Notes under the pieces: generated by a model | Told to the model about the DNA's origin: nothing | Seen by the model: the letters and a program-made list of their open reading frames with translations, nothing else | Database searches by the model: none | Position numbers and translations under genes: made by a program | Assembly (NCBI GenBank): GCA_041661545.1 | Contig: JBAZUH010000001.1 | Coordinates: forward strand, 275,877 to 339,876 | DNA from: Candidatus Staskawiczbacteria bacterium | Lineage (GTDB): Bacteria; Patescibacteriota; Minisyncoccia; Minisyncoccales; Staskawiczbacteraceae | Length of the DNA stretch: 64,000 nucleotides | Direction of reading: 5' to 3' | In this document: positions 1 through 64,000 of the stretch, piece by piece | How the letters are laid out: the number at the start of each line of letters is the position of its first letter | Numbering within the stretch: the stretch's first letter is position 1

Positions 1-262
1 GGGGTTTTCTGCTATATTCAACCTCAACCCTAATTCTCTGAATCAATGCCTCCCTCTTGGCGGTTTCGTCCGCAGGAGCAGGCTCTTCTTTCAGCGGAAC
101 AAATGCCACGCAATCTTTGCCTGCAATCCTTCTAGCTGTGATGCCCACAGGAAATGCTCGGAAAGAACGTGACGTTGACGTTGACAAAACTAGCGGCAAA
201 TCTGGGCCCCCAAGCAACTGCCAAGCAATTGTATGAGTGGTCGGATAGTCTTCCAATTCCAT
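1..262 (-). CDS. partial ORF (5' part; continues past left window edge), unknown product
   Basis: ATG (plus 'cat' 260-262). The frame stays open to position 1 (MELEDYPTTHTIAWQLLGG...). GC-rich like the adjacent pyrF. Absent from the ORF track because it has no stop in the window. Confidence 0.3.
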   Translation of the reverse strand, partial: MELEDYPTTHTIAWQLLGGPDLPLVLSTSTSRSFRAFPVGITARRIAGKDCVAFVPLKEEPAPADETAKREALIQRIRVEVEYSRKP

Positions 263-297
263 GATTTGTTTTCTTCTCCCGTTCCTAGTTGGTTTGG

Positions 298-1173
298 TTA
301 TTTCGGAATTGCCGAGTTAATTTGGTCACGGAGGGTTCGAGCTGCGAAAGCAGAATCTTCGGCAAAAATAATTCCCGATGAAGAATTCATGGCCATTGAA
401 CCATAACCGGCCCAAGCAGCGCGCACTGTTTCTCCAACAAATCCGCCCTGTGTGCCAATACCCGGAATCAAAAACCACAATTTATTACCAACAAGTTCGC
501 GTGCACGAACTAAATGCTTCGCATAAATATCGCCCGTGCCCTTACGTTTCTCGTAAGCTGCAGCCATTACCAGGCCAGCGCTTGAGCCAACCTTTAGAAT
601 AGCTGCCCAATTCAAAATACAATCGGCATAATGTTCCCAGCTGGGCCGGCCATTTACCATTAAGATGTCTTGAACTTGCCGAGCCTTTGGATTGCTGGTA
701 TAGCACAAACCAACCAACCCCTTGCTGTCGGGATTATCTACATCAACCAAGGCTTCCATTGTATCCATACCCATATAAGGCGAAAAGGTAATGCCGTCGG
801 CATTTTGACCCCTAGCACTCAAATGAGCTTGACGATACATCTCTTGCGTACGAGCAATGTCGCCACGCTTAGCGTCAAGCAAAACTGGAACTCCGGGGTG
901 CTCTTCATGGATATACCGAATCGCATCTTTAAGGCTCTCTGCCCCACCCGGGAGCGCTTCCCAAAACGCCGAATTGGGCTTATACATGCACGTATATGGC
1001 TCCGTTTCTTCAACAGCACTCAACATCCAATAATAAACGCTTTCTGCATCGGTGCGGTGGCGTGCTACGAAACGCTTGGGCATTTTTTCCAAAACTGGGT
1101 CTAAGCCCACACAAACTAGGCTGTTTACAGCCTTTTGCCGTTCGGCTAGTATTTGCCTGAATCCCTTTTTCAT
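298..1173 (-). CDS. pyrF: orotidine 5'-phosphate decarboxylase, type 2
   Basis: Motifs LVCVGLDP, KPNSAFWE, LLDAKRGDIARTQ, SPYMG, TSNP and PGIGTQGG match long-form OMP decarboxylase. Visibly GC-rich compared with the backbone. Confidence 0.8.
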   Translation of the reverse strand: MKKGFRQILAERQKAVNSLVCVGLDPVLEKMPKRFVARHRTDAESVYYWMLSAVEETEPYTCMYKPNSAFWEALPGGAESLKDAIRYIHEEHPGVPVLLDAKRGDIARTQEMYRQAHLSARGQNADGITFSPYMGMDTMEALVDVDNPDSKGLVGLCYTSNPKARQVQDILMVNGRPSWEHYADCILNWAAILKVGSSAGLVMAAAYEKRKGTGDIYAKHLVRARELVGNKLWFLIPGIGTQGGFVGETVRAAWAGYGSMAMNSSSGIIFAEDSAFAARTLRDQINSAIPK

Positions 1174-1284
1174 GATTTTGGTTTCTTTGGTTTCTTTGTC
1201 AAAGTTCGTGTTGTTCCAGCGCTTTATACCTAAAAGCTTAAAACTGGTTAGTTTATACTAACAATAAAAAATAAAAAGTCAATG

Positions 1285-1494
1285 CTACCCCTTGATTAGC
1301 TTATACTCAGACCCGTGATGAACTAATTTATATATAATACCCATGTGGTCTTCAAATGTTGCAGACCCATGACTAAATGCATGGTCAAAAAAAACTTTGG
1401 CTTCTTCTGCATTAATTTCATATATTAAATATCTTATACCCTTACTAACAGTTGCGTCGTGCTCAACTATGTGCCCCTTGATTCTTGTTTTCAT
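1285..1494 (-). CDS. hypothetical small protein
   Basis: 69-aa ORF whose start overlaps the stop of the upstream DUF167 gene by 4 nt (ATGA coupling). No recognisable motif. Confidence 0.45.
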   Translation of the reverse strand: MKTRIKGHIVEHDATVSKGIRYLIYEINAEEAKVFFDHAFSHGSATFEDHMGIIYKLVHHGSEYKLIKG

Positions 1495-1766
1495 AATATT
1501 TCTATTATTTTATTTCTTGATGTATAACCACTTATAATTTTAACATTTGCTGTTCCAGTTTTAAAATATACAGCTAAGGCATTTCTAATTGCCTCGTTAG
1601 CTTTTCCTTTTACCGGAGGTTCTTTAACCCACACCTCAAAACAAGCATCTATTTTTTTCACCCCGTTAAATAATTCCGCCGAAGACGGAATTGCCCCTTC
1701 GGGGCATTTAACAGGGTAAATTTTCTCCTCTCTAGCCCCCGGCTTTGCTTTTATATTTATTTTCAT
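1491..1766 (-). CDS. DUF167 (YggU-like) family protein
   Basis: KPGAREEKI...PPVKGKANEAI...V.IISGYTSRNKII pattern, typical of the YggU/DUF167 family. Confidence 0.7.
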   Translation of the reverse strand: MKINIKAKPGAREEKIYPVKCPEGAIPSSAELFNGVKKIDACFEVWVKEPPVKGKANEAIRNALAVYFKTGTANVKIISGYTSRNKIIEIL

Positions 1767-1775
1767 AAAGTAAAT

Positions 1776-1911
1776 AGCGAGGGCATTTTGCGAAAGAAAC
1801 GATTACGCAGGTGCCCCGTTGTGGGCGCCGAGTTCCAAGCGCGTTTGAAATTGTGTAAATTTAACTACAATTTCAAACGACGCTGTGTTTCTGAAGTAAA
1901 ATGCCCGAGCG
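1776..1911. repeat. family-1 nested palindromic element (REP/RPE-like)
   Basis: Ends are AGCGAGGGCATTTTGCGAAAGAAACG...CGTTTCTGAAGTAAAATGCCCGAGCG. The inner perfect hairpin is GTTTGAAATTGT...ACAATTTCAAAC. It abuts the stop codon of the 1912..3228 gene. Confidence 0.8.
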
Positions 1912-3228
1912 TTATATAACGACAGCTTCTCCTCTACCAATTAAGTCTGTTTCTTTGCCTTGAACTAATATTGCCTGCTCATCTGTAATTATTTTTAAAT
2001 TCTTAAATCTTTTTTTAGGGTTTTTTATCTTTTGTTTTATAATTTCTGCATGTTCTGGCAAATAGTGGCAAAAAATATCAAACGGAACAAGGCCTAACCC
2101 TTTTAAATTTTTTAACTTTACTATATTTTTGTCACCATCTTCGCCCCAGCCAGCTGTTTGTATAGTTTTTCCCGCAACCATACTCCCGGCCGAAACTCCA
2201 ATATAAACCTTTCCTTCTTTCAATAATTTTTTTATTATTCTTTCAAAGTTACAAGCTCTCATTGATTTTAATAAATAAAAAGTGTTTCCGCCTGCAACAA
2301 AAATAATATCTTTCATTTCTATTAAACTCATCACTTCTGATTCTTTTTTTCCATCTATATCAATTTCTTCCACATTAAAGCCCATCTCATCTCTCATAAT
2401 AATCAAGTCATTCTTTAAATAATCTAAATTTTCTTGTGGTTTTGCGGCTGTTGTTATAAAAGCTACCGTAATATCGTAGGCTGGTTTTGTTAAAAGTTTT
2501 GTTATTTCATCCCGCATAGACACCATGCCCGTTGAAGTCAACAATAAGGTTTTGGCCATATTGTGCTTTATGATATTTTTTACTAACCCTATTAAATAAT
2601 TTATCAAGGCTATAATTATTAATAACGCTCCAACTACACCCACACCAGCTATGCCAAATGGTGTTAGAAAAAATTGTAAAACCGATGTTTTAAAAAATAC
2701 TACTTTTAATAAAGGCAATTGCCAATAAATATTTAAAATTGATTGCACGTCAAAAGACTCTGTTTTGCCTACAGTTAAAACATATTTTCCTAAATTATCT
2801 GAAGAATAAACTGTTATTTTATATTTTCCAGCTAAAACATTTTCTTCTAATTCTGGGCCCTTAAAATAATAATCTCTGCTAAATTCTTCATAAAATTGTT
2901 GCCAATCAAATTTGCTTCCGTCTAAAGAATATATTTTCTCTCCTTGTGCAGAAAAAACATCTACTGAATACCTGCCATCTATATTAGAATGTGCTGGAAC
3001 CAAAAGATTTATGTATAATACAAAGTCTTTATCAGAATCTATAAAATAATCACGACTCACGCCCCTTAATTCATCATAAAAAGCTTGAGATAATTCTGGA
3101 TTTTTTATTTGAATATCTCCTGCTTGAGTGTAAATAATTGCAGGCTGGTGTGCTAATACAAAACTTGGAACAAAAAAACAACTTAAAGAAAATAAAAAAA
3201 TAACTAAAAATAAAGTTAATTTATTCAT
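1912..3228 (-). CDS. membrane protein with C-terminal peptidase S51 (dipeptidase E-like) domain
   Basis: N-terminal signal peptide and mid-protein TM segments. The C-terminal half has LLLTSTG...FITTAA...IIFVAGGNTFYLL...YIGVSAGSMVAG, typical of the S51 family. Confidence 0.65.
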   Translation of the reverse strand: MNKLTLFLVIFLFSLSCFFVPSFVLAHQPAIIYTQAGDIQIKNPELSQAFYDELRGVSRDYFIDSDKDFVLYINLLVPAHSNIDGRYSVDVFSAQGEKIYSLDGSKFDWQQFYEEFSRDYYFKGPELEENVLAGKYKITVYSSDNLGKYVLTVGKTESFDVQSILNIYWQLPLLKVVFFKTSVLQFFLTPFGIAGVGVVGALLIIIALINYLIGLVKNIIKHNMAKTLLLTSTGMVSMRDEITKLLTKPAYDITVAFITTAAKPQENLDYLKNDLIIMRDEMGFNVEEIDIDGKKESEVMSLIEMKDIIFVAGGNTFYLLKSMRACNFERIIKKLLKEGKVYIGVSAGSMVAGKTIQTAGWGEDGDKNIVKLKNLKGLGLVPFDIFCHYLPEHAEIIKQKIKNPKKRFKNLKIITDEQAILVQGKETDLIGRGEAVVI

Positions 3229-3229
3229 A

Positions 3230-3991
3230 TTAAAATACTCTATGACTGCAACTACAAACGTAACAGTCTAATGCGCATTCGCAACACCTGTAACAAAGAA
3301 ATGGCCTGCACTGACATTTATCTTTTTGCTTCATTTCTCTGCTACATTTTTTACATTTTAATATAATGCTTGGTTGTACAAATTTTTTGGGCGCTTCTTG
3401 GTATGATTCGGGTAATATGGTGCTTTTATACATTGTTCCATGACCAGGAATTATAAAATCTGCTATTTTTAAAATCATATCTCTGCTTTCTTTTAATTTT
3501 ACTGGGTTAGACGCATATGCATCGTCATGCGGATCTTTAGGAAAGTCTTCTTTCCAAAACACATCTCCGCATATTGCCACTTTTCCCTGTTCTGTATTAA
3601 CTAAAAGAGTAATACCTGTATAATCGTGCCCAGGAGTACGTAAAATTTTTATATTATCTGTAAAATTTTCCGACCAATCTTCTGAAGTATTTTTATTCCA
3701 CAAAGCAAAATATTCTAAAGTTTTAGCATCAGGAAACATGCCTATGTTTCTATAATGGTCAATATGTGAATGTGTTATACAAACAACATTAACATCTTTT
3801 ACTGACAAATTTTCTTTATTTAGAGCGTCTATTAGCAATTGTTGACTTTCTAAAACTCCTGGGTCAACCACCATTACAATATCTCCATCACGCACCAATG
3901 TAATGGTTGGCTGGGTTTTCTCTTCGCCAGTATCACCTTCAGAACCGGCGTTTGTGTAGCCCTCTAATAATATTTTTACTTGTGCTACCAT
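3230..3991 (-). CDS. MBL-fold metallo-hydrolase with Cys-rich C-terminal tail
   Basis: THSHIDHYRN (HxHxDH) plus downstream PGHD and PGHG. The last ~42 aa contain 13 Cys (CKKCSREMKQKDKCQCRPFLCYRCCECALDCYVCSCSH). Confidence 0.8.
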   Translation of the reverse strand: MVAQVKILLEGYTNAGSEGDTGEEKTQPTITLVRDGDIVMVVDPGVLESQQLLIDALNKENLSVKDVNVVCITHSHIDHYRNIGMFPDAKTLEYFALWNKNTSEDWSENFTDNIKILRTPGHDYTGITLLVNTEQGKVAICGDVFWKEDFPKDPHDDAYASNPVKLKESRDMILKIADFIIPGHGTMYKSTILPESYQEAPKKFVQPSIILKCKKCSREMKQKDKCQCRPFLCYRCCECALDCYVCSCSHRVF

Positions 3992-3998
3992 ATTTTTT

Positions 3999-4544
3999 TT
4001 AATTTAGCATCCAAATAATAAAATTTAAAAATCCTGCAAAAGAAACCCACAAAATATATGGCGCCAATAATAAAGCTGAAATTTTAGACACTCTGTAAAA
4101 ATTTATAATTGTAAATACTATAGCAACCCAAAGCATTAACAAAATAAAAAAAGCTGCACCAGGAGAGTGCATGCCAAAAAATACTATCGACCACAAAATA
4201 TTCAAAATAAGCTGAATTGAAAAAATTAAAATAAGGTTAGCTTTTTGCCAAGAGCCTGTTAAAAACTTTTCTGACAAAGAATTCCATGGTTTTTTTCCTT
4301 TTAAATTTAATTTATTCTGGGGCTTCCAATTATTGTTCCAAACTAAATATAAAGAAATTCCCATTAATATAAATAAAGTTGTCCAAACTGGGCCAAAAAT
4401 CCAATTTGGCGGATTAAAAAAGGGCTTGTTTAGCCCGCTATACCAATTACGTATTTCTGATACTGTAAATACAGAACCAACTACACCTGCTAATTCACAA
4501 ATAATAATACTTATAACTAATTTTACAATGTTATTATATTTCAT
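3999..4544 (-). CDS. tspO: TspO/MBR family tryptophan-rich sensory protein
   Basis: WYSGLNKPFFNPPNWIFGPVWTTLFILMG and five hydrophobic helices. Confidence 0.8.
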   Translation of the reverse strand: MKYNNIVKLVISIIICELAGVVGSVFTVSEIRNWYSGLNKPFFNPPNWIFGPVWTTLFILMGISLYLVWNNNWKPQNKLNLKGKKPWNSLSEKFLTGSWQKANLILIFSIQLILNILWSIVFFGMHSPGAAFFILLMLWVAIVFTIINFYRVSKISALLLAPYILWVSFAGFLNFIIWMLN

Positions 4545-4565
4545 ATTATTTATTTTAACATATTG

Positions 4566-4637
4566 TGGGCGCGGAAGGAATCGGACCTTCGACCTCTGTC
4601 TTATCAGGACAGCGTTCTACCACTGAACTACGCGCCC
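4566..4637 (-). tRNA. tRNA-Ile (anticodon GAU)
   Basis: The reverse complement folds as a cloverleaf: GGGCGCG/TA/GTTC-AGTGGTA-GAAC/G/CTGTC-CTGATAA-GACAG/AGGTC/GAAGG-TCCGATT-CCTTC/CGCGCCC/A. No encoded CCA. The T-loop reads TCCGATT (C at position 55). Confidence 0.9.
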
Positions 4638-4685
4638 GTATTCTTAAGATTTTAACAAAAAAAACCATTTATTGCAAATATTAAT

Positions 4686-5095
4686 ATAAAAAAAGAGGGC
4701 TACACGAGTGTGTAGCCATGGCGAACGGGTTTAGGTGATGAGGAAGAGGTCTGAAAGACGGTAAGTGGATTGTAAATGATCTAAAAGATCCGGACGGCAG
4801 CAGGCAGAGCAGGGCGCGCTGAACAAATTTACGCGGTGAGTCCAGCGAACCCTTGGCGCTCAAGCCTGCCACCGTCCATTGGGAATAGTCAAAGCCATAT
4901 ACGGAGGACGATCCCCCCAGACAAGCCCCCGAGAGCCATTGACTTTTCCGAAATCGTTCAGGTCGGATGACGAATTATGAACAAAGCATACAGCCCTGAC
5001 AGAGGCGAAGCACCACCGAACGCAGTGCCACTTGTGCTCATATCTCGCTAACCGGCCTGAAAACTATTTACTATTCAAATAAACAATTTTCAGAA
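4686..5095 (-). ncRNA. rnpB: ~400-nt GC-rich structured RNA; best guess RNase P RNA (identity uncertain)
   Basis: About 50% GC in an AT-rich context. It contains a 13-bp helix (GACGGUGGCAGGC/GCCUGCUGCCGUC) enclosing nested helices, and UUCG-type hairpins. It ends in the intrinsic terminator GGCUACAC-ACUC-GUGUAGCC plus a U-run. Loose resemblance to RNase P: GAGCACAAGUGG...UAGAUCAUUUACAAUCCACUUAC with AAGUGG/CCACUU (P4-like) pairing, and AGGCUUGAGCG. Other conserved RNase P blocks were not recognised. Confidence 0.45.
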
Positions 5096-5140
5096 CAGTT
5101 AGAAGGGCCAGAACAACTTAACAATATCAAAAAAACAAAT

Positions 5141-6553
5141 TTAGGTCAACTTCTTTTCCATTTCTTGTGCAATAGCCAGTATTTTATTTTCTTCAAAATG
5201 ATTTCCTATAATTTGCAGTCCAACCGGCAAACCAGCTTCTGTTTTTCCTGCAGGCATTGATAAACCAGGCAAACCAGCTAATTTTAAAGGAATTGTATAA
5301 ATATCTGCTAAATACATTAAAAGTGGATCGTCTAACTTTTCACCCAACTTAAAAGCGGGAAATGGTGACACTGGGCAAAATAACAAATCAACTTTTTCAA
5401 ATGCTTTTGAAAAATCTTGACGAACCAACTGTCTAACCTCCTGTGCTTTTTTATAGTAAGCATCATAATATCCTGAAGATAAGCTATAGGTTCCCAACAT
5501 AATTCTTCTTTTTATTTCTGTACCAAATCCATGTCCTTTACTTTTTAGGTAAACATCCAATAAATCTCTTCCCTTCTCTGATAATCCATATTTTATTCCA
5601 TCAAGGCGCGCTAAATTTGCTGAAATTTCTGATGGACCAATAATATAATAACAGGCCAATGCATACTCTGTGCTAGGCAAGCTAATTTCTATAATTTTCG
5701 CGCCAGCACTTTCGGCTTTTTTAATTGCATTTCTAATTATCTTTTCAACTTCGGGCTCTAATCCTTTAGCAAAATATTCTTTTGGCACACCAATTTTTAA
5801 TCCTTCTAAATTTATTTTTAATTCCTCAAATTTATAATCAACTGATGTTGCATCCATTTTATCTTTTCCAGAAATAGCTTCAAAAACAATTTTACAATCT
5901 TCAACATTTTTTGCTATAGGACCTATTTGATCTAAAGATGAAGCATGTGCAACTAAACCATATCTTGATACAGCGCCATATGTTGGAGAAAATCCAACAA
6001 TACCACAAAAAGAAGCGGGCTGTCGTATCGACCCGCCAGTGTCAGAACCCAATGCATAAATTGATTCACCTGCGGTGACAGCTGCTACCGACCCGGAAGA
6101 TGTTCCACCAGGAACCCGTGTTTTATCGTGTGGATTTTTTGTAGCGCCGAATACTGATGTTTCTCCTGATGCACCCATAGCACTATCGTCTAAATTTGCT
6201 TTTCCTAGAAATACAGCTCCTTCTGCTTTTAACCTTGCTATAACTGTAGCATCATATGGTGCCACATAATTTTCTAAAATTTTTGAAGCAGCTGTGCATT
6301 TTATATCTTTAATTAAAATATTATCTTTTATAGCACATGGAATACCACAAAGCATGCCAAAATCACCTGTCTTAATTTTTTTATCTGCCTCTTCTGCCTG
6401 CTGTAACGCCAATTCTTCTGCAACAGTTATAAAAGTATTTAAATCACTCTTTTTTATTTTTTCTAAATAAGCTTTCGTTAAATCAACCGAAGTAAAATCT
6501 CCATTTTTAAGACCTTGGTGGGCTTGTTTAATTGTTAAATTAGTCAAATTCAT
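5141..6553 (-). CDS. gatA: Asp/Glu-tRNA amidotransferase subunit A
   Basis: Amidase signature GGTSSGSVAAV...GSDTGGSIRQPA. Directly downstream of gatC. Confidence 0.95.
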   Translation of the reverse strand: MNLTNLTIKQAHQGLKNGDFTSVDLTKAYLEKIKKSDLNTFITVAEELALQQAEEADKKIKTGDFGMLCGIPCAIKDNILIKDIKCTAASKILENYVAPYDATVIARLKAEGAVFLGKANLDDSAMGASGETSVFGATKNPHDKTRVPGGTSSGSVAAVTAGESIYALGSDTGGSIRQPASFCGIVGFSPTYGAVSRYGLVAHASSLDQIGPIAKNVEDCKIVFEAISGKDKMDATSVDYKFEELKINLEGLKIGVPKEYFAKGLEPEVEKIIRNAIKKAESAGAKIIEISLPSTEYALACYYIIGPSEISANLARLDGIKYGLSEKGRDLLDVYLKSKGHGFGTEIKRRIMLGTYSLSSGYYDAYYKKAQEVRQLVRQDFSKAFEKVDLLFCPVSPFPAFKLGEKLDDPLLMYLADIYTIPLKLAGLPGLSMPAGKTEAGLPVGLQIIGNHFEENKILAIAQEMEKKLT

Positions 6554-6584
6554 TGAAAATTAAAAATTTAAAATTGAAAATTAG

Positions 6585-6884
6585 TTAAAGCACGGCTTTA
6601 ACTTTTATATACCCATCTTTTTTATCTGGAAAACCTGCCATCAACCTGTCTACTGTTCCCGCATTTCTTGGCAAAACCTCATCTGTCCTGGTCGCATTTA
6701 AATTTGCTATTCCATTATTCCGTGGAATATTGGAATAGTTAGCTTTGGGTTTTGGGGCGGATTTTAATAAATCAAAATAATCTAAAATTTCTGACAGGTC
6801 TTTCTGCATTTTTTCTGTTTCCTGTTCTGTTAATTCTAACCTAGCTAATTTAGCAATTTTTTCTACCTCTTTTTTAGATATCAT
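6585..6884 (-). CDS. gatC: Asp/Glu-tRNA amidotransferase subunit C
   Basis: MISKKEVEKIAKLARLELTEQE...ILDYFDLL pattern, 99 aa, upstream of gatA. Confidence 0.9.
   Translation of the reverse strand: MISKKEVEKIAKLARLELTEQETEKMQKDLSEILDYFDLLKSAPKPKANYSNIPRNNGIANLNATRTDEVLPRNAGTVDRLMAGFPDKKDGYIKVKAVL
6707..6742. repeat. family-2 palindromic element copy inside gatC coding sequence
   Basis: CTATTCCATTATTCCGTGGAATATTGGAATAGTTAG differs at 2 positions from the intergenic 39-mers at 10450 and 10789. It is read in frame as NYSNIPRNNGI. Confidence 0.8.
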
Positions 6885-6921
6885 TAGATTATAATAGCAA
6901 AAATTTATAATGATGCAAATC

Positions 6922-6950
6922 TTGACACCGCCAGCAATTATGTTAGTATT
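6922..6950 (+). promoter_or_regulatory. putative sigma70-type promoter of the Cys-rich mini-gene islet
   Basis: TTGACA at 6922-6927 followed 16 nt later by TAGTAT (or TATTAT at 19 nt). Confidence 0.4.
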
Positions 6951-6995
6951 ATTCTACTGAAGGTCTTGAACCTTTCCAACTCAACCCCGACTAAC

Positions 6996-7286
6996 ATGAA
7001 AGCATCTTTGTTAAAATTATTCCGCGCGCTACTCCAAGCGCTGCATGGTTTCTTTTGTGGACATACTTTTGCAATATCTTCAAATACATGCAACACTTGT
7101 GGCGTAGAATTATGCGGAAAAAGGCTCATTGAAGGTTTCTCTTTCGCCTGTAATTTACCAAAGGGCCATAAAGGGCAATGCGAAAATACTTTTGGGCAAG
7201 ATGCAATTTCAAGCTATCTCAGGGTTAATGGCGGAGGCCCTAAAATCAACGACAGTCGCGTCACCCATGAAACCACAAACTCATAG
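6996..7286 (+). CDS. small Cys/His-rich protein A (zinc-ribbon-like), GC-rich islet
   Basis: The ORF is open from 6966 (TTG), with the first ATG at 6996. Motif: CGHTFAISSNTCNTCGVELCGKRLIEGFSFACNLPKGHKGQCEN. The start codon is uncertain. Confidence 0.5.
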   Translation: MKASLLKLFRALLQALHGFFCGHTFAISSNTCNTCGVELCGKRLIEGFSFACNLPKGHKGQCENTFGQDAISSYLRVNGGGPKINDSRVTHETTNS

Positions 7287-7497
7287 ACACGCGCGACTTG
7301 GAAATCTTGCACATTGTGAAAGCTGTGGCGCTCCAATGTGCCTATCCCAACATCCATATCTGCTAGTGTGCTGCACGCGAGTAAGAGGACACTCAGGACA
7401 GTGCAACAACCCAAACTTTCTCAGCTTCACGAGCTGGGATCGACCAAGCGAGCAACACCCGAACCTCCCCACGCGTCTTGAACATCCAGCCTTTTAA
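7267..7497 (+). CDS. small Cys/His-rich protein B, paralog of protein A
   Basis: Motif HCESCGAPMCLSQHPYLLVCCTRVRGHSGQCNN repeats the C-x2-C-G-x3-C...C-x5-G-H-x-G-Q-C-x-N pattern of protein A, but in the +1 frame. The ATG at 7267 overlaps the end of A. The ORF is open from 7129. Confidence 0.5.
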   Translation: MKPQTHRHARLGNLAHCESCGAPMCLSQHPYLLVCCTRVRGHSGQCNNPNFLSFTSWDRPSEQHPNLPTRLEHPAF

Positions 7498-7586
7498 CTG
7501 ATTATTCTTGATTGTTTACCGCGCATGCATCGAATTTCTATTGGAAAACGATGCTTTTTTTATACTACAATACTCTTGATATAGCC

Positions 7587-7619
7587 AAAAAAATATCTCG
7601 CGAAAACGAGATATTTTTA
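7587..7619. terminator. bidirectional intrinsic terminator
   Basis: A-run, then ATATCTCG-CGAAAA-CGAGATAT, then T-run. Lies downstream of mreB (minus) and of the plus-strand islet. Confidence 0.6.
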
Positions 7620-7654
7620 TTAAAAATTATAAATTAGAAATTGAAAATTCGTGG

Positions 7655-8716
7655 CTAGTATGGGGCGTCATTTTCGTCATCTTTAGACATTACTTCAGAC
7701 AACGTTTCAATATTTTCTAAAGCAATTCCTGCACCCCTAACAACCGAAGTTAATGGGTCGTCAATTATCTTACAAGGCATTTTTGTTTCTTTAGAAATTA
7801 AAACATCAAGGCCCCTTAGCAATGAACCTCCTCCTGCTAAATAAATTCCATTTGTCATAACATCGGCCAATAATTCTGGCGGAGTTTCTTCTATGGTTAT
7901 TTTAATAGCTGAAATAATTTGTTTTACAGATCTATCTAGAGCTCTTTGAACATCATCATTAAAAATTACAACTTCTTCAGGAAGCCCTGTAATTAAATTT
8001 CTGCCTCGCATTGGCATTTCTTTTTTTTCTTTTAAGGGAATTGCTGAACCAATATTTATTTTAATTAATTCTGCGGTTTTTTCTCCAATTAAAAGCTTAT
8101 ATTCTTTTTGCGCAAATTGAACAATATCATCATTTAATTTATCTCCAGCAATTTTTAAACTTCTAGATGCCACAATTCCGCCCAAAGATATAACAGCAAC
8201 TTCGGTTGTTCCTCCTCCAATATCAACAATAAAATTTCCTCCTGCCTCTTGAACTGGTAATTTTGCTCCTATAGCTGAGGCTAATGGCTCTTCAATTAAA
8301 AATACTGTTCTGGCTCCTGCATTTTTTGCCGCGTCTCTTACTGCCCTTCTTTCAACTTCGGTTACACCACAAGGAATACCAATAATAACTCTTGGCATGC
8401 TCACCAAGCCAAACATTTTTTTACTAGAGCTAGTTGCTTTTTCAATAAAATATTTTAACATTTGTTCTGTCACTTCAAAATCAGATATAACTCCATTAAC
8501 TAATGGCCTTGTTGCAGAAATATAAGCTGGTGTTCGGCCAACCATCTTTTTGGCCTCTTCTCCAATAGCTAAAATTTGACCTGTTTTATTATTTACAGCC
8601 ACTACAGAGGGCTCATTAATAATGATGCCCCTGTCTTTTACATAAACCAAAGAATTGGCTGTACCCAAGTCAATTGCCATATCAATCGATAAAAATGAAA
8701 ATAATCTTTTAAGCAT
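7655..8716 (-). CDS. mreB: rod shape-determining protein MreB (paralog 1)
   Basis: MAIDLGTANSLVYV, DIGGGTTEVAVISLGG and LAGGGSLLRGL actin-fold motifs. Confidence 0.9.
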   Translation of the reverse strand: MLKRLFSFLSIDMAIDLGTANSLVYVKDRGIIINEPSVVAVNNKTGQILAIGEEAKKMVGRTPAYISATRPLVNGVISDFEVTEQMLKYFIEKATSSSKKMFGLVSMPRVIIGIPCGVTEVERRAVRDAAKNAGARTVFLIEEPLASAIGAKLPVQEAGGNFIVDIGGGTTEVAVISLGGIVASRSLKIAGDKLNDDIVQFAQKEYKLLIGEKTAELIKINIGSAIPLKEKKEMPMRGRNLITGLPEEVVIFNDDVQRALDRSVKQIISAIKITIEETPPELLADVMTNGIYLAGGGSLLRGLDVLISKETKMPCKIIDDPLTSVVRGAGIALENIETLSEVMSKDDENDAPY

Positions 8717-9986
8717 TTTTAATTATTTTTATTAACTGTTTTATTTTTATTAGTTTTACTGCGCTCTTGTTTCTTTCTTTCAACTCAACTGAATTTTTAA
8801 CTATGGTTTTCTCTGAAACTACTATTCTTAAAGGAATACCAATCAAATCTGCTTCTGCAAATTTTTCTCCAGCTGATTTATCTTCCCTGTTGTCATATAA
8901 TACCTGAATGTCATTTTTATTTCCCGCTACACGGGATCCCGCTTCGCGGGACAAGTCACTGTAAATTTTCGCTGCGGTCTTTTTGACTTTATCAGAATCT
9001 CCCAAAGAAATCAAATGCACATTAAATGGGGCTACTTCTTTTGGCCAAATAATTCCTCTTTCATCATGACTTGCCTCAACAATTGCACCCATAACCCTTG
9101 ATATGCCCATTCCATAACACCCCATGATTACTGGCTTTTCTTGCCCATCTTTATCTTTGAATTTTAAATCAAATGGCAAAGAATATTTTGTTCCTAGTTT
9201 AAAAATATTTCCCACTTCAACCGCTTTCTTCTCTTCAAAGCTATCTGAGCTACAAGCAGGACACACGGGAGTTTCTGCTTTTATTTCTTTATTAATTGCT
9301 GTTTTACATTTGTTACAAATATAAATTGTGTCTTCGCCAGCATCTGTTGTCATCTGAAATTCGTGAGAATATCTAGAAAAAGTTCCTCCCGAAGCAAAAG
9401 TTAAATAAGTTTTGTTTCTAATTCCTAATTCTTTAAAAATATTAAAATAAACTTTTACAATTTTGTCATAATATTTATCTAAATCTTCTTGAGTTGCATG
9501 AAAAGAATACATATCTTTCATTAAAAATTCTCTTGTTCTTAATATTCCAGATTTTGCTCTTAGTTCATCTCTAAATTTTGTTTGAATTTGATAAACGGAA
9601 AATGGCAGGTCTCTATAAGAAAAAATAAATTTTTTAGCTAATGGGCTTATAACCTCTTCATGCGTTGGCCCCAAGGCATATTCTTTGTCTCCCGATCCAT
9701 TTATTTGGAACAAAACATCCATGCTAGTCCATCTTCCGGTTTTTACCCAATTTTCTTTGGGTTGCAAAACTGGCATTAAAACTTCTTGCCCGCCAGCTTC
9801 ATTCATATTTTTTCTAATTATATTTTCAATATTTCTTACAACAGAAAAACCTAATGGTAAAAAACTATAAACTCCGGCCATTAACTGATCTACAAATCCC
9901 CCGCGCGTTAACAAATCGTGCGAAATTGCTTCTGTGTCTTGTGATTTGTCCTTAGATATTTTACAAAATAAATTAGATTGTAACAT
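8709..9986 (-). CDS. proS: prolyl-tRNA synthetase (short form, no INS editing domain)
   Basis: YQIQTKFRDELRAKSGILRTREFLMKDMYSF class II motif and a C-terminal anticodon-binding domain. Only 425 aa. Confidence 0.85.
   Translation of the reverse strand: MLQSNLFCKISKDKSQDTEAISHDLLTRGGFVDQLMAGVYSFLPLGFSVVRNIENIIRKNMNEAGGQEVLMPVLQPKENWVKTGRWTSMDVLFQINGSGDKEYALGPTHEEVISPLAKKFIFSYRDLPFSVYQIQTKFRDELRAKSGILRTREFLMKDMYSFHATQEDLDKYYDKIVKVYFNIFKELGIRNKTYLTFASGGTFSRYSHEFQMTTDAGEDTIYICNKCKTAINKEIKAETPVCPACSSDSFEEKKAVEVGNIFKLGTKYSLPFDLKFKDKDGQEKPVIMGCYGMGISRVMGAIVEASHDERGIIWPKEVAPFNVHLISLGDSDKVKKTAAKIYSDLSREAGSRVAGNKNDIQVLYDNREDKSAGEKFAEADLIGIPLRIVVSEKTIVKNSVELKERNKSAVKLIKIKQLIKIIKNA
8922..8951. repeat. 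two tandem family-4 hairpins inside proS coding sequence
   Basis: TCCCGCTACACGGGA followed directly by TCCCGCTTCGCGGGA (30 nt, 10 codons), read as SREAGSRVAG. Same YCCCGC-N3-GCGGGR design as the intergenic hairpins at 26784, 29020 and 39351. Confidence 0.7.
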
Positions 9987-9996
9987 ATTGAATTTT

Positions 9997-10437
9997 TTAA
10001 TTTTTATAACCTGCCTCGCTATATAATATTTTATTTTTTATACATTCAATAGAATTTTTTACAAAAGGGATTACATTCTCTGGCAAATTATCTAAGTCAA
10101 ACCATGACAAATCATCACATTTTTGGGGCTCTTTGTTTATAATTTCACCCACCCATTTATCGGTAGTAAAAAAAATATCTATTCTTTCTGAATCAATATA
10201 TTTATTCACAATATGAACAACTGTTAAATTTTCTGGTTTAATCAATATTCCCGCTTCTTCTTGGGCTTCCCTAACCATGCATTGAGTAAATGACTCACCC
10301 TGGTCAACATGACCTGCAATCATACTATATTTACCATCTTCATAACCAGTATTATATCTTCTTAGCAACAAGACTTTATTATCTTTTGTTAAAAATAAAT
10401 ATGACGCTGGAGTAATTTTATGTCTTTCCTTTTCCAT
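9997..10437 (-). CDS. NUDIX hydrolase
   Basis: Nudix box GHVDQGESFTQCMVREAQEEAGI. Confidence 0.85.
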   Translation of the reverse strand: MEKERHKITPASYLFLTKDNKVLLLRRYNTGYEDGKYSMIAGHVDQGESFTQCMVREAQEEAGILIKPENLTVVHIVNKYIDSERIDIFFTTDKWVGEIINKEPQKCDDLSWFDLDNLPENVIPFVKNSIECIKNKILYSEAGYKN

Positions 10438-10449
10438 AAATTTACCACT

Positions 10450-10488
10450 CGCCTATTCCGTTATTCCGCGGAATATTGGAATAGTTAG
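10450..10488. repeat. family-2 palindromic 39-mer
   Basis: CGCCTATTCCGTTATTCCGCGGAATATTGGAATAGTTAG, identical to the copy at 10789. Its core ATTCCGCGGAAT is a perfect palindrome flanked by CTATTCC/GGAATAG. Confidence 0.9.
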
Positions 10489-10757
10489 ATTAGTGTTTTT
10501 AAAAATTTCAAAACTGCTACGCCCTTACTTGTTATTTTGTGATGGACAATCAACCCTTCGGATCTTTTTATAACAAAACCTGCTATTGCCATTTTCTTTA
10601 TGTGATCAGATGCTGTTCTAAAATTTATATTTAAAATTTTAGATATATCTACCAGCGACATTTCGGGATTTTTACTTAATAATTCCAAAATTTCAATCCG
10701 CCTGTGATTAGCAAACCCTTTTACAATTCTTTCTACTTGATAATAACTTTTACTCAT
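10485..10757 (-). CDS. ArsR-family winged-helix transcriptional regulator
   Basis: HRRIEILELLSKNPEMSLVDISKILNINFRTASDHIKKM helix-turn-helix pattern, 90 aa. Confidence 0.7.
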   Translation of the reverse strand: MSKSYYQVERIVKGFANHRRIEILELLSKNPEMSLVDISKILNINFRTASDHIKKMAIAGFVIKRSEGLIVHHKITSKGVAVLKFLKTLI

Positions 10758-10788
10758 ATTACTTATTATATCAAATTTTTCTTCTGAC

Positions 10789-10827
10789 GCCTATTCCGTT
10801 ATTCCGCGGAATATTGGAATAGTTAGG
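10789..10827. repeat. family-2 palindromic 39-mer (possible operator upstream of the ArsR-like gene)
   Basis: Exact 39-nt repeat of 10450..10488, located about 30 nt upstream of the regulator's start codon. Confidence 0.9.
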
Positions 10828-10839
10828 TTGCTGGATAAG

Positions 10840-11982
10840 TTACTGGAAGGCTGATTTTAAAAAATTATAAAGTAATGGCACGTCAAATCGTATAGTTATA
10901 AAAAGAGACAAAGCAATTAATATTATAAAAAATGTTACTGTAATTCTTTGCTCTAATTTTACTGAAACTGGTCTTCCTTTTATTTTTTCTAAAAATAAAA
11001 ATATCAATTTGCCTCCATCTAATGCTGGAATTGGAAATAAATTAAATATAGCAATAAGCACAGAAATCATTCCTATAAAATACAAGAAAAATCCTGCTCC
11101 ATAACTTGCCGCATTAGCTAAAAATACAGTAATTCCAATTGGTCCAGCTAATGAAGCGCCTGCTGGCAAGCCCTTATTTGAAAATAATCTAGCCAAAGTG
11201 TCGTATAAGCCAACTAGCGACTTTATAGTTACATCCCAAGTATAAATTACTCCTTGAACTGGAGCCATATACCAAGCAGTTTTTTTGATTAAAGTTGCCA
11301 TTCTTTCTAAACCAACTCCAACTGCCCCTTCTCCGGCTGGCGGATTAACTCTTGGTGTTATTTTTGCATCAAATATTTGAGGCTGGCCGTTAACAGTTCT
11401 TTCAATATTTAAAATTAACTCTTTTCCCTTATTTTCACCTGTTATTCTTTGAAAATCAGATATTTTATTAATATCTGTGTTAATATCGTTAACTTTTATG
11501 CTTTTTACTGTGTCGGCAATTTTTAATCCTGCCAAACCAGCTGGCGAAGTTGGCGATACAGAAACTATTTTTAATTTAGGGTTTGTTAATCCTTGCACTT
11601 CTTGATCGCCCACAGGCAAGTCAGCCCCTATGGCAAAAACAACAGAAAAAATAATTATAGCGGCAATCCAAAAAGCAGCTACTCCGCCAATTACAATTAA
11701 AACCCTTTTCCATATTTTTAAGTTTTGAAAACTTCTTAAATCATCTACTCCACCTTCTTCTCCAAAAATTCTAACAAATGCTCCAAGTGGTATCCAATTT
11801 ATAGAATAAATTGTTTCTCCAATTTTTTTGCCCCAAATTCGTGGCGGATATCCAATGCCAAATTCATCAACTCTAATCCCAAATTTTTTAGCAATAATAA
11901 AATGCCCATATTCATGAATAATCATTAAGGCTATTAAACATAGAAAGGCTATTACTAAAGTTAAAATTGTTGTAAAGACCAT
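10840..11982 (-). CDS. rseP: RIP metalloprotease RseP (site-2 protease, M50 with PDZ)
   Basis: HEYGHFIIAKKFG (HExxH), a central PDZ-like segment, and a C-terminal NLFPIPALDGG motif. Confidence 0.9.
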   Translation of the reverse strand: MVFTTILTLVIAFLCLIALMIIHEYGHFIIAKKFGIRVDEFGIGYPPRIWGKKIGETIYSINWIPLGAFVRIFGEEGGVDDLRSFQNLKIWKRVLIVIGGVAAFWIAAIIIFSVVFAIGADLPVGDQEVQGLTNPKLKIVSVSPTSPAGLAGLKIADTVKSIKVNDINTDINKISDFQRITGENKGKELILNIERTVNGQPQIFDAKITPRVNPPAGEGAVGVGLERMATLIKKTAWYMAPVQGVIYTWDVTIKSLVGLYDTLARLFSNKGLPAGASLAGPIGITVFLANAASYGAGFFLYFIGMISVLIAIFNLFPIPALDGGKLIFLFLEKIKGRPVSVKLEQRITVTFFIILIALSLFITIRFDVPLLYNFLKSAFQ

Positions 11983-12014
11983 ACGTTTATATTTTTATTT
12001 GGGTTATTTTATAC

Positions 12015-12043
12015 TTGACAATACTTATTTAATATGCTATGAT
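12015..12043 (+). promoter_or_regulatory. strong sigma70-type promoter with extended -10
   Basis: TTGACA (12015-12020), 17-nt spacer, TATGAT (12038-12043) preceded by TGc. Confidence 0.6.
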
Positions 12044-12114
12044 TAATGTATAGCGTTAATCACGCTTTTAGCACCCCCGCCGTGAGGACTCACGGCACAA
12101 CCCCAACCACCACC

Positions 12115-12300
12115 ATGAAACTGTTTATTGCCTTCCAGACATCCGCACTTCTTTGTGCGGTCAGCTCAGCCGTTCTTCTCTCCGGCTACATCCCCGATAC
12201 CACCAACAGCTTCAGGCTGTTTTACGGGATCTTAGCGGGATTTTTTGCCCTTAAGATGGAGGGCCACGCGATCGCGGAAAAAATCATCCACAAGTTGTAG
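12115..12300 (+). CDS. putative 61-aa hydrophobic peptide (alternatively part of a non-coding structured RNA)
   Basis: ATG at 12115 gives MKLFIAFQTSALLCAVSSAVLLSGYIPDTTNSFRLFYGILAGFFALKMEGH.... No RBS (C-rich leader). The region is packed with perfect hairpins, so coding status is uncertain. Confidence 0.35.
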   Translation: MKLFIAFQTSALLCAVSSAVLLSGYIPDTTNSFRLFYGILAGFFALKMEGHAIAEKIIHKL

Positions 12301-12367
12301 CACCCCGTGCTACAACCTATGCCCTGCTCTCGCAACTTCGGTTGCGATTGCGGGGCTCTTTTTTTAT
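12293..12367 (+). terminator. double-hairpin intrinsic terminator
   Basis: GTTGTAGCAC-CCC-GTGCTACAAC, then GCCC..TCGCAAC-TTCG-GTTGCGA..GGGC, followed by a T-run. Confidence 0.75.
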
Positions 12368-12382
12368 TTCAAAATTCTGATT

Positions 12383-12420
12383 CTTACCAGTTACTCGTTA
12401 CCGGTTACTAGTTACTAATC
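12383..12420. repeat. family-3 GTAAC-rich repeat
   Basis: CTTACCAGTTACTCGTTACCGGTTACTAGTTACTAATC. Its reverse complement carries GTAACCGGTAACGAGTAACTGGTAA, as at 27063 and 32906. Confidence 0.7.
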
Positions 12421-12421
12421 C

Positions 12422-12976
12422 CTATACTAATTCTTGCTTTTTCTTCTCAACTAATGTTTTCATTTTTTCTTGGTATTGGTCAACTATTTTTTGAAGCTCA
12501 TCTTTGCCCCTAAATTTGTCATCTTCCGACATTTCTTTTGCTTTTTCTGCTGATTGAATTTTATTCCAAACATCTTCTCTTTGCCTGCGTATTACTTGCT
12601 TTGCTTGTTCTGCTTTTTCATTTAAAACTTTGCCCAAAGATAATCTATATTCTTCAGTAAGCATTGGCAAATTTAATCTAATTAAATTTTTATCAACGAC
12701 ACAAGACATACCCAACCCAGATTGAGCCATAGCCTTTTCTATTGGTTCTATGTACGAAGTGTCCCAGGGCTGTATAACTATTTGATTGTTAGAAGGAGTA
12801 GAAATTGATCCTAGCTGTTTTATTGTAAACTTTTGACCAAAAGCATTAACCTCTATGTCTTCAACCAAAGCTGGCGAAGCCCTTGAGGTTCTTATTTTAG
12901 CTAATTCAGCTTCTAAAAATTTAAATGATTTCTCAAATTCTGGCTTAGCTCTGTCTATGAATTCTTTATATGTCAT
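12422..12976 (-). CDS. frr: ribosome recycling factor
   Basis: 184 aa with ...LAKIRTSRASPALVEDIEV...LNLPMLTEE.R... pattern. Confidence 0.95.
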   Translation of the reverse strand: MTYKEFIDRAKPEFEKSFKFLEAELAKIRTSRASPALVEDIEVNAFGQKFTIKQLGSISTPSNNQIVIQPWDTSYIEPIEKAMAQSGLGMSCVVDKNLIRLNLPMLTEEYRLSLGKVLNEKAEQAKQVIRRQREDVWNKIQSAEKAKEMSEDDKFRGKDELQKIVDQYQEKMKTLVEKKKQELV

Positions 12977-12982
12977 AAATTG

Positions 12983-13058
12983 AAGCGAGGCAATGAGATT
13001 TTTCGAAGCTTGTTGTGCGAAGCGAATAAGTGCGAAGAAAAATCTTGTTGCCGAGCGA
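12983..13058. repeat. family-1 palindromic element
   Basis: AAGCGAGGCAATGAGATTTTTCGAAGC...GCGAAGAAAAATCTTGTTGCCGAGCGA. Near-identical to the copy at 23106. Fills the holB-frr spacer. Confidence 0.9.
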
Positions 13059-13060
13059 AA

Positions 13061-13819
13061 TTATAATTCCATCAGCACTATTTCCAAAGCTAATTTGGGA
13101 TTAGCGTTTGTAAATATTAATTTGTTATTTATATCTTCTATTAAACTTAAAATTTTTATTACTTTCTTTTGCGAATAATCTTTTAGTAATATTTCTCTAT
13201 AGTATTTTTGCAAAACTTCTAAAATTTCTGTCGGCTCTTGTTTATCAAAATCTATTGATTTTACATATTTAAATTTTTCTGCAAGATTAGAATCAATTAT
13301 TGGCAACAATTCTTGTAAAATTTCGCTTTCTTTTTTTGCTCTTTCAGAGTTTTTTGGTAAATTTTTTGGTTTAAAAAATTTTAATGTTTGGCACCTAGAA
13401 GCTATGGTTGCCATAAGCATGTCGGGCTTTGAAGTTATCAAAATAATTAATGTTTGACCCTTTGGCTCTTCTAAAGTTTTTAAAAAACAACTTTGCGCCT
13501 CAACATTCATTTTTTCGGCATCTTCAACAATTACCACCTTATATCCCCCATTATAAGACTTATATGAAAGAAAATTTTGAACCTCTCTTATTTGTAAAAT
13601 TTTTATTTCTCCCCCATCTCCAAACTTTGGATCTTTTTTGTTAGCCTCCGACACAATTAATAAATCGGGAAACTTGCAACCAATAAATTCTGCAAATTCT
13701 TTGGCAAAAGCTCTTTTTCCTATTTCTTTTTGGCCAACAAACAAATATGCATGCGAAAGCTGATTCAACTCAAACTTCTTTTTTAAAATATCCCATTGTT
13801 TTTTATGTCCTATCATCAT
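13061..13819 (-). CDS. holB: DNA polymerase III subunit delta'
   Basis: HAYLFVGQKEIGKRAFAKEFA...VVIVEDAEKMNVEAQSCFLKTLEEP...SRCQ AAA+ clamp-loader motifs. Confidence 0.85.
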   Translation of the reverse strand: MMIGHKKQWDILKKKFELNQLSHAYLFVGQKEIGKRAFAKEFAEFIGCKFPDLLIVSEANKKDPKFGDGGEIKILQIREVQNFLSYKSYNGGYKVVIVEDAEKMNVEAQSCFLKTLEEPKGQTLIILITSKPDMLMATIASRCQTLKFFKPKNLPKNSERAKKESEILQELLPIIDSNLAEKFKYVKSIDFDKQEPTEILEVLQKYYREILLKDYSQKKVIKILSLIEDINNKLIFTNANPKLALEIVLMEL

Positions 13820-13832
13820 ACTTAAGGTCTTT

Positions 13833-13987
13833 AGCGAGGCAATGAATTCGTAGCGAACCCTGCAGGCAATTTTGCAAGGTTCCGCGAAGCGGAAAAATTG
13901 CCGAAGCCTGAGTGAGTTGCGCGCTGGCGCAATGAACGCTAGCGAAGAATCATTGCCGAGCGAAAAATTTATTGCCGAGCGAAAAAA
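13833..13987. repeat. family-1 composite or nested palindromic element
   Basis: AGCGAGGCAATGAATTCG...GGCAATTTTGC..GCGGAAAAATTGCC...GAATCATTGCCGAGCGAAAAATTTATTGCCGAGCGAAAAAA. Fills the mreB2-holB spacer. Confidence 0.85.
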
Positions 13988-14995
13988 CTATTTCTTTGAC
14001 ATTACAACTTTTTTGTATTCTTCCAAATTTTCAAGAACTACTCCTGTTCCTTTTACCACACAGAAAATTGGTTCTTCGGCTATAAAACAAGGCACTCCTG
14101 TGCTTTGAGCAATTAATTCGTTAATTTTAGGCAATAATGCTCCCCCGCCAGCCATAATAATTCCCTTATTCATTATATCGGCAGAAAGCTCTGGTGGAGT
14201 TTCGGCTAAAACATGTTTTACTGCTTGCACAATTTCGGCTAAAACATCTGATATTGCTTCGCAAACTTCATTATTTGATATTTTTATATTTCTTGGCAAT
14301 CCCAAAATTAAATCTCTGCCCTGTATTTCTAAAAATCTTAATTCTTTTTGTGGAAGTGCTGTACCAATTTTTATTTTTATTTCTTCGGCTGATTGTGTTC
14401 CAATTGCAAGATTATATTTTTTCTTAATGTACTCGCCAATAGCTGTGTCTATTTTATCTCCGGCAATTCTTATAGAATGCCAAACAACAATGCCCCCTAA
14501 AGAGATAACTGCAACTTCTGTTGTGCCCCCACCAATGTTAATTATCATATGACCAGAACAAGAATTAATAGGAATGCCCGCTCCTATAGCAGCTAAAATG
14601 GGTTCTTTGGCAACATATACTTGTTTTGCACCAGCTACCAAAGATGCTTCAATAACAGCTCTTCTTTCTGTGCTACTAATGCCTGCAGGAACCGAAACAA
14701 CTAACTCTGGTTTAAATACTTTTAATCCTGAGTTAGTTTTGTTTATAAAATAATTAATCATTGCTCTAGTTACTCTATAATCAGCAATAACTCCATCCTT
14801 CAACGGTCTATAAACTTTAATATCAGCAGGAGTTCTTCCAATCATTTCTTTTGCACCCTCACCCACTGCTAATATTTTATTATCAGCTAAAGAAATAGCC
14901 ACTACAGAAGGTTCATATAAAACCACCCCCTTGCCATGTACATATACAAGCGAGTTACATGTTCCTAAATCAATTGCAATTTTGTTACTAAACAT
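13988..14995 (-). CDS. mreB: rod shape-determining protein MreB (paralog 2)
   Basis: IAIDLGTCNSLVYV, NIGGGTTEVAVISLGG, MAGGGALL. Confidence 0.9.
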   Translation of the reverse strand: MFSNKIAIDLGTCNSLVYVHGKGVVLYEPSVVAISLADNKILAVGEGAKEMIGRTPADIKVYRPLKDGVIADYRVTRAMINYFINKTNSGLKVFKPELVVSVPAGISSTERRAVIEASLVAGAKQVYVAKEPILAAIGAGIPINSCSGHMIINIGGGTTEVAVISLGGIVVWHSIRIAGDKIDTAIGEYIKKKYNLAIGTQSAEEIKIKIGTALPQKELRFLEIQGRDLILGLPRNIKISNNEVCEAISDVLAEIVQAVKHVLAETPPELSADIMNKGIIMAGGGALLPKINELIAQSTGVPCFIAEEPIFCVVKGTGVVLENLEEYKKVVMSKK

Positions 14996-15013
14996 ATGCT
15001 ATAATTTTAAATT

Positions 15014-16276
15014 TTAAATTCGTTTTATGTCTACCCCAAGCTTAACCAAACGCTCCTCTATTCTCTCATATCCTCGGTCAATTTGAAAGATGTTTTCAAT
15101 AGTTGTTGTTCCCTTAGCCACCATTCCAGCTAAAACCATCGTAATGCCTGCTCTTAAATCTGGGCTTATCAATTTTTTTCCTATAAGTTTTGTTGGACCA
15201 TTCACAACAACTCTGTGTGGGTCGCACATTATAATATTGGCTCCCATGGTTACAAGCTGATCAACAAAAAATAATCTTCCTTCAAAAATTGACTCGTGAA
15301 CAATGCATTGCCCACTAACCTGTGTCATTAAAAGCGTATATGGTGATTGCAAATCAGTAGCAAATCCGGGATATTCATGAGTAACAATAGAAACAGCTTT
15401 TAATTTGCTGGGTTTTGTAATTATATAATCTTTTCCAATTTCAAATTTTGCTCCTGCCTTTTCTAAAACAGGCATTACTACACCCAAGTGTTCTGGAATA
15501 CAATTTTCAATTTTTATTTCGCTATTAGTTATTAGGCCCATCATAACAAAAGTTCCTGCTTCTATTCTGTCTGGTACTACATAAAAATCAGAACCTGAAA
15601 TTTTATCAACACCTTCTATTTCTATATTTGCAGTTCCAGCACCTTTTATTTGGGCTCCACATTTATTTAAATAATCCGCTAAAACTAAAATTTCTGGCTC
15701 AATAGCACAATTTTGTAAAACTGTTTTTCCTTCTGCTAAAACAGCCGTCATCATCATTGCCTCTGTGCCCGTAACAGTAATCTGTGGGAAAAAAATATTT
15801 GCAGCCTTTAATTTACTTTCCTTGGTAATTAGCTCAAAACTTTCTTCTAAATTATTCATTTTTACGCCAAATTTTTCAAAACCATCTAAAAATATATCTA
15901 TTGGCCTTTTACCAATAACGCACCCTCCGGGGTGATTCATTTCTACCTTACCAAATTTAGCCAACATTGGGCCCGCAAATAAAATTGAGCTTCTTAACCT
16001 TCTAACCAAAAGCGGGTCTAATTGTGTTTTATTTATTGACGAAGGGTCAACAACTACTATTTTCTTTTCTTTATCTATTTCAATAGTTGCCCCCAAATCT
16101 TTTAGAATTTCTATAGCATCTAATGTATCTTCAATAAAAGGAAAATTGCTTATTGTACATTTTTCCTTAGACAAAATTAGCGCTGCTAAAATTTTAAGCG
16201 CTGAATTTTTGGCACCATTAACCTTAATACTGCCTGATAATTTTTTGCCTCCTTTTATAATAAATTTATCTGCCAT
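15014..16276 (-). CDS. murA: UDP-N-acetylglucosamine 1-carboxyvinyltransferase
   Basis: FIIKGGKKLSGSIKVNGAKNSALKILAA N-terminus, 420 aa, EPSP-synthase-like fold motifs. Confidence 0.95.
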   Translation of the reverse strand: MADKFIIKGGKKLSGSIKVNGAKNSALKILAALILSKEKCTISNFPFIEDTLDAIEILKDLGATIEIDKEKKIVVVDPSSINKTQLDPLLVRRLRSSILFAGPMLAKFGKVEMNHPGGCVIGKRPIDIFLDGFEKFGVKMNNLEESFELITKESKLKAANIFFPQITVTGTEAMMMTAVLAEGKTVLQNCAIEPEILVLADYLNKCGAQIKGAGTANIEIEGVDKISGSDFYVVPDRIEAGTFVMMGLITNSEIKIENCIPEHLGVVMPVLEKAGAKFEIGKDYIITKPSKLKAVSIVTHEYPGFATDLQSPYTLLMTQVSGQCIVHESIFEGRLFFVDQLVTMGANIIMCDPHRVVVNGPTKLIGKKLISPDLRAGITMVLAGMVAKGTTTIENIFQIDRGYERIEERLVKLGVDIKRI

Positions 16277-16374
16277 GCTTTCTTATATATTATTCATCCT
16301 AATCTAAAAATATCGGATTGTAAAGTGTAAAATTTTGCCTAAAAAAAGAGCCCGATATTGCTATCAAGCCTAAA

Positions 16375-16584
16375 CTAAACCTTGGAAGGGTGACCGACAA
16401 AAGCAATCCTTCCATTCTTCTGAAGATAAACTCTGTCCCCTCTAAAATTAGAAGTCAAACTACCATCGTGCCGGCTGTGCAGTCGCCCGCAATCTTTACA
16501 TGCAAGTGTAATCGTGTGACCGCAATTACGAGGCAACACTGTTATTTTATCAGATAGATCACCGCCGCATTCTTGGCATTTCAT
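16375..16584 (-). CDS. small zinc-ribbon protein, GC-rich islet
   Basis: MKCQECGGDL...NCGHTITLACKDCGRLH has two CxxC pairs. Visibly GC-rich. A possible TTGACA -35 lies on the minus strand at 16658-16653. Confidence 0.55.
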   Translation of the reverse strand: MKCQECGGDLSDKITVLPRNCGHTITLACKDCGRLHSRHDGSLTSNFRGDRVYLQKNGRIAFVGHPSKV

Positions 16585-16699
16585 ATGAAAAGTCTTTCTA
16601 GTTGTGAAAGTTCGAAAAATTGTTAATTATTTTTACAATATTATAAACCCCGTGTCAATGGTGAAATTTAAACTAATTTGTGATAGTATTAAAAAAATC

Positions 16700-17845
16700 A
16701 TGACAAAGAAAATTAGACTAATAATATTACTTGTTTGTGCAGTTTGTTTTTTGGTTGGAGCACTAATTTTGATTCCATACTCTATGGGATATAGATACGA
16801 TTTTAAAAAAAATAAAATAACAGAAATTGGAGGCATTTATGTAAGAAGCTTCCCTGCTGCAGACAAAGTTACCGTTGATTCTAGAATATTTGGAAAGCCA
16901 AAATTGCTTTCTAGCGACGTTTTTGTACAAAATTTAATTCCAGATGAACACTCTGTTTTAGTTGAAAAAATAGGATATTATGACTACTTTAAAACTATAA
17001 TAGTAGAACAAAAAGAAGTAACAAAATTAGAAAATATACTTTTAATTAAAAAAAACATACAATTTAACATTTCTACGGGAATAGCCGACCAATCGGGAAA
17101 ACCTCAATCACCCTTTATTAGCCAAGATAAATATATAATTAAAAATAATAATTTATACTATTCTAATATTTTAGAAAATTCTAAGCTAACAGCCCTTCAA
17201 AAATCAACCCCTATTTTAAAAAAGATTTTAGCTTTCACAATACAAAATAATAATATAATTTGGCTTAATACTGATGGATTTATTTATAAATCTGACTTAA
17301 CAAAATTATCGGCAATACCAGAAAAAATAACTAAAACAGCTTTAAAAATTATAAAAACCGGAACCTATAAAATAATATCTTACAACAAAAATTTCTTTGT
17401 AAATAACAATGGCAGTTTATTATTTTTAAACCAAAAAACAAATATATTAGACAACTTCTATTCTCCAATTAAAGGTGTTATATTTTCTCCCGATGGTAAA
17501 AATATAATTTATTATAATGATAACAATATTTATATATCGCTTCTTCCAACTGACAATATAACTCCTATTGAAAAAATACTTTTATATAAATCTTCTACTA
17601 AAATTACTAGCTGTATTTGGTTAAATAGTAGCTATATTATATTTACTACTAATAATAAAATAATAATTTCTGAAATAGATTATAGGGGCCATATAAATTT
17701 GGCAACTCTGCCACAAACAATAGACATATCTGTTGAACAAAAAATTAATCTTGAAAAACCTCAAATATTTTTTAGCCAGCACGAAGGAAAACTTTATATT
17801 TTAAACAATAAAATTCTAATCTCTTCCGAAAAAATCTCCTCGTAG
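16700..17845 (+). CDS. membrane-anchored hypothetical protein
   Basis: The ORF is open from 16604, but the ATG at 16700 begins a signal-anchor (MTKKIRLIILLVCAVCFLVGALI). Asn/Ile-rich, probably a beta-rich extracytoplasmic domain. Confidence 0.65.
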   Translation: MTKKIRLIILLVCAVCFLVGALILIPYSMGYRYDFKKNKITEIGGIYVRSFPAADKVTVDSRIFGKPKLLSSDVFVQNLIPDEHSVLVEKIGYYDYFKTIIVEQKEVTKLENILLIKKNIQFNISTGIADQSGKPQSPFISQDKYIIKNNNLYYSNILENSKLTALQKSTPILKKILAFTIQNNNIIWLNTDGFIYKSDLTKLSAIPEKITKTALKIIKTGTYKIISYNKNFFVNNNGSLLFLNQKTNILDNFYSPIKGVIFSPDGKNIIYYNDNNIYISLLPTDNITPIEKILLYKSSTKITSCIWLNSSYIIFTTNNKIIISEIDYRGHINLATLPQTIDISVEQKINLEKPQIFFSQHEGKLYILNNKILISSEKISS

Positions 17846-17916
17846 CATCCCTCAAAAATGGTAGCATTTTTTGTGTCAAAAAACGCTATTTTTGGGGATA
17901 TTCATTTAAAAAAAGA

Positions 17917-17941
17917 AGCCCTGCGATATCGCGGGCTTTTT
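17917..17941. terminator. bidirectional intrinsic terminator
   Basis: A-run, then AGCCCTGCGATATCGCGGGCT, then T-run, between convergent genes. Confidence 0.7.
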
Positions 17942-17959
17942 AGTTGCATTTTCGCTTGA

Positions 17960-19102
17960 TTATCTGACTCCCAACGTTTTGCCAAGATATCCCAAGCCTT
18001 TTGGCTTAATAACAACTTGCTTCATTTCACTTCGTTCCACATGACCAGCACAATACGTGCGATAACGACGAGCTCCTTGGTTAATCGTGTCAAAAACTTT
18101 ATCGATGTCTCTTTCAGGAACGTATATTGCGAAACCAGCACCCATATTAAGGTTGCCGTACGATTCATAATCGTCAACCGGTCCATGCTCTTGAATAAAA
18201 TCGAAAATTGGAAGTTGTGTCGGTAGTTCATCAATCACATAAGCAAACGGCTGAGTTGCCCGCATAAGCTTACGCCAACCATGACCAGTAATATTCACCG
18301 CATAATGAATGTCCACGCCACTTCTAAGGCAATCTGCGACAAGATCAACATAAATGTGGGTCGGCTCGAGCAATGCTTCGCCATAAGTCTGACCGTCGGA
18401 AAGCTTTGTCATATATCCTTTGTCCAACTTGCCAGCAATCTCTCTGGCCAAAGTTAAACCATTAGCATGAATACCAGAACTCTCTGCGATAATAATTAGA
18501 TCACCATGCTGAATGTTAATCGGATCGATCAATTTATCCCTAGGAGCGAAACCGACAGTTGCTCCTGCAAGGTCTGCCGTACCAGGAACAACAATGCCCT
18601 TGAGCGTTGGCGTCTCTCCTCCACCCCATGTGCATCTCGCCAACATACACGCTCGTTTTGTTCCTTCAATCAATTCTCGACAACGCGCTTCGTTACTAAA
18701 CCAATCCGACTCTCCCACGGCAAGATATTGACCGTAAATGAAGGGAAGTGTTCCCAGGGTGATTATATCATTGAAAGCCATAGCTGCATTGCATTGAGCC
18801 ACATGCTCGTAAAAAGTTCTGCCGGTAAGTGTTTCAATTTGGACAGCCAATTGAATGAGTTCTTCACGGAATGCGTCGGCCACTAAGTTTTTCGTCCCGA
18901 GACCCTCAACAACAAAACCAATATACCCCCACGGCGTTTCAATCAAATAACAACTCTCCCCACGACTCCACTCCACTTCGCTAAATCCAAATTCATCAAG
19001 GTTTGCTGTAGTTTTTCGGCCAGCGAGCTGTGCCATGCGCTTAAATGGGTCCATCAAATCATAATCTACGCCAGTTCCGGCGTAAGTGATATTGTTTTCC
19101 AT
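17960..19102 (-). CDS. AIR synthase (PurM)-related protein, GC-rich islet
   Basis: YAGTGVDYDLMDPFKR...VEGLGTKNLVA...GGGETP...SSGIHANGLTLAR...NITGHGW follows PurM-superfamily order. AAGGAG RBS 8 nt upstream. Flanked by terminators on both sides. Confidence 0.7.
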   Translation of the reverse strand: MENNITYAGTGVDYDLMDPFKRMAQLAGRKTTANLDEFGFSEVEWSRGESCYLIETPWGYIGFVVEGLGTKNLVADAFREELIQLAVQIETLTGRTFYEHVAQCNAAMAFNDIITLGTLPFIYGQYLAVGESDWFSNEARCRELIEGTKRACMLARCTWGGGETPTLKGIVVPGTADLAGATVGFAPRDKLIDPINIQHGDLIIIAESSGIHANGLTLAREIAGKLDKGYMTKLSDGQTYGEALLEPTHIYVDLVADCLRSGVDIHYAVNITGHGWRKLMRATQPFAYVIDELPTQLPIFDFIQEHGPVDDYESYGNLNMGAGFAIYVPERDIDKVFDTINQGARRYRTYCAGHVERSEMKQVVIKPKGLGYLGKTLGVR

Positions 19103-19211
19103 GGTGCTTTCTCCTTAGGTTGGGTACTTGGATAATTCAAACTATATTAAATTTCCAAGGTGCTAGGCTTATATTAACCATTTTCTTCAAAAACGCAACC
19201 CTTCGCGCAAC

Positions 19212-19236
19212 AAAAAACCGCCTCTCGGCGGTTTTT
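19212..19236. terminator. bidirectional intrinsic terminator downstream of rpsI
   Basis: AAAAAA-CCGCC-TCTC-GGCGG-TTTTT. Confidence 0.75.
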
Positions 19237-19240
19237 ATAA

Positions 19241-19831
19241 TTAACGTTTGGCCCACTGTGGTGCTCTTCTTGCACGTCTTAATCCGAATTTCTTTCTTTC
19301 TCTCATTCTTGGATCTCTAGTTAAAAATCCTGCTTTTCTTAATCTTTTTCTAAAGTTTGCATTAAAATCTACCAATACCCTAGCTGTTCCATGTCTAATT
19401 GCTTCTGCTTGAGCTCTATGTCCTCCACCTTTTACAACAATTGTTATTCTAAACTTGTCTAAGCATTTCATTTTTTTCATTGAAGCAACTGCCGACTCTC
19501 TATCTTCTACTGTTTGAAAATATTTTGTATAATCTTGATCGTTTACAATAAATTCTTTATCACCCTTAGTAAAAAGTCTTATACGAGCTACTGCTGTTTT
19601 TCTTCTACCAATTGCTTCAAAATATCTATCTGGTTTTCCGGCTGAATCTTTTATTGATTGAGCAATTTCTTTTGAAATATCGTCGTCACCCATATCATCT
19701 AAAATTTCTTCTTCGGGTTTAATAAAAAGAGTGCTAACTGGTTTTATTTCTTCTACAATATCAACTACAGGAGCTTTTATTGGCTCTTCTTTTTTAGTTA
19801 CTACTTTTTTTGTTATTTTTTTATCTGCCAT
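19241..19831 (-). CDS. rpsI: 30S ribosomal protein S9 with long N-terminal extension
   Basis: C-terminus ...RDPRMRERKKFGLRRARRAPQWAKR. The ATG at 19831 lies just after the rplM stop. The track start at 19840 is a TTG. Confidence 0.9.
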   Translation of the reverse strand: MADKKITKKVVTKKEEPIKAPVVDIVEEIKPVSTLFIKPEEEILDDMGDDDISKEIAQSIKDSAGKPDRYFEAIGRRKTAVARIRLFTKGDKEFIVNDQDYTKYFQTVEDRESAVASMKKMKCLDKFRITIVVKGGGHRAQAEAIRHGTARVLVDFNANFRKRLRKAGFLTRDPRMRERKKFGLRRARRAPQWAKR

Positions 19832-19832
19832 T

Positions 19833-20192
19833 TTATTCAAATCTTAATCTTTTAATTTGCTGTGCTCTTAATTTATTTTTTGTAAGCATGCCCATAACAG
19901 CTTTTCTTAAAACTTCTTTTGGGCCTCTTTTTATTAAAAATTCTTTTAATGTAGCTTTTTTTAAGTTTCCTAAATATCCTGTAAAGTGAAAATAATTTTT
20001 ATTTTCTAATTTGTTTCCGGTAAATTTCATTTTATCAATATTTTTTACCAAAACTGTATCGCCCACGTCTTTATATGGTACAAAACTTGGCTTATTTTTG
20101 CCACGTAAAGCAACAGCAACCTCAACAGCTAATCTGCCTAAAGCTTTATTTTCTGCGTCTATTGATATAACTTTTCTTATTGTTGTTTCCAT
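19833..20192 (-). CDS. rplM: 50S ribosomal protein L13
   Basis: KALGRLAVEVAVALRGKNKPSFVPYKDVGD... pattern. Confidence 0.95.
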   Translation of the reverse strand: METTIRKVISIDAENKALGRLAVEVAVALRGKNKPSFVPYKDVGDTVLVKNIDKMKFTGNKLENKNYFHFTGYLGNLKKATLKEFLIKRGPKEVLRKAVMGMLTKNKLRAQQIKRLRFE

Positions 20193-20210
20193 AATTTTAT
20201 TGCCGAACGA

Positions 20211-20561
20211 CTATTTAACTAACTCTATTATTACCATTTTGGCTCCGTCTGAATGACGAGGCCCTAATTTTATAATTCTAGTATACCCACCATGTCTTTC
20301 TAAATATCTAGGAGCCAAATCATTTATTATTTTCTTTGTTAATGTTGGTGTTAAATTTTGTGCTAAAATTCTTCTATTAGCTAAATTTACGTTCTTGGCC
20401 CTTGTAATCATTTTTTCAGCAATAGATCTTAATTCTTTAGCTTTGGCCTCGGTTGTTTTCATTTTTTCGTGTAGTAAAAAATTATTAACCAACACTCTTA
20501 ATAGTGCATTTCTTGGTCCAATTTTTCTTGAAAATTTTCTGCCTTTATTCTTCTTATTCAT
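20211..20561 (-). CDS. rplQ: 50S ribosomal protein L17
   Basis: GRKFSRKIGPRNALLR...TTEAKAKELR..AEKMIT.AK pattern. Confidence 0.95.
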   Translation of the reverse strand: MNKKNKGRKFSRKIGPRNALLRVLVNNFLLHEKMKTTEAKAKELRSIAEKMITRAKNVNLANRRILAQNLTPTLTKKIINDLAPRYLERHGGYTRIIKLGPRHSDGAKMVIIELVK

Positions 20562-21504
20562 CGCCTTTTAATTCTAAGCCTAATTTTTTAATTTTTCTTT
20601 TAATTTCTGACATTGCTTTGTCTCCCATACCCTCTAATTCAGCTAAACTTTTTTCGGACTTCTTAACAATTCCCCCAACTGTTTTTATGCCATTATTTAA
20701 CAAAGCATTAAGTGTTCTGCCGGTTAATTTTAAATCTTCTACTATTAATTTTGTTACATCTTGTTCTTCTGTTTCTTCAGCCTCTTCTGATTTAGATTTT
20801 TTGCTTTCTTTCTTTTCATCGCCAGCTTTTCCTTCAAAAATAATATTAAAATGTTTTATTAAAATATCACAAGCTTCAAAAAAAGATTCTTCTGGCGTAA
20901 TTGTTCCATCTGTTTCAATATCTAAATTCAATTTATCAAAATCTGTTCTGTCGCCTACGCGCATATTTTCAACCTGAAAGCTTACATTTCTTACTGGTGT
21001 AAATATAGCATCAACCACAATATTTCCTATTTCTGATCTCTTTGTTCTTATTTGATCTTTTGGAACATATCCAATTCCTCTTTCAATAGTAACTTCAATA
21101 TCTAGCTCTGTTTTTTTATCTGTTATTGTTGCTATGTGCAATTCTGGATTTGTTAATTTAATTTGTGAAGGGCATTTAAAATCTGACCCCTTAACTTCTC
21201 CGTCTCCCTTAACTTTTAATTGAACTTTTTGAGAATCTCCTTCAAAAATTTTAAATCTTAAATTCTTTATATTCAAAATTATCATTATAGTGTCTTCAAA
21301 AACACCGGGGATTGTTGAAAATTCATGTGGAACTCCTTTTATCTTAACTTCTGTTACCGCTGCTCCCTGTAAAGATGATAATAAAACTCTTCTTAAGGCA
21401 TTACCAATAGTAACACCATATCCTGGGTATAATCCTTCTACTTCAAAAACAGCTTGATTTTTCTTTTTCTGTATTACTTTTGGTGGCAATGGAAGTGATA
21501 TCAT
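20554..21504 (-). CDS. rpoA: DNA-directed RNA polymerase subunit alpha
   Basis: GYGVTIGNALRRVLLSS N-terminal domain, C-terminal helix-hairpin-helix domain, and alpha-operon position. Confidence 0.95.
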   Translation of the reverse strand: MISLPLPPKVIQKKKNQAVFEVEGLYPGYGVTIGNALRRVLLSSLQGAAVTEVKIKGVPHEFSTIPGVFEDTIMIILNIKNLRFKIFEGDSQKVQLKVKGDGEVKGSDFKCPSQIKLTNPELHIATITDKKTELDIEVTIERGIGYVPKDQIRTKRSEIGNIVVDAIFTPVRNVSFQVENMRVGDRTDFDKLNLDIETDGTITPEESFFEACDILIKHFNIIFEGKAGDEKKESKKSKSEEAEETEEQDVTKLIVEDLKLTGRTLNALLNNGIKTVGGIVKKSEKSLAELEGMGDKAMSEIKRKIKKLGLELKGDE

Positions 21505-21584
21505 TTTACTTTTTTTAATTCCAGATATCAGTACTTTTCCTTAGTAAAAATTAGGATTAGCACTATCCCCCTGGCAAATTAAAA

Positions 21585-22214
21585 TTATCGTGAATAAAAC
21601 TCAAATATTAACGAAAGCTCTGCCGGAGGTTTAACCTCGTCTAAACTTGGTTCTCCGATAGTTTTCGCTTCTAATTTATTTTTATCAAGAGACAACCACA
21701 TAGGCATCTCTTTTCTCTTTAATTCATTGGCTAATTCTTTAAATATACCTTTTCCTTTTTTAGTTTCTTTAATAAAAATAGTATCATCTTTTTCAACCTG
21801 ATATGAAGGTATATTAACTGGCTTTCCGTTTATTAAAAAATAACTATGCGAAACAAGCTGTCTTGCTTGTGCTCTAGTTTTTGCAAAACCCAATCTAAAT
21901 ATAACATTATCTAATCTTTTTTCTAATCTTCTAATAAGCTCTGCTGAAACATCATCAACTTTATCCATTCTTTGTACAGTTTCCTTAACATATCTTTTAA
22001 ATTGTCTTTCTGAAAGACCATACCATTTTTTTAATGTTTGCTTTTCATTTAATGATTTTTTGTATTCTGATGGAGTTCCTCCCTTTCTCTTTTTTTGAGG
22101 ACCTGGAGCATATGCTCTTCTTGTAATAGCACATTTTTCTGAAAAACAACGGTCACCCTTTAAAAAGAGCTTTTGTCCTAATCTTCTACAAGTTTTACAT
22201 TGATCGTATTGCAT
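21585..22214 (-). CDS. rpsD: 30S ribosomal protein S4
   Basis: CxxC..C N-terminal knuckle, S4 domain (RLDNVIFRLGFAKTRAQARQLVSH), and operon position. Confidence 0.95.
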   Translation of the reverse strand: MQYDQCKTCRRLGQKLFLKGDRCFSEKCAITRRAYAPGPQKKRKGGTPSEYKKSLNEKQTLKKWYGLSERQFKRYVKETVQRMDKVDDVSAELIRRLEKRLDNVIFRLGFAKTRAQARQLVSHSYFLINGKPVNIPSYQVEKDDTIFIKETKKGKGIFKELANELKRKEMPMWLSLDKNKLEAKTIGEPSLDEVKPPAELSLIFEFYSR

Positions 22215-22224
22215 AATATATAAG

Positions 22225-22695
22225 TTATACTCTTCTTACTTTCTTTTGCCTGCATCCATTATGAGGAATTGGCGTTACGTCTTTTATTGAAACAACATTT
22301 AATCCTTGTGTTATAAGTGTTCTTACCGCAGATTCTCTGCCAGCTCCAATACCTTTAATTGAAACTTCTATCTTATCTACAACTCCCATTTTTTTACATA
22401 TTGCTGCTATAGTTTCGGCTACTCTAGAAGCTGCAAAAGAAGTAGATTTTTTGGCACCCTTAAATCCTACCGAACCTGCTGATTTCCAAGCTAAAACTTG
22501 CCCCTTTGAATTGGTAAGAGTTATTATTGTATTATTATATGTAGAAGTAATATAAATTTTTCCGCCCTGAGTTCCCGTGCTAGATATCTTTTCTGAAGAT
22601 ACCTTGGCCCCCTCTTTGGCAACAGCTTTATCAATCTTTTCTTGCTCTTTTATTACTTCTTCTTGATTTGTCTCAACTATATGTTTTTTTCCCAT
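22225..22695 (-). CDS. rpsK: 30S ribosomal protein S11 with N-terminal extension
   Basis: [17 protein letters not shown]...[13 protein letters not shown].... The start was moved to the ATG at 22695 (MGKKH) so it no longer overlaps rpsM. Confidence 0.9.
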
Positions 22696-22708
22696 AAGTT
22701 TACGTGTT

Positions 22709-23098
22709 TTAACCTGGCGATGCGGCTGGCTTCCTGCCCGATCCCATAGTTTTTCTAACATTACCCCTAACTGTTCTATTATTTGTTTTTGTTCTTTGTC
22801 CTCTTACTGGCAACCCTCTAGAGTGTCGCGTTCCTCTCCATGCTCCGATATCTTTTAACCTTTTAATATTTATCATGATTTGTCTTCTCAAATCTCCTTC
22901 AATCTTATAGTTCTTTTCAATCAACTCTTTTAAGTCATTAACTTCTTTAGCAGACAATTCGGAGGCTTTTTTATTAATATCAATTTTTAACTCTCCTAAT
23001 ACTTTTTTACTCAAAGCATTCCCCACTCCGTATATGTAAGTTAAAGATATTTCTATTCTTTTATTTTCGGGTATATTTACCCCAGCAATTCTTGGCAT
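22709..23098 (-). CDS. rpsM: 30S ribosomal protein S13
   Basis: [26 protein letters not shown]. The track start at 23116 lies inside a repeat element. Confidence 0.95.
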
Positions 23099-23105
23099 TT
23101 TATTT

Positions 23106-23181
23106 AAGTGAGGCAATAAGATTTTTCGAAGCTTGTTGTGCGAAGCGAATAAGTGCGTAGAAAAATTTTATTGCCGAACGA
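23106..23181. repeat. family-1 palindromic element
   Basis: AAGTGAGGCAATAAGATTTTTCGAAGCTTGTTGTGCGAAGCGAATAAGTGCGTAGAAAAATTTTATTGCCGAACGA. Near-identical to the 12983 copy. Lies between rpmJ and rpsM. Confidence 0.9.
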
Positions 23182-23184
23182 TGT

Positions 23185-23301
23185 TTATCCCTGTCTTTGT
23201 TTATGTTTAGGATTCTTTTTACAAATAACGTAAAGCCTGCCCTCTCTTCTGATGATTTTGCAGTCATTACATATTTTTTTAATTGATGGTCTTACTTTCA
23301 T
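23185..23301 (-). CDS. rpmJ: 50S ribosomal protein L36
   Basis: Hand translation gives [38 protein letters not shown] (38 aa). Too short for the ORF track. Confidence 0.95.
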
Positions 23302-23357
23302 TTTTTCTAAAAAAAACTTAAAACCAAAAGGTTTTAAAATAAATTATTAAAATTATA

Positions 23358-23588
23358 TTACTTTAACCTATAAACAATTCTGCCCTTTTCTGAGTCATAT
23401 GGGCTCATTTCTAAAGAAACTTTGTCTCCTGGTAAAATTGTGATTCTATTCATTCTCATCTTCCCCGATAAAAATCCTGTTATCTCTTTTCCGTCGTTTA
23501 ATACTACCTTAAAAAAAGCGTTTGGTAAAGCTTCTATAACTCTTCCATCTATTTTTATAACTTGATTTTTTTCCTCGTTTGTAGGCAT
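23358..23588 (-). CDS. infA: translation initiation factor IF-1
   Basis: S1-like fold ...[16 protein letters not shown].....GKMR.N.I.ILPGDKV..E.SPYD..KGRI.YR. Confidence 0.95.
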
Positions 23589-23638
23589 TTGATAATAGTC
23601 TTATATTAGCAAATTAAGGTTAAAAGGTCAAGTACCTA

Positions 23639-24955
23639 CTAGAATTTCAGGAACACATTAACTGTTTTTTGATTCTTTGGAGCTGATTTTACCCAAAACG
23701 GCCAAAACTTTATTTCTACTTTAGACACTTGGTCTCCTAAATTATTATTTATAATTTGCCTTATTTGATTATCGTTCTCACCAAGCAAAGATAAAATTAA
23801 ATTATTCCTATCTATGTCTTGATAAATACTAGATGAAATATTCAAATTAAGAGTTGCCTTACCACCCGAAATATCAACTAAATTAGAAGAATAATCAGCG
23901 TTTGAGCTTCCTTCTAATATTGTTTTCCCGGCTGGTATTTTTGAAACCACATAATCATTTATAAATTTGTCTAAATCAGACTTTTTAAAAGCCAACGCGC
24001 TTGTTTCAACCGTAGCACTGTAATTAAAATTTTCAGTAACTGTGCCAGATTTTGTTTTTGTAGAAGCATCTACAGCATTAGATAAAATTGCACTATCTAA
24101 TAATATATATTCTGATGAAATTTGTTTTTTTACATCATCTACAGAATCAAGAGTGGCTTTTTCTATTAATACATTTTTAGCTTCTTGAATATCATCATCT
24201 GTTACTTTTTTAACCTTGCCTTCATAGCCACCAGTCATATCGCTTGTTGAAGATGCATAAACACTATAGTAGTAAGCAGTTCCCTTTAATCCTGGAACAG
24301 AAAAATTAGATGGGGCTATGTTGTAGGCAGTTCCGCCATCTACAGCTCTTACTTCTACATTAACTGTTCCGGGCTTAATTTTGCTTCCAGATTTTGTTGC
24401 AGCAGGAATAACAATTTTTTGAGGAGCTATAAATAATTTACCAGAATCAGACATAAATCGAGTTCCCTCTTTAAATGTAAATGATTTTGGTGGATCATAT
24501 TTATTATATATAGTTATGGTTCCATGCGCTTGACCTTCGTTTGTAGCATTTCCTGTAGCAGGAAAATCTTGGGCCACTGTTTTGGTTGCTTGAAAATACG
24601 TAGCAGGAATAATATTTTTTAAATAATCTACTGTATTAACATTTTTGTCAGCAACTATTGTTTGTTGAAAACTTAATGTTTCTACTTTTGGCCAAATAGT
24701 AATATCTGCTTTAGGTAATTTAAAAAATAAATATATACCAACTAATAATAAAACTATTGAAACTGTAATTAAAATAGGCCCTTTAAGCGATTTTTTGTCT
24801 TTTTTATTGCGAGCTACCGTGTTTGAAACAACAGCAGGGGTAGAAACAACGGCTGGACGTTTTTTTTCTTTAATTAAAATTTTAGACTCAACAGTCTTTT
24901 TTTCTGTTTTGCGAGTTGTTCTTGGATGCTTAATGTCGTATATTTTTTTGGCCAT
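23639..24955 (-). CDS. membrane-anchored hypothetical protein
   Basis: 438 aa with a basic N-terminus, one TM segment (ILITVSIVLLLVGIYLFF) and a Thr/Ser-rich beta-type ectodomain. No motif recognised with confidence. Confidence 0.6.
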   Translation of the reverse strand: MAKKIYDIKHPRTTRKTEKKTVESKILIKEKKRPAVVSTPAVVSNTVARNKKDKKSLKGPILITVSIVLLLVGIYLFFKLPKADITIWPKVETLSFQQTIVADKNVNTVDYLKNIIPATYFQATKTVAQDFPATGNATNEGQAHGTITIYNKYDPPKSFTFKEGTRFMSDSGKLFIAPQKIVIPAATKSGSKIKPGTVNVEVRAVDGGTAYNIAPSNFSVPGLKGTAYYYSVYASSTSDMTGGYEGKVKKVTDDDIQEAKNVLIEKATLDSVDDVKKQISSEYILLDSAILSNAVDASTKTKSGTVTENFNYSATVETSALAFKKSDLDKFINDYVVSKIPAGKTILEGSSNADYSSNLVDISGGKATLNLNISSSIYQDIDRNNLILSLLGENDNQIRQIINNNLGDQVSKVEIKFWPFWVKSAPKNQKTVNVFLKF

Positions 24956-24982
24956 AAAATATAATAAATAAAAATTAATAAT

Positions 24983-26734
24983 TTACTCTAAAATTGCCTT
25001 GATTCTTCGGACTCCCGAAGAAGAGCTTTCTTCTTTAATAATTTTAAAATGTCCTAAAACTCCTGTATGTTCAACATGTGGCCCACCACAAATTTCCCTG
25101 CTAGCAATTTCTTTGTCATCACTAACTGTATAAACTTTCACGATTTGGCCATATTTAGATTCAAAAACTCCCATTGCATTTAATTCTTTAGCTTTTTCCA
25201 TTGGCATTTCTTCACAAACAACCGGCATATCTTTTTCTATTATACCATTTACAAAAATTTCTACACTATGTATTTGTTCACTGGTCATTTTTTCAGAATA
25301 TGCAAAATCAAATCTTAATCTTTCAGCTGTAATATTGCTACCTTTTTGTAATACACCATCTCCCAAAACTTTTCTTAAACCAGCCAACATTAAATGGGCT
25401 GCTGTATGCAACTTTGTGGTTTGTTCTGAATGATCAGCCAAACCGCCCTTGAACATACCGGCTGAAGCTGTTCTTGAAAGTTCTTGATGCTTTTCTAATT
25501 CTTTTTCAAACTCCTTAACATCTACTTCTATTCCTTTCTCTTTTGCCAATTCTTTTGTTATTTCAATTGGAAAACCATAAGTTTGAAAAAGATTAAAAGC
25601 ATCTTTGCCCGATAATAAAGAAAGTTTTTCGAATTCTTTTAACCCTTTTTCTAGAGTTTGTTCAAATTTTTCTTCTTCAATATTAAGTTGTCGCACAATA
25701 AAATCTGTCTGCTCTTTTATATCCTTATAAAAATCCGCATATACGTTTAAAACAGAAGGATAAATTTTTGACATAAAATTTCCTTTAATACCTAGCTGTT
25801 TTCCATATCTTATTGCCCTTCTTATTAATCTTCTTAGAATATATCCCCTTCCTAAATTTGAAGGCTCTACCTCGGCAGCCAAAAGAAAAGTTGATGCTTT
25901 AATATGATCGGCAATAATTCTAAATGCTTTTTTATTTTCTTCAGCAATTTTTTGCCCACTCACTTCTTCTATTTTTTTTATAATTGGTAAAAATAAATCA
26001 GTTTCATAGCTATTTTCTTTGCCATTTAAAACAGACAAAGTTCTTTCCATGCCCATTCCTGTATCAACATTTTTTTGTTCAGCTAAATTGTATTTTCCAT
26101 TTTCATCCTTTACATATTGCATAAAAACATCGTTCCATATTTCAACCCAGTTTTTATCTGTGGGGTCAAAAATTTCGGGCGCTGGTGTGTCGTTTAGTTT
26201 CCAATAAAACATTTCTGTATCTGGCCCACATGGCCCGGTTAAACCTGCTGGCCCCCACCAATTATCTTCTTTACCCAAAAAAGCAATACGTTCTTTTTTA
26301 ACTCCTAAACTTTCCCAAATTTTTGCTGACTCTTCATCTTTGGGCGCATTTTCATCACCAGCAAAACAAGAAACAGCCAACCTATTTAGTGGTATTTTAA
26401 GTTCTTTTGTTAAAAATTCAAAAGACATTTTTATGGCTTCGTCTTTCCAGTAGTCATTTAAAGACCAATTTCCTAGCATTTCAAAAAAAGTATTGTGTGT
26501 GTCGTCGCCAACGTCATCAATGTCACCAGTTCTTATACATTTTTGAGCACTAGTTAATCTTGTGCCTTCGGGGTGTTTTTGACCCAACAAATAAGGCACC
26601 AATGGGTGCATGCCGGCTGTTGTAAACAAAACAGTTGGGTCATTCTCGGGTATCAAAGAAGCGCTAGGAATTATTTGGTGCCCATTTTTTTTAAAAAAGT
26701 TTAAATATTTTTCTCTTAATTCAGAGGAATTCAT
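24983..26734 (-). CDS. alaS: alanyl-tRNA synthetase (short form, 583 aa)
   Basis: REKYLNFFKKNGHQIIPSASLIP.NDPTVLFTTAGM N-terminus, and editing-type HTAAHL...CGGPHV motifs near the C-terminus. No C-Ala domain. Confidence 0.9.
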   Translation of the reverse strand: MNSSELREKYLNFFKKNGHQIIPSASLIPENDPTVLFTTAGMHPLVPYLLGQKHPEGTRLTSAQKCIRTGDIDDVGDDTHNTFFEMLGNWSLNDYWKDEAIKMSFEFLTKELKIPLNRLAVSCFAGDENAPKDEESAKIWESLGVKKERIAFLGKEDNWWGPAGLTGPCGPDTEMFYWKLNDTPAPEIFDPTDKNWVEIWNDVFMQYVKDENGKYNLAEQKNVDTGMGMERTLSVLNGKENSYETDLFLPIIKKIEEVSGQKIAEENKKAFRIIADHIKASTFLLAAEVEPSNLGRGYILRRLIRRAIRYGKQLGIKGNFMSKIYPSVLNVYADFYKDIKEQTDFIVRQLNIEEEKFEQTLEKGLKEFEKLSLLSGKDAFNLFQTYGFPIEITKELAKEKGIEVDVKEFEKELEKHQELSRTASAGMFKGGLADHSEQTTKLHTAAHLMLAGLRKVLGDGVLQKGSNITAERLRFDFAYSEKMTSEQIHSVEIFVNGIIEKDMPVVCEEMPMEKAKELNAMGVFESKYGQIVKVYTVSDDKEIASREICGGPHVEHTGVLGHFKIIKEESSSSGVRRIKAILE

Positions 26735-26777
26735 CGTATTTATTATTATACTACAAAAATTAATTTGTTCAAATAAC

Positions 26778-26798
26778 TAAAAACCCCGCTCAGCGGGG
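26778..26798 (-). terminator. intrinsic terminator after tpiA (family-4 type hairpin)
   Basis: The minus strand reads CCCCGC-TGA-GCGGGG followed by TTTTT. Confidence 0.65.
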
Positions 26799-26811
26799 TT
26801 GATAATTTGCT

Positions 26812-27549
26812 TTATTCGGCGGATTTTACTATTTTTATAAATTCTTCGGCATTTAACGAGGCTCCGCCAACTAACAACCCATTTGCTCCGGCTTCTTTTA
26901 TATAAGAACCAGAATTATCACTTTTTACACTACCGCCATAAAGTATTCTTGTGCCAGCTGGGACAAGCGTTCTAATAAATTCTAGAGAAGTTTTAGTTTC
27001 CTCAACACCGCAATTGTTCCCGGTTCCAATTGCCCATACAGGCTCATAAGCGATAATAATTTGTAACGGGTAACCAGTAACGGGTAAATTGTTTAGACCA
27101 ATCTTAATTTGTTTTTCTAAAACTTCATTCTTTTTTCCGGCGTCGTGCTCTTCTTGTGTTTCGCCAATGCAAAAAATAACTTTTAATCCACTATCTAAAG
27201 ATTTTTTAATTTTCTTATTTATAATTTCGTTTGTTTCGCCACCACCTCCAGCCGGACAATGTCTTCGCTCTGAATGCCCAATTATTACATACTCAACTTT
27301 TAAATCTTTTAACATGCCAACCGAAATTTCTCCGGTAAATGCTCCTTTATCTTCAAAAAACACGTCTTGCGCACCCATTGCTACAACGCCTTGTCCAAAA
27401 ATTGAGGCATATAAATAAACAAACGGCGGGCAAACAACAACTTCCGAATTTAACCCCTTAACTCCATCTCTTATAGCCTCAAAGATTTCTTTACCCTCTG
27501 CTTGGGTATTAGGATTCATTTTCCAATTAGCTACAATTAAATTTTTCAT
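26812..27549 (-). CDS. tpiA: triosephosphate isomerase
   Basis: ANWKMN, IIGHSERR and AYEPVWAIGTG motifs. Confidence 0.95.
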   Translation of the reverse strand: MKNLIVANWKMNPNTQAEGKEIFEAIRDGVKGLNSEVVVCPPFVYLYASIFGQGVVAMGAQDVFFEDKGAFTGEISVGMLKDLKVEYVIIGHSERRHCPAGGGGETNEIINKKIKKSLDSGLKVIFCIGETQEEHDAGKKNEVLEKQIKIGLNNLPVTGYPLQIIIAYEPVWAIGTGNNCGVEETKTSLEFIRTLVPAGTRILYGGSVKSDNSGSYIKEAGANGLLVGGASLNAEEFIKIVKSAE

Positions 27550-27570
27550 AATTTTATTATACTATAAAAT

Positions 27571-28317
27571 TTAATCTGTTAAAATTTTAGGACCAGATCT
27601 TGTTATGGCAATTGTATGTTCAAAGTGAGCAGACAAAGAGTTGTCTCTGCTAGCATATCCATAGCCATCATCTGATTTTCTTATATTGTAATCTCCGGCA
27701 GTTACCATTGGTTCAATACAAATTACCATTCCTTCAACTAATGGAGCTCCACTTTGCCTTTTGCCGTAATTTGGAATTTTAGGGTCTTCATGAACTGTTT
27801 TACCAATGCCATGGCCACATAAGTCTCTAACTACTCCAAATCCCTGGTCTTCTACAAATCGCTGTATTGTATTTCCTATATCTCCTATTGTATTTCCAAT
27901 TTTTGCTTTTTTAATTCCCAATCTTAAAGACTTTTTTGTAACATTTATTAATCTTTTTGCCTCATAAGAAACATTTCCAACAGCAACTGTTATAGCAGAA
28001 TCTGTATTAAAGCCTTTATACAAAACTCCTAAGTCTAATTTTACCAAGTCTCCGTCTTTTACAATATAATTAGACGGATATCCATGCACAATATTTTCAT
28101 TTACCGAAACGCAAAGAGCATAGGGGAAACCTTCATAACCCTTAAAAGCAGGCTTGGCGCCTGCATGAGACAAAATAAGAGCCTCGGCGGCTCTGTCTAG
28201 TTCTATGGTGGTAATTCCAGGTTTAACCATTTTTTCTAGGCTTTTAAGCGTAGTGGCTAAAATTTTTCCACCTTCTTTTATAATTTGAATTTCTTCTGGG
28301 GTTTTTAAATCAATCAT
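27571..28317 (-). CDS. map: type I methionine aminopeptidase
   Basis: Pita-bread fold motifs (VHGYP, DLGV..KGF..D, GHGIG, EPM) and spc-operon position. Confidence 0.95.
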   Translation of the reverse strand: MIDLKTPEEIQIIKEGGKILATTLKSLEKMVKPGITTIELDRAAEALILSHAGAKPAFKGYEGFPYALCVSVNENIVHGYPSNYIVKDGDLVKLDLGVLYKGFNTDSAITVAVGNVSYEAKRLINVTKKSLRLGIKKAKIGNTIGDIGNTIQRFVEDQGFGVVRDLCGHGIGKTVHEDPKIPNYGKRQSGAPLVEGMVICIEPMVTAGDYNIRKSDDGYGYASRDNSLSAHFEHTIAITRSGPKILTD

Positions 28318-29009
28318 TTATTAAGGACATTCATAATATCTTTATGAACATCAGAAACTGTTTGCTCACCATTTACTTTATTTAAAATTAAGCCGTGTTT
28401 TTCAATAATCTCTATTACTGGATAGGTTTCGCTTTTAAAAACTTCTAATCTTTTTTTAATTGTTTCTACGTCATCTAAACCTTTTCTTTTTATTAAATCA
28501 GAACCATCTAATGGGCATACTGTTAAACTCTCTGTTTCTGAACTAAATAAAATTGAATGTCTAGCTAGTTCACAAATTTTTCTGTGAGAATTTCTTTGTA
28601 TAGTTACTTCTGGAGAAATTTCAAGCATTACAAACTTTATATTTTCTAATCCATAAAGCTCTTTTAAAAGAGGTGCTTCTTTTTCAGCTTCATAAACAGT
28701 TCTTGGTGAACCAGAAAAAATAATAGATTTGCCTTCTTTTGCTAGCTCTTTTATTTTTTCTACCATTAAATTAACAACAAATGGTGGGCTGTTTAAAAGG
28801 CCCGTGCTCCATCTTATTTTTTCATCGGCAACTTTAAATTTTTCTCCGTCAATTTCAAAAACTTTTTCTGGACTTTCTTTTTCAAAACATGCCTCTATTA
28901 TTTTACTTGATTCAAAATGATAATAACCTGTTTTTCCTGACAAAATTTCTGCTTGAGTTCCTTTGCCAGATCCAGGTTGTCCAAATAATATAACTACTTG
29001 TTTTGACAT
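28314..29009 (-). CDS. adk: adenylate kinase
   Basis: P-loop FGQPGSGKGTQA. Canonical position between secY and map. Confidence 0.85.
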   Translation of the reverse strand: MSKQVVILFGQPGSGKGTQAEILSGKTGYYHFESSKIIEACFEKESPEKVFEIDGEKFKVADEKIRWSTGLLNSPPFVVNLMVEKIKELAKEGKSIIFSGSPRTVYEAEKEAPLLKELYGLENIKFVMLEISPEVTIQRNSHRKICELARHSILFSSETESLTVCPLDGSDLIKRKGLDDVETIKKRLEVFKSETYPVIEIIEKHGLILNKVNGEQTVSDVHKDIMNVLNK

Positions 29010-29053
29010 AATGATTTTGTCCCGCTGAGCGGGATTAGTGTACGCTTCGCTCC

Positions 29054-30331
29054 CTAAAAGGTTTCGTATTCGCGCATTTGAAGTTGCGCATTAATTTGTC
29101 TTACTGTATCTAAAACAACACTAACAACGATTAAAAGAGATGTTCCTCCCACTAAAAATGCAAATCCTGTTACCCCAGTCACACCGGCAATAATTGATGG
29201 CAAAACAGCTATTAATCCTAAAAACATTGCACCAGTAAATAAAACTCTATTTAGAATATGTTTTATAAAATCAGCTGTTGATTTGCCTGGTCTTACACCT
29301 GGCACAAAACCACCCATTTTTTGAAGATTTTCAGAAATTGCTTTTGGATCAAAAGTTACTGCTGTATAAAAATATGTGAATACAACAACTAATATAAAAT
29401 ATAAAGCTCCATGAATCCAAACATTGTTAAAAAATAAGCCAATGTTTGTAGCCACGCTTCCAACCATTCCTGCATATGTACCAAAATAACTAGCAATCAT
29501 TCCCGGAAACAAAAGTATAGACATAGCAAAAATAATTGGAATAACTCCGGCTGGGTTAACGCTTAATGGCAAATAAGTTGAAGTTCCCCCATACATTTTC
29601 ATACCCCTAACTCTTTTTGCATAAGAAACTGGAATATTTCTACGAGCTTCTGTAATTAATACAACTCCGGCAATTATAACTATTGCAAGTATAAAAAATG
29701 CTATATAAGAAGGTATTTGTGCTGGACTGTAAGAAGAAAACATTTGGAAAATACTTATTGGAATTCCAGCAACTATACCAGCAAAAATTAATAAAGAAAT
29801 ACCATTTCCCATGCCCTGCTCAGATATTATTTCACCAATCCACATTAAAAACATGGCTCCAGCAGTAATTGTTAAAATAGCTGAAATCATTATTGGGAAA
29901 GAAAGACCTGTTATAATTCCTTGTTTTGCAAAAACCACAAGCATACCATATCCTTCTAGCGCAGCTAGAGGAATAGTAAATAATCTTGAATATTGATTAA
30001 ATTTTTGTCTTCCTGATTCTCCTTCTTCTTTATATAATCTTTCAAGTGCAGGAAAAATCATTGTTAAAAGCTGAAATATAATAGTTGCTGTAATATAGGG
30101 CCCAAGTCCTAATAAAACAATTGAAAAATTACTTAGAGCTCCTCCTGTAAACAAATTTAAAAGACCAAAAACCTGATTTTGGTCAAAGAATTTTCTTAAA
30201 TTTTCAGATCCTATTCCTGGTATTGGTATGTTTGCTGCTAATCTAAACACAACAAAAAGAAAAATTACAAATAGAAATTTTTTTCTTAATTCTTTATTTT
30301 TAAAAAGAAATAATATTTTTTCGTACCACAT
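29054..30331 (-). CDS. secY: preprotein translocase subunit SecY
   Basis: 10-TM profile, GGALSNFSI.LLGLGPYITA motif, and operon position. Confidence 0.95.
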   Translation of the reverse strand: MWYEKILFLFKNKELRKKFLFVIFLFVVFRLAANIPIPGIGSENLRKFFDQNQVFGLLNLFTGGALSNFSIVLLGLGPYITATIIFQLLTMIFPALERLYKEEGESGRQKFNQYSRLFTIPLAALEGYGMLVVFAKQGIITGLSFPIMISAILTITAGAMFLMWIGEIISEQGMGNGISLLIFAGIVAGIPISIFQMFSSYSPAQIPSYIAFFILAIVIIAGVVLITEARRNIPVSYAKRVRGMKMYGGTSTYLPLSVNPAGVIPIIFAMSILLFPGMIASYFGTYAGMVGSVATNIGLFFNNVWIHGALYFILVVVFTYFYTAVTFDPKAISENLQKMGGFVPGVRPGKSTADFIKHILNRVLFTGAMFLGLIAVLPSIIAGVTGVTGFAFLVGGTSLLIVVSVVLDTVRQINAQLQMREYETF

Positions 30332-30336
30332 AGTTT

Positions 30337-30471
30337 AGTGAGGCAAAAGTAATTTTAATAAGCGAGACAATAAACTTTTTGTAGTTTCTGGTCCACTTGC
30401 CCGAAGAGGCAAAGGGGGCTACCAGCTACGGAAAAAAGTTTATTGTCGAGCGAAAAAATTTATTACCAAGC
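30337..30471. repeat. family-1 nested palindromic element
   Basis: AGTGAGGCAAAAGTAATTTTAATAAGCGAGACAATAAACTTTTTGTAG...CTACGGAAAAAAGTTTATTGTCGAGCGAAAAAATTTATTACCAAGC. Fills the rplO-secY spacer. Confidence 0.85.
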
Positions 30472-30474
30472 TGT

Positions 30475-30906
30475 TTATTTGATACTACCTCCGGCTTTTT
30501 CAATTGCCTCTTTAGCAGACTTTGATAGTTGACAGTTCTCTACAACTAATTTTTTAGTAATTTTTCCAGTTCCTAAAATCTTCACTTTTGGAGATCTTCC
30601 TTTTATTTTACTAATAAGACCCTTTTTAATCAAATTTTCTGGGTTTATGGTTTCTCCATCTTTAGAATTTTTTTCTAAAACATCTAAATTTACTACTGCA
30701 GAATAGTCATCTACTCTAAAACTTCTATATCCCTTTAATTTAGGATATCTTTTGATTAGTTCTCTAATAATAGGCACCATTTTTCTTCCTGCTCTAGATT
30801 TTTGACCCTTTGCTCCTTTTCCAGAAGTAGTTCCCTTTTTTCCACCCCTACCAATTCTTTTTTTGGTTCTATTTTTATGTTTTGGTTGTAATTCGTGAAG
30901 TTGCAT
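30475..30906 (-). CDS. rplO: 50S ribosomal protein L15
   Basis: LHELQP....KKRIGRGGKKGTTSGKG.KGQK.R pattern. Confidence 0.95.
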   Translation of the reverse strand: MQLHELQPKHKNRTKKRIGRGGKKGTTSGKGAKGQKSRAGRKMVPIIRELIKRYPKLKGYRSFRVDDYSAVVNLDVLEKNSKDGETINPENLIKKGLISKIKGRSPKVKILGTGKITKKLVVENCQLSKSAKEAIEKAGGSIK

Positions 30907-30934
30907 ATAATTTATTCTCTTCTTAATAATTCTT

Positions 30935-31543
30935 TTACCTTGGCTTGTGAGCTTTTAATTTTTTTAAAGCTTCTATGGTAGCTCTAGCATTATTTAATTT
31001 ATTTTTTGAACCTGAAAGAATTTTAGAAGAAATATTTTTAATTCCAGCTAATTCGCAAATGCTTCTAACAGCTCCTCCTGCAACCAATCCCATACCTTTT
31101 TTTTGTGGTTTTAATAAAATTACTGCTGGTCCAGATTTTGCCATAACTTCATGGGGAATTGTGCCGTCTACAATAACAACGCTTACTAGGTCTTTTTTAG
31201 CACGTCTAGTAGCCTTTTCTACAGCCTGAGATACATCTTTACCTTTATCTATACCAATGCCTATTTTGCCCTTTTTATCTCCAGCTACAACAACGGCTCT
31301 AAAGCTCATTCTTTTACCTCCACCAGTAACCCTAGTAACCCTAGCTAAATCTAAAAGCTTTGTTTGGAAGTCATCTTTTGGTGCATCTCTGCCAACTCCA
31401 GCTCTATTAAAGCCGGGCTTTCTGGCTCCAAAACCACCACCTCTTTGACCTCTAAAACCAGCGCCTGCTTTTGGAGCTGGTGTTTCTCCTGTAGGAATTG
31501 GCGTAAATCCGTCGTTTGTTTTATTTTTTATTTCTTCTGTCAT
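30935..31543 (-). CDS. rpsE: 30S ribosomal protein S5
   Basis: RVTRVTGGGKRMSFRAVVVAGD..G.IGIG.GK pattern. Only 28 nt separate it from rplO, so there is no rpmD. Confidence 0.95.
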   Translation of the reverse strand: MTEEIKNKTNDGFTPIPTGETPAPKAGAGFRGQRGGGFGARKPGFNRAGVGRDAPKDDFQTKLLDLARVTRVTGGGKRMSFRAVVVAGDKKGKIGIGIDKGKDVSQAVEKATRRAKKDLVSVVIVDGTIPHEVMAKSGPAVILLKPQKKGMGLVAGGAVRSICELAGIKNISSKILSGSKNKLNNARATIEALKKLKAHKPR

Positions 31544-31567
31544 TTTTTTTAAATTATAAATTCTTTT

Positions 31568-31933
31568 TTAAAATTTAAGTCCTGCTTCTCTTGCTCCATC
31601 GGCTAGTGCTTTTACTCTACCATGAAAAAGGTTTCCACCCCTATCAAAAATAACTTCTTCAATTTTGCTTTCTTTAGCCTTTTCTGCTATTAATTGTCCA
31701 ACTTGTTTTGATATGTCAGATTTTTTTAAAGTTTCTTTTTTTAATTTTAAATCTTTATCAGAAATAGTTATCAAAATTTTATTTTTATCGTCATCAACTA
31801 ATTGAGCATAAATGTGTTGATTTGATTTAAACACAAAAAGTCTTGGCCTATCTTTTGTGCCATGCATATTCATTCTTATTTTCTTGTGTCTTCTAATTCT
31901 TTTTTCTGTTTTTATTGACATAATAATTTTCAA
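31568..31933 (-). CDS. rplR: 50S ribosomal protein L18
   Basis: RRHKKIR....GT..RPRL.VFKSN.HIYAQL.DD pattern. The start may be the internal ATG at 31921. Confidence 0.95.
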   Translation of the reverse strand: MKIIMSIKTEKRIRRHKKIRMNMHGTKDRPRLFVFKSNQHIYAQLVDDDKNKILITISDKDLKLKKETLKKSDISKQVGQLIAEKAKESKIEEVIFDRGGNLFHGRVKALADGAREAGLKF

Positions 31934-31936
31934 TTA

Positions 31937-32485
31937 TTACTTACTTGATGCTACAACCTTTTTACCTTCTTTTCTTCTAATTTTTTCTCCTTGATATTTT
32001 ATTCCTTTTCCTTTATATGGCTCTGCTTTCTTTTGTTTTCTAATTAAAGCAGCTATATGTCCAACTCTCTCTTTGTCTATGCCAGAAACTGTTATTACAT
32101 TCTTTTCTACCAAAAAATTAACTCCATCTACTTTTTTTATTCTAATAGGATTTGTAAATCCAACATTCAAAACTATAAAATCTCCATCAACATTAGCCTT
32201 AAAACCAACCCCTTCAATTTCTAGTTTTTTTTCAAAACCCTTGCTTACGCCTTCAACCATATTAGATATTAAAGCTCTATATAAACCCCACAATCCTCTA
32301 CCCTTTTTAGAAAGTTCTGTTTTGGGAGCAACTAAAATTTGGTTGTCTTTTACTTCAACCTTAATTTCGTGGTGTATAGCTTGCCTCAACGCTCCCCTTG
32401 GTCCCGAGACTTTTATCTCTGTATTAGTTATCTCTGTTTTTACACCTTCTGGAATTTCAATTGGTTTTTTACCTATGCGTGACAT
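31937..32485 (-). CDS. rplF: 50S ribosomal protein L6
   Basis: MSRIGKKPIEIPEGV.....V.V.GP.G pattern. Confidence 0.95.
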   Translation of the reverse strand: MSRIGKKPIEIPEGVKTEITNTEIKVSGPRGALRQAIHHEIKVEVKDNQILVAPKTELSKKGRGLWGLYRALISNMVEGVSKGFEKKLEIEGVGFKANVDGDFIVLNVGFTNPIRIKKVDGVNFLVEKNVITVSGIDKERVGHIAALIRKQKKAEPYKGKGIKYQGEKIRRKEGKKVVASSK

Positions 32486-32507
32486 AACCTTTAATTTTTA
32501 ATTTTAA

Positions 32508-32897
32508 TTACCAAATATTACAAATAACCTCCCCTCCTAATTTTTTATATCTTGCATCTTTATTTGTCATAAGACCTTTTGATGTTGATACTATAGATAT
32601 TCCGTATCCTCCTCTAACCTTTTTTATATCGGCAAACCCTTGATAAATTCTTTGTCCTGGTTTTGAAACTCTTTTGAAACCCTCTATTGCTGGCAATTCA
32701 TCATTATATTTTAAAGTAATTTTTAATATCTTTAATTTTCCTTTTGTAGTTTTTTTTATTTCTCCAACAAAACCTTCTTTAAATAGAATAGTGGCAATTT
32801 CATTCTTAATTTTAGACAAAGGAATCAAAACCTCTGTTTTTGCAACAGCTTGGGCATTCCTTATTTGATTTAACATGTCTGTAATTGGGTCTGTCAT
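32508..32897 (-). CDS. rpsH: 30S ribosomal protein S8
   Basis: DPITDMLNQIRNA pattern, C-terminal GGEVICNIW. Confidence 0.95.
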   Translation of the reverse strand: MTDPITDMLNQIRNAQAVAKTEVLIPLSKIKNEIATILFKEGFVGEIKKTTKGKLKILKITLKYNDELPAIEGFKRVSKPGQRIYQGFADIKKVRGGYGISIVSTSKGLMTNKDARYKKLGGEVICNIW

Positions 32898-32905
32898 TTT
32901 ATATT

Positions 32906-32996
32906 GTAACGGGAAACCTGTAACCGGTAACCCGTAATAATTGAATTATTTTTATATATTTTTACTGGTTACTCGTTACTTATTACTGGTTACCAG
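32906..32996. repeat. family-3 GTAAC-rich inverted repeat pair
   Basis: Left arm GTAACGGGAAACCTGTAACCGGTAACCCGTAA, AT-rich spacer, right arm TTACTGGTTACTCGTTACTTATTACTGGTTACCAG. The right arm overlaps the rpsN stop codon. Confidence 0.75.
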
Positions 32997-33175
32997 CTGC
33001 TTTTTTTAATTCCTGGAATTTCACCTTTATTTGCCAATTCTCTAAAACAAATTCTGCAAAGACCAAAAGCTCTCATAAAACCGTGCCTTCTTCCACATTT
33101 AAAACAGCGCCTAATCTTTCTGCTGGGATACTTGGGTTTCATTTTTGCTTTTGCTTCTTGTGATGTTTTTGCCAT
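32990..33175 (-). CDS. rpsN: 30S ribosomal protein S14 type Z (zinc-binding)
   Basis: 61 aa with CFKCGR..G....[10 protein letters not shown]. Confidence 0.95.
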
Positions 33176-33176
33176 G

Positions 33177-33740
33177 CTATTTTGTTTCCTTTATCGGAAA
33201 GCCTAATAATTTATATAATTCTAAACCTTCTTCTTTGCTTTTTGCATTTGTAACAACTGTTACTTCAAATCCAAAAATTGTTTTTTCTTTTTCTGTAAAA
33301 ATTTCTGGAAAAAATATATGTTCTTTAAATCCAATAGATAAATTCCCGTTTCTGTCAATTGATTTAGGATCAAGGCCTCTAAAATCTCTAGATCTTGGCA
33401 AAGAAAGATAAATTAATCTTTCTAAAAAATCCCACATTCTTGTTTTTCTTAGCGTAACTACAGCTCCAATTTCTAATCCTTCTCTTAATTTAAATCCGGC
33501 AATTGATTTTTTAGCTTTAACTAGGTTTGTTTTTTGTCCGGCAATTAAGCTTAAATCTTGCATTATAAAATTACAAATCTTTTCTCTTTCTGAACCAGAT
33601 TTTCCAACAACAGCCTTACCAAAAGAGCTGTTTAAAACCACCTTCCTTATTGAAGGAACAGCCATTTTATTCTTGTATCCCAATTTTTTCATCATCTCTG
33701 GAACTACTTCTTTATTGTATTTTTCTTTTAAGCTTTGCAT
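33177..33740 (-). CDS. rplE: 50S ribosomal protein L5
   Basis: L5 pattern and spc-operon position between rplX and rpsN. Confidence 0.95.
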
Positions 33741-33749
33741 AATAAATTT

Positions 33750-34055
33750 TTATATTTCTTGTTTGCACTTTTTACAAACTCTTTTTTTGCTGTCTTGCTC
33801 AACTGAATAACCTACACGCGTTGCTTTTCCACATTTTGAACAAATTATCTTTACATTAGATATATCTAAAGGGGCGGGAATTTCAACAACTTGGCCTTTT
33901 TCACCTTGTTTTTTAGGTCTTACGTGTTTCTTTTTAAGATTAATTCCTTCAACTAAAACTTTAAGATCTCTTGGTAAAGATTTTATCACTTTTCCTGTTC
34001 TACCCTTGTCTTTTCCTGCTGTTATTAAAACTGAATCTCCTTTTTTTATTTTCAT
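33750..34055 (-). CDS. rplX: 50S ribosomal protein L24 with C-terminal zinc ribbon
   Basis: KIKKGDSVLITAGKDKGRTGKV KOW motif. C-terminal CSKCGK...CKKCKQ. Confidence 0.95.
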   Translation of the reverse strand: MKIKKGDSVLITAGKDKGRTGKVIKSLPRDLKVLVEGINLKKKHVRPKKQGEKGQVVEIPAPLDISNVKIICSKCGKATRVGYSVEQDSKKRVCKKCKQEI

Positions 34056-34083
34056 AACTTTATAAACTTTATAACTTGAAACT

Positions 34084-34452
34084 TTATAACAACTCGCTAG
34101 CCATCATGGCTATTGTTCCAAAACCTTTTTCTTTTAATTCTTTTGCTATAGGGCCTAAAATTCTGCTACCCTTAGGCTCTTTTGCGTCTCCTAAAATTAC
34201 TGCTGCGTTATCATCAAATCTTATGTAAGAACCATCTGCTCTTTTAAATTCTTTTCTTTGTCTTACTATTACAGCCTTAACTTTTTCGTGTTTTTTTACA
34301 GTTTTTCTTGGTTCTGCTTTTTTCACTGCAGCAACAACAATTTCTCCTAACTGAGCGTATCTTTTTCTTGTTCCACCAGGCACATTAATAACTTGGATAA
34401 TTTTTGCTCCAGAATTATCTGCCACTTTTAACATTGATCTTGGCTGTATCAT
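34084..34452 (-). CDS. rplN: 50S ribosomal protein L14
   Basis: MIQPRSMLKVADNSGAK pattern. Confidence 0.95.
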   Translation of the reverse strand: MIQPRSMLKVADNSGAKIIQVINVPGGTRKRYAQLGEIVVAAVKKAEPRKTVKKHEKVKAVIVRQRKEFKRADGSYIRFDDNAAVILGDAKEPKGSRILGPIAKELKEKGFGTIAMMASELL

Positions 34453-34458
34453 AATTTT

Positions 34459-34692
34459 TTAAACTTTCTTAATTACTACCCAATTTTTATCTTTTGAAAT
34501 TGGCTTTGATTCTTCTATTACAACTTTATCTCCCACATGATATTCTTGATTTTGGTCGTGGGCTTTATATTTTTTGTGACTTTTATACTTTCTTTTATAT
34601 TTAGGATGTTCTTTAATGCTCTCAACCTTAACAACAACAGTTTTCTGCATTTTATCTGATACCACAATTCCTTGTAATAATTTCTTAGGCAT
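34459..34692 (-). CDS. rpsQ: 30S ribosomal protein S17
   Basis: L.G.VVSDKM.KTVVV.V......PKY.K...... pattern. Confidence 0.95.
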   Translation of the reverse strand: MPKKLLQGIVVSDKMQKTVVVKVESIKEHPKYKRKYKSHKKYKAHDQNQEYHVGDKVVIEESKPISKDKNWVVIKKV

Positions 34693-34876
34693 TGTCTTTT
34701 TCTTTAATTAAGGTTAATATTCTTGCTTTTTCTTTCTTTAAATTATTAATTTCTTTAACGTTTTTTAATTTACCAGATGAAAATTTAAATCTAAGATCGC
34801 TTAGCTTTTTTGCAAGATCATGAACGTTTCTTTCTAATTCTTTTTTATCTTTTTTTCTTAGTTCTAATACTTTCAT
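34685..34876 (-). CDS. rpmC: 50S ribosomal protein L29
   Basis: 63 aa with ELRKK....L......L...L..LRF pattern, between rplP and rpsQ. Confidence 0.9.
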   Translation of the reverse strand: MKVLELRKKDKKELERNVHDLAKKLSDLRFKFSSGKLKNVKEINNLKKEKARILTLIKEKDNA

Positions 34877-34881
34877 AATAA

Positions 34882-35301
34882 TTAAATATTATCTTTCTTA
34901 ACAAATTTTGTCTTAATTGGCAATTTTCTACCAGCGCCCTCTAATGCTTGCCTAGAAACATCTTCTTTTAATCCATCTAATTCAAAAATAATTCTTCCTG
35001 GCCTTATAGCAAAAACATAATGATCAACTCCTCCTTTTCCTCCTCCCATGCCCACTTCAGCTCCCTTAAAAGTAACTGGTTTATCTGGAAAAATTCTTAC
35101 CCAAAGCTTTCCTCCTTTTTTTAAATATCTTATTATATACCTTCTGGCAGATTCTATTTGTCTTGCTGTTAACCATCTTGTGTCTAAAGATTTTAATCCA
35201 AATTTACCAAAATTAATTTCAGTTGCTCTGTTCTCAACACCTTTAGAGACACCTTTGTGCCACTTTCTGTGTTTAACTTTTTTCGGCATTAATAATGACA
35301 T
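34882..35301 (-). CDS. rplP: 50S ribosomal protein L16
   Basis: MPKKVKHRK.HKG pattern. Confidence 0.95.
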   Translation of the reverse strand: MSLLMPKKVKHRKWHKGVSKGVENRATEINFGKFGLKSLDTRWLTARQIESARRYIIRYLKKGGKLWVRIFPDKPVTFKGAEVGMGGGKGGVDHYVFAIRPGRIIFELDGLKEDVSRQALEGAGRKLPIKTKFVKKDNI

Positions 35302-35303
35302 AA

Positions 35304-35969
35304 TTATTCTTCAAATTTATCTCCTTTATATATCCAGACCTTTACACCAATTTTTCCATAAGTACATATAGCTTCGTCGTGTGCATAATCAATATCTGCT
35401 CTAATAGTGTTTCTTGGCAATCTGCCTTGGCTTAACCATTCTCTTCGGGCAATTTCAATACCATTTAAGCGTCCAGAAACTTCTATTCTAATTCCCTTAA
35501 CTTCCCTATTTGTCATAACCCTTTCAATAGATTTTTTTAAAACCCTTCTAAATGGCATACGCTTTTCTATTTGCTGTGCCGACATTTGAGCTACCAATGC
35601 AGATGAAGTCCAAGGATTCTTCACTTCTCTAATTTCTATTTTTAATGGTCTAGCTTTTTCAGTTGTCTTATTTTTTATTTTTCTTCTTATTTCAGTTTCT
35701 ATTTCTTTCTTTAAAATATCAATGCCATTTCCACCTCTTCCAATAATCATACCGGGTCTAGCTGTTTCAATAATTACATTCAACTTGTTAGCAGAATGCT
35801 CTATTTGTATATTTGCTACAGATGCTTCTATCAATTTCTTTCTTAAAAAATCTTTTATTAAAAAGTCCTCCTCTAAATATTGGGGCATTTTTCTACCATA
35901 AAAACCTCTGATATTCCAATCTTCTGTTTCTTTTATCCTAAATGATTTTGGGTGGACTTTATGTGACAT
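35304..35969 (-). CDS. rpsC: 30S ribosomal protein S3
   Basis: KH domain (GMIIGRGGNGI) and S3 C-terminal domain. Confidence 0.95.
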   Translation of the reverse strand: MSHKVHPKSFRIKETEDWNIRGFYGRKMPQYLEEDFLIKDFLRKKLIEASVANIQIEHSANKLNVIIETARPGMIIGRGGNGIDILKKEIETEIRRKIKNKTTEKARPLKIEIREVKNPWTSSALVAQMSAQQIEKRMPFRRVLKKSIERVMTNREVKGIRIEVSGRLNGIEIARREWLSQGRLPRNTIRADIDYAHDEAICTYGKIGVKVWIYKGDKFEE

Positions 35970-35970
35970 A

Positions 35971-36414
35971 TTACTTCTTTATTGTTTTACTTTTTGTCAA
36001 TTTTTTAACCTTTTTAACTACTGCCTTCTTTATTGTTTTAACTTCTGTTGTTTCTTTAATTTTTGTTTCTTTAATAGTTGGGCTTTTCTCTGATAAAACC
36101 AACGCAATGTGAGAAGATCTTTTTATAATAGGATATGCCCTGCCTCTAGACATTGGGTGCCATCTTTTTAATTTTGGACCCTCGTCAACAGTAATTTTGG
36201 AAATAAATAAGTTTGATTCATCTAAATGAAGATCATTTTTTGCAGTAGCTATAGCAGAATTCAAAAGCTTTAATACTTGTCTGGCTGATTTATTTACGGT
36301 AAACAAAAGTATAGATTGCGCTTCTTGCACTCTTTTTCCCCTAACCAAGTCTATTACTTGCCTAACTTTTCTTGGTGCTGTTCTTAAATTTGATAACTTT
36401 ACTTTTATGTCCAT
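35971..36414 (-). CDS. rplV: 50S ribosomal protein L22
   Basis: L..LR.APRKVRQVIDLVRGK.V.EA..IL pattern. Confidence 0.95.
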   Translation of the reverse strand: MDIKVKLSNLRTAPRKVRQVIDLVRGKRVQEAQSILLFTVNKSARQVLKLLNSAIATAKNDLHLDESNLFISKITVDEGPKLKRWHPMSRGRAYPIIKRSSHIALVLSEKSPTIKETKIKETTEVKTIKKAVVKKVKKLTKSKTIKK

Positions 36415-36423
36415 AATACTTTA

Positions 36424-36750
36424 TTATTTAGCTTTAGGAGCTGTAGTTTTAACTGCTACTTTTTGCTCTTCTCCAGACTCAATGGCTTTTTGCATTTTTC
36501 CTCCATGTCTTGAAAATTTTGTTGTTGGAGAAAATTCTCCTAATTTGTGTCCTATCATATCTTCCGAAACATAAACTGCTACAAAATCTTTTCCATTGTG
36601 CACACCAAACGTATGACCCATCATTTCTGGTGATATTGTAGAATGTCTTGCCCAGGTTTTAATAATCTTTTTTTCGTCTTTTCTTAAGCTTAAAACCTTT
36701 TGAAGCAATTTTTCGTCGACATATGGACCCTTTTTTAAACTTCTTGCCAT
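36424..36750 (-). CDS. rpsS: 30S ribosomal protein S19
   Basis: [13 protein letters not shown] pattern ...GHKLGEF.PT. Confidence 0.95.
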
Positions 36751-36751
36751 A

Positions 36752-37579
36752 TTATTTCTTTCTTCTGCTAATAATTAATTTATTTGACCATTTTTTCTTA
36801 TTTCTTGTTCTAACTCCTAATGCATGCTTTCCCCATGGAGTTTTTGGATATTTCAAACCAATTGGTTGTCTTCCTTCTCCTCCTCCGTGTGGGTGATCTA
36901 CCGGATTCATAGCTGAACCTCTAACATGTGGCCTTCTTCCTTTTAATCTTGATTTTCCTGCTTTTCCTACTCTATAAAATCTATTTTCTGGATTTGATAC
37001 CATTCCAATTGTTGCAAAACATTCTCCTTTGAATTTTCTTACTTCTGAAGATGGCATTTTTAGGTTTACATATCCTTCGTCATGAGCCAAAACTTGAGCT
37101 GAAGATCCTGCTGATCTTACAAGTTTTCCTCCTTTTCCGGAATCTAATTCAACATTATAAACCGAGCTTCCTACTGGAATATTTTTTAATTTAATCCTAT
37201 TTCCTACGTTCAATGGTGCTGTTTCTGAAAAAATAACGCTATCTCCTACTTTCAAATTTTGTGGAGCTATAATATATTGTATTTTTTCATCAGTATATTT
37301 TATCAATGCAATAAAAGCTGTTCTGTTTGGATCATACTCTAAAGCAATTACATTTGCGGGCATATCCATTCTTGTTTGAGAAAATTCAATTACTCTATAT
37401 AATCTTTTAACTCCTCCTCCTTTATGCCTTACTGTAATTCTTCCTGTGCTGTTAGATCTGCCAACATTTCTTTTTACGTATTTTATAAGACTCTTCTCTG
37501 GGCCTTTTTTTGTAAGCTGTGAGAAGTCTATTCCTGTCATGCCTCTTCGGGCTGGTGATGTTGGTTTATAATGTTTCAT
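36752..37579 (-). CDS. rplB: 50S ribosomal protein L2
   Basis: ...[18 protein letters not shown]... signature. Confidence 0.97.
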
Positions 37580-37581
37580 GA

Positions 37582-38064
37582 TTACAATATTTCAATTTTT
37601 TGTCCTTCTTTTATTTTTACAATTGCTTTTTTAAATGATTTTCTAAATCCTTCTGTTCTTCCTAATCTTCTTTTTTTAGCTGGAATTTTTATTATATTAA
37701 CCGATAAAACATCTACTCCATAAATACCCTCTACCGCATCTTTTATTTCGTGTTTATTATAATTTGGTGCAACCTCAAATGTATATTGATCTTTTTCTGA
37801 TAAACCAGTTGCTTTTTCAGATATATGAGGCTGTTTTACAGCATCATATGAAAATTTCTTCGCCTCGCTAGAGCTTTTAGCGGAGGCGGGTTTCTTTGTT
37901 ATTTCTTCTCTTTTTTTGTCGCCTTCGCTCTCTGAGCTTTGGCGAACCGAGGTAGCCGAAACTTTCTTAGCCGGCTTGCCCTGAGCTTTATCGAAGGGTT
38001 TTTTTGCCGATTTTCTTGATTTCTCGGCCTCTTTTTTACTTTTTAAAAAATCTAATATAGCCAT
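37582..38064 (-). CDS. rplW: 50S ribosomal protein L23 with ~70-aa low-complexity N-terminal extension
   Basis: The C-terminal ~90 aa show the L23 pattern (YTFEV....NK.EIK.AVE..YGV.V..VN). The N-terminal extension is Lys/Ser/Ala-rich and encoded by GC-richer repetitive DNA. Confidence 0.9.
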   Translation of the reverse strand: MAILDFLKSKKEAEKSRKSAKKPFDKAQGKPAKKVSATSVRQSSESEGDKKREEITKKPASAKSSSEAKKFSYDAVKQPHISEKATGLSEKDQYTFEVAPNYNKHEIKDAVEGIYGVDVLSVNIIKIPAKKRRLGRTEGFRKSFKKAIVKIKEGQKIEIL

Positions 38065-38068
38065 TGTT

Positions 38069-38698
38069 CTATTTAGTAAATGTATTTTCTATTGTTTTAA
38101 TACTTTCTTTTGTTAACAATAAGTATTTTGAACTTAATAGTTGCAAAACATTTATGTTTCTTGCATCTTCAATATATGTTTTCTTTATGTTCCTTGTAGC
38201 CATAACAATTTTTTTATCGTAATTTGGCAACGCAACCAATGTAGCTTGATTATTGCATGGCAATTTACTTAATGAATTTGCCATTTCTTTTGTTTTTCCT
38301 TTTTCTAATTCAATCTTATCTAAAACAACTAAAAATTTATTTCTTGCTTTTTCAGATAAAACCATAAACAAAGCCTTTCTTCTCATTTTTTTAGGAATAT
38401 CTCTTTCAAAAATTCTTTCTGTTCTTGGACCATGAGTAACTCCTCCACCTTTCCATATTGGTGAACGACTTGAACCATGTCTTGCACGTCCTGTACTTTT
38501 TTGTCTCCATGGTTTTTTACCTCCACCACTAACTTCTCCTCTGGTTTTAGCATGAGCTGAAACTTGACGTTTATTACCAGACAAAGAAACAGAAATTTGA
38601 TGAACTAAATCAGCGTTAAACTTTACATCAAAAATTTCTTTTGGCAAAGTAACGCTTCCTGTAACTTCTCCGTTTTGATTATATACGTCTGTTTTCAT
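38069..38698 (-). CDS. rplD: 50S ribosomal protein L4
   Basis: ...GGGKKPWRQKSTGRARHGS.RSPIW.GGG..HGP pattern. Confidence 0.95.
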   Translation of the reverse strand: MKTDVYNQNGEVTGSVTLPKEIFDVKFNADLVHQISVSLSGNKRQVSAHAKTRGEVSGGGKKPWRQKSTGRARHGSSRSPIWKGGGVTHGPRTERIFERDIPKKMRRKALFMVLSEKARNKFLVVLDKIELEKGKTKEMANSLSKLPCNNQATLVALPNYDKKIVMATRNIKKTYIEDARNINVLQLLSSKYLLLTKESIKTIENTFTK

Positions 38699-38700
38699 AA

Positions 38701-39297
38701 TTAACTTCTAATTTCTAATAATGTACTTTTTGTTCCTGGAACTGCACCCTTAATAACTAATAAGTTATTATCTTTATCAACTTTCATTATTTTTAAACCC
38801 TTAACTGAAATTCTCTCAGATCCCATTCTACCAGGCATTTTTCTTCCTTTTATAACGTGCTGAGGAAATCTTGATCCAGTAGAACCTATTGTTCTTTCTT
38901 CGTGTTTTACACCATGAGTAGCATTTCTTCCATGCATACCATGCCTTTTAACTCCACCCTGAAAACCCTTTCCTTTAGAAATTCCAGATACTTTTACAAT
39001 CTCTCCTTCTTCAAAAATAGTAGCATTAATTTCGTCTCCAATATTAGAAGCATCTTCTCCGGCAATTCTATATTCCTTAATGTGTCTGTATTCTTTGCCT
39101 TTCATAGACTTTCCTATTTTGCTCTTTTTCTCTATTTTTTTAAATCCTATTTGTGTAGCTGTATATCCATCTTTTTCTTTATTCTTTTTTTGTAAAACAT
39201 AACATGGTCCAACTGCAACCAAAGTCACTGGCGTCATTTTACCATTTTTATCAAACATTTGTGACATTCCTAATTTGTGACCTAATATAAATTTCAT
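38701..39297 (-). CDS. rplC: 50S ribosomal protein L3
   Basis: G.KLGMSQ.F.....PVT......V...K... and GISKGKGFQG..KRHG pattern. Confidence 0.95.
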   Translation of the reverse strand: MKFILGHKLGMSQMFDKNGKMTPVTLVAVGPCYVLQKKNKEKDGYTATQIGFKKIEKKSKIGKSMKGKEYRHIKEYRIAGEDASNIGDEINATIFEEGEIVKVSGISKGKGFQGGVKRHGMHGRNATHGVKHEERTIGSTGSRFPQHVIKGRKMPGRMGSERISVKGLKIMKVDKDNNLLVIKGAVPGTKSTLLEIRS

Positions 39298-39312
39298 AAT
39301 TTTTAACTAAAA

Positions 39313-39367
39313 GCTGGGCAATTCGCCCAGCGCATATAGCAATGTTGTTACCCCCGCTAAGCGGGGG
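39313..39367. repeat. two GC-rich hairpins in the rpsJ-rplC spacer
   Basis: GCTGGGC-AATTC-GCCCAGC (39313-39331) and CCCCCGC-TAA-GCGGGGG (39351-39367, family-4 type). No following U-run on the minus strand. Confidence 0.7.
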
Positions 39368-39416
39368 AATTTAACTATCGCGCTTTTTAGACTTTTATAT
39401 CTAATTGAGTATGTTA

Positions 39417-39800
39417 CTAAATTTTTATCGTAATGTCAACACCAGATGGAAGGTTCAAATCCCTGAGTGATTCTATAATCTCTGCATTTGGATTTAAGAT
39501 ATCAATAATTCTTTTATGAACCCTCATCTCAAATTGCTCTCTGGCATTTTTGTGTACAAAAGATGACCTGTTTACTGTGTACTTAAGAATTTCTGTTGGT
39601 AGTGGCACAGGACCAGAAACTTCAGCTCCATATCTGTTTGCAATATCAATAATTTGCTTAGCTGAATTATCAATTATTTTATGGTCATATGCTTTAAGCT
39701 TTATTCTAAGTTTAAGCCCCGACATTTCTGGGGCTTTAACTTCGTCTTTATCTTTCTTAATAACCTTCTTCTTGATAGTGGTTTTTTTAGTAACAGGCAT
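39417..39800 (-). CDS. rpsJ: 30S ribosomal protein S10 with N-terminal extension
   Basis: LRIKLKAYDHKIIDNSAKQIIDIA...GPVPLPT pattern. ATG at 39800, 1 nt after the tuf stop. The track start at 39812 is a TTG. Confidence 0.93.
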   Translation of the reverse strand: MPVTKKTTIKKKVIKKDKDEVKAPEMSGLKLRIKLKAYDHKIIDNSAKQIIDIANRYGAEVSGPVPLPTEILKYTVNRSSFVHKNAREQFEMRVHKRIIDILNPNAEIIESLRDLNLPSGVDITIKI

Positions 39801-39801
39801 T

Positions 39802-40998
39802 TTATTTGACAATTTTGGTTACAACTCCGGCTCCGACTGTTTTTCCTCCTTCTCTAATAGCAAATTTACTCTTTTCTTCCAAAGCAACTGGCACAATTAA
39901 TTTAACTTTTAATTGAGCTGTGTCGCCAGGCATTACCATTTCTGTTCCTTCTGGCAATGTTACGTCTCCAGTAATATCAGATGTTCTAATATAAAGTTGT
40001 GGTTTGTATCCTGAGAAAAATGGAGTATGTCTTCCTCCTTCATCTTTAGATAAAACATAAACTTCTGCATCAAATTCTGTGTGAGGAGTAATAGAGCCTG
40101 GTTTGCAAAGAACTTGACCTCTTTCAATGTCTTCTTTTTTCAAACCTCTTAACAAAATTCCAACGTTATCTCCTGCCCTTCCTTCGTCTAAGCTCTTTTG
40201 GAACATTTCAACTGAAACAACAACTGCTTTTTGAGTTGGTCTTAATCCAACAATTTCAATTTCTTCGTTTGGATGAATAACTCCTCTTTCAATTCTTCCG
40301 GTTGCAACTGTTCCTCTTCCTTCAATAGAGAATACATCTTCAATAGCCATTGAAAATGGTTTGTCTAATTCTCTTGCTGGTTCGGGAATATAATTATCGC
40401 AAGCATCTAATAATTCTATAACTGGTTTAGCTGCTGGGTCATCGGCTGAAGTTGCTTCTAATGCTTTTGTAGCAGAACCTCTTATAATAGGAGTTTCATC
40501 TCCTGGGTAACCGTTTTTCTTTAATAATTCTCTAATTTCTGATTCAACTAAATCCAAAATTTCTGGATCATCAACCATATCGCATTTGTTCATAAATACC
40601 AATAATGATGGCAATCCAACTTGTCTAGCTAAAAGAATGTGCTCTTTTGTTTGTGGCATTGGGCCGTCTGGCGCAGATACTAAAAGAATACCTCCGTCCA
40701 TTTGAGCGGCTCCTGTAATCATGTTTTTAATATAGTCGGCGTGACCTGGGCAGTCAATTAAAGCATAGTGCCTTTTTGGTGTTTCACACTCTAAGTGAGT
40801 AATAGAAATGGTAACTCCTCTAGATTTTTCTTCTGGTGAAGCATCAATTTGATCAACGTTTCTGTCGGATGATTTCATTCCTCGCAATTTTGAAACTTTC
40901 ATAATTGCTGCAGACAATGTAGTTTTTCCGTGGTCAACGTGACCAATTGTACCTATGTTTACGTGAGGTTTAGACCTCTCAAATTTTTCTGTTGCCAT
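39802..40998 (-). CDS. tuf: elongation factor Tu
   Basis: [22 protein letters not shown] and SA(T)KAL GTPase motifs. 398 aa. Confidence 0.98.
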
Positions 40999-41219
40999 TT
41001 TTACTTTTTGTCTGACGCCATAGACCTGGCGACAGATATTATTAATTTATTATTTTTTTATTTATTAATTTTTTTTAACGTATTATTATATTATTATATT
41101 ATTTTATATAAGTCAATAGTTTCTATGACAAATTACAAAACATTGACTTTATTAACATTTCAATTATACTTTATTATCAGCTATTTGACAATATACACCC
41201 ACAAAAAAGAGATAATGTC

Positions 41220-41540
41220 GTGAACAAACAAAACTTGCCCGTTACAAATCTTCGCTGCTTAAGAGACCCACATTTCTTGAAACATCCATGGCATGCGGGC
41301 CATTGTTCGTATGTTGGTTCGATAGATCCAAGAAGGGCTCACGAGCTACGCATGCGGAATAAACGCGCTGGCGGAATGGCCTTCGCAATGGTCGAAAGGC
41401 TTGAAAAATCAACCTGGGGTCCAGGGATCAAAATTAACGCCTCGCAAAGAAATTTTATAATTCGGGAAATCAAAGCGCTCGTGATGAGCACTTTTCCGCC
41501 AATGCCACCAACTAATCTCGAAGAAAGGAACACAAAATGA
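41220..41540 (+). CDS. islet ORF1, basic small protein (GTG start)
   Basis: 106-aa ORF in the ~50% GC cassette. Its stop overlaps the ORF2 start (ATGA). The tail is ...STFPPMPPTNLEE. ACACCCACAAA lies 25 nt upstream. Confidence 0.45.
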   Translation: MNKQNLPVTNLRCLRDPHFLKHPWHAGHCSYVGSIDPRRAHELRMRNKRAGGMAFAMVERLEKSTWGPGIKINASQRNFIIREIKALVMSTFPPMPPTNLEERNTK

Positions 41541-41869
41541 GAGACCGACTTATTGCTATCGCACGGAAGGCAGTTGGAAATACACGATTTATAGTAATTT
41601 CGCAAAAGGGTGATTACCTACGCGTCACACTAGATGGGTTTGATGTTGGAACTTTTATAAAACGTGGAGGCGGCGGCTATAGCTCAGATAACATGTTACT
41701 AGCCGAATCCATTCTCGGCTTAGAGCACCCACCCGAACCCGCACCCGCACCAGCACCAGCCGAATCAATCGAATTCGACGACGTTAGCGTCGAAGTGGGA
41801 GAAGGACTATTTGATGGAATCCCAGAGTGGGGTGAAGGCGAAGACGAGGACGCCGACGAAATTCCGTGA
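41537..41869 (+). CDS. islet ORF2, small protein with Pro-rich linker and acidic tail
   Basis: Preceded by GAAAGGAACACAAAATG. ...LGLEHPPEPAPAPAPAESIEFDDVSVEVGEG...EGEDEDADEIP. Confidence 0.55.
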   Translation: MRDRLIAIARKAVGNTRFIVISQKGDYLRVTLDGFDVGTFIKRGGGGYSSDNMLLAESILGLEHPPEPAPAPAPAESIEFDDVSVEVGEGLFDGIPEWGEGEDEDADEIP

Positions 41870-41908
41870 AATTTCAAACACCCACAAATTAGCGAAAAGA
41901 AAATCAAA

Positions 41909-42109
41909 ATGGCGGAAGAAAAAGTAACTGTTAAAATTAGACGAAGGAACAGAATCGCCGGAATTTCTGTTGCCAACGACATGATTAAATCCGGGTGGAC
42001 AGTTTCAGGGTTCGAACTTGTCGTTCCTCAAGGAACCAACATATACTTTGAACGGGAAATTCCCGACCCCCCAACAAGCTTCCCAGACTGCAATCAGAGG
42101 GGCCGGTAG
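41909..42109 (+). CDS. islet ORF3, small DUF4177-like module protein
   Basis: ...MIKSGWTVSGFELVVPQGTNIYFEREIPDPPTSFP. Module shared with ORF4 and ORF5. ACACCCACAAA lies 31 nt upstream. Confidence 0.55.
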   Translation: MAEEKVTVKIRRRNRIAGISVANDMIKSGWTVSGFELVVPQGTNIYFEREIPDPPTSFPDCNQRGR

Positions 42110-42147
42110 TATAATTACCAAACCAACGATCTGAAAGGAATACGGAA

Positions 42148-42360
42148 ATGAAATACGATCCAATATTGCTTAGCAGCGATGATATGAATAGATTCAGAAC
42201 AGATCTAATAAATATGGGAGAGGAAGGTTATCACACGATAGGCTTCCACGCAATCTCTAACTCTAGCGGAGTCACGTTGTATGCCCTAATGGAAAAGGAA
42301 CTTCCCAGCGACCCTCCTAACAACCTTCCCAAGCCACACCCCGAAGAACCCGTGGTATAA
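42148..42360 (+). CDS. islet ORF4, small DUF4177-like module protein
   Basis: Preceded by GAAAGGAATACGGAAATG. ...INMGEEGYHTIGFHAISNSSGVTLYALMEKELPSDPPNNLP. Confidence 0.55.
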   Translation: MKYDPILLSSDDMNRFRTDLINMGEEGYHTIGFHAISNSSGVTLYALMEKELPSDPPNNLPKPHPEEPVV

Positions 42361-42403
42361 CAATTAACTACTAATCCAGTAGAAAGCCGAAAGGAACACG
42401 AAA

Positions 42404-42868
42404 ATGAAAAAGTGGGAATATACAATTTTCTTTTTCCCTAAAGAAAAGATAGAATCAATACAAGGCCTCAGCAAATTTGGAAAAGAAGGCTGGCGAGTGA
42501 TACACGTAAGTGAAAACATGTTCGCCGCTTTACTCGAGCGGGAAATTCCCGAAACGGAAGAACCCGCGCCAAAAGCTCGCAAGAAGCTAACCGAACTTCC
42601 TGCCGAACAACTAGCGCCGGCGCCAGATTCTCCGGGCCAATGCAAATTGAATATGGATGAACAACCCCATCTAGATTGGTCCGCATCCAAACCAGCGCCG
42701 GCCGAATCAGTCGGCTTAGACGTCGCTGGCCACGACGAACATGGTTGCACATACGGACCAGTGGCCAAAACCACACCGCAAGCGCCGGCTTCTCCGGATA
42801 AAACCGGCGCGTATCCAGCATTTCCAAGCTGGGAAGAAGACGACGACAATCTTCGAGAAAATCAGTGA
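42404..42868 (+). CDS. islet ORF5, DUF4177-like N-terminal module plus long disordered Pro/Ala/acidic tail
   Basis: Preceded by GAAAGGAACACGAAAATG. MKKWEYTIFFFPKEKIESIQGLSKFGKEGWRVIHVSENMFAALLEREIPETEEP. The tail contains KPAPAESVGLDV, as in ORF2. Confidence 0.6.
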   Translation: MKKWEYTIFFFPKEKIESIQGLSKFGKEGWRVIHVSENMFAALLEREIPETEEPAPKARKKLTELPAEQLAPAPDSPGQCKLNMDEQPHLDWSASKPAPAESVGLDVAGHDEHGCTYGPVAKTTPQAPASPDKTGAYPAFPSWEEDDDNLRENQ

Positions 42869-42875
42869 ACCCTAT

Positions 42876-42901
42876 GCTCCAAAATTTGGAGCTCTTTTTT
42901 T
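42876..42901 (+). terminator. intrinsic terminator of the plus-strand cassette
   Basis: GCTCCAAA-A-TTTGGAGC followed by TCTTTTTTT, 8 nt after the ORF5 stop. Confidence 0.75.
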
Positions 42902-42919
42902 GCAAAAAAATTATGCCTT

Positions 42920-42948
42920 AAAAAAAATCCGCCGTAAAGCGGATTTTT
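42920..42948. terminator. bidirectional intrinsic terminator immediately downstream of fusA
   Basis: A-run, then ATCCGC-CGTAAA-GCGGAT, then T-run. On the minus strand it follows the fusA stop by about 25 nt. Confidence 0.75.
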
Positions 42949-42970
42949 AGTTTCAAAAATATTATTTTAA

Positions 42971-45046
42971 TTACTTTCTTTTTCCGTCGATAATTTCTTG
43001 AGCTATATTAGCAGGAACTTGTTCATAACTATTAAATTCCATATTAAAACTTGCTCGGCCCTCTGTTAAAGATCTTATAGATGTAGCGTATCCAAATGTT
43101 TCTGACAAAGGCACCTCAGCATCTACAACTTTCATGCCAGCTCTTTCTGAAGTTTCTTTAATTTGTCCTCTTCGTGAGCTTATATCAGAAATAACTTGTC
43201 CAAAAAAGTCTTCTGGGGTTACAACTTCCATTTTCATAACTGGCTCTAATATAACAGGCTTGGCAGCTTTGGCAGCTTTTTGAAATGCCATTGAACCTGC
43301 AATTTTAAAAGCAAATTCAGATGAGTCAACTTCGTGGAAAGATCCATCATATAAAGTAACCTCAACATCAACCATTGGATATCCAGCAACAACCCCCTTA
43401 TCCATAGCTTCTACAACTCCTTTTTCAACTGGTTTAATAAATTCTTTTGGAATTGAACCTCCTCTAATTTCATCTACAAATTCAAATCCAGCTCCCCTTT
43501 CTTTTGGCTTAACAGTTAACATAACGTGACCGTATTGTCCTTTACCACCCGATTGTCTGGCATATTTTTCTTCTCCGTTAGCTTCCATAGTAATTGTTTC
43601 TCTATAAGCTACTTGAGGTTTTCCATAATTAGCTTCAACGTGAAACTCTCTTCTCAATCTATCTGCAATAATATCTAAGTGCAATTCTCCCATACCAGAA
43701 ATAATTGTTTCGCCGGTTTCCAAATCTTCTTTAATTCTAAAGGTTGGATCTTCTTCTGTAAGTTTTCTAATAGACATAATAAGTTTTTCTTGGTCAACTT
43801 TTGTTTTTGGTTCAACCCTAATTCCAATAACTGGTTCTGGAAATACAATTTTTTCTAAAATAACTGGAGCTGATTTGTCGCACAATGTATGCCCAGTGCT
43901 GGTTGCTTTTAACCCAACTGTAGCTCCAATTTCTCCTGCATAAATAATATCAAGTTCTTGCCTTTCATCGGCGTGCATTCTTAAAATTCTAGCAATTCTT
44001 TCTTGCTCTCCGGTATTTGCATTCAAAACATAACTACCTTTTTGTAAAAATCCAGAATAAACTCTAAAAAAGGTTAATGTTCCAACATATGGATCGGTTG
44101 CAATTTTAAACACCAAAGCTGAAAATGGTTCTGTGTCTGAAGAGTTTCTTTCTATTACAGCCCCTGTTTTTGGGTCTGTTCCTTGCTGAGCTGGAACTTC
44201 TAATGGTGAAGGCAATAATTCTACAACTGCATCTAAAATTGTCTGCACTCCCTTGTTTTTTAAAGCACTTCCACAAAAAACAGGAATTAATTTATAATTT
44301 AAAACTGATTTTCTTAAAACATTTTTAATTTCTTCTGTTGTTATTTCTTTTCCTTCTAAAAATTTCTCTGTTAATGCATCATCTTCTCCGGCAATTTTTT
44401 CAATCATTTTTTTGTGCCATACATCGGCTTCGGCTTTCCATTCTTCGGGAATTTCTTTTTCAACTATATTAATTCCTTTTTCTCCTTCAAAATAAAGAGC
44501 TTTCATTTTCATTAAATCAACAACTCCGGCTAAATTTTCTTCTGTTCCCATTGGAAAAGAAACTGCAACTGCATTTGGAGTTAATTTTGTTAAAATTGAT
44601 TGAAAACTTTTATCAAAAGAAGCTCCCATTCTATCTAGCTTGTTTACAAAGCAAATTCTAGGAACATTATATTTATCAGCTTGTCTCCAAACTGTTTCAG
44701 ACTGTGGTTCTACTCCGGCAACACCATCAAACACAACCACTGCTCCGTCTAAAACTCTTAATGAGCGTTGAACTTCGGCGGTAAAATCAATGTGACCAGG
44801 TGTGTCAATTAAGTTTATTTGATGATCTCTCCAATACATAGTTGTAGCAGCAGAGGTAATTGTTATACCCCTTTCTCTTTCTTGAACCATCCAATCCATA
44901 ACTGCCTCTCCTTCGTGAACTTCTCCAATTTTGTGAGAAACTCCCGTATAAAAAAGCAAACGCTCGGAAAAAGTAGTTTTTCCTGCGTCTATATGAGCAA
45001 TAATACCTATGTTTCTTAATTTATCTAAAGGATGTTGTCTTGACAT
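42971..45046 (-). CDS. fusA: elongation factor G
   Basis: [22 protein letters not shown] and NKLD GTPase motifs. 691 aa. Confidence 0.98.
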
Positions 45047-45049
45047 AAA

Positions 45050-45376
45050 TTATTTTTTAAAAATTCTTTTAAATATTCCGTATAATATACCTATAACCAC
45101 TAAACCTAGACCAAACCAAGAAAAATAAAGGCCATTTTTCATTGGAAAAGTTACTAAAAATAATACCGCACCAAATAGAGCGATAATAAAAGAAACAAAA
45201 TCAAGTAAAGTGGCAATCCCTAAAATTAAAAATCCTGGCGTAAGAAAGAAAATCAAAAATGCTCCTCCAAATACACCGCCGGGCCCACCCACATTAGCAA
45301 AACCTAAAACTAATCCCAAAATCAAAGATAATACAGATAATACAAAAAAAATAATAGAAAATATTTTTTTGGTCAT
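45050..45376 (-). CDS. small polytopic membrane protein inserted between rpsG and fusA
   Basis: 108 aa with 3-4 Gly/Phe/Leu-rich hydrophobic helices. Tightly packed: 3 nt before fusA and 5 nt after rpsG. Confidence 0.6.
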   Translation of the reverse strand: MTKKIFSIIFFVLSVLSLILGLVLGFANVGGPGGVFGGAFLIFFLTPGFLILGIATLLDFVSFIIALFGAVLFLVTFPMKNGLYFSWFGLGLVVIGILYGIFKRIFKK

Positions 45377-45381
45377 ATATA

Positions 45382-45846
45382 TTAGCGGGCGAAGCGAGCA
45401 AAGGCCTTGTTAGCTTCGGCCATTCTGTGAGTATCTGCTTTCTTTTTGATAGCACTTCCTTGATTATTTACACAATCCATTAATTCTGCGGCTAATTTTT
45501 CTGCCATTGGCTTTCCTTTTTTACCGCGAGCTGCATCTAAAATCCATTTTGTTGCTAAAGCTAATCTTCTTTCTCCTCTAACTTCCATAGGAACCTGATA
45601 AGTTGCGCCACCAATTCTTTTTGGTTTAACTTCTAAAAGAGGTGAAGCATTCTCAATGGCCAATTTAAAAATTTCTAAAGGTTCTTTTTTGGTTTTTTCT
45701 TTTATTATATCAAAAGCATCATAAACAATTTTTTGAGCAATTGTTTTCTTACCGCTTTTCATGACTTTGTTTATAAACTGAGATATAACTATTTCGTTAT
45801 AAACTCCGTCTGGTGATATTTTGTGTTTTTTATATGCGCGCCTCAT
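45382..45846 (-). CDS. rpsG: 30S ribosomal protein S7
   Basis: ...GKK..A..IVY.AF..I........PLE.F..A.EN..P..EV...[11 protein letters not shown] pattern. Confidence 0.95.
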
Positions 45847-45856
45847 CGAACGTTTT

Positions 45857-45930
45857 TAAAGTTTGTAAAGTTTGTAAAGTTTATAAAGTTTTGCGAACTT
45901 GATGAACTTGAAACTTGATGAACTTGATAA
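45857..45930. repeat. short tandem repeats in the rpsL-rpsG spacer
   Basis: (AAAGTTTGT)x2, then AAAGTTTAT AAAGTTTTG, followed by (GAACTTGAT)-type units of roughly opposite polarity. Confidence 0.7.
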
Positions 45931-46341
45931 CTATTTTGTTTTCTTTGTACCGTATCTACTTCTTGTTTGTTTTCTATTTTCAACTCCTGCTGTATCTAAC
46001 ACTCCTCTAACAATATGATATCTTACACCTGGTAAATCTTTAACCCTTCCTCCTCTAATTAAAACAATAGAGTGCTCTTGCAAATTGTGTCCTTCTCCTG
46101 GAATATAGGCTGTAACTTCCATTCCGTTTGATAATTTAACCCTAGCCACTTTTCTTAAAGCTGAGTTAGGTTTTTTTGGTGTTTGAGTAAACACTTTAAT
46201 GCATACTCCTCTTTTAAATGGCGAAGAATAATATGATGTTTTGTTTCTTAAAACATTAAAACCACGATGCAGTGCAACGTTCTTTTTTCCGCTTTTTTTA
46301 TTTTTTCTATTCTTTTTAACTAATTGATGAATTGTAGGCAT
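45931..46341 (-). CDS. rpsL: 30S ribosomal protein S12
   Basis: [10 protein letters not shown]...[53 protein letters not shown]. The start was moved to the ATG at 46341. Confidence 0.97.
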
Positions 46342-46435
46342 TTGTTTTTTATAATAAAATAAACGCAAATTGCGTATGTGATTAGTAGTTTAGCAAAAAT
46401 TTTTTATAATGTCAATAACTTTGTGTATGTTTATA

Positions 46436-47344
46436 TTATTTTGGGCTTAATTTATAAACTTTTCGATTGGCTAAGATGCTTTTTATTTTATCGGCATCAG
46501 CTCCGGTTTTTTCGATAGAAGCCAAATCGTCTGCAACAAGCGACTGGCTGACAACTTCGGCCTCAAAGCCCGTTTCTTCCAAAAAATTATCTACATCCTG
46601 TTGGTCGACAAATCTGCAACTTGCAAAATCCCGTCCGGTTGCATTAAACATATTGTCTAGGAACTTTTTAACTGCTGGGCTTCCAGTTAACGCTCCAATA
46701 TTGCCGGAGCCCGAACCAAAATCCGCTGAAATCCAAACCCCGCCCTTTTCCTCTAAAATACGCCTTATATTTTTAGCAAAAATTACTTTTTCTTGGCGAT
46801 TAAAATACGACATCAACCCTTCGTTGCAAATAGCAACCGGTCCGTCAAAACTTTTTGCAACAAACGACATTTGTTCAGAATCTAGGGCGTTTACTGTAGC
46901 AAAATGTAAATTGGCTCTTGCCTGGCTCTCTTTAGAAAGAATTCCTTCTATTATTCTTTGTTTTTCAGCAAGTATTCCTGGCAAATCGCTTTCCACATAA
47001 TTAACCAAAGGATCTTCTGTCATCACCAAACCACGGGGAGACACCCCCGAAGCAATTTCCAAAACATTTTTACATCCGGATTTTTCAATCATTGCATTGA
47101 TCATTTTGTATCTTGCTTCGCTTGGTGGAGCAAGAAATGAAATCACTGCTTTTCTATCTGCGTCACTTAACTCATTAAACATTTCCCCAGAATTTGTGGC
47201 ATCTGAAATCTCCTGCGAATACGGAATGTCGCTAAAAGAGCGAAAATACGCCACAGCTTTTGCTGTTGGGCTAATCAATTCCGGGTTGGGTTCATTTTCA
47301 GGAACTGAACGATCTTCTGGCTTTGGTTCAAATATATCAGACAT
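46436..47344 (-). CDS. class I SAM-dependent methyltransferase
   Basis: VLEIASGVSPRG motif I and downstream acidic motif II (ESDLP). GC is intermediate, above the backbone. Confidence 0.6.
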   Translation of the reverse strand: MSDIFEPKPEDRSVPENEPNPELISPTAKAVAYFRSFSDIPYSQEISDATNSGEMFNELSDADRKAVISFLAPPSEARYKMINAMIEKSGCKNVLEIASGVSPRGLVMTEDPLVNYVESDLPGILAEKQRIIEGILSKESQARANLHFATVNALDSEQMSFVAKSFDGPVAICNEGLMSYFNRQEKVIFAKNIRRILEEKGGVWISADFGSGSGNIGALTGSPAVKKFLDNMFNATGRDFASCRFVDQQDVDNFLEETGFEAEVVSQSLVADDLASIEKTGADADKIKSILANRKVYKLSPK

Positions 47345-47354
47345 AAAATTTATT

Positions 47355-47993
47355 TTATAATGTCAACATGCGTCCGGTGATTAACTGAAAAATAATACTT
47401 GTTACGCTAGACCACACGCCTCCACCAAAAACAATTAACAAAATTAATATAATCACTCCATACTGTCTTAAAAAGTTTTTAATATAATCTAATTTTGCTG
47501 GCAATAAACTGAATAAAATCCAAGAACCATCTAATGGTGGCACAGGAATAAGATTAAAAATTGCTAACCATATATTAATAGCAACAACATAGATTAAAGC
47601 AATCATTATTCCTGGATTTCCTGAAATTATTGCATCGGGTATAAATCTTAATATTAATCCAAAAAATACTGCAATGGCTAAATTTGATAATGGCCCTGCA
47701 ATAGAAACCTTAATCTCTCCATATTTTTTATCTCTAAAATTATAAGGATTTACTGGAACAGGTTTTGCCCAGCCAAATAAAAATGGGCTTCCTGCTACAA
47801 ATAATAACAACGGCAAAATAATTGATCCAAACGGGTCTAAATGCTTTAAAGGATTTAGGGTTAACCTTCCTTCATATTTTGCAGTTGGATCACCCAAAGA
47901 ATAAGCCACACTTCCGTGAGCTAGTTCATGAATAATTACAGAAAAAAGCAATATAACCAAAGAAAAAATTGTAATAATTATTGTTGGATCCAT
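47355..47993 (-). CDS. site-2 protease family (M50) membrane metalloprotease
   Basis: HELAHG in the first TM, RLTLNPLKHLDPFGS, and NL.PVPPLDG. Confidence 0.85.
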   Translation of the reverse strand: MDPTIIITIFSLVILLFSVIIHELAHGSVAYSLGDPTAKYEGRLTLNPLKHLDPFGSIILPLLLFVAGSPFLFGWAKPVPVNPYNFRDKKYGEIKVSIAGPLSNLAIAVFFGLILRFIPDAIISGNPGIMIALIYVVAINIWLAIFNLIPVPPLDGSWILFSLLPAKLDYIKNFLRQYGVIILILLIVFGGGVWSSVTSIIFQLITGRMLTL

Positions 47994-48176
47994 AAGTTTA
48001 CGTAGCGTAGCGATATTTCATTTATATTACACTATATTTTTGATACTTGCAAAATACTATATATAATGGTAGAGTAAATTATTAAATTTATGAATTCAGA
48101 ATCGTGTATCTGGAATCTAGAATAGAATGTAAGTCTATTCAAGATACAAAATACCAAATTCAATATTCAATCAAAT

Positions 48177-48365
48177 ATGGCAGAAAAAATTTGTACAATT
48201 TGTGGTAAAAAATCCTCAATGAAAACCGTTCTCGTTAAATTAAGAGGAAAATATAATCCAACTACTAAAGTTAGAACAAAGCCAAATCTTCAATGGCTTA
48301 GATTGTCGTCTGGCAAAAGAATTCTCTCGTGTACTAAGTGTATAAAAAGAGCATCTAAAATCTAA
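48177..48365 (+). CDS. rpmB: 50S ribosomal protein L28
   Basis: CTICGKK......V......N.T....KPNLQ......G.R...CTKC.K pattern, 62 aa. Confidence 0.85.
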   Translation: MAEKICTICGKKSSMKTVLVKLRGKYNPTTKVRTKPNLQWLRLSSGKRILSCTKCIKRASKI

Positions 48366-48372
48366 ACTCTTT

Positions 48373-48446
48373 CGGGCTATAGTGTAACGGTAGCACGAGT
48401 CCATGGGGTGGATTTAGTCTGAGTTCAAATCTCAGTAGCCCGACCA
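48373..48446 (+). tRNA. tRNA-Pro (anticodon GGG), CCA encoded
   Basis: CGGGCTA/TA/GTGT-AACGGTA-GCAC/G/AGTCC-ATGGGGT-GGATT/TAGT/CTGAG-TTCAAAT-CTCAG/TAGCCCG/A/CCA. C1:G72 and G37 are typical of tRNA-Pro. Confidence 0.9.
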
Positions 48447-48450
48447 TAAC

Positions 48451-48480
48451 AAAAAAGCATCCTAATTAAGATGCTTTTTT
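48451..48480. terminator. intrinsic terminator after tRNA-Pro
   Basis: AAAAAA-GCATC-CTAATTAA-GATGC-TTTTTT. Confidence 0.75.
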
Positions 48481-48644
48481 GTTGCCCTGATTTCCTTAAA
48501 AAATTCTAGTATATTTTAGGTGGGTGCTCTCATGCCACAACCACGGTTGTAACAAATTTGAACTCCCTATAAAAAGTTTGTATAGAATTTATTGTGAAAT
48601 ATCAGAGCTATCTTTATTATAGTCGGCTAAACTGTTGTGTCAAA

Positions 48645-49703
48645 TTAAAGTCCAAGGGTTTTAACTAGCTGTTTTATCAGCGAAACTACAACAGGAGGTG
48701 GCATTAAACTATTTGATAAATTGCCTTCGTCATCTTTAATTTCCCATGGTTTTTCGTGAGTTAAAACTTGTCCATCTTTAAATTCATAACTAAATTCAGG
48801 AGTAATTTCGTAGTCATCGGCTGTTTCTTTTGTTTTTTCTAATGGAATAGAATTTCTTAACATTATTTTTGGTATGCCTTGCAAATTATAAGCTTCTTTT
48901 ATCAACATTTCATCTTTTTCTAATCTTTCTCTAATTGGTTCAATGCCATGCTCGTCACCTTCTTTAGCAACCATTCTAGCTCCAGGACAACCAGAATTAT
49001 CACAAATTAAATGGAAAATTCCATTATCGTGTTCAATTTTTTGAGTTGGCAAAAGTTTTAAACTTCTAGAATTATTACAAAGCGGACAAATAACTCTTGT
49101 TTTTACCCTTTCATCAATTATTGTTGTAGGCACATCAATTAAAACAAAAACATCTTGGTCATCTCTATAGTTAATTAAATCTCTAAAATATAAAGCATAA
49201 GAAATTTGATCTAAATCTCTTGGAAAGCCATCAATAAAAATTGTTTTCTTGCCAAGTTTGGCAATTTCTCTTTTAGCTAAAGCTAAAATCAATTCTGTTG
49301 GCAATAAAACTTTTGTAGATCTACTTTCAAATGCTTCCATTATTTTTTCTAATGGCAGATAACCTCTATAACTTTGTTTTAAAAATTCAACCAATTCGCC
49401 CTTTTTAGCTTCATCTTTCATTGTTTCATCAAAAGACCTTATCATATCTCCCACTGAAAAATGAGCAATTTTGTCTTTATCTATAACTTCTGCCAACATT
49501 TTAGCATATGTTCCCTTTCCAGAAGATTTTTTTCCCATTAAATATGCAATAAAAGTATTTTTTTGCATATATTCTCTAAGTTTTGCAATTTCTGGGCCGG
49601 CTTTATACTCAAAATACTCTTGACGAGATTTAACGTCGGTTAAATCAAACTTTTTATATTGATCACTCTTCGTTACAAAAAGTGGAAAATCTAAATCTTT
49701 CAT
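48645..49703 (-). CDS. adenylate kinase family protein (long form, zinc LID)
   Basis: P-loop GKKSSGKGTYA, GFPRDLDQ, and a Cys4 LID (CPLCNN...CDNSGCPG). 352 aa with N- and C-terminal extensions. This is a second AK-family gene in the window. Confidence 0.65.
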   Translation of the reverse strand: MKDLDFPLFVTKSDQYKKFDLTDVKSRQEYFEYKAGPEIAKLREYMQKNTFIAYLMGKKSSGKGTYAKMLAEVIDKDKIAHFSVGDMIRSFDETMKDEAKKGELVEFLKQSYRGYLPLEKIMEAFESRSTKVLLPTELILALAKREIAKLGKKTIFIDGFPRDLDQISYALYFRDLINYRDDQDVFVLIDVPTTIIDERVKTRVICPLCNNSRSLKLLPTQKIEHDNGIFHLICDNSGCPGARMVAKEGDEHGIEPIRERLEKDEMLIKEAYNLQGIPKIMLRNSIPLEKTKETADDYEITPEFSYEFKDGQVLTHEKPWEIKDDEGNLSNSLMPPPVVVSLIKQLVKTLGL

Positions 49704-49716
49704 ATTATTATTTTTT

Positions 49717-49839
49717 AAGCGAGGGAATAAATTTAAAGCGAGCCAAATAAATTTTTAGAGGAGGGGCAATCGCCTTCAGGACATTCCCCCGACGAGCAAA
49801 AATTTGATTTGGCGAGCGGATAAATTTATTTCTCGAGCG
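49717..49839. repeat. family-1 nested palindromic element
   Basis: AAGCGAGGGAATAAATTTAAAGCGAGCCAAATAAATTTTT...AAAAATTTGATTTGGCGAGCGGATAAATTTATTTCTCGAGCG. The right arm supplies the last codons and stop of the 49826..50689 gene. Confidence 0.85.
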
Positions 49840-50689
49840 TTATGTTTTTACCGTTGGAAACAAATTTAATGTCTCCATCTTTATATGTTGTAAATATCTT
49901 TATACCAAAATTTTCCAATCTTTGCAAAGTTTCTGGCGTAGGATGGCCATAAGAATTTTTGCCAACTTCTATAACTGCAATTTTAGGATTAACATTTTCT
50001 AAAAATATATTAGAAGTAGAATATTTACTTCCATGATGAGCAACTTTTAAAACATCTGATAAAATATCTTCTTTAGATTTTACCAGTGCATATTCTCCTT
50101 TGCTTGAAATATCTCCTGTAAAAAGAAACGCGTTAGCTCCAAAAATTACTTTTGAAACAACTCCGGCATCATTTGAAGTTTTTTTTGGTTCTTGGCCCTC
50201 AATGCTGTTAAACGGATACAATGTTTTTATCAAAACATTGCCGGCTCTTATTTCTTGGCCCGATTGCGCAATTATAATTTTAGCTCCCATTTCTTTTTGT
50301 TTTTCTAGTTCATTTAACCAAATATTATATTCTGCGTTTTGCCTTACAACGCCTGTCCATAATATATAATCTATTTTGTATATTTTCAAAACAGATAAAA
50401 GCCCTCTCATATGATCTGATTCTGGGTGAGACAAAATTACCAAATCTATTGTTTTATCCCAAACAGGCATATTATTTGCTAATTTTTCTAAAACTGCTTG
50501 GCCCGGGCCACCGTCAATTAAAATTTGATGATTTTGTGGAGTTTCAATAAAAGCTGAGTCTCCTTGCCCCACATCTAAAAAACTTATTTTTAAATTAGCG
50601 TCTCTAGCTAATACAAAAATCTCTCGCCAACACACAAAATTCAAAATTAACAAAATCCCCGCAATAAATAAAATTATTTTCTTGTCCAT
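49826..50689 (-). CDS. ComEC/Rec2-related MBL-fold protein (lactamase-like domain only)
   Basis: N-terminal TM, FLDVGQGDSAFIE......LIDGG, SHPESDH, KVAHHGSKYS. Confidence 0.8.
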   Translation of the reverse strand: MDKKIILFIAGILLILNFVCWREIFVLARDANLKISFLDVGQGDSAFIETPQNHQILIDGGPGQAVLEKLANNMPVWDKTIDLVILSHPESDHMRGLLSVLKIYKIDYILWTGVVRQNAEYNIWLNELEKQKEMGAKIIIAQSGQEIRAGNVLIKTLYPFNSIEGQEPKKTSNDAGVVSKVIFGANAFLFTGDISSKGEYALVKSKEDILSDVLKVAHHGSKYSTSNIFLENVNPKIAVIEVGKNSYGHPTPETLQRLENFGIKIFTTYKDGDIKFVSNGKNITLEK

Positions 50690-50706
50690 TTTAATTATTA
50701 TATACC

Positions 50707-50732
50707 AAAAAACGCCCAGAAGGGCGTTTTTT
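50707..50732. terminator. bidirectional intrinsic terminator
   Basis: AAAAAA-CGCCC-AGAA-GGGCG-TTTTTT. Confidence 0.8.
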
Positions 50733-50739
50733 GTAAAAA

Positions 50740-50904
50740 CTATTTCTTCATTCCCAAAATTTTAAACATTCCTGTTCCGCAAATTGGGCAAGTTCCCTTC
50801 ATTGCAGCTCTTTTTTTACCACCCTTTCCATTCATCTCAACTTCTTTAGGGTCTTTCATATCTCTTTTTGCTTTGCACTTTACGCAATATGCTTCTGTAG
50901 CCAT
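50740..50904 (-). CDS. DUF5679-like zinc-ribbon mini-protein (54 aa)
   Basis: Hand translation gives MATEAYCVKCKAKRDMKDPKEVEMNGKGGKKRAAMKGTCPICGTGMFKILGMKK. Too short for the ORF track. Confidence 0.7.
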   Translation of the reverse strand: MATEAYCVKCKAKRDMKDPKEVEMNGKGGKKRAAMKGTCPICGTGMFKILGMKK

Positions 50905-51059
50905 AAATTTCATGAAACTCGAAATTCGAATATCGAAATTCGAAACATATTTTGAATTTATTTATTTTAAAAATTCTAATTTGTTTCTGATTTCGTGCTT
51001 CGTGCTTCGGATTTTAGTATTATTAGCCTATTTTATATCAGCCAAAACCATTGTCAACC

Positions 51060-51860
51060 CTATTGAGCGGTCCAACCACCATCTACAACCATTGTAGAGC
51101 CTGTCATATAAGAAGATTCGTCCGATGCCAAAAATACAACTGCACTGGCAATTTCTTCTGCTTGACCATCTCTTTTCATTGGTATCATTGCCAGCATAGC
51201 CTCTTTTACTTTAGGATCCATAGCTACTTTATGAGTTCCTGGAGTATCAATGGATCCTGGGTCAATAACATTAACTCTTATGCCCACAGGAGCTAATTCT
51301 AGAGCCATTGCTTTTGTCATTGCCGTCATACCACCTTTTGAAGCACAGTAATGTGTTAAACCTGCAAAACCCATTAAAGCAGCAATTGAAGCAATATTTA
51401 TAATAGAACCCCTTTGTCCTTTTTCATTGGGTGCGTTATCCTTCATTTTTAAAGCGCAAGCTTGTGCCATTAAAAAACTTCCTTTTAAATTTACATTAAT
51501 TACTTTTTCAAAATTAGCTTCTGGCATTTGCAAAAATGGCTCAAACGGAAATATTCCTGCATTATTTACTAAAATATCTATTTTTTTAAATTTTTTAATA
51601 GTTTCTGCCACTACATTATCAATATCTGCTTTTTTACTTATATCACATTTTATAGCAAGGGCCTCGCCTCTTATTTTTTTAATTTTTTCTACAACCTGGT
51701 TACATCCATCAATATCTATATCGCAAATAATCACTTTGGCGCCCGCCTGCACTAATTTTATAGCATCAGCCTCGCCCATTCCCTTAGCTCCTCCTGTTAC
51801 TATTGCAACTTTACCTTTTAAATCACCAAATTTTATTGTTGTTCTATTTAATCCAAACAT
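51060..51860 (-). CDS. SDR family oxidoreductase
   Basis: VAIVTGGAKGMG (TGxxxGxG), NNAG, and Y-x3-K (YCASKGG). Confidence 0.9.
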   Translation of the reverse strand: MFGLNRTTIKFGDLKGKVAIVTGGAKGMGEADAIKLVQAGAKVIICDIDIDGCNQVVEKIKKIRGEALAIKCDISKKADIDNVVAETIKKFKKIDILVNNAGIFPFEPFLQMPEANFEKVINVNLKGSFLMAQACALKMKDNAPNEKGQRGSIINIASIAALMGFAGLTHYCASKGGMTAMTKAMALELAPVGIRVNVIDPGSIDTPGTHKVAMDPKVKEAMLAMIPMKRDGQAEEIASAVVFLASDESSYMTGSTMVVDGGWTAQ

Positions 51861-51900
51861 ATATAAATAAATTTAATTATATTGAATAATTATACCACAA

Positions 51901-52434
51901 CTATTCTCTGCAACAATCTATAACAGCCTGAACAACTTTTCCTAATTTTGCCATAATTCCTTTTTTATCTGTATCTTTTTTATCTATTTGATTATCTTCT
52001 ATTTTCTTTACCTCGCCCATATCTATTAATTTTAAATTTAAACCCCAAAATAATGAATATAATTGATAAGATTTTTTAAATAAATCTTCTGCATCTTTTC
52101 TATTACCTCTAGTTAAAGCCTTTGTTCCAACTTCCATTAACCTCATTGAGGTAGCTAATAAATGCTTAGAAATGCACCAAACTTCTCCTTCTGGATCTTT
52201 TACAATTCTTTTCAATAACTCTTTTCTCATTTCTCTGGCAGTATCTAACAAATCAAAATATTCTGATTTTCCGGTTTTATTTGCAGTAAAGAAAAAATGC
52301 TCTTCTATAGAAATTAAATTCATTATAGCAATTGATAAATCTTCATCTGAAGATAAATCTAACTGATTATCTTTGTCTTCTTGAACCTTTTTAATAAATT
52401 CTTCTACTTTTTTATCTGTTAAATTATTTTCCAT
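51901..52434 (-). CDS. hypothetical protein
   Basis: 177-aa helical-looking ORF with no recognised motif. Last gene of the copper/redox gene string. Confidence 0.55.
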   Translation of the reverse strand: MENNLTDKKVEEFIKKVQEDKDNQLDLSSDEDLSIAIMNLISIEEHFFFTANKTGKSEYFDLLDTAREMRKELLKRIVKDPEGEVWCISKHLLATSMRLMEVGTKALTRGNRKDAEDLFKKSYQLYSLFWGLNLKLIDMGEVKKIEDNQIDKKDTDKKGIMAKLGKVVQAVIDCCRE

Positions 52435-52439
52435 GCTAT

Positions 52440-52979
52440 TTATATAATTTTATTTTGTATTAATATATGAAATATTAAACTTGCTATTAGCACCGCACCA
52501 AAAGGAATAACAACTTTTTGATATGGAAAAAATGCTTTTCCGTTATTTTTTGTTTTCAAATAAAGATTTGTCCAATGCCCTATAAAAAATACTACTGCTC
52601 CAATAATTGATCCAACCAATATTTTATCCATCCCCCAAATCATATTTAATGGATGTCCAACAACTCCTGCATAATATAAAGGTACATAGGTTAATATAAT
52701 ATAAGACAAAGTAATTACAACACCATCATCAGAAAAACTCCATTTTTTATTTTTCATAAAAAGTAGAGTCCAAATAATTATAACTGTTAACAAAGCTCCT
52801 ATCCAAATAGAAGCGACCACGTCATCAATTCCAAGCCACCTTGAAAATCCAAGACCTGCTCCAATGGCTACAACGCAAACTGGGCATGGTTGTGCGCTAA
52901 CTATTCCAGCTTTTAATAAACCCAACATTGATAACCCTAAAATAATTACTTTATTCTTGCTGTGCAATATTTGTTTCAT
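52440..52979 (-). CDS. polytopic membrane protein with CPVC motif
   Basis: Five hydrophobic helices, with SAQPCPVCVVAIGAG at the start of helix 2. Its start overlaps the end of the upstream thioredoxin-like gene. Confidence 0.6.
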   Translation of the reverse strand: MKQILHSKNKVIILGLSMLGLLKAGIVSAQPCPVCVVAIGAGLGFSRWLGIDDVVASIWIGALLTVIIIWTLLFMKNKKWSFSDDGVVITLSYIILTYVPLYYAGVVGHPLNMIWGMDKILVGSIIGAVVFFIGHWTNLYLKTKNNGKAFFPYQKVVIPFGAVLIASLIFHILIQNKII

Positions 52980-53394
52980 TTTTTAAAAAATTAATAACAT
53001 CTACGTCTCCTATTAAACAGCTACCTGCTTGCCCCGAATTTATTGAAGGGTTGTACAAAAATGGTATTGAAATGCCGCTACTTGCATCTATTTTGCATTC
53101 TGTTGCCACTTGACTCAATAATCCTGCATTTGCTATAAGCTCGGCGCTGCTTTTGCCATTAAAAGGAATTTCTAATCTTGTTAATTTTATTTTTTGGTCA
53201 ATATTATTTTCTTGTATAAAAGCTTCTACATTTTTACAGTGAGGACAATCTTCCCCAAAGAACAAAAGTATTCCTTCTGGTCTTTGCACGGGTTCAACTG
53301 AAGGAATTTTAACAAAAAAACCAGATTGAAACCCCCAAAACAAAAATCCGGCAAAAATTATTATTAAAACTGTGTATATTATTGCTTTATCCAT
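52951..53394 (-). CDS. membrane-anchored thioredoxin-fold protein
   Basis: N-terminal TM followed by LLFFGEDCPHCKNVEAFI (CxxC). Confidence 0.7.
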   Translation of the reverse strand: MDKAIIYTVLIIIFAGFLFWGFQSGFFVKIPSVEPVQRPEGILLFFGEDCPHCKNVEAFIQENNIDQKIKLTRLEIPFNGKSSAELIANAGLLSQVATECKIDASSGISIPFLYNPSINSGQAGSCLIGDVDVINFLKNETNIAQQE

Positions 53395-53468
53395 AAGTTT
53401 ACGTAGCGTAGCGATATATTATTTATGTTTTAATTTTACTACTTTACTAAAAATTTGCAATCCCAAAA

Positions 53469-55667
53469 TTAACTATATCTCTTCATGCTCAGTGCATTTA
53501 GCACAACACTAACCGATGAAAACGCCATGGCTCCAGCAGCAATAGATGGGCTTAAAAGCCAACCAGTTAAAGGATATAAAACTCCTGCTGCTACCGGAAT
53601 TCCTACTATATTATAAAAAAATGCCCAAAAAAGACCTAATTTAATTTTATTTAAGGTATATTTACTTAAATCTATTGCTTTTACAACGTCTCTTAAATCA
53701 TCTTTAATCAAAACAATTTCGCCAGTTTCCATTGCTACATCGGTTCCAGAACCTAAAGCAATTCCCAAATCTGATTGAGCTAGGGCGGGTGCATCGTTAA
53801 TTCCATCGCCCACCATTGCCACAACCATGCCTTCTAATTGTAATTTTTTTATTTCATCAGATTTTCCTTGTGGTAAAACTTCCGCTAAAACTCTATCAAT
53901 TCCAAGTTGTTTAGCAATAGCTTGTCCTACTCTTTTATTATCTCCGGTAATAATAGCAACAGATTTTCCCATTTTATGCAAAATATCTACCGCTTCTTTA
54001 GAATTTTCTTTCAAAACATCTGCTACCGCAATAATTCCTATAATCTTTTTTCCAAAAGACAAAATCATGGCTGTTTTCCCCTGATTTTCAAAAGCTATCA
54101 TTTTTTCCTCAACTTCATTGGTAGATATTTTATTATCTTTCATTAAAAGTCTTGTTCCCAATAAAATTTTACTTTTGTTATAAGTAGCCTCAATTCCTTT
54201 TCCAGGAACCGCTTGAAAATTTTTAACTTCAAATAGTTTAATATTGTTTTCTTTGGCTTTATTTACAACTGCTTGGGCCAAAGGATGTTCTGAATTTTTT
54301 TCTACGCTAGCTGAAATTTCTAAAATTTCTTTTTCAGTTCTTTTTTTATCAATTAAAAGAATTTCCGTGACTACTGGCTCTCCTTTAGTTAAAGTTCCTG
54401 TTTTATCAAAAACAACCATATTTACATCTTTGGCTATTTGCAAAGCTTTAGAAGACTTAATTAAAATACCATTTTTTGCAGCCAATCCGGTTCCCATCAT
54501 AACTGCTGTGGGAGTTGCTAATCCTAACGCACATGGACAAGCAATTATCAAAACTGCCACAAACACCCCTAAAGCCATAGAAATTTGAGACGAAATAAAA
54601 AACCAAATTAATCCAGCGATTAATGCAATAATAATTACAACTGGCACAAAATAAAAAGAAACTTTATCTGCTAATAATTGTATAGGGGCCTTTGACCCCA
54701 TGGCATCTTCCACAATTTTTATAATCTGAGATAGCATTGTATCTCTACCAACTCGCATAGCCTTAAATTGCAAAACACCCGTTTTATTTATAGTGGCTCC
54801 TATAACCTCATCTCCTTTTTTCTTTTCAACTGGAATTGATTCTCCGGTAATTGCCTTTTCGTCAACACCAGAGTATCCATAAACAACAATTCCATCAACA
54901 GGAATTTTTTGACCAGGTTTTACCAAAACAATATCGCCTACTTTTACTTCTGAAATTGGTATATCAAACTCTCTGCCGTCTTTTATAATAATAGCTGTTT
55001 TAGGCTGAAGGCCCATTAAATTTTTTATAGCCGAAGATGTTTTTCCTTTAGTAACTGCTTCTAAATATTTTCCTAATGAAATAAAAACTAAAATAAATAC
55101 TGCCGACTCAAAATAAAAACTATCCATTGATATATTTTTGCCAATAGATAATAAAATTAAATTTACCAAACTATAAAAATAAGCTGCAGATGTTCCAATT
55201 AAAATTAGGGTATCCATATTTGGCCCCAATCTTAATATTTTATTAAATCCCGATGCCCATATATTAAAACAAATAAAAATAACAACGGTTGCTAAAATTG
55301 CTTGAATATATAAATTATATTTTTCTAAAAATCCAAAAACCGGCAAACCAATCATCCCGCCCATTACTATATAAATTACCGGTAAACCAAAAATAAAAGA
55401 AAACAAAAATCTATTTCTTAATTTTTTAACTTCTGCGCCCTTTTCCATCTGGTCACTGTCATCAAGGGCCTTATAGCCTAAATCTTTAATATCTTTTTTA
55501 ATATCTTCAATTTTTACTTTTGTTGAATCAAATTCTAAATATGCTTTTTCATTAGCAAGATTAACGGATGCCGAAATAACTCCGCTTTTTTTCTTTAAGC
55601 CGTGTTCTATTACAGAAGCACACGAAGCACAGGTCATTCCTTGAATTTTGAGCGTTGTTTTTTGCAT
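53469..55667 (-). CDS. copA: copper-translocating P-type ATPase
   Basis: HMA domain [41 protein letters not shown]. Confidence 0.95.
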
Positions 55668-55668
55668 G

Positions 55669-55887
55669 CTACTTTTTTACCTGCCTGGTGGCAGGCAGAT
55701 TTAATTCTTTTAATATTTTAGACAGCTTTAGACCATATGTTTCGCAAACTTCTCCAATTTGAAGGTCATCAACTTCAAATTGAGCCATCGGACAAGACAA
55801 ACAAGGCACACCATTTTTTGCCAAAATTTTATCTGCGCCTTTTTGATTCATTATTTTTGCTAATGTTGTTTTTGATGTAATTTTCAT
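55669..55887 (-). CDS. DUF1858-like redox-disulfide small protein
   Basis: 72 aa with ...[13 protein letters not shown]...L.E.C..YG pattern. Confidence 0.6.
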
Positions 55888-55896
55888 AAAATTATT

Positions 55897-56041
55897 AAGC
55901 GAGGCAACAAACTTGTAACGAGGCAGTTAATTTTCAGCGTATTTCAGGACACGAAGTGCCTGACGAAGCCATTTAGACGCGAAGCGTATCAATGGCGGTA
56001 GCAGAAAATTGACTGCCAAGAGAAAAAAACTATTGCTGAGC
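55897..56041. repeat. family-1 nested palindromic element
   Basis: AAGCGAGGCAACAAACTTGTAACGAGGCAGTTAATTTTCAGCG...GCAGAAAATTGACTGCCAAGAGAAAAAAACTATTGCTGAGC. Confidence 0.8.
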
Positions 56042-56044
56042 TTC

Positions 56045-57466
56045 TTAATTAACTACCTCTATAATTCCCGTAATCATTCCCATTTGGCAACTAAACCTAT
56101 TCTTACCAACTTTTTCTGGCGTAAATTCTTTAATTGAAACTTGACCAGGAATTAAATCAATAGATCCTGAAAATAAACCAGCAGAAATAATTGAACCATT
56201 ACAGCCCCCTGCTGTTTTATCTGCAGTTATTTCCCATCTAACAGGAACGCCCACTTTTACCTTAAAATAATTTGGCACATCTTTACCTCCATAAGCCACC
56301 ATTTTTATAACTTGTTTACCATCAACTATTGGAGGCAAATCTTTTTGATCAACAACTTGTGCTGGGGGGTTAATGTCAATTCCAGTAAAACCTAAAACAT
56401 TAGTTTGGTTTGAAATATTATACAAAGCAAAAAATAAAACTAAAAAACCTGCAACTTTTGAAAATTTTTCTGCTAAATTAGGTTTTGCTAAAAATTTGAC
56501 ACTAGACAAACCAATAAACAACAAAGCTGGTGCAGTGCCCAAAGCAAAAGCCCCCATCATAAGTGCCCCACTAAATGCATTTCCCGAAATTAATGCTAAA
56601 CTTTGAGCGGTAATTGTAAAACCACAAGGCAAGAAAAAAGTTAACCCTCCCATAATAAACGGCATATATTTGCCTTTAAAATTATTTTCGTTGGCAATAT
56701 ATCTGGTTGCTGATTTTGGAAGACCCAAAGGGTACCCCATTTGAAATTTTCTAAAAACTCGCGCTCCCAGCATTTGAAATCCCAAAACAATCATTAAAAT
56801 AGAAACTGCAATAATTAAGAAAGCCGTAAACTGAATAGATATTTGAAGTCTGCTTCCTATTAAACCTAATATTCCTCCCAAAATGGCATACGTTATAATT
56901 CTTCCCGCATTAAACATTAAATGCGGTTGAAATTTTTTAAAAATACTTGCATTTTCTGCATAAAGGCTATTCCATTGTTTTGACATTGATAAGACAATGC
57001 CCCCAACAAGCGCAGCACAAGAAGATATACCAGCTAAAAAACCAAATCCTAAAAATGCAATCAAAGAAGAAGCAGAACTTAAGCTTAAAAAATCGGCTAT
57101 GCCAACTTTTTGTAAAATTAAAAAAGCAATAATTATAAAAATTGCTATATTAAAAGCCACTAATGTTGGGCTAGTGCCCTTAACGTTGCTGTTTGTTTTC
57201 GTATTGGCTAATTCCTGCCTACCGGCAGGCAGGCGTGCGGAATTAGCCGGTAAGGTCACATCTGAAAATGTGTAATTTTCTTCTTTAAACAATTTGTTTA
57301 ATCTTTCCGGGCTAGGTCTATTATTTTCATACTGCACAAAAACCTCTCCTTTTGATGTAGAAGCATCAACAGATTTTACTTCGGGCAAATCTAAAAGCTT
57401 TTTCTCAATCAAAATTTCACACGAAGCGCAATGCATTCCTTTAACTTTATATATATGCTCATTCAT
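56045..57466 (-). CDS. HMA domain - polytopic permease - C-terminal cupredoxin-like domain fusion protein
   Basis: N-terminal GMHCASCEILIE, about 6 TM helices (TauE/CcdA-like appearance), and a C-terminal ~100-aa beta domain ending ...FSCQMGMITGIIEVV. Confidence 0.7.
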   Translation of the reverse strand: MNEHIYKVKGMHCASCEILIEKKLLDLPEVKSVDASTSKGEVFVQYENNRPSPERLNKLFKEENYTFSDVTLPANSARLPAGRQELANTKTNSNVKGTSPTLVAFNIAIFIIIAFLILQKVGIADFLSLSSASSLIAFLGFGFLAGISSCAALVGGIVLSMSKQWNSLYAENASIFKKFQPHLMFNAGRIITYAILGGILGLIGSRLQISIQFTAFLIIAVSILMIVLGFQMLGARVFRKFQMGYPLGLPKSATRYIANENNFKGKYMPFIMGGLTFFLPCGFTITAQSLALISGNAFSGALMMGAFALGTAPALLFIGLSSVKFLAKPNLAEKFSKVAGFLVLFFALYNISNQTNVLGFTGIDINPPAQVVDQKDLPPIVDGKQVIKMVAYGGKDVPNYFKVKVGVPVRWEITADKTAGGCNGSIISAGLFSGSIDLIPGQVSIKEFTPEKVGKNRFSCQMGMITGIIEVVN

Positions 57467-57475
57467 AAAAAATAT

Positions 57476-57558
57476 AAGCGAGCCAATAAATTTTTTCGAG
57501 GCGAATGGGCACCGTCCGCAGACGGGTTGAGACGAGAAAAAATTTGATTGGCAAGCGA
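57476..57558. repeat. family-1 palindromic element
   Basis: AAGCGAGCCAATAAATTTTTTCGAGGCG...GACGAGAAAAAATTTGATTGGCAAGCGA. Lies between csoR and the HMA-permease gene. Confidence 0.85.
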
Positions 57559-57560
57559 TG

Positions 57561-57836
57561 TTATTTGTTAAAAAGCTTAGTTACTTTTAATATTTCGTCT
57601 GTCATTTCTTTTTTTCTTTTCTCATTTTTTGATGTCATTGCGTTTTTAAAACAAGAGTTTAAATGACTCTCCATCAACATCTCGTGAGCAGAACGCAAAA
57701 GACCAATAACAGCCAAATTTTGCTGCATAATATCTACACAATATTCTCCGCCCTCAGTCATTTCTATAATTTTAGATATAGAACCCTGAGCTTTTTTAAA
57801 GCTGATTAAAGCTTTTTGCCTATTTTCACTTATCAT
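57561..57836 (-). CDS. csoR: CsoR/RcnR family metal-sensing repressor
   Basis: 91 aa with ...GGEYCVDIMQQNLAVIGLLRSAHEMLMESHLNSC (C-H-C ligand pattern). Confidence 0.85.
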   Translation of the reverse strand: MISENRQKALISFKKAQGSISKIIEMTEGGEYCVDIMQQNLAVIGLLRSAHEMLMESHLNSCFKNAMTSKNEKRKKEMTDEILKVTKLFNK

Positions 57837-57860
57837 AATAATATATATTTTAATTGTTAT

Positions 57861-57881
57861 TATACCCCTACCTAGGGTATA
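57861..57881. promoter_or_regulatory. putative CsoR operator
   Basis: TATACCC-CTACCTA-GGGTATA inverted repeat about 25 nt upstream of csoR. It resembles the GC-tract-centred TACCC/GGGTA operators known for CsoR. Confidence 0.6.
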
Positions 57882-57921
57882 GGTCTATAATATCAAAATA
57901 AAAAGCCCCCGTCAAGCCCTT

Positions 57922-59022
57922 CTACTTGATAATACCCCCGCCTAAAACTTGGCTACCCTTGTAAAATACTGCGGATTGGCCTTGTGCCAAGGCTTTGCCT
58001 AATTTTTTAAAAACTAATTTTCCATCCTTATACAGAATGGCTTTTTGTAAAGGGGCTCTATATCTAGTTCTAACATCCATTAATACCGGAAAAATCTCCG
58101 GTTTATTTATCCAACTAATATTTATTATTTTAGCTTCTTTTACAGCCAAATCTTTCTCTGTGCCCACATATATAATATTTTTCTTTATATCTTTTTTAAC
58201 AACAAAATACGGCCCGTGCCCATTTTTTATATCTAATCCATGTCTTTGCCCAATTGTATAATAATAGACACCGTCATGCTTCCCTATTTTTTTACCATCA
58301 ATAGAAATTATTTCTCCTATTTTTGGTTTTATATACATTTTTAAGAAATTTTTCATATCAAACTGCCCAACAAAGCAAACGCCTTGACTATCTTTTTTTT
58401 CAGCATTTTCTAATTTAAATTTTTTAGCTAATTTTCTAACTTCTGGTTTTTCTAAATTACCTACTGGAAATAAAATTTTATTAAGTTGCTTTTGTTTTAA
58501 TGTATATAAAAAATATGTTTGATCTTTATTAGCATCAACCGCTTTTAACAAGCGAGGCAATGAACTTTTTCGAGAAGAGGGTGCCCCGTAGAGAGGCTCT
58601 CCTCGCAGAAAAAGTTTATTGCCGAGCGAAGTTTGCGCATAATGACCAGTTGCAACAAAATCAAAACCTTGTTTCATTGCTTTATCAAAAAAATAACCAA
58701 ATTTAATAATTTTATTACACATTACATCGGGGTTTGGAGTAATCCCCTTTTTATAAGAATCAATCATATACTTACCAACTTCTGTTTCATATTCTTTAGA
58801 AAAATCCCAAGTTAAAAAGGGAATTCCTAGCTTAGCGCAAGCTCTCATGGCATCTTGTCTATCTGCTTTCCAAATACATTCTTTTTCCAGAATTTCTGGA
58901 GACCATTGACGCATATAAATTCCAACTACATTAAAACCAGCTTTTTTTAACAAAGCTGCTGAAACGCTAGAATCTACTCCGCCAGACATAGCACATGCAA
59001 CTCTAACCATAATATTTTTCAA
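57922..59022 (-). CDS. mnmA: tRNA 2-thiouridine(34) synthase MnmA, carrying an in-frame repeat insertion
   Basis: CAMSGGVDSSV PP-loop, ATGHYAQ, NKDQTYFLY. The segment SLGNKLFLRGEPLYGAPSSRKSSLPRL is encoded by a family-1 element. Confidence 0.9.
   Translation of the reverse strand: MKNIMVRVACAMSGGVDSSVSAALLKKAGFNVVGIYMRQWSPEILEKECIWKADRQDAMRACAKLGIPFLTWDFSKEYETEVGKYMIDSYKKGITPNPDVMCNKIIKFGYFFDKAMKQGFDFVATGHYAQTSLGNKLFLRGEPLYGAPSSRKSSLPRLLKAVDANKDQTYFLYTLKQKQLNKILFPVGNLEKPEVRKLAKKFKLENAEKKDSQGVCFVGQFDMKNFLKMYIKPKIGEIISIDGKKIGKHDGVYYYTIGQRHGLDIKNGHGPYFVVKKDIKKNIIYVGTEKDLAVKEAKIINISWINKPEIFPVLMDVRTRYRAPLQKAILYKDGKLVFKKLGKALAQGQSAVFYKGSQVLGGGIIK
58550..58630. repeat. family-1 palindromic element inserted in frame in mnmA
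   Basis: AAGCGAGGCAATGAACTTTTTCGAGAAGAGGGTGCCCCGTAGAGAGGCTCTCCTCGCAGAAAAAGTTTATTGCCGAGCGAA. 81 nt, 27 codons, no stop in the mnmA frame. Confidence 0.85.
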
Positions 59023-59665
59023 AATAAAATTTAATAAGTTGCTCTATTTCTGGAACAGCTTCGGGGTCTCCAACTCCTACTTTTAATTTCTTTTGAACAT
59101 CTAGTAATGTTCTAGCACCCTCTAAAACTGCTTCTTCTATATCGTGATCAGTAATATTTAATCTTTTATCTATAACTTTGTGCCCTAAAACAATAATTTT
59201 ACCGTGTTGCCCCTTGTTTCTAAAGTAATTATTTGCTGCCTGCATAAATGCTTTATCACATAATACCGAACAATGAACCTTTCTAACGGGCAACCCACCA
59301 AGTCTAAACATTATATCTTGTGGCTTAATTTTAAGCGCTTGATCAACTGTCATTCCCCCCTTTTCTGTTGCTATAACCGAAAACATAGAAGTTGCCGCAA
59401 TAGCTGAAGCACAACCAAAAGTTCTCCATTTTAATTTTTTAATTTTTTCTGTTTTTTGGTCAACTTTTATCCATATTTTCATTACATCTCCACACTGAGG
59501 AGAGCCAACTTGCCCTTCGGCGTCAAACTCTCCTTTTTTGGGCAATTTTGCTAAAAAATTTCTTGGATGAAAAAAATGATCTTTTACAATTTCAGAATAA
59601 ACCCAGCCTTCACCGGCATTTTTGCTAGTAACATCTAATTTTTTATTTTTCACTCTTGTTTTCAT
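59003..59665 (-). CDS. nifU: NifU/IscU-type Fe-S cluster scaffold protein
   Basis: GSPQCGDVMKIWIKV...FGCASAIATS...VHCSVL (three scaffold Cys) plus a C-terminal extension. Confidence 0.85.
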   Translation of the reverse strand: MKTRVKNKKLDVTSKNAGEGWVYSEIVKDHFFHPRNFLAKLPKKGEFDAEGQVGSPQCGDVMKIWIKVDQKTEKIKKLKWRTFGCASAIAATSMFSVIATEKGGMTVDQALKIKPQDIMFRLGGLPVRKVHCSVLCDKAFMQAANNYFRNKGQHGKIIVLGHKVIDKRLNITDHDIEEAVLEGARTLLDVQKKLKVGVGDPEAVPEIEQLIKFYFEKYYG

Positions 59666-59672
59666 ATATTTT

Positions 59673-60887
59673 TTATACTTTTACATTTACCGGAGAAATT
59701 TTTCTTAAATCTTCAACAATTTTAGGCAACACCTTTAAAACATAATCTAAATCTTTTTTTGTTGTATCTTTTCCTAAAGTAAACCGCAAGTTACCATTGG
59801 CATATTCATATGGCCTATTTAAGGCCAAAATGACGTGTGAGGGCTCTAAACTTTGCGAATCGCAGGCAGAACCCGTGGAGCAAAATACTCCATATTTATC
59901 TAACCATAAAAGCATAGCTTCTCCTTCTATATCTAAAATAGATATATTTATATTATTAGGCAACCTTTTTTCCGCATCTCCATTTACAACAATCTTAGAA
60001 ACTTTTTTAGATATTTCTTTTATAAAATAATCGCGAAGTTTTTTTTCTCTATTTGATTCTTTTTCTTTTCTGTTCTGCGACAATTGCAAAGCTTCTGCTA
60101 ACCCAATAATTCCTGCAATATTTTCGGTGCCACTACGTAAACCTTTTTCTTGGCCACCCCCCAAAATTAAAGGCTCAACTTTAGTGCCGGTTCTAACATA
60201 TAAAACACCTGTTCCTTTTGGGCCATAAATTTTACTTCCATTAAGAGTTAATAAGTCTACACCTAGTTTTTGAACATCTAAATCTAAATAACCAGCCGCC
60301 TGACAAGCATCTGTATGAAAAAATATTGGTGTATTTATTGCTCTTTTTAATCTATCTGCTCTAATTTCTTTTATAATTTTTCCAATTTCTTCTATTGGTT
60401 GAATAGTTCCTATTTCATTGTTAGCATACATAATAGAAACTAAAATTGTTTCATCTTTTATGCTATTTTTAAAATCATTTAAAATTAAAATTCCATCTCT
60501 ATCAACTTTAGAGTAAACAATCTGAAATCCTTCTTTTGCTAACTGCTCACAAGGATGCAAAACTGCATGATGCTCTATATTAGAAGTAATAATATGAGCA
60601 GATAAGCCCGAGCCAAAATTTGATTTGGCGAGAGCGTGAGCGGTTCCTAAAATAGCCAAATTATCACTCTCTGTTCCAGATCCGGTAAAAATAATTTCTT
60701 CTGGCTTACAATTTAAAATTTGGGCTATTGTTTTTCTAGCTTTTAATATAACGCTACTAGACTCTCGGCCAGCACCATGCAAAGATCCCGCATTGCCATA
60801 AACTTTATTAAAATAAGGCTCCATGGCTTTTATTACACGAGAATCTGTTGCTGTTGTGGCTGCATTATCTAAGTAAATTTTTTGCAT
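59673..60887 (-). CDS. nifS: cysteine desulfurase (NifS/IscS type)
   Basis: YLDNAATT, SNIEHHAV, NGSKIYGPKG (PLP Lys), and STGSACDS active-site Cys. Confidence 0.93.
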   Translation of the reverse strand: MQKIYLDNAATTATDSRVIKAMEPYFNKVYGNAGSLHGAGRESSSVILKARKTIAQILNCKPEEIIFTGSGTESDNLAILGTAHALAKSNFGSGLSAHIITSNIEHHAVLHPCEQLAKEGFQIVYSKVDRDGILILNDFKNSIKDETILVSIMYANNEIGTIQPIEEIGKIIKEIRADRLKRAINTPIFFHTDACQAAGYLDLDVQKLGVDLLTLNGSKIYGPKGTGVLYVRTGTKVEPLILGGGQEKGLRSGTENIAGIIGLAEALQLSQNRKEKESNREKKLRDYFIKEISKKVSKIVVNGDAEKRLPNNINISILDIEGEAMLLWLDKYGVFCSTGSACDSQSLEPSHVILALNRPYEYANGNLRFTLGKDTTKKDLDYVLKVLPKIVEDLRKISPVNVKV

Positions 60888-60893
60888 TATTTT

Positions 60894-61301
60894 TTATTTA
60901 ACTAAGTCCGATAATTTTATTGAATATAAAGTTTTAGACAAAGACCTTCTTACCTTGTCCCAAACACTTTTGGATGCACAATTTTTAGCCTTAACGCACA
61001 AAAAACAGTTTACCGGATTTATTTTCCCTTCTATGGTTTCTACTATATTTCCTGCCGTAATCAAGTTGGCTGGTTTTGCCAAATAATACCCACCGCTAGC
61101 ACCGTGTTTTGAAGAAACCAAACCTGCTTTTTCCAAACCACTAAAAATCTTACTTAAAAACTCAAAGGGCACGCCCTCAATGTTAGAAATTTCTCTTATA
61201 GAAATTGCCCGCTTATTTTTACTTTGTTTGCCAGTGGGCAGGTTTTTAGCCAAATGAACCATTGCACAAAGCCCATACTCTGCTCTTTTTGATATTTTCA
61301 T
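60894..61301 (-). CDS. Rrf2 family transcriptional regulator (IscR-like)
   Basis: MKISKRAEYGLCAMVHLAK....ISIREIS...GVP..FL.KIF..L.KAGLV.S..G..GGY.LA. Three C-terminal Cys. Confidence 0.85.
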   Translation of the reverse strand: MKISKRAEYGLCAMVHLAKNLPTGKQSKNKRAISIREISNIEGVPFEFLSKIFSGLEKAGLVSSKHGASGGYYLAKPANLITAGNIVETIEGKINPVNCFLCVKAKNCASKSVWDKVRRSLSKTLYSIKLSDLVK

Positions 61302-61334
61302 CTTAAAGTTTTGAATTTAAATATTATTACCTTC

Positions 61335-61359
61335 ATAACAGACTAAATTAGTCGGTTAT
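61335..61359. promoter_or_regulatory. 25-bp palindrome, putative Rrf2 operator
   Basis: ATAACAGACTAA-A-TTAGTCGGTTAT (11 of 12 symmetric positions), about 35 nt upstream of the Rrf2 start codon. Confidence 0.6.
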
Positions 61360-61401
61360 AGCTGATAGTAGCAAAACAAAACCCTCTTGTCAACAAATAA
61401 T

Positions 61402-61427
61402 AAAAAACAGCCTATAGGCTGTTTTTT
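61402..61427. terminator. bidirectional intrinsic terminator
   Basis: AAAAAA-CAGCC-TATA-GGCTG-TTTTTT. Confidence 0.8.
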
Positions 61428-61454
61428 GATCATGTTTTAGGATATAACCTTTTA

Positions 61455-61577
61455 TTAAATGCTATTAGCTAATATTTGAGCTGACCAAGTAATCCCTAAA
61501 AAGATAATAACTGCTATTGCTAGTACAACATAGCCTGTGCGAGAAGATACTTTCTTATTTAAATTTATAATTATCAT
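61455..61577 (-). CDS. possible 40-aa single-TM mini-protein
   Basis: Hand translation gives MIIINLNKKVSSRTGYVVLAIAVIIFLGITWSAQILANSI. It sits between the 61589 gene and the terminator. Confidence 0.35.
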   Translation of the reverse strand: MIIINLNKKVSSRTGYVVLAIAVIIFLGITWSAQILANSI

Positions 61578-61588
61578 AATTTTCTTTA

Positions 61589-61990
61589 TTAATTTTTTTG
61601 TTTTCTTTTCTTTTTTCTTTTGAAAAATTTCCAAACTACAACAAGTACAATAATTATTCCCAATCCAACACTAACAGTTGTTATGAAACCAGTGCTACGC
61701 CACCACGGATGCAGTTGAGCTTCAACGCTTTTTACATAAACAGGATTTACCATCAATCTAGTGGCGCCATCTTTAGTAACATAATAAGGAACCGTAACTT
61801 TTGCAAAATCTACAGAAGCTGTAATTTCATATTTTTTAGCAGTTCCCAACTTAAACTGAACTTCGCCAGCACTATTGGTTTTGAGCGTTGCATCAGATGG
61901 AGTTATAGAAACAGTTGCGCCTTCTTTTGGTTGACTTTTAGAATCAACAACAATAACTGTTAATATTATTGGTTCATTTAAATTATCCAT
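61589..61990 (-). CDS. small Ig-like/carboxypeptidase-regulatory-like domain protein with C-terminal TM anchor
   Basis: Beta-rich ~95-aa domain (ILTVIVVDSKSQPKEGATVSITPSD...), then TM (GFITTVSVGLGIIIVLVVVW) and a KRKKKRKQKN tail. Confidence 0.6.
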   Translation of the reverse strand: MDNLNEPIILTVIVVDSKSQPKEGATVSITPSDATLKTNSAGEVQFKLGTAKKYEITASVDFAKVTVPYYVTKDGATRLMVNPVYVKSVEAQLHPWWRSTGFITTVSVGLGIIIVLVVVWKFFKRKKKRKQKN

Positions 61991-62020
61991 ATTTATTATT
62001 TTATTATATCATTAATTTTA

Positions 62021-64000
62021 TTAACCAACTATACGTCTACGTCTTAAAATAAATACCGTAAATCCAGAAGAAAGCGCAACAACCGATGTAACAATAATCC
62101 ACGTTATTGCTGTTTTCTTATTTTTTTCAGAGCTATCTGCTGAATTTTGCTCTTGTTTTTCAGGTACAATTATGTTAGATGCTTCTGTTGGAGTGGCTGA
62201 TACTTCATTTGATGCTGATGTTGATGCAGTTGGTAAATTTGCCTGTGGCACAGTTGTTTCTGGTGTTGTATCTAAAATTACTACTGGTTCAATTTCTGTA
62301 TCTATTGGCGTTGTTGGAACAACAGGGGGCACTCGCACGTAACCACCACCAAGAGGAGCTGGCGTATCATCAGCCGAAGTGGCCGAGGTAGAGCTAATTG
62401 GTCCTTGCCCAACAGAATTTACTGCTTTTACTCTAAAATCATAGCTTAAATTATTAGTAAGGCCAGTAACTATTGCACTAGTTACAGTAGAAATTGGGTC
62501 AGCAAATATGCTCCAGCTAGAATCTGAACTTAATTTATATTCAATAACATAGTCTGTAATTGCACTACCTCCGTCTGAAGTAGGGGCGCTCCAAAATAAA
62601 CCCACCTGCATATTTCCAGCTGATGCTGAAAGTGAATTTATAATACCTGGCACAGTCATTGGTATTACAGCATCTGATGGTGGCGATGAAGACAACCCTG
62701 TGCCAATAATATTTGTGGCCGTCATTGTAAATGTATAAGATGTGCCATTTGTTAAACCAGTTATAATAATTGGCGTAGTAAGACCTGTTTCTGTTAAACC
62801 TCCGGGGTTTGAAGTAACAGTATAATTTGTAATTTCGCTTCCACCGTTTGAAGCAGGGGCAGTAAAAGAAACCGTTGCTTGCTCATTTCCAGCTACAGCA
62901 GAAACCCCTGTTGGCGGATCTGGAAAAGTTGCAACAGCTGTGAAAGATGAAAAAGCAGAAGATGAAGTTGAGCCATACAAAACTCTTATATGAAAATAAT
63001 AATCTCCGGGAGTTGATACAGTTGAAATAGCTGTAAAATCATAATCATCACCCGAATCAATAAGTTTTGCATTTGAAGCACTAAAAACATCATCGCCTCC
63101 GCCACATAAATTGTCTACTGCATCAGTAACGCACAAGGTGTATTGATATTCATATTCAATTACACCTTCGTTTGTAATTCTTATATCTGTGCTAATGCTT
63201 GTATTAGTTAAATCTGAAAAACCCATAATTAACACCTGAGCTGGCTCACCAGGAGTAGCACTAACCACGCTACTTGCTCCACTTGTACCAATAATATTTT
63301 TAGCACTTACTCTAAAATCATAAGACGTGCCGTTAGATAATCCAGTTACTGTAGCAAATTTATCAATGCTTACTCCATCGTCAAAAGTAGCCCAAGTTCC
63401 GCCAGTTGTTAGTTGATATTCAATTACATAATCTGTAATTGCGCTACCTCCGGTTGAAGCAGGATCTGACCATGTTAATTTAATACTGCTACTTTTTACT
63501 TCTGTGGCAACATTAAGTGGCTCGGTTGGTTCGGTTGGTAAAGTTATTTCCGCAGAAGCATCTGAAGCCAAGCCATCTCCAACATCGTTTGTTGCTACCA
63601 CAGTAAAAGTATAAGTTGCGCCATTTGTTAAACCTGTAACAGTGTGAGAAAGGTCTGTTGAGCTAGCATTTATATCTGTACCACCATTATTTGAAGAAAC
63701 TGTATATCCGGTAATTGCACTACCACCATTAGACAATGGCGCAGTAAAAGTTATTACTGCTTGCCCATTACCTGCCTCTGCGGTTACCCCTGTTGCTTTT
63801 CCTGGAACTCCCGCCGGTGTTACAGAAGAAGAGGCATCTGAATCTGGCCCATCACCAGCAACATTAGTAGCTTTTACAGTAAATGTATATTCTGTTCCAT
63901 TTGTAAGCCCACTAATAATAATTGGCGACGTGCTACCAGCTTGCGTAATTGCTTGCGGATTGGAAGTAACAGTATAATTTGTAATTTCGCTTCCGCCATT
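62021..64000 (-). CDS. large surface protein with tandem fibronectin type III-like repeats and C-terminal TM anchor (5' end beyond window)
   Basis: Repeated ...APxSNGGSxITxYxV....GG...........TGLTNGTSYTFxVxAxNxxG... units. The frame stays open upstream of the track start (a TTG at 63736) to the window edge. C-terminal TM plus RRRRIVG. Confidence 0.8.
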   Translation of the reverse strand, partial: NGGSEITNYTVTSNPQAITQAGSTSPIIISGLTNGTEYTFTVKATNVAGDGPDSDASSSVTPAGVPGKATGVTAEAGNGQAVITFTAPLSNGGSAITGYTVSSNNGGTDINASSTDLSHTVTGLTNGATYTFTVVATNDVGDGLASDASAEITLPTEPTEPLNVATEVKSSSIKLTWSDPASTGGSAITDYVIEYQLTTGGTWATFDDGVSIDKFATVTGLSNGTSYDFRVSAKNIIGTSGASSVVSATPGEPAQVLIMGFSDLTNTSISTDIRITNEGVIEYEYQYTLCVTDAVDNLCGGGDDVFSASNAKLIDSGDDYDFTAISTVSTPGDYYFHIRVLYGSTSSSAFSSFTAVATFPDPPTGVSAVAGNEQATVSFTAPASNGGSEITNYTVTSNPGGLTETGLTTPIIITGLTNGTSYTFTMTATNIIGTGLSSSPPSDAVIPMTVPGIINSLSASAGNMQVGLFWSAPTSDGGSAITDYVIEYKLSSDSSWSIFADPISTVTSAIVTGLTNNLSYDFRVKAVNSVGQGPISSTSATSADDTPAPLGGGYVRVPPVVPTTPIDTEIEPVVILDTTPETTVPQANLPTASTSASNEVSATPTEASNIIVPEKQEQNSADSSEKNKKTAITWIIVTSVVALSSGFTVFILRRRRIVG

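Follow-up and report, generated by a model that had tools for sequence, protein, structure and literature searches.

GC-rich islets interrupt an AT-rich, co-oriented backbone

The window analysed here is a stretch of 64,000 nucleotides from a 738-kb contig of a metagenome-assembled genome (MAG) of Candidatus Staskawiczbacteria (CPR/Patescibacteria), whose fusA has identities of 92% and 91% to that of Staskawiczbacteria MAGs. GC-rich segments were called by sliding GC and by two-state HMM segmentation. Six HMM islets were recovered: 1-1165 (GC 0.485), 4695-5059 next to tRNA-Ile (0.542), 7022-7491 (0.487), 12061-12358 (0.550), 17918-19278 with a PurM-like gene (0.449) and 41237-42880 between fusA and tuf (0.473). 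The backbone has a GC of 0.326, and the islets lie at z = 5.1-9.0 relative to backbone windows of the same size, none of which attains the GC of any HMM-called islet. The GC-rich islets that an earlier note had proposed from the sequence are thus real, although two segments on its list (16375-16590 and 46436-47344) are weaker and lack an HMM call. That list, drawn up for segments besides the RNA genes, must also be extended by 4695-5059, an islet without a match in Rfam. Two other HMM calls were rejected as islets: 6015-6190 (inside gatA), and 63441-64000, where the excess is amino-acid-driven (ORF GC2 0.53, GC3 0.18).

The composition of the coding islets also stands out at third codon positions. 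Backbone genes have a median GC3 of 0.21 (robust sd 0.036), while islet values range from 0.39 to 0.67: PurM-like 0.39, 16375-16584 0.39, pyrF 0.44, 7129-7497 0.46, five ORFs at 41220-42868 0.40-0.48, and 12046-12300 0.67; the weaker 46436-47344 has 0.32. Both GC and GC3 change abruptly at the islet edges. Codon usage correlates among the enzyme islets (r = 0.52) and among the small-ORF islets (r = 0.61), with r = 0.01-0.27 between the two classes, so that there are two or more codon dialects, which counts against a single donor. Since accessory genes specific to the window can also be AT-rich (45050-45376 and 9997-10757), GC-richness is not simply an accessory marker.

As previously claimed, the only plus-strand genes in positions 1-47344 are those of the islets at 7.0, 12.0 and 41.2-42.9 kb and one PEGA-domain protein. 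The PEGA-domain gene is AT-rich, and rpmB and tRNA-Pro lie just past 47344. Most islets resemble independent transcription units, in agreement with the separate expression signals ascribed to them. Promoter-like matches in 1-20000 are not above chance in number (75 versus 71.5 expected), and the best of them lie immediately upstream of the islets at 12.0 and 7.0 kb. Terminator-like sites are above chance in the same region (29 versus 13.2 expected); terminators end the islets at 4.7, 16.4 and 17.9 kb, and one more ends the 42.9-kb islet. The proposed difference in Shine-Dalgarno use is only partly borne out: the PurM-like gene has a strong site (CTAAGGAGA, -8.2 kcal/mol), I7b, I7d and I7e of the islet between tuf and fusA have GAAAGGAA (-5.9), and tuf and fusA have none, but a site is equally lacking at pyrF and in the 7.0-, 12.0-, 16.4- and 46.4-kb islets. 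A search of the window for mobility genes and att-like repeats found none, as the earlier note had stated for the former.

The islet boundaries hold up in a second assembly. Logan contigs (run SRR18595301) match window positions 40962-43711 and 1-1519 with 0 mismatches and cross three boundaries, namely the tuf|islet, islet|fusA and pyrF/AT-backbone junctions.

A PurM-like gene that is old at its locus

The PurM-like gene (17960-19102, minus strand) encodes a 380-residue "AIR synthase-related" protein with Pfam AIRS and AIRS_C domains. It forms a monocistronic unit: a leader and a strong AAGGAG Shine-Dalgarno sequence precede it, and a terminator of its own follows at about 17915-17940. Although it shares both superfamily domains with PurM (AIR synthetase, TIGR00878 / PF00586 + PF02769), and PDB PurM chains match its residues 106-369 (E = 5e-32), it scores 175.8 against TIGR00878, under the equivalog cut-off of 236.35, and in the window lies outside any pur operon. 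Its clade is distinct and very conserved, with a mean column identity of 69% over 17 members from several CPR lineages, and its named members are all CPR ("AIR synthase-related protein"). A search returned 8000 scored matches, and the top ones with a source name were all CPR, from several lineages. Judged by these matches, the gene belongs to a CPR-wide family.

Two siblings (L001 and L002) carry the gene at the same place, after rpsI and before the PEGA gene and murA. The window protein has identities of 75-77% to those of L001 and L002, and identities among all three genomes are 0.75-0.81, as for the neighbouring genes, with the two siblings as the closest pair. Synonymous sites are saturated: codon identity at conserved residues is 0.41, versus 0.33-0.37 from codon usage alone. 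The GC3 of the gene is 0.45 and 0.55 in L001 and L002, versus about 0.30. In a sample of six genomes, its GC3 exceeds the locus median by 0.18 in the window, by 0.15, 0.23, 0.14 and 0.45 in four others, and by 0.05 in a fifth that already has 51% GC; it is thus GC-richer than its flanks in five of the six CPR genomes compared, two more distant ones included. The strong Shine-Dalgarno sequence and a terminator-like hairpin recur in the window genome, L001, L002 and L085, and a conserved leader is common to the first three. When mRNA structure was tested by synonymous shuffling, the window gene gave a negative result (z = +1.3) and three of the four relatives gave only modest signals (z = -2.5 to -2.9; controls -0.8 to -1.6). 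Viral contigs searched for the gene yielded none.

Given its synteny and divergence, the PurM-like gene is not a recent transfer. Because it was at the locus before the split from the siblings, and is GC-rich and uses a Shine-Dalgarno sequence across the family, its GC would be a maintained, gene-specific state rather than that of a new import yet to ameliorate.

The pyrF operon and other nucleotide-metabolism genes

The first islet is part of an operon on the minus strand (1-1173) that comprises pyrF (298-1173, 291 residues) and the first 87 codons of a 113-residue ORF, which begins at 262 and continues past the window start. The pyrF assignment rests on TIGR02127 pyrF_sub2 (158.7 versus a cut-off of 110.6) and on Pfam OMPdecase. 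Past the window start (L167), the operon continues through the 113-residue ORF to a 237-residue gene and then a terminator; all three genes have a GC of 0.47-0.49. The 237-residue product, for which a Pfam search found nothing, looks PRTase-like from a motif read by eye. The best non-self match of pyrF is 66% identical, and its named matches are Patescibacteria or candidate division WS5, which mark it as a CPR-type gene. Among the three genomes sampled for pyrF, a GC3 excess is seen in L168 and, relative to neighbouring genes, a slight one shared with the partner gene in L169. Other genes of this class are likewise GC-rich relative to their own backbones, namely a pair of pyrD and a (pyrC-like) amidohydrolase gene in L090 and purL in L002.

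Small cassettes at operon boundaries vary among siblings

The largest of the small-gene islets fills the tuf-fusA gap with a five-gene cassette of small proteins on the plus strand (41220-42868), preceded by a promoter-like site (41143-41170) and followed by a terminator (42876-42892). Its genes are I7a (41220-41540, 106 residues), I7b (41537-41869, 110 residues), I7c (41909-42109, 66 residues), I7d (42148-42360, 70 residues) and I7e (42404-42868, 154 residues). Within the cassette, ribosome-binding sites and a PAPAES-encoding segment are duplicated. In four siblings this gap holds a DUF4177-like gene, homologous to I7e or I7c and oriented as in the window; in three it is empty. The DUF4177-like genes of the sibling gaps are only 31-40% identical to those of the window, so that independent insertions at a hot spot and a long-standing gene that diverged quickly would look alike. 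None of the 12 sibling loci covering the 46.4-kb region holds a homolog of I7a or I7b, and a search with I7b matched only itself. I7a has 13 relatives. One lies on a 58%-GC phage-like contig that encodes gp32 and RecA, flanked by an unannotated 365-residue gene and AAA_23; another stands alone, on the opposite strand, between holB and mreB of a 50%-GC CPR genome.

The remaining islets are shorter. At 7.0 kb, two overlapping Cys-rich, zinc-ribbon-like ORFs (6996-7286, 96 residues; 7267-7497, 76 residues; plus strand, together 6996-7497) follow a promoter-like site at 6922-6949 and have only weak Pfam Zn-ribbon matches. They have no homolog in the sibling loci that span the mreB2-gatC gap, which is 14-111 bp in six siblings, too short for a gene, and longer in two. 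The 12.0-kb islet holds a small hydrophobic ORF (12046-12300, plus strand, 84 residues). The region's best promoter-like site precedes it at 12015-12043, and a hairpin with a T run follows at 12310-12365; the ORF is missing from all eight siblings that span the frr-M50 gap (8-178 bp). At 16.4 kb, a 69-residue zinc-ribbon protein (16375-16584, minus strand; own terminator at 16370-16349), named "uncharacterized Zn finger protein" by JGI, is missing from the murA-PEGA gap of both siblings examined (L001 and L002); L001 has a distant relative (35% identity) after mreB2. The minus-strand gene at 46436-47344 (302 residues, GC 0.40), upstream of rpsL, is weakly methyltransferase-like (Pfam LCM and Methyltransf_25 only at E = 0.04-0.11; JGI label "O-methyltransferase"). 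Its codon usage is near that of the backbone (r = 0.74), and the 12 sibling loci covering its region contain no homolog.

The small islet proteins present in the collection are all singletons at 90% identity, and the siblings hold GC-rich small genes of their own, some in the same gaps. The presence/absence comparison that the earlier note had called for thus shows gap contents that differ between siblings for the small islets, over about 10-20 fragmentary loci.

A structured non-coding unit next to tRNA-Ile

Between gatA and tRNA-Ile lies a GC-rich (0.54) unit on the minus strand (4688-5075; terminator 4717-4698) with no ORF above 63 residues. It is highly structured (MFE z = -5.4), and its positional homolog in a sibling (L087) has z = -4.4. 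Nucleotide alignment of the two scores -6.0 versus -66.2 for shuffles (sd 9.0) and contains no frame-specific protein signal. The unit is conserved and non-coding, a candidate for an unclassified RNA.

Discussion

We favour the explanation, at a probability of roughly 60%, that the GC islets are a mix of old, vertically inherited nucleotide-metabolism genes and fast-turnover accessory cassettes, and do not derive from a single foreign wave.

The earlier note had read the islets as recent acquisitions from a higher-GC source, which is only partly supported, and it is unlikely that all of them are unameliorated arrivals from one or more such donors. The sharp compositional steps and the islets' own promoters, terminators and Shine-Dalgarno use fit this reading, as do the 7.0- and 12.0-kb islets, present in none of the siblings compared, the 16.4-kb islet, present in neither of two, the self-only match of I7b, the singleton status of the small proteins and the I7a relative on a 58%-GC phage-like contig. 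It is refuted, however, for the PurM-like gene, which siblings carry in the same place, just as GC-rich and long diverged, and which is GC-elevated in other CPR lineages; composition persists among relatives in part for a second islet too. The CPR or WS5 affiliation of named pyrF homologs, the DUF4177-like genes in four sibling gaps and the two unrelated codon dialects also argue against it, and for none of the islets did a donor outside CPR emerge.

A similarly doubtful alternative is that the enzyme islets look old but are compositionally refreshed, because GC-richer CPR relatives repeatedly overwrite their alleles through homologous recombination, to which GC-biased gene conversion may add. 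The extreme conservation of the PurM-like family would permit recombination across lineages, and horizontal transfer in Patescibacteria reportedly occurs mostly within the phylum (PMC12455944). The nearby murA occurs in two types, 40% identical, among siblings otherwise about equally distant from the window genome, which shows that the gene at a fixed site was replaced or that paralogs were lost differentially. Against overwriting, PurM-like identities among the window genome, L001 and L002 track the backbone, saturated synonymous sites do not indicate a recently shared allele, and viral contigs yielded no copy of the gene.

It is less probable still that the GC excess is a mere by-product of function (a structured RNA; Gly/Ala/Arg/Pro-rich proteins) with no evolutionary meaning. 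The non-coding 4695-5059 segment, the amino-acid-driven excess at 63441-64000 and the raised GC1 and GC2 of the enzyme islets point that way, but the by-product reading is refuted for the protein-coding islets, whose GC3 is up by 0.18-0.46, more than amino-acid content can account for. A chimeric join of an AT-rich and a GC-richer organism during assembly or binning, which a metagenomic source and abrupt steps might suggest, is hardly credible, since the Logan contigs are identical over three boundaries, assemblies from unrelated samples share the gene order and have a GC-rich PurM-like gene in it, and islet ends fall at terminators or promoter-like sites, not at contig ends.

If the islets are indeed a mix of old genes and accessory cassettes, the window would be an ordinary CPR chromosome segment, with an AT-drifted, co-oriented and mostly Shine-Dalgarno-less housekeeping backbone broken by self-contained transcription units of three kinds. 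The first would be conserved CPR-type nucleotide-metabolism genes, namely the PurM-like gene and the operon of pyrF, the 113-residue ORF and the PRTase-like gene; their lasting GC may reflect codon-use selection, GC-biased conversion or repeated allelic replacement within CPR. The second would be small accessory cassettes at operon boundaries (fusA|tuf, rpsL|M50-like, mreB2|gatC, frr|M50 and murA|PEGA), encoding zinc-ribbon-like, DUF4177-like, phage-related and orphan proteins. With gap contents varying among siblings, these may come and go, replace one another and duplicate in place, with a CPR and phage gene pool as their probable source. They could insert after DNA uptake through recombination that the conserved flanking genes guide, with no need for dedicated mobility genes. 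The third would be the structured RNA candidate adjoining tRNA-Ile.

Integration hot spots between core genes without recognisable mobile elements were reportedly described by Oliveira, Touchon, Cury and Rocha in Nat Commun in 2017. The fusA|tuf, rpsL|M50-like and mreB2|gatC sites likewise carry different accessory genes in different relatives and no integrase or transposase, as seen over about 10-20 fragmentary sibling loci; recombination at the flanks would be the route of insertion. Hot-spot cargo is AT-richer than the core in most bacteria, whereas here it is GC-richer. The cassettes also resemble phage morons and other small phage accessory genes: they are compact, run against their neighbours and have a promoter and terminator of their own, and I7a has its relative on the phage-like contig with gp32 and RecA. 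Unlike morons, they lie outside any prophage, with no phage structural or integration genes nearby; their PHROG matches are marginal, and an IMG/VR search did not find close relatives.

Patescibacteria are known to carry genomic islands and to undergo horizontal transfer, mostly among themselves, with some transferred genes in nucleotide metabolism (PMC12455944, mSystems 2025). Like those islands, the segments described here are compositionally atypical in a small CPR genome, but they are very small (0.2-2 kb) and lack mobility genes, and at least the PurM-like gene differs in being atypical and yet vertically inherited. Island-prediction logic would misread such a gene as a recent horizontal transfer.

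GC-rich islets in an otherwise typical CPR backbone

The backbone of the window has a gene content typical of CPR genomes and lies nearly entirely on the minus strand. It carries gatCA, mreB, proS, an M50 protease gene, frr, holB and murA, the clusters rpsM-rpoA-rplQ and rplM-rpsI, and alaS, tpiA, map, adk, secY, the S10-spc ribosomal genes, tuf, fusA, rpsG and rpsL. Its fusA is closest to those of two Candidatus Staskawiczbacteria MAGs (92% and 91% identity), with further Staskawiczbacteria-like contigs at 77-89%. Compact GC-rich islets had been claimed within this low-GC backbone, and a two-state segmentation placed them as claimed, calling 1-1165, 4695-5059, 7022-7491, 12061-12358, 17918-19278 and 41237-42880. 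These six segments have a GC content of 0.45-0.55 compared with 0.326 for the rest of the window, far beyond chance: each has a z score of 5-9 relative to backbone windows of the same size, none of which is as high. The islets also show the atypical composition expected of genomic islands at third codon positions, since GC3 is 0.39-0.67 in islet genes and has a median of 0.21 in the backbone. Two further segments are more weakly GC-rich, 16375-16590 and 46436-47344; the latter, a minus-strand gene for a weakly methyltransferase-like protein of 302 aa upstream of rpsL, has a GC3 of 0.32 and a codon usage near that of the backbone (r = 0.74). The accompanying claim that plus-strand exceptions are mostly islets holds as well.

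Several trivial sources of such a mosaic were considered. An assembly artifact is contradicted by a separate assembly of run SRR18595301, with two contigs identical to window positions 40962-43711 and 1-1519; because these contigs cross three AT/GC boundaries, the mosaic is not an assembly join. GC-rich RNA genes of the kind seen in thermophiles were rejected, since the majority of islets encode proteins and have an elevated GC3. Neither of two further GC peaks, one within gatA and one at 63441-64000, qualifies as an islet; the excess of the latter reflects amino-acid content because the GC3 of the covering ORF is only 0.18. This ORF belongs to a large repeat-containing protein (62021-64000, minus strand) with internal repeats of 75-146 nt, a GC2 of 0.53 and a backbone-like GC3 of 0.18, which is probably a surface protein. 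The AT-rich backbone also contains repeated intergenic elements: an 80-nt repeat (12979-13058 and 23102-23181, 91% identity), the palindrome CTATTCCGTTATTCCGCGGAATATTGGAATAG, which occurs three times (6707, 10453 and 10791), and a 64-nt stretch that two genes share across their 5' ends and upstream sequences (47965-48028 and 53366-53429). The octamer GCCTCGCT is over-represented as well (6 observed, 0.66 expected).

Small islets vary among siblings

The earlier note had proposed checking sibling genomes for presence or absence polymorphism, and this comparison gave a divided answer. The 7.0-, 12.0-, 16.4- and 46.4-kb islets (named by position) and the first two ORFs of the islet between fusA and tuf (I7a and I7b) are polymorphic, whereas a PurM-like gene is not, being present and syntenic in siblings L001 and L002; DUF4177-like genes at fusA|tuf are mixed, with four siblings carrying such a gene and three having an empty gap. 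No homolog of the 7.0-kb or 12.0-kb islet was found in any sibling locus spanning their gaps, nor of the 16.4-kb islet in either sibling whose gap was examined, and the sibling gaps at these three sites mostly measure 8-178 bp. The mreB2-gatC gap is longer in two siblings, with a different GC-rich ORF in L104, and in L001 mreB2 is followed by an ORF distantly related to the zinc-ribbon ORF of the 16.4-kb islet. The gap between rpsL and the M50-like gene varies from short to long among siblings, and in none of the siblings compared does it contain a homolog of the 302-aa gene. GC-rich small genes are common across sibling loci. Between rpsG and fusA, the window encodes an AT-rich membrane protein of 108 aa (45050-45376, minus strand), and none of the sibling loci has a homolog of it. 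Among siblings, the gap between rpsG and fusA varies from 68 bp to 1 kb, and some of them have GC-rich ORFs there.

The fusA|tuf islet (41220-42868) is a plus-strand operon of five small ORFs, I7a to I7e, with repeated ribosome-binding sites and a PAPAES-encoding segment duplicated between I7b and I7e. These two features indicate that the islet grew by in-place duplication. I7c, I7d and I7e share a DUF4177-like N-terminal pattern, a likeness that consists of the pattern and an EREIP motif read by eye; against the DUF4177 model (PF13783), I7e scored 12.8 bits with a threshold of 25 (E = 0.15), and I7c and I7d had no match. In three siblings including the closest, L004, the gap is empty (131-135 bp); in five for which the position of tuf is known, it spans 0.76-2.3 kb; in three more, the sequence past fusA runs to the end of the locus. 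A gene resembling I7e or I7c, at 31-40% identity and on the same strand as in the window, occupies the gap in L005, L010, L014 and L015. I7b matched only itself. Among 1.8 billion representative proteins, only 13 are related to I7a. Its relatives are unnamed small proteins, plus a repeated domain in a Paenibacillus protein; one relative lies in a phage-like contig of 58% GC that also encodes gp32 and RecA, and another, in a CPR genome of 50% GC, stands alone on the opposite strand between holB and mreB. I7a, I7b and the 302-aa protein had no relatives on the viral contigs scanned.

A structured non-coding islet beside tRNA-Ile

The islet at 4695-5059 contains no credible ORF. It forms part of a structured non-coding unit (4688-5075, minus strand) between gatA and tRNA-Ile(GAU), and sibling L087 is arranged likewise, with its unit at 2459-2951. 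Folding of 4695-5059 is much more stable than that of shuffled sequences (MFE z = -5.4), as is that of the positional counterpart in L087 (z = -4.4). The two units align at the nucleotide level well above shuffles and give no frame-specific protein signal; their two-sequence consensus fold is too poorly aligned to interpret. A search of the whole window with Rfam 15 returned no match for 4695-5059 at the gathering threshold or at E <= 1, the only window-wide matches at the gathering threshold being tRNAs, and relaxing the limit to E <= 10 for the surrounding 501 bp (4640-5140) and the L087 homolog yielded only microRNA-model noise. Neither blastn nor nhmmer recovered the unit in 171 fetched loci. 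The unit at 4688-5075 is a candidate for an undescribed CPR RNA of approximately 370 nt. Just after tRNA-Ile, L087, the closest sibling here, carries a SAM riboswitch scoring 46.7 bits, more than the gathering threshold, and next to it a 365-aa gene, which follows the riboswitch and reads as metK-like (3091-4324); both are missing from the window.

Gene families of the pyrF operon and the PurM-like gene

The islet at 1-1165 opens a GC-rich operon of three genes: pyrF (298-1173, minus strand), a 113-aa ORF and a 237-aa gene. The terminator of the operon lies outside the window. PyrF exceeds the equivalog cut-off of TIGR02127 (subfamily 2; 158.7 versus 110.6 bits, residues 5-278) and matches PF00215 at 79.1 bits. 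The 237-aa product matched nothing in Pfam and, judging by a motif read by eye, may be a phosphoribosyltransferase. The named homologs of PyrF come from Patescibacteria or candidate division WS5, the best non-self match having 66% identity. In one other CPR contig pyrF stands alone between murL and murD with a GC3 0.10 above the backbone, and a further contig shows a slight GC increase of pyrF and its partner gene over neighboring genes.

The PurM-like gene (17960-19102, minus strand) encodes a 380-aa protein with PF00586 (32.9 bits) and PF02769 (37.2 bits), both over the Pfam cut-off, and matches PDB PurM chains at E = 5e-32. It remains below the equivalog cut-off of TIGR00878 (175.8 versus 236.35 bits), the match being limited to residues 102-344. 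No further pur gene was identified within the window; in L002, purL lies approximately 9 kb from the PurM-like gene. Homologs number in the thousands, and all top matches with a source name are from CPR, including Staskawicz-, Nomura-, Doudna-, Wildermuth-, Taylor-, Specht- and Magasanikbacteria as well as Paceibacterota, with a mean column identity of 69% across 17 members of the named groups. Neither the protein nor the 17-member alignment had relatives on the viral contigs scanned.

The PurM-like gene is old and remains GC-rich

The earlier note had read the islets as recent acquisitions from a higher-GC donor, a reading that, by the note's own standard, the same composition in relatives would refute. 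This view is partly supported overall, but not for the PurM-like gene, which is syntenic, diverged and GC-rich in siblings. In L001 and L002, it follows rpsI and precedes a PD-(D/E)XK gene, a PEGA-domain gene and murA. The PD-(D/E)XK-family gene (10698-11378 in L001, 11280-11963 in L002) is missing from the corresponding position in the window (17846-17959). Protein identity to the window is 0.75-0.77 for the siblings and 0.81 between L001 and L002, the same pattern as for neighboring genes. Codon identity at conserved residues is 0.41, while codon usage alone predicts 0.33-0.37; therefore, the synonymous sites of the PurM-like gene are as saturated as those of the backbone. Yet GC3 is 0.45 and 0.55 in L001 and L002 against approximately 0.30, 0.61 in a Nomurabacteria contig against approximately 0.45 and 0.89 in a Magasanikbacteria contig against approximately 0.42, the one genome without this contrast having an overall GC content of already 51%. 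Since plain amelioration should have erased a foreign signature after such divergence, the high GC content is a maintained property of the gene. In the Magasanikbacteria contig L086, an unannotated 211-aa gene (9568-10203, minus strand) with a GC3 of 0.85 against approximately 0.42 lies beside the PurM-like gene, the two together forming a two-gene islet.

A strong Shine-Dalgarno sequence and a terminator-like hairpin accompany the PurM-like gene in the window genome, L001, L002 and L085. The genes of the window genome, L001 and L002 also share a leader starting GCACCTTG(A/G)AAA (19103-19190, minus strand), which has no Rfam match in the window and may be regulatory. Upstream of it, the siblings have a clear promoter (TTGACA), which in the window is degenerate.

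Other genes of nucleotide synthesis are likewise GC-richer than their own backbone, namely a pyrD and pyrC-like pair in sibling L090 and purL in L002. We consider it possible, with a probability of roughly 0.3, that GC and GC3 of the PurM-like gene are held above those of the host at a gene-specific compositional equilibrium despite vertical inheritance and saturation, perhaps together with pyrF/pyrE-like, pyrD/pyrC-like and purL genes. Such an equilibrium could arise from selection on codon choice or on regulation, from GC-biased conversion or from alleles being replaced repeatedly within CPR. Selection on mRNA structure, probed by windowed synonymous shuffling, was negative for PurM-like and pyrF of the window and gave only a modest signal in three relatives.

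Expression signals distinguish only some of the islets

The islets had been credited with their own expression dialect, which is true in part for Shine-Dalgarno sequences. Most backbone genes, tuf and fusA among them, lack such a sequence. It is AAGGAG in the PurM-like gene and GAAAGGAA in three of the five ORFs of fusA|tuf, but pyrF and the small islets other than fusA|tuf have none. Many backbone genes on the minus strand have a TATAAT-like box only approximately 7-10 nt before the ATG; this proximity and the scarcity of Shine-Dalgarno sequences suggest that backbone mRNAs are leaderless or have very short leaders. As for autonomous promoters and terminators, terminator-like sites are over-represented in 1-20000 and several islets end in one, but promoter-like matches in this region occur at chance frequency, making the scan statistically uninformative in such AT-rich DNA. 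The best promoter-like matches in 1-20000 lie exactly upstream of the 12.0-kb and 7.0-kb islets.

Origins and turnover of the islets

Codon usage divides the islets into two classes. The enzyme class (PurM-like gene and pyrF operon; mutual r = 0.52) is A3-poor and G3-rich, and the small-ORF class (mutual r = 0.61) is C3-rich. A single donor is excluded because correlations between the classes are only 0.01-0.27. Nor was a donor outside the recipient clade indicated, the named matches of the PurM-like protein being from CPR and those of PyrF from Patescibacteria or WS5. The absence of mobility genes was borne out: when the islet ORFs were compared with Pfam, NCBIfam and PHROG, no integrase, transposase or recombinase emerged, the sole related matches (E = 0.01-0.05) being on a 76-aa zinc-ribbon ORF. 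Searches around five islets for att-like or direct repeats and terminal inverted repeats returned only AT-rich matches at chance level, and the only islet beside a tRNA gene is the non-coding unit at 4.7-5.1 kb.

Beyond the observed anatomy, sibling comparisons and family distributions, we infer that cassettes would be gained and lost at the borders of operons once DNA has been taken up, with conserved genes on either side guiding the recombination. Indirect support comes from murA (15014-16276, minus strand), because two types of this gene share one position in siblings approximately equidistant from the window genome. The types are approximately 40% identical: murA of the window genome, L088 and L091 are of one type (75-77% identity), and those of L001, L002, L089, L090, L094 and L104 are only 39-43% identical to that of the window at similar backbone distances. 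This points to either in-place replacement or differential paralog loss.

Implications for gene content and composition in CPR genomes

In Patescibacteria, genomic islands are known, as is gene exchange, which takes place mainly inside the phylum (PMC12455944). The window adds a new example of both, and of hot spots that contain no mobile elements. Most of the finding is ordinary biology for such bacteria; uncommon is a vertically inherited, CPR-wide gene that retains an atypical composition. The two leads are the lasting GC excess of this PurM-like gene and the unclassified candidate for an undescribed CPR RNA beside tRNA-Ile. Bacterial pangenomes are known to have hot spots of this kind, situated between core genes and free of mobile elements, as Oliveira et al. 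reportedly found in 2017.

The data point to a few intergenic intervals, in otherwise rigid ribosomal and cell-division clusters, at which tiny accessory cassettes turn over without recognizable mobile elements, and such hot spots bear on gene gain by ultra-small symbionts. One of the largest islets of the window, the PurM-like gene, is old and vertically inherited, and atypical composition by itself neither dates nor proves transfer in AT-rich CPR genomes. If the compositional equilibrium is true, such genes would be systematically misclassified in CPR genomes by island finders that rely on composition. Should their GC excess be upheld in more CPR genomes, the PurM-like gene and other genes of nucleotide synthesis would provide a testable case of gene-specific maintenance of base composition.

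Follow-up and report, generated by a model that had tools for sequence, protein, structure and literature searches.

Nine loci in a 64,000-nt stretch of DNA (the window) from a metagenome-assembled genome of Candidatus Staskawiczbacteria carry palindromic repeats with conserved ends. The host is an uncultivated member of the CPR (Patescibacteria) with a tiny genome and a GC content of ~32%. CPR/Patescibacteria genomes are usually portrayed as streamlined, and the literature searched contained no account of interspersed repeats there. A preliminary description regarded the repeats as an undescribed REP/RPE-like family. This is upheld, as an Rfam search of the whole window at gathering score returned two tRNAs and no repeat element, and the literature searched on repeats, palindromes, hairpins and MITEs in CPR, Patescibacteria and Parcubacteria gave no description of such a family. 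The repeats probably constitute a lineage-specific, small, non-autonomous mobile family of the REP/REPIN/MITE/RPE kind, spread through Candidatus Staskawiczbacteria and close relatives (probability roughly 0.65).

Architecture of the repeat loci

All nine loci proposed from inspection are recovered on the + strand, with lengths of 75-150 nt and a density of about one site per 7 kb. Two single-unit copies of 75 nt are located at 12984..13058, between the holB-like gene (13061-13819) and frr (12422-12976), and at 23107..23181, directly upstream of rpsM (64.5 and 64.7 bits with a covariance model, respectively); the near-identity noted for this pair amounts to 69 of 75 positions (92%), at unrelated loci. 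The 82-nt single-unit copy at 57477..57558 (core type D, 77.3 bits), between the CsoR-like and HMA/DsbD genes, represents a GCCAAT/ATTGGC stem variant, while the copy at 58551..58629 (74.6 bits) lies inside mnmA (57922-59010, minus strand). A divergent long copy of 136 nt (1776..1911, AGCGAG-GGCATTTT...AAAATGCC-CGAGCG; DNA fold -36.3 kcal/mol, z -7.2) has the DUF167 gene (ATG at 1766) on one side and the S51 peptidase gene (stop at 1912) on the other.

Several loci had been thought to be nested or doubled; three consist of an outer shell around an inner copy, and a fourth is a larger composite. At 30337..30473 (73.5 bits), between rplO and secY, the outer shell (30337-30360 and 30453-30473) encloses a complete inner copy of core type B (30361-30452). 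At 49718..49839 (60.1 bits), the inner copy spans 49737-49818. The metallo-beta-lactamase-fold gene 49826-50689 takes its final four codons (T-L-E-K) and its stop from the outer right arm of this locus, as was already noted when the gene was called ComEC-like; the same element-encoded gene end is present in L010. The inner copy of 55898..56041 (~55917-56022; locus score 32.1 bits) is degenerate, and the locus separates the HMA/DsbD gene (56045-57466) from a small ORF (55669-55887) homologous to L060 13435-13677 (weak PF08984/DUF1858 match). The composite at 13833..13982 (17.6 bits), between mreB (13988-14995) and the holB-like gene, joins a two-hairpin subfamily (~128 nt, GAATTC in the stem), also found in L008, to an additional solo right end (13962-13981). 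Besides the nine loci, a collapsed remnant inside iscS (59673-60887) encodes LAKSNF (60602..60640, + strand, 13.1 bits), and a solo element end (20190..20209, + strand; sense strand TCGTTCGGCAATAAAATT) that abuts the rplM ATG is a probable remnant of a copy.

The end motifs occur ~100-fold above chance. AGCGAGSCAAT with up to one mismatch is matched 10 times against 1.7 expected, a count reached by none of 100 shuffles, and, when up to three mismatches are tolerated, the left and right 20-nt ends have 8 and 6 matches against 0.09 and 0.05 expected, respectively. Matches of the covariance model in the window, with filters off, are confined to the element loci and all fall on the + strand; the divergent stem variant at 1776 alone is missed. 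The proposed conservation of the termini is thereby substantiated.

Each unit forms one long hairpin, in which a 2-bp GC clamp is followed by a tandem G·A mismatch (AGC-GA-GGC / GCC-GA-GCG) and a ~16-bp stem (GGCAAT and an A/T run) that retains one conserved irregularity, either a G bulge or a G·T pair. The right end had been described as matching the left; beyond this, the outer hexamers pair with each other as the 2-bp GC clamp across the tandem G·A mismatch. The tip is a GC-rich apical hairpin belonging to one of a handful of core subfamilies. The cores are thus variable and structured, as claimed, but they do not vary freely, being recurrent subfamilies common to several genomes. The stems covary: 98.5% of cells pair, and six pairs have double-sided changes in 19 cells, which is matched by 0 of 500 shuffles; the copy at 23107 contains a compensatory clamp change (GT...AC). 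Fold z-scores of the copies range from -3 to -7. The inverted termini span ~20 nt; a single unit is 69-96 nt long, whereas composites reach 150 nt. The elements are GC-richer than their flanks (39-52% vs 27-35%), in agreement with the preliminary description.

Strand asymmetry, placement and distribution

Relative to their flanking genes, copies point the same way in 9/9 cases in the window, 26/28 in genomes and 57 (vs 5) in metagenomes. The overall share of ~93% reflects a strong bias with exceptions, such as reverse-oriented copies in tandem junctions, so that the orientation rule stands for the window without being absolute. The AGCGAG strand, which is antisense to the mRNA, folds better than its complement in 87 of the 96 distinct copies (-31.9 vs -28.3 kcal/mol), as well as in 6/6 with DNA parameters, and it displays C-GNA-G apical motifs in 78 copies vs 14 on the opposite strand. 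The sense-strand apical loops read C-UNCG-(G), and the G·A and G·T of the antisense strand become U·C/C·U and A·C mismatches in the sense RNA.

Copies occupy the few sites that a compact genome can spare, namely short AT-rich spacers within operons and, in translated form, protein surface loops. The intergenic ones fill spacers between co-directional genes, as had been described, starting 0-6 nt past the upstream stop codon and ending 5-14 nt before the downstream ATG. Shine-Dalgarno-like motifs are present upstream of 1/62 genes (background 12%), and this host makes no Shine-Dalgarno use.

With the exact two-end pattern, 14 species genomes yield 25 real copies; each of these genomes is from Staskawiczbacteria or unclassified low-GC Patescibacteria. 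A wider scan yielded at least 120 stretches matching the pattern; the covariance model scored 66 copies in the 80 loci examined among the matches listed, and the family is also carried by many metagenome contigs. No copy was found in other lineages and no real one in viral contigs, where two pattern matches are chance matches. Further copies occur in relatives' genomes and on metagenome contigs; with related species genomes numbering at least 14 and no other lineage represented, the family is both larger than the window suggested and lineage-specific. It is present in ribosomal-protein and other essential operons. The family provides a ready strain-typing marker for these uncultivated organisms, and its repeats are a likely cause of assembly breaks.

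Filled, empty and in-frame sites

Mobility is suggested by orthologous sites that are filled, empty or decayed. The syntenic 21-kb locus L060 contains zero copies, with spacers of 3-25 nt, and the window carries four loci and remnants over the same genes. L060 and L009 have no copy in the spacer orthologous to that of 57477..57558, which in L008 and L054 holds other core types; a single junction carries differing core types in differing genomes. Copies in other genomes are also found at junctions empty in the window (iscS-nifU, upstream of rplO, secY-next gene, and rpsG-fusA). Nested copies are present in the window, L008, L009, L010, L020 and L107, and new copies would accordingly seem to enter existing ones as well. 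Decay by internal deletion is illustrated by the iscS site, which has a full copy in L008, a half-deleted one in L020, none in L060 and a collapsed one in the window. Some junctions and the mnmA site stay occupied across deeply diverged lineages; the junction of 12984..13058 is likewise occupied in L045, L070 and L085, and that orthologous to 1776..1911 holds a nested copy in L107. Such shared occupancy could instead reflect conserved function, or ancient vertical inheritance together with gene conversion.

The copy reported inside mnmA is in frame and is translated as SLGNKLFLRGEPLYGAPSSRKSSLPR. A copy is located at the same site across many lineages, down to 45% protein identity, and in a structure model of MnmA the insert corresponds to a low-pLDDT loop amid confident core elements. 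In-frame insertion is recurrent, as iscS and tgt also carry in-frame translated copies.

Mobility of the family would probably depend on a structure-specific enzyme that acts in trans and recognises the hairpin into which the DNA folds, with a logic that might be REP/RAYT- or IS200/IS605-like rather than that of a cut-and-paste DDE transposase. This is suggested by the missing target duplication, the strongly conserved asymmetry of the ends, the consistently better folding of one DNA strand and the ~93% orientation bias. Matches between flanking k-mers (k = 2-5, offsets 0-2, 40 copies) do not exceed those of shuffled partners, and TCGCT, sought at empty orthologous sites, is absent from them. 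Telling against mobility, 30 window ORFs examined are all housekeeping, with no transposase domain, integrase or other candidate enzyme among them, and a weak tblastn search with an approximate IS200 TnpA query gave no match in ~310 kb. Co-transcribed within operons, the copies may exert a secondary effect on mRNA processing or translation; constraint at the RNA level is possible, as the C-UNCG-(G) loops of the sense RNA are stable tetraloop-like motifs.

A role for the host itself, in which the repeats act as cis-acting RNA hairpins ("operon punctuation") for RNase III-type processing, 3'-end stabilisation or translation coupling, is a rather unlikely primary explanation. It would account for the stem covariation, the ~93% uniform orientation relative to flanking genes, the CUNCG(G) apical loops of the sense strand, the tight spacing (0-6 nt after the stop, 5-14 nt before the ATG) and the junctions occupied in distant genomes while cores change; without Shine-Dalgarno sites (1/62 genes vs the 12% background), a cut at the base of the hairpin would render the downstream cistron near-leaderless. 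However, it fits poorly with copies translated within mnmA, iscS and tgt, with a close relative (L060) that lacks any copy over 21 syntenic kb and has spacers of 3-25 nt, and with the existence of nested, truncated, collapsed and, in tandem junctions, reverse-oriented copies; moreover, the sense RNA, with its U·C/C·U and A·C mismatches, is the weaker folder in 87/96 copies. Slightly more doubtful still is the idea that the elements are the substrate of an undescribed hairpin-specific DNA/RNA system in CPR, be it (a) duplication-free, structure-guided mobilisation preferring hairpin tips and one mnmA site, or (b) domesticated operon punctuation, in which polycistronic mRNA could be processed just before start codons, making up for absent Shine-Dalgarno-led initiation. 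In either form, the features recognised would be the invariant tandem G·A clamp, the C-GNA-G loops of the non-coding strand and the orientation lock of 93%.

Rho-independent terminators or attenuators that share sequence by chance are very improbable, even though the elements are GC-richer hairpins in AT-rich intergenic DNA and a T-rich spacer follows a few of them (e.g., that at 57476). A terminator scan of 12000-31000 and 49000-59000 flags none of the elements while flagging other hairpins there, UCGCU rather than a U-run follows the stem base, copies reside within essential-gene operons (ribosomal protein, frr, secY) and inside ORFs, and the shared 20-nt ends far exceed what a terminator needs; the distinction from simple terminators drawn in the preliminary description is therefore well founded. 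Equally remote is a relation to integron attC-like or other site-specific recombination sites marking gene cassettes. Imperfect palindromes of variable length with conserved termini, a variable structured interior, extrahelical or irregular bases, one better-folding strand (the bottom strand in attC) and uniform orientation relative to genes are reminiscent of attC. Sites of this kind stand in cassette arrays beside intI/attI, and their core sites are RYYYAAC...GTTRRRY, from which the ends AGCGAG/GAGCG differ when compared by eye; furthermore, the neighbours are syntenic core housekeeping genes with or without the element, copies lie inside ORFs, and no integrase was found among the window ORFs.

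Relation to known repeat families

The mobile family favoured here resembles the Rickettsia palindromic elements (RPE), which are small palindromic repeats of several subfamilies, without a known transposase, inserted in frame in housekeeping genes (PMC10969869). The likeness extends to a reduced AT-rich genome, to palindromes that lie both between genes and in frame within unrelated housekeeping genes, whose products gain an extra translated segment, to the several subfamilies and to the lack of a known transposase. The in-frame, translated palindromic insertion characteristic of RPE is found in mnmA, iscS and tgt. In contrast to RPE (~100-150 nt, Alphaproteobacteria), the single units measure 69-96 nt and the host belongs to the CPR; a shared 20-nt terminal stem is combined with interchangeable cores, and the copies are strongly orientation-biased and often nested. 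Homology is unlikely since the host is a member of Patescibacteria, RPE being set apart here by description only. The family would represent a second, independent instance of the RPE phenomenon, i.e., of selfish palindromes making protein insertions, written into the conserved enzymes MnmA, IscS and Tgt in lineages with MnmA only ~45% identical.

MITEs such as Correia/NEMIS, ERIC, RUP and Chunjie bear terminal inverted repeats, lie between genes inside transcription units, form subfamilies and include truncated copies (PMC10969869), all of which recurs here at a comparable size. Size (~50-500 bp) and terminal inverted repeats accord with MITEs, whereas no target-site duplication is detected (40 copies; no TCGCT at empty sites), no related autonomous IS is known, and the terminal repeats differ from each other by a fixed GA/TC asymmetry. 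REP/REPIN elements are composed of inverted arms around a spacer, forming a long imperfect hairpin with stem irregularities, and are intergenic and free of target-site duplication (PMC3116915, PMC3337134). The present repeats share the two inverted conserved arms and spacer, the single imperfect hairpin, intergenic abundance, the missing target-site duplication and the conserved stem irregularities. However, the match is restricted to this overall architecture: the 20-40-nt palindrome with a GTAG-type tetranucleotide that defines the REP unit is lacking, since the arms (AGCGAGGCAATAAATTTTT) lack both self-complementarity and a GTAG head. Copies inside ORFs and the CPR host are further differences. 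REP elements go with a RAYT gene (a Y1 HUH transposase), usually single copy and flanked by the repeats; the weak search with the approximate IS200 TnpA query gave no such gene in ~310 kb.

Palindrome-associated elements derived from IS200/IS605, which transpose as single strands ("peel and paste"), combine a lack of target duplication with DNA-hairpin recognition, strand asymmetry and an orientation bias expected from coupling to replication; in IS608, it is the lagging-strand template that carries the active strand (PMC6006769). The repeats resemble them in the absent duplication, the strand asymmetry, the orientation bias and, presumably, recognition through DNA hairpins, but no conserved target tetra- or pentanucleotide adjoins the copies, the whole element forms a single hairpin instead of two subterminal ones, and TnpA was not found in ~310 kb by the same weak search. 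As a further point against mobility, and unlike in IS608, the strand that folds better serves as template for the leading strand and for transcription. The family offers a clean system in which to ask whether replication or transcription fixes the orientation of palindromic repeats.

Anatomy of the elements

All nine loci of the palindromic family named in the preliminary description (1776, 12984, 13833, 23107, 30337, 49717, 55897, 57477, and 58551) are found where it placed them, and their conserved ends occur far above chance (10 matches versus 1.7 expected, 8 versus 0.09, and 6 versus 0.05). A covariance model built on 33 single-unit copies and run over the window without filters confines its hits to the nine loci, all on the + strand, with scores of 60-77 bits. 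Lower scores are given by the degenerate inner copy at 55914-56026 (32 bits), part of the 13833 composite (17.6 bits), and opposite-strand palindromic reflections (17-28 bits). The 1776 copy, which has the outer ends of the family and folds very strongly, is missed by the model because of its stem variant (GGGCATTTT/AAAATGCCC).

On the + strand, the unit reads A-GC-GA-GGCAAT(A/G)AA(T/C)TTTTT, core, AAAAA(T/G)TT(G)ATTGCC-GA-GC-G. Base pairing joins the outer GC dinucleotides across a tandem mismatch, 5'-GA-3'/5'-GA-3', whose context is C-GA-G; in the 23107 copy the clamp pair is changed from C-G to T-A, with both sides altered. The covariation expected of a genuine stem is present: in 40 copies, 98.5% of the cells at the 15 modelled pairs are paired, and double-sided changes (e.g., GGCAAT/ATTGCC to GCCAAT/ATTGGC or GACAAT/ATTGTC) affect six pairs and 19 cells, a level attained by 0 of 500 shuffles, while slid registers collapse. 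Stem position 7 is always irregular: either the 3' arm has a bulged G, or the 5' arm contributes the G of a G·T pair. The cores are hairpins in their own right and are non-random, since a handful of types, including GGTGCCCCGTAGAGAGGC, GGTCCACTTGCCCGAAGAGGCAAAGGGGG, and ..CACGAAGTG.., recur across genomes and unrelated loci.

Other features attributed to the elements are equally borne out. The 12984 and 23107 copies, described as near-identical, share 69 of 75 positions, and nesting is evident at 30337, 49717, and 55897; nested loci always consist of a basal outer stem of ~12-20 nt per arm around a complete inner unit. The elements exceed their flanks in GC content and fit tightly into spacers, starting 0-6 nt past the upstream stop codon and ending 5-14 nt ahead of the downstream ATG, and the 49717 copy indeed provides the upstream gene with its last four codons and stop. 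A reading as Rho-independent terminators, from which the elements had been distinguished, is rejected, as a terminator scan over 12000-31000 and 49000-59000 flags none of the elements. Rfam contains no match to the elements.

Distribution, site occupancy, and in-gene copies

A scan for the exact two-end pattern in one genome for each of 185,579 species returned 59 matches, corresponding to 25 real copies in 14 genomes. Nine of these genomes are labelled Staskawiczbacteria, three 'Patescibacteria group', and two Saccharibacteria; the last label is doubtful for one locus (L045), because its proteins are 54-88% identical to those of the window (frr 78%, MreB 88%). The remaining 34 matches are stem-less chance occurrences in GC-rich genomes, and both pattern matches in viral contigs are chance occurrences in GC-rich DNA. 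Metagenome contigs contain at least 120 stretches matching the two-end pattern, and the covariance model upholds 66 copies in the 80 metagenome loci examined. The literature searched on repeats, palindromes, hairpins, and MITEs of CPR, Patescibacteria, and Parcubacteria yielded no description of the family. The elements are of a known kind but form a new family, and no description of such elements was found for their lineage.

Orthologous sites differ in occupancy. A relative with an 80% identical MnmA (locus L060) is syntenic with window positions 49.8-61.3 kb over 21 kb and contains zero copies in this stretch. The CsoR-DsbD spacer is empty in L060 (25 nt) and in locus L009 (3 nt), whereas it is filled by a type-D copy in the window, a copy with a different core in L054, and a nested pair in L008. 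Conversely, other genomes have copies where the window is empty, i.e., between iscS and nifU, upstream of rplO, between secY and the next gene, and between rpsG and fusA (full copies in L128, L129, and L135). In L107, the orthologue of the window 1776 junction contains an outer shell in the usual orientation around a reversed inner copy. The iscS site forms a decay series, with a full 93-nt copy in L008, a 3'-deleted copy in L020, and none in L060; the window retains a collapsed 39-nt remnant (60602-60640) encoding LAKSNF. No target-site duplication was found at the flanks of the copies. TCGCT was considered as a duplicated specific target and rejected: the empty sites lack it, and therefore the conserved outer bases are part of the element.

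Another element remnant may be TTGCTCGCTTCGCCCGC at 45377-45400, just upstream of an ORF (45050-45376) located between rpsG and fusA that encodes 108 hydrophobic residues without a Pfam match.

The copy at 58551-58629 is translated within MnmA as SLGNKLFLRGEPLYGAPSSRKSSLPR, which immediately follows the ATGHYA motif. Of 26 aligned MnmA homologues, many have, precisely here, an insert that shares the ends SLGN(K/Q)(L/I)F ... (K/R)K.LLPR, or the variant SLANQIF / LAR, but differs in core and length; others have a short loop (KNGK) in its place. Six of the seven in-gene copies in the metagenome sample occupy the same mnmA site, in proteins 45-50% identical to the window MnmA, and the seventh interrupts the TGT domain of a queuine tRNA-ribosyltransferase. 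An AlphaFold model of the window MnmA has high overall confidence (pLDDT 86, pTM 0.85), but residues 131-160, which cover the 26-residue insert, score 41-71, and this fits a tolerated surface excursion. Since every in-gene copy keeps one and the same reading frame open through the element, intron-like removal at the RNA level was considered and dropped. Open frames are commoner on the sense (mRNA) strand (27, 35, and 22 of 40) than on the antisense strand (10, 19, and 2 of 40). A search of 5.8 billion proteins with the concatenated element-encoded peptides returned one match, a wrongly called N-terminal extension that covers an intergenic copy, and is uninformative on how frequently copies are translated. 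The mnmA site might either have received a single ancient insertion whose core was later replaced or be a repeatedly used target; replacement of a core could proceed through nesting and subsequent loss of the outer shell.

The MnmA alignment contains other types of insert, NPSTR(S/F)(V/A)RSG(R/H)S-like in proteins P0009, P0012, and P0078 and WSLPAGRQ in P0002, as well as KREI(R/P)...-type segments at the element's own MnmA loop in P0009, P0017, and P0059. Other repeat families, likewise translated, may be present in this lineage.

Strand asymmetry and probable mode of spread

The sequence of the element on the mRNA strand is CGCUCGGCAAU...AUUGCCUCGCU. The uniform orientation noted previously extends from the window (9/9 loci) to 26 of 28 species-genome copies and to the metagenome, where usual and reversed copies number 34 versus 2 between co-directional genes, 16 versus 2 with one visible flank, and 7 versus 1 within genes, the single reversed case probably being a spurious edge ORF. 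Genuine exceptions are L019, L077/L127, L116, L121, and the inner copy of L107. Since nearly all genes run with replication, gene-relative and fork-relative orientation are inseparable; the local GC skew of 8-kb loci is uninformative on replication versus gene direction because coding-strand composition confounds it.

The AGCGAG strand, rather than the mRNA strand, folds better in 87 of 96 distinct copies under RNA parameters (mean -31.9 versus -28.3 kcal/mol) and in 6/6 copies under DNA parameters. Features fixed in the family account for this: on the sense strand, its G·A/G·A mismatch becomes U·C/C·U and its G·T pair or bulged G becomes A·C or a bulged C, and an apical C-GNA-G is present in 78 copies, compared with 14 on the sense strand. 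DNA hairpins are classically stabilised by tandem sheared G·A pairs in 5'-Y-GA-R-3' and by C-GNA-G triloops. However, many of the same apices form C-UNCG-G, a stable RNA loop, on the sense RNA, so the argument for a DNA hairpin is suggestive rather than decisive.

The lineage-restricted, multi-copy nature of the family, its filled, empty, and decayed sites, nesting, and subfamilies, together with near-identical copies at unrelated loci and in-frame insertion in conserved genes, point to non-autonomous mobile palindromes of the REP/REPIN-MITE-RPE kind (for the comparison families, see PMC10969869, PMC3116915, and PMC3337134). The preliminary observation is confirmed and its interpretation supported. 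Intercistronic RNA hairpins with a role in the host are a live secondary possibility, as copies lie immediately 5' of start codons devoid of Shine-Dalgarno motifs; the data do not require such a role, and translated, nested, collapsed, and absent copies fit it poorly. For the mobile palindromes, the conserved asymmetric hairpin and the lack of target duplication favor a structure-recognising enzyme that would act on folded DNA in the manner of RAYT/IS200-IS605 systems (PMC6006769), although the IS608 model predicts the other strand from the one favored here. No candidate gene for a mobilising enzyme was found among 30 window ORFs or by tblastn of an IS200 TnpA (Y1 transposase) query against ~310 kb, the latter a weak test. 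The family would be of greater interest if the orientation lock or the mnmA hotspot reflected a new mechanism.

Other sequence features of the window

The window MnmA is 100% identical to a protein annotated from a Candidatus Staskawiczbacteria MAG, which places the window in a CPR/Patescibacteria genome; EF-G gave no exact protein match. The window has a GC content of ~32% and a uniformly negative + strand GC skew, and its minus strand carries almost every gene. The genes are housekeeping ones, encoding ribosomal proteins, EF-Tu, and EF-G, along with secY, frr, mreB, iscS, nifU, mnmA, and metal-transport genes. Their upstream regions are A/T-rich and depleted of Shine-Dalgarno-like motifs, such tetramers preceding only 1 of 62 ATG-start genes versus 12% of random 17-mers.

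Between tuf and fusA, ~1.9 kb (41000-42970) is devoid of minus-strand genes and has a GC content of 0.39-0.41 (2-kb intervals), compared with the window average of ~0.32. It contains five consecutive small + strand ORFs, three with a '...G(E/K)EGW...(R/K)E(I/L)P' pattern, and resembles foreign DNA inserted into the str operon; Rfam at a permissive threshold gave nothing credible in this ORF-poor 41-43 kb region. An identical 32-nt palindrome, CTATTCCGTTATTCCGCGGAATATTGGAATAG, flanks a small winged-helix regulator gene (10485-10757) at 10453-10484 and 10791-10822, and may represent either paired operators or a further repeat family. Two different genes (47355-47993 and 52951-53394) have the same ~25-nt string, (A)TATCGCTACGCTACGTAAACTT, immediately ahead of their ATG (ATGGAT...). 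The ORF for ribosomal protein S9 (19241-19840) would have ~77 residues ahead of the S9 domain if the listed TTG start is real. Short GC-rich intergenic hairpins outside the family (e.g., CCCGCTCAGCGGG, GCTGGGCGAATTGCCCAGC, and CCTGCCACCAGGCAGG) lie 5' of several ATGs, at 28310-28360, 38700-38740, and 53668-53710.

Follow-up and report, generated by a model that had tools for sequence, protein, structure and literature searches.

The 64-kb window, the whole stretch of DNA analysed here, comes from a Candidatus Staskawiczbacteria (CPR) genome and contains a small regulator gene framed by two copies of a palindrome; all features described below lie on the minus strand. The gene (10485–10757) encodes a 90-aa winged-helix protein with a predicted ArsR/SmtB fold, as judged from Pfam, an AF2 model and Foldseek. 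The upstream site, O-up (10788–10826, core 10791–10822), lies 13 nt past the RseP stop codon. Its promoter-proximal edge, the final G of GGAATAG, is 20 nt from the regulator -10 hexamer. The extended -10 element TGATATAAT (10765–10773), read from the sequence, stands 7 nt ahead of the ATG; because this distance is so short, the regulator mRNA is probably leaderless. A block at this promoter, AAATTTGRTATAAT, is kept in the related loci L046, L050 and L051. At the end of the gene lies O-down (10450–10488, core 10453–10484), whose TTAG tail supplies the regulator TAA stop codon (10485–10487). Only 12 nt separate the O-down repeat from the ATG of the NUDIX hydrolase gene directly downstream (9997–10437, assigned by Pfam), which is likely to be a regulated target. 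A third copy, O-gatC (6707–6742), lies in frame and in the same orientation within gatC (6585–6884, 99 aa, Pfam GatC), where it encodes N-Y-S-N-I-P-R-N-N-G-I-A in the variable central linker. Just 5' of the gatC ATG, a promoter-like site recognised by consensus match only (6891–6919; TTTGCA, a 17-nt spacer and TATTAT with TG before it) would put O-gatC about 150–180 nt inside the transcript.

The 39-nt sequence CGCCTATTCCGTTATTCCGCGGAATATTGGAATAGTTAG has exactly two plus-strand matches in the window, at 10450–10488 and 10788–10826, and no match in 100 dinucleotide shuffles. The first-pass annotation had reported this identical pair with the correct first coordinate, 10450, but had placed the second copy one nucleotide off, at 10789. 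The third copy that it described inside gatC, with two substitutions and read in frame as NYSNIPRNNGI, was recovered where it had been placed; it has 36 nt in common with the exact pair (CTATTCC...GGAATAGTTAG), and the substitutions are G>A and C>T on the plus strand. Searches of the window for further copies found none with nine or fewer mismatches to the 32-nt core and none by a degenerate four-half-site pattern, so that the three copies fall within 4.1 kb and the other 60 kb contains none. What had been called a palindrome is a dyad of imperfect symmetry, with 14 of 16 positions pairing in the 32-nt core. It is composed of four hexamers, TATTCC/GGAATA, at 8-bp spacing (6-2-6-2-6-2-6), and reads CTATTCC-AA-TATTCC-GC-GGAATA-AC-GGAATAG on the minus strand. 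All copies point the same way with respect to transcription, and all have a TAAC head on one side only.

The regulator passed the Pfam gathering scores for HTH_24, HTH_5 (ArsR; 30.4 bits against a cut-off of 22) and MarR, and scored 45.5 with the NCBIfam ArsR/SmtB model NF033788, below its cut-off of 55. The AF2 model (pLDDT 93) has helices at residues 5–15, 18–29, 35–42, 46–58 and 77–89 and strands at 62–67 and 70–75, in the order α1-α2-α3-αR-β1-β2-α5, which gives a winged-helix fold with a β-hairpin wing and a C-terminal α5 dimerisation helix. The top Foldseek matches were YgaV, CadC, Mb0332, ArsR, HlyU, PagR, CzrA and SmtB, with TM scores of 0.7–0.85 (about 0.8 for the best PDB matches, CadC, YgaV, CzrA, HlyU, PagR and SmtB), and the regulator sequence likewise matched ArsR-family structures, in agreement with the fold matches. 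From this model we confidently assign the protein to the ArsR/SmtB fold. A metal-sensing site, either α3N CXC or α5 Asp/His/Glu ligands, was not found in the regulator, which has no cysteines; its EMSLVDI aligns to ELCVCDI of CadC. Such a site defines the metal-sensing subgroup only and not the ArsR/SmtB fold family. The search for homologues returned 255 proteins, mostly of about 90 aa, and those with a named source bear the label Staskawiczbacteria or 'bacterium'.

We compared the locus with its close relatives, which together with the window make up four lineages (the window, L046, L050/51 and L052–54). The 32-nt core is 100% identical in eight intergenic copies from these lineages, while the spacer adjoining it has diverged. 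The regulators of the three related lineages are 78–86% identical to that of the window, with only 54–62% identity at third positions of conserved codons; synonymous sites are near saturation, and for each lineage the probability that 32 nt stay unchanged is below 1e-3. Without exception, the core begins at the regulator TAA stop, whichever gene comes next (NUDIX, proS or one for a 586-aa protein), and is also found 5' of the regulator promoter or operon in most related lineages examined. As in the window, 20 nt separate it from TATAAT in L046 and L050, and in L052 it precedes an operon whose last gene is the regulator. The window and about 40 kb of sequence from related loci contain ten intact window-type copies. 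Each is no more than about 4 kb from the regulator gene, and none unlinked to the regulator was seen in this sample. Since L051 encodes the same regulator protein as L050 but has no O-up, and the O-down of L046 is interrupted by a GC-rich insert, neither flanking site is indispensable. The NUDIX gene adjoins the regulator in the window, L046 and L050 and lies three genes downstream in L057; in L055 the regulator homologue is followed by nadA, aspartate dehydrogenase, pncA and nadC. The downstream genes of L052, L059 and L061 differ from this NUDIX/NAD set.

More distant homologues, at 59–70% identity (L055, L057, L059 and L061), have a four-half-site dyad at both positions. Their outer half-sites are constant (TATTCY/GGAATA) and their inner half-sites are lineage-specific, and the two copies of one genome are more alike than copies from different genomes. 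In most of the regulator family, the 3' copy constitutes the last ten codons and stop of the regulator gene. Across the family the dyad pairs in 84% of cells, compared with 39–49% in slid controls, and eight pairs show double changes; the covariation score was 0.31 versus 0.18, and none of 500 shuffles scored as high. The dyad symmetry is maintained via compensatory changes. The ATTC/GAAT and TT/AA positions are invariant across the family, which argues for base-specific recognition.

Two synonymous changes, CCG>CCA and AAC>AAT, set the gatC copy of the window apart from the consensus; both are at positions, in the centre and spacer, where the operator copies vary too. In the closest relative, whose GatC is 80% identical, all 36 nt of the gatC copy agree with the intergenic consensus. 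Thus 2 of 36 nt differ in this copy, while the remainder of gatC has diverged by 22% (P = 0.007). The first-pass annotation had considered that the peptide might be universal in GatC orthologues without any palindromy of the DNA; instead, it occurs in 7 of 191, and where it occurs the DNA is palindromic. The gatC site is missing in L050-type, L052 and L059 genomes, and the L050-type and L052 genomes have an identical operator and regulator despite a gatC without the site. Conversely, L043 and L045 contain the gatC palindrome with no regulator orthologue within 10 kb.

Considering these comparisons together, we propose that the palindrome on both sides of the regulator gene is probably the cognate operator of the 90-aa ArsR/SmtB-fold protein encoded there. 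The operator reading of the first-pass annotation thereby gains strong support, all of it comparative: identity of the core, four-half-site variants in distant relatives and the ArsR/SmtB fold. We infer that the regulator binds the site, possibly under the control of an effector; a 30–32 bp dyad of four half-sites at 8-bp spacing has a size that would suit two dimers. Placed at roughly -33 to -64 of the probably leaderless promoter, O-up would mediate autoregulation, most likely repression through occlusion of the -35 region. O-down is fused to the regulator stop and fills the short gap before NUDIX, where bound protein would control either read-through into the downstream gene or its expression. 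O-gatC could serve the gatCA operon as a roadblock or looping anchor or could be a tolerated extra site, and we rate these two options about equally. Several features fit an operator less well. The site departs from the canonical 12-2-12 repeat, and 8-bp phasing of half-sites is unusual for a winged-helix dimer. Neither the single orientation nor the one-sided TAAC head is needed by a symmetric dimer. Finally, because O-up is mostly upstream of the -35 region, repression is not guaranteed and activation is possible.

We also considered whether the element works as a transcribed RNA or ssDNA hairpin, that is, as a 3'-end stabiliser, processing site, attenuator or translation modulator. The copies can adopt a two-stem fold with energies between -12 and -15 kcal/mol (z from -2.8 to -5.3), their orientation relative to the coding strand is uniform, and O-down marks the precise end of the regulator ORF, with the next start codon following closely; in L046, the GC-rich palindrome that replaces the O-down centre yields a hairpin of -33 kcal/mol. 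The dyad covariation fits a hairpin as well as a dimer site. However, the AA/AC internal loop and CGCG loop, which a hairpin would leave unpaired, are as invariant across species as the stems, the half-site letters are invariant family-wide, and the inner half-sites change along with the regulator lineage. Because O-up precedes the -10 element, the transcript of the regulator does not include it, and the copies have neither a U-tract nor an entry in the terminator scan. We therefore regard a hairpin function as unlikely. An intrinsic terminator, considered separately, was rejected: the stems are A+U-rich, the transcribed strand has no U-run and the scan did not list the sites. A chance landing of a small mobile palindromic repeat, similar to REP/MITE or Rickettsia palindromic elements, would explain two identical 39-nt copies and an in-frame copy in a coding gene, and the genome does host another hairpin repeat family. 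Presence also varies by strain (O-up occurs in L050 but not in L051), the gene order around the regulator differs among relatives with breakpoints adjoining the palindromes, and the one-sided TAAC head resembles motifs that serve hairpin-borne elements as targets or guides. Against this, 64 kb holds only the three clustered copies, whereas the truly dispersed 80-nt repeat has about eight full or partial copies over 45 kb of the window. Selfish repeats drift, whereas this core is 100% conserved across species, its variants track regulator divergence, and the ten intact copies, from four lineages, all stay near the regulator; no transposase or RAYT-like ORF was found between 4.5 and 13.5 kb. The first-pass suggestion that the sequence is also a mobile element thus found no support in the sequence examined, given the clustering at the regulator and the invariance between species, and we consider this origin quite improbable. 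As for an insert of the Rickettsia palindromic element type in particular, the gatC copy is in frame as such an insert would be, but neither the length (32–36 nt) nor the copy number in the window agrees with elements of about 100–150 bp present in tens of copies per genome, and this candidate was discarded.

Direct 39-nt repeats bracketing one small gene might instead be site-specific recombination sites (attC-, dif- or cassette-like), with the regulator as an excisable cassette. The palindrome-regulator-palindrome unit occurs on either side of NUDIX in different lineages, and one end carries GTTAGAT or GTTAGGT, both compatible with the attC R' consensus, GTTRRRY. This is very unlikely: GTTAG is present at one end only, with no complementary R'' at the other, 32–39 nt is shorter than known attC sites (57–141 nt), and no integrase or recombinase was found among the neighbouring ORFs. 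In addition, a third direct copy in gatC would permit loss of the essential genes proS, mreB and gatC, and most family members have the 3' copy as part of the regulator coding sequence. It is more doubtful still that the regulator is a chromosome-organising or centromere-binding winged-helix protein like AspA of pNOB8, with the palindromes as loading sites. parS sites are clustered, exactly conserved and able to lie inside an ORF, and the palindromes are likewise clustered and exactly conserved, one of them within an ORF. Matches to AspA were weak (E = 0.006 by sequence, rank 49 by fold), those to ArsR, CadC, CzrA and HlyU were much stronger, no ParA-like partner is adjacent, and the sites are located at a promoter and a gene junction.

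Returning to the cognate operator, we tentatively suggest, as a possibility with the odds against it, that the element has a dual use: across the regulator family the last ten codons and stop of the regulator gene would themselves be its operator, and in some Staskawiczbacteria a further functional site would lie in frame in the essential gatC gene. On this reading, the helix α5 codons S-I-L-K-F-L-R-x-L-E-* would apparently be matched to the promoter copy by gene conversion, and the gatC dyad would be kept via compensatory non-synonymous changes (YSNIPRNNGI versus HSNILKNVGM). One DNA segment would then be both protein code and regulatory dyad, in the regulator C-terminus and in the GatC linker, and a minimal CPR genome would have Gln/Asn-tRNA amidation coupled to a regulator whose other links are with NUDIX/NAD genes. 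Transcription control is almost unexplored in CPR bacteria (Patescibacteria), which cannot be grown alone. The locus offers a concrete candidate regulator-operator pair that is accessible to tests in vitro or in E. coli, with no need for cultures of the host, with the regulator itself, NUDIX and possibly gatCA as predicted targets.

The regulator resembles SmtB, CzrA, CadC and ArsR in its small gene, its fold order (TM about 0.8) and an inverted repeat that adjoins or overlaps its own promoter. Operators of the ArsR/SmtB family have been reported upstream of or within regulated genes (PMC8790569), in the format of an imperfect 12-2-12 inverted repeat (PMC8790569, PMC6555750). Here, in contrast, a 32-bp dyad of four hexamers replaces the 12-2-12 format, the regulator gene has a further site at its own 3' end, and the protein lacks the cysteines and the α3N or α5 ligands of the metal sensors. 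The non-metal ArsR-type regulators HlyU, PagR, YgaV, NolR and BigR/SqrR are of similar size and among the best sequence and fold matches, although at only 20–30% identity. Several such regulators have no metal site, and BigR and SqrR sense via cysteines, which are absent here. NrtR, a Nudix-related winged-helix regulator of NAD metabolism, carries a Nudix-like effector domain fused to its winged helix; both systems link a winged-helix protein to NUDIX/NAD genes, but here that protein consists of the 90-aa ArsR fold alone. Rickettsia palindromic elements and REP/BIME are high-copy, dispersed and longer (about 100–150 bp for the former) and drift between species. An in-frame palindrome that adds a peptide segment to a protein is common to the Rickettsia elements and this one, which differs from both repeat classes in its low copy number, its link to a single regulator and its invariance across species. 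A parallel for the positions of the sites is found in operators in coding sequence: lac O3 lies in the 3' end of lacI, O2 inside lacZ and a PurR operator inside purB, and the lac auxiliary and purB operators act by looping or as a roadblock. Sites within genes, including the 3' end of the regulator's own, are shared with these systems. Unlike them, the 3' site in most of this family forms the last ten codons and stop as a near-copy of the promoter site, and the intragenic gatC site lies in a gene of unrelated function.

In the window, an identical 39-nt palindrome, CGCCTATTCCGTTATTCCGCGGAATATTGGAATAGTTAG, stands at 10450–10488 and at 10788–10826, on either side of a small regulator gene. No such match arose in 100 dinucleotide shuffles. 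The first-pass annotation had reported the two exact copies correctly, except that it placed the second at 10789 instead of 10788. The symmetric part is an imperfect 32-nt dyad, CTATTCC-AA-TATTCC-GC-GGAATA-AC-GGAATAG on the minus strand, built from four hexamers at a spacing of 8 bp around a 2-nt centre (ATTCC-GC-GGAAT). A third copy within gatC (6707–6742), described earlier as carrying two substitutions, indeed has 36 nt in common with the 39-mer with these two differences. A degenerate pattern with the 2-nt centre recovered all three copies. No others were found in the 64-kb window with the 32-nt core at up to nine mismatches or with the degenerate four-half-site pattern. A scan of IMG/VR with the degenerate 2-nt-centre pattern returned only five matches, all unrelated and without a regulator homologue nearby, and the palindromes had no match in Rfam. 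The loose four-half-site pattern weakly matched (two mismatches) a stretch of proS, TATTTTAATATTTTTAAAGAATTAGGAATT (9420–9449), which codes for YFNIFKELGI and is kept in the proS of a relative's locus (L052, 12651–12680); this is probably a coincidence in A+T-rich coding sequence.

All genes from RseP to gatA lie on the minus strand. An RseP/M50 protease gene (10840–11982) is followed by the upstream palindrome (O-up), the gene for a 90-aa winged-helix regulator (10485–10757), the gene-end palindrome (O-down), a NUDIX gene (9997–10437), proS, mreB, a G+C-rich gap of 770 bp (6885–7654), gatC with the third copy (6585–6884) and gatA. The TTAG tail of O-down supplies the TAA stop codon of the regulator, and the NUDIX ATG lies 12 nt beyond the repeat. 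Between O-up and the regulator ATG there is an extended –10 element, TGATATAAT (10765–10773), only 7 nt before the ATG, suggesting that the regulator mRNA is leaderless. A –10-like hexamer stands 6–7 nt ahead of the ATG in gatC as well as in the regulator gene (6884–6896 and 10755–10773), and neither has a Shine-Dalgarno sequence, so the transcripts of both may be leaderless.

To follow the palindrome in relatives, loci were gathered by way of GatC and regulator homologues. Three further lineages encode regulators 78–86% identical to that of the window. Their 32-nt core is 100% identical, whereas identity at third positions of conserved codons is only 54–62% and the spacer adjoining the core has diverged, so that the absence of any change in 32 nt is improbable under drift (P < 1e-3 per lineage). 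In every window-type lineage the core is fused to the regulator stop codon, independent of the next gene, which is NUDIX in the window and L050, proS in L046 and a gene for a 586-aa Cys-rich protein in L052. In the window, L046 and L050 the distance between the identical upstream core and TATAAT is always 20 nt; the L052 copy precedes a three-gene operon of DUF1402, a 155-aa gene and the regulator. Gene order is RseP-regulator-NUDIX-proS in the window and L050 and RseP-NUDIX-regulator-proS in L046, and the NUDIX proteins of these differing orders are orthologous (72% identity). The distance from O-up to O-down is 338, 322, 312, 308 or 288 bp in different lineages; helical phasing is thus not conserved, and we make no specific claim of looping.

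Some of these loci have altered sites. L051, with the same protein as L050, lacks O-up, and the O-down of L046 has its centre swapped for a G+C-rich palindrome. At this site of the closest relative (7270–7325; also in L047, L048 and L049) the outer half-sites are kept around a perfect palindrome, CTGCCTGCCGGCAGGCAGG, giving a hairpin of –33 kcal/mol, with the essential proS, instead of NUDIX, downstream. Separately, in two independent assemblies (L050, 929–1400, and L051) codon 16 of the NUDIX orthologue that follows the regulator is an in-frame TAA. The protein called there begins at an internal Met and has 109 aa; the gene may be a pseudogene or have a shifted start.

More distant homologues of the regulator, 70% (L059), 66% (L055), 60% (L061) and 59% (L057) identical, each have the four-half-site dyad twice. 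In L055, L059 and L061 the first copy precedes a –10-like hexamer by 14–15 nt, and in L057 it is about 10 nt before the ATG. The second is at the 3' end of the regulator gene in all four, where it forms the last ten codons and the stop (S-I-L-x-F-x-x-x-L-E-stop) rather than following the stop; this C-terminus prevails among the 120 homologues listed. The window clade has a degenerate C-terminal coding version (VLKFLKTLI-stop) and then a fresh copy, an arrangement that may go back to an ancestral tandem duplication. Across the family the outer half-sites (TATTCY/GGAATA) stay constant and the inner half-sites are lineage-specific (TATTCC-GC-GGAATA, WATTCT-TA-AGAATR, AGTTCT-CA-AGAAGT or TATTTT-GC-AAAAWK). 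The two copies of one genome match each other more closely than the copies of other genomes, and in L061 they also have their flanks in common. When 10 distinct site variants were aligned, 84% of symmetric cells were paired (39–49% in slid controls) and 8 of 16 pairs had changes on both sides. The covariation score was 0.31 versus 0.18 in shuffles, of which 0/500 scored as high. The ATTC/GAAT and TT/AA positions varied in none of the variants.

In L043 (16180–16640) and L044 (10530–11010), a paralogue of the ArsR family (88 aa, 37% identical) also stands between two copies of a palindrome, of another sequence, GGACAATTC-N4-GAATTGTCC: one copy precedes the gene and the other follows it, in inverted orientation. 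A small regulator gene with a presumed operator on each side is therefore a layout that recurs. On the L055 contig (10318–13917), which does not look like CPR (TolB, TonB and OmpA genes nearby), the genes immediately after the regulator homologue are those for nadA, aspartate dehydrogenase, nicotinamidase and nadC. Taken with the NUDIX genes that recur beside the regulator, they hint at a connection with NAD metabolism.

The first-pass annotation had raised the possibility that the palindrome-encoded residues of GatC are an insertion, and comparison with other GatC sequences shows a surplus of residues here. The 66 positions of the Pfam GatC model cover 78 residues, a surplus of 12 aa; the surplus is about 7 aa relative to Aquifex GatC, in the central linker, and about 6 aa relative to most Staskawiczbacteria orthologues. 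The peptide is far from universal: the motif is present in only 7/191 GatC sequences retrieved, which outside the linker are not mutual nearest relatives, and a second search, started from the L043-type protein, brought in no new motif-bearing orthologues. In the closest relative (L042, GatC 80% identical), the gatC DNA matches the intergenic consensus at 36/36 nt. Both differences in the window copy are synonymous, at centre and spacer positions that are free among the operators too, and two differences in 36 nt compare with 22% divergence in the rest of gatC (P = 0.007). At the corresponding position L043/44 have CATTCCAACATTCTCAAGAATGTGGGAATG (HSNILKNVGM) and L045 a close variant, which differ from the window type by three compensatory pair changes. 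Because two of these alter the amino acid on both sides (Y/I to H/M), it is the palindromy, not the peptide, that is preserved. In their inner part, TTCT-CA-AGAA, both are similar to the class of operator seen in L059 and L061. In L043 and L045 there is no regulator orthologue within 10 kb, and the regulator and NUDIX are both absent from the corresponding position. In GatC homologues such as P0006, P0018 and P0301 the motif seems to have decayed or to have been deleted in part, and for this reason we consider an old insertion, repeatedly lost, more likely than repeated gain.

Altogether, the core that is invariant across lineages, its fixed linkage to the regulator and the dyad covariation favor the reading, already proposed on first inspection, that the palindrome is the cognate operator of an ArsR-fold autoregulator. 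Judged on sequence evidence, we consider this fairly probable. The protein would then bind at its own promoter, at the gene end before NUDIX and in frame within gatC, although the chances that the gatC site functions as an operator appear about equal either way. From the gatC copy it had also been argued that the sequence is a mobile palindromic element, but across the window and the relatives' loci of about 40 kb every intact window-type copy lies no more than about 4 kb from the regulator gene, which argues against a dispersed repeat. The window's real dispersed hairpin repeat, of about 80 nt, offers a contrast. A pure hairpin function would draw on the same symmetry, yet unpaired positions are no less invariant than stems, O-up falls outside the regulator's own transcript, and there is no U-tract. 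Lacking that tract, an intrinsic terminator was rejected on anatomy, as were an attC site and an AspA/parS-like role.

The dispersed repeat has full copies at 12979–13058 and 23102–23181 (91% identical) and partial ones near 13944–13987, 30360–30458, 49736–49759, 56004–56028, 57476–57562 and 58550–58634. It has long inverted arms, AAGCGAGGCAATGAGATTTTTCG ... CGAAGAAAAATCTTGTTGCCGAGCGA, occupies intergenic gaps such as that between frr and holB, folds at –34 kcal/mol on the plus strand (z = –6.2) and has no match in Rfam. It looks like the genome's real REP/MITE-like element. The gap between mreB and gatC reaches 50% G+C, versus 34% for the genome, and has plus-strand ORFs in two frames with repeated Cys-rich motifs (C-x2-C ... 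GH-x-GQC-x-N). No Rfam or tmRNA match was found in it, and ARAGORN reported tRNA-Ile only. Only its last 38 nt are conserved in the closest relative, whose gap is an unrelated 685 bp; L059 has a 945-bp gap at this position. Another G+C-rich island (4640–5000, 55% G+C), to which no gene or RNA family is assigned, adjoins tRNA-Ile(GAT) at 4565–4637. A 64-nt direct repeat (47965–48028 and 53366–53429) is 83% identical, and the window ends in tandem coding repeats of about 290 bp each (62687–64000).

Inverted-repeat operators, including sites within genes, are documented for the ArsR family (PMC8790569; PMC6555750). Unusual here are the 6-2-6-2-6-2-6 architecture of the predicted operator, the C-terminal codons of the regulator that double as its own predicted operator in most of the family, and a dyad with compensatory evolution inside the GatC linker. 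The regulator scores above thresholds for Pfam HTH_24 and HTH_5 and under the cut-off of the NCBIfam ArsR/SmtB model, and its PDB sequence matches are of the ArsR family (Rv2642-like, CadC, HlyU, PagR and ArsR). An AF2 model built with 48 homologues as input (pLDDT 93) has the order a1-a2-a3-aR-wing-a5, and its best Foldseek matches are YgaV, CadC, CzrA, HlyU, PagR and SmtB (TM about 0.8). Whereas CadC has CVC at the metal position, the regulator has SLV there and is free of cysteines, and so does not belong to the classical metal sensors.
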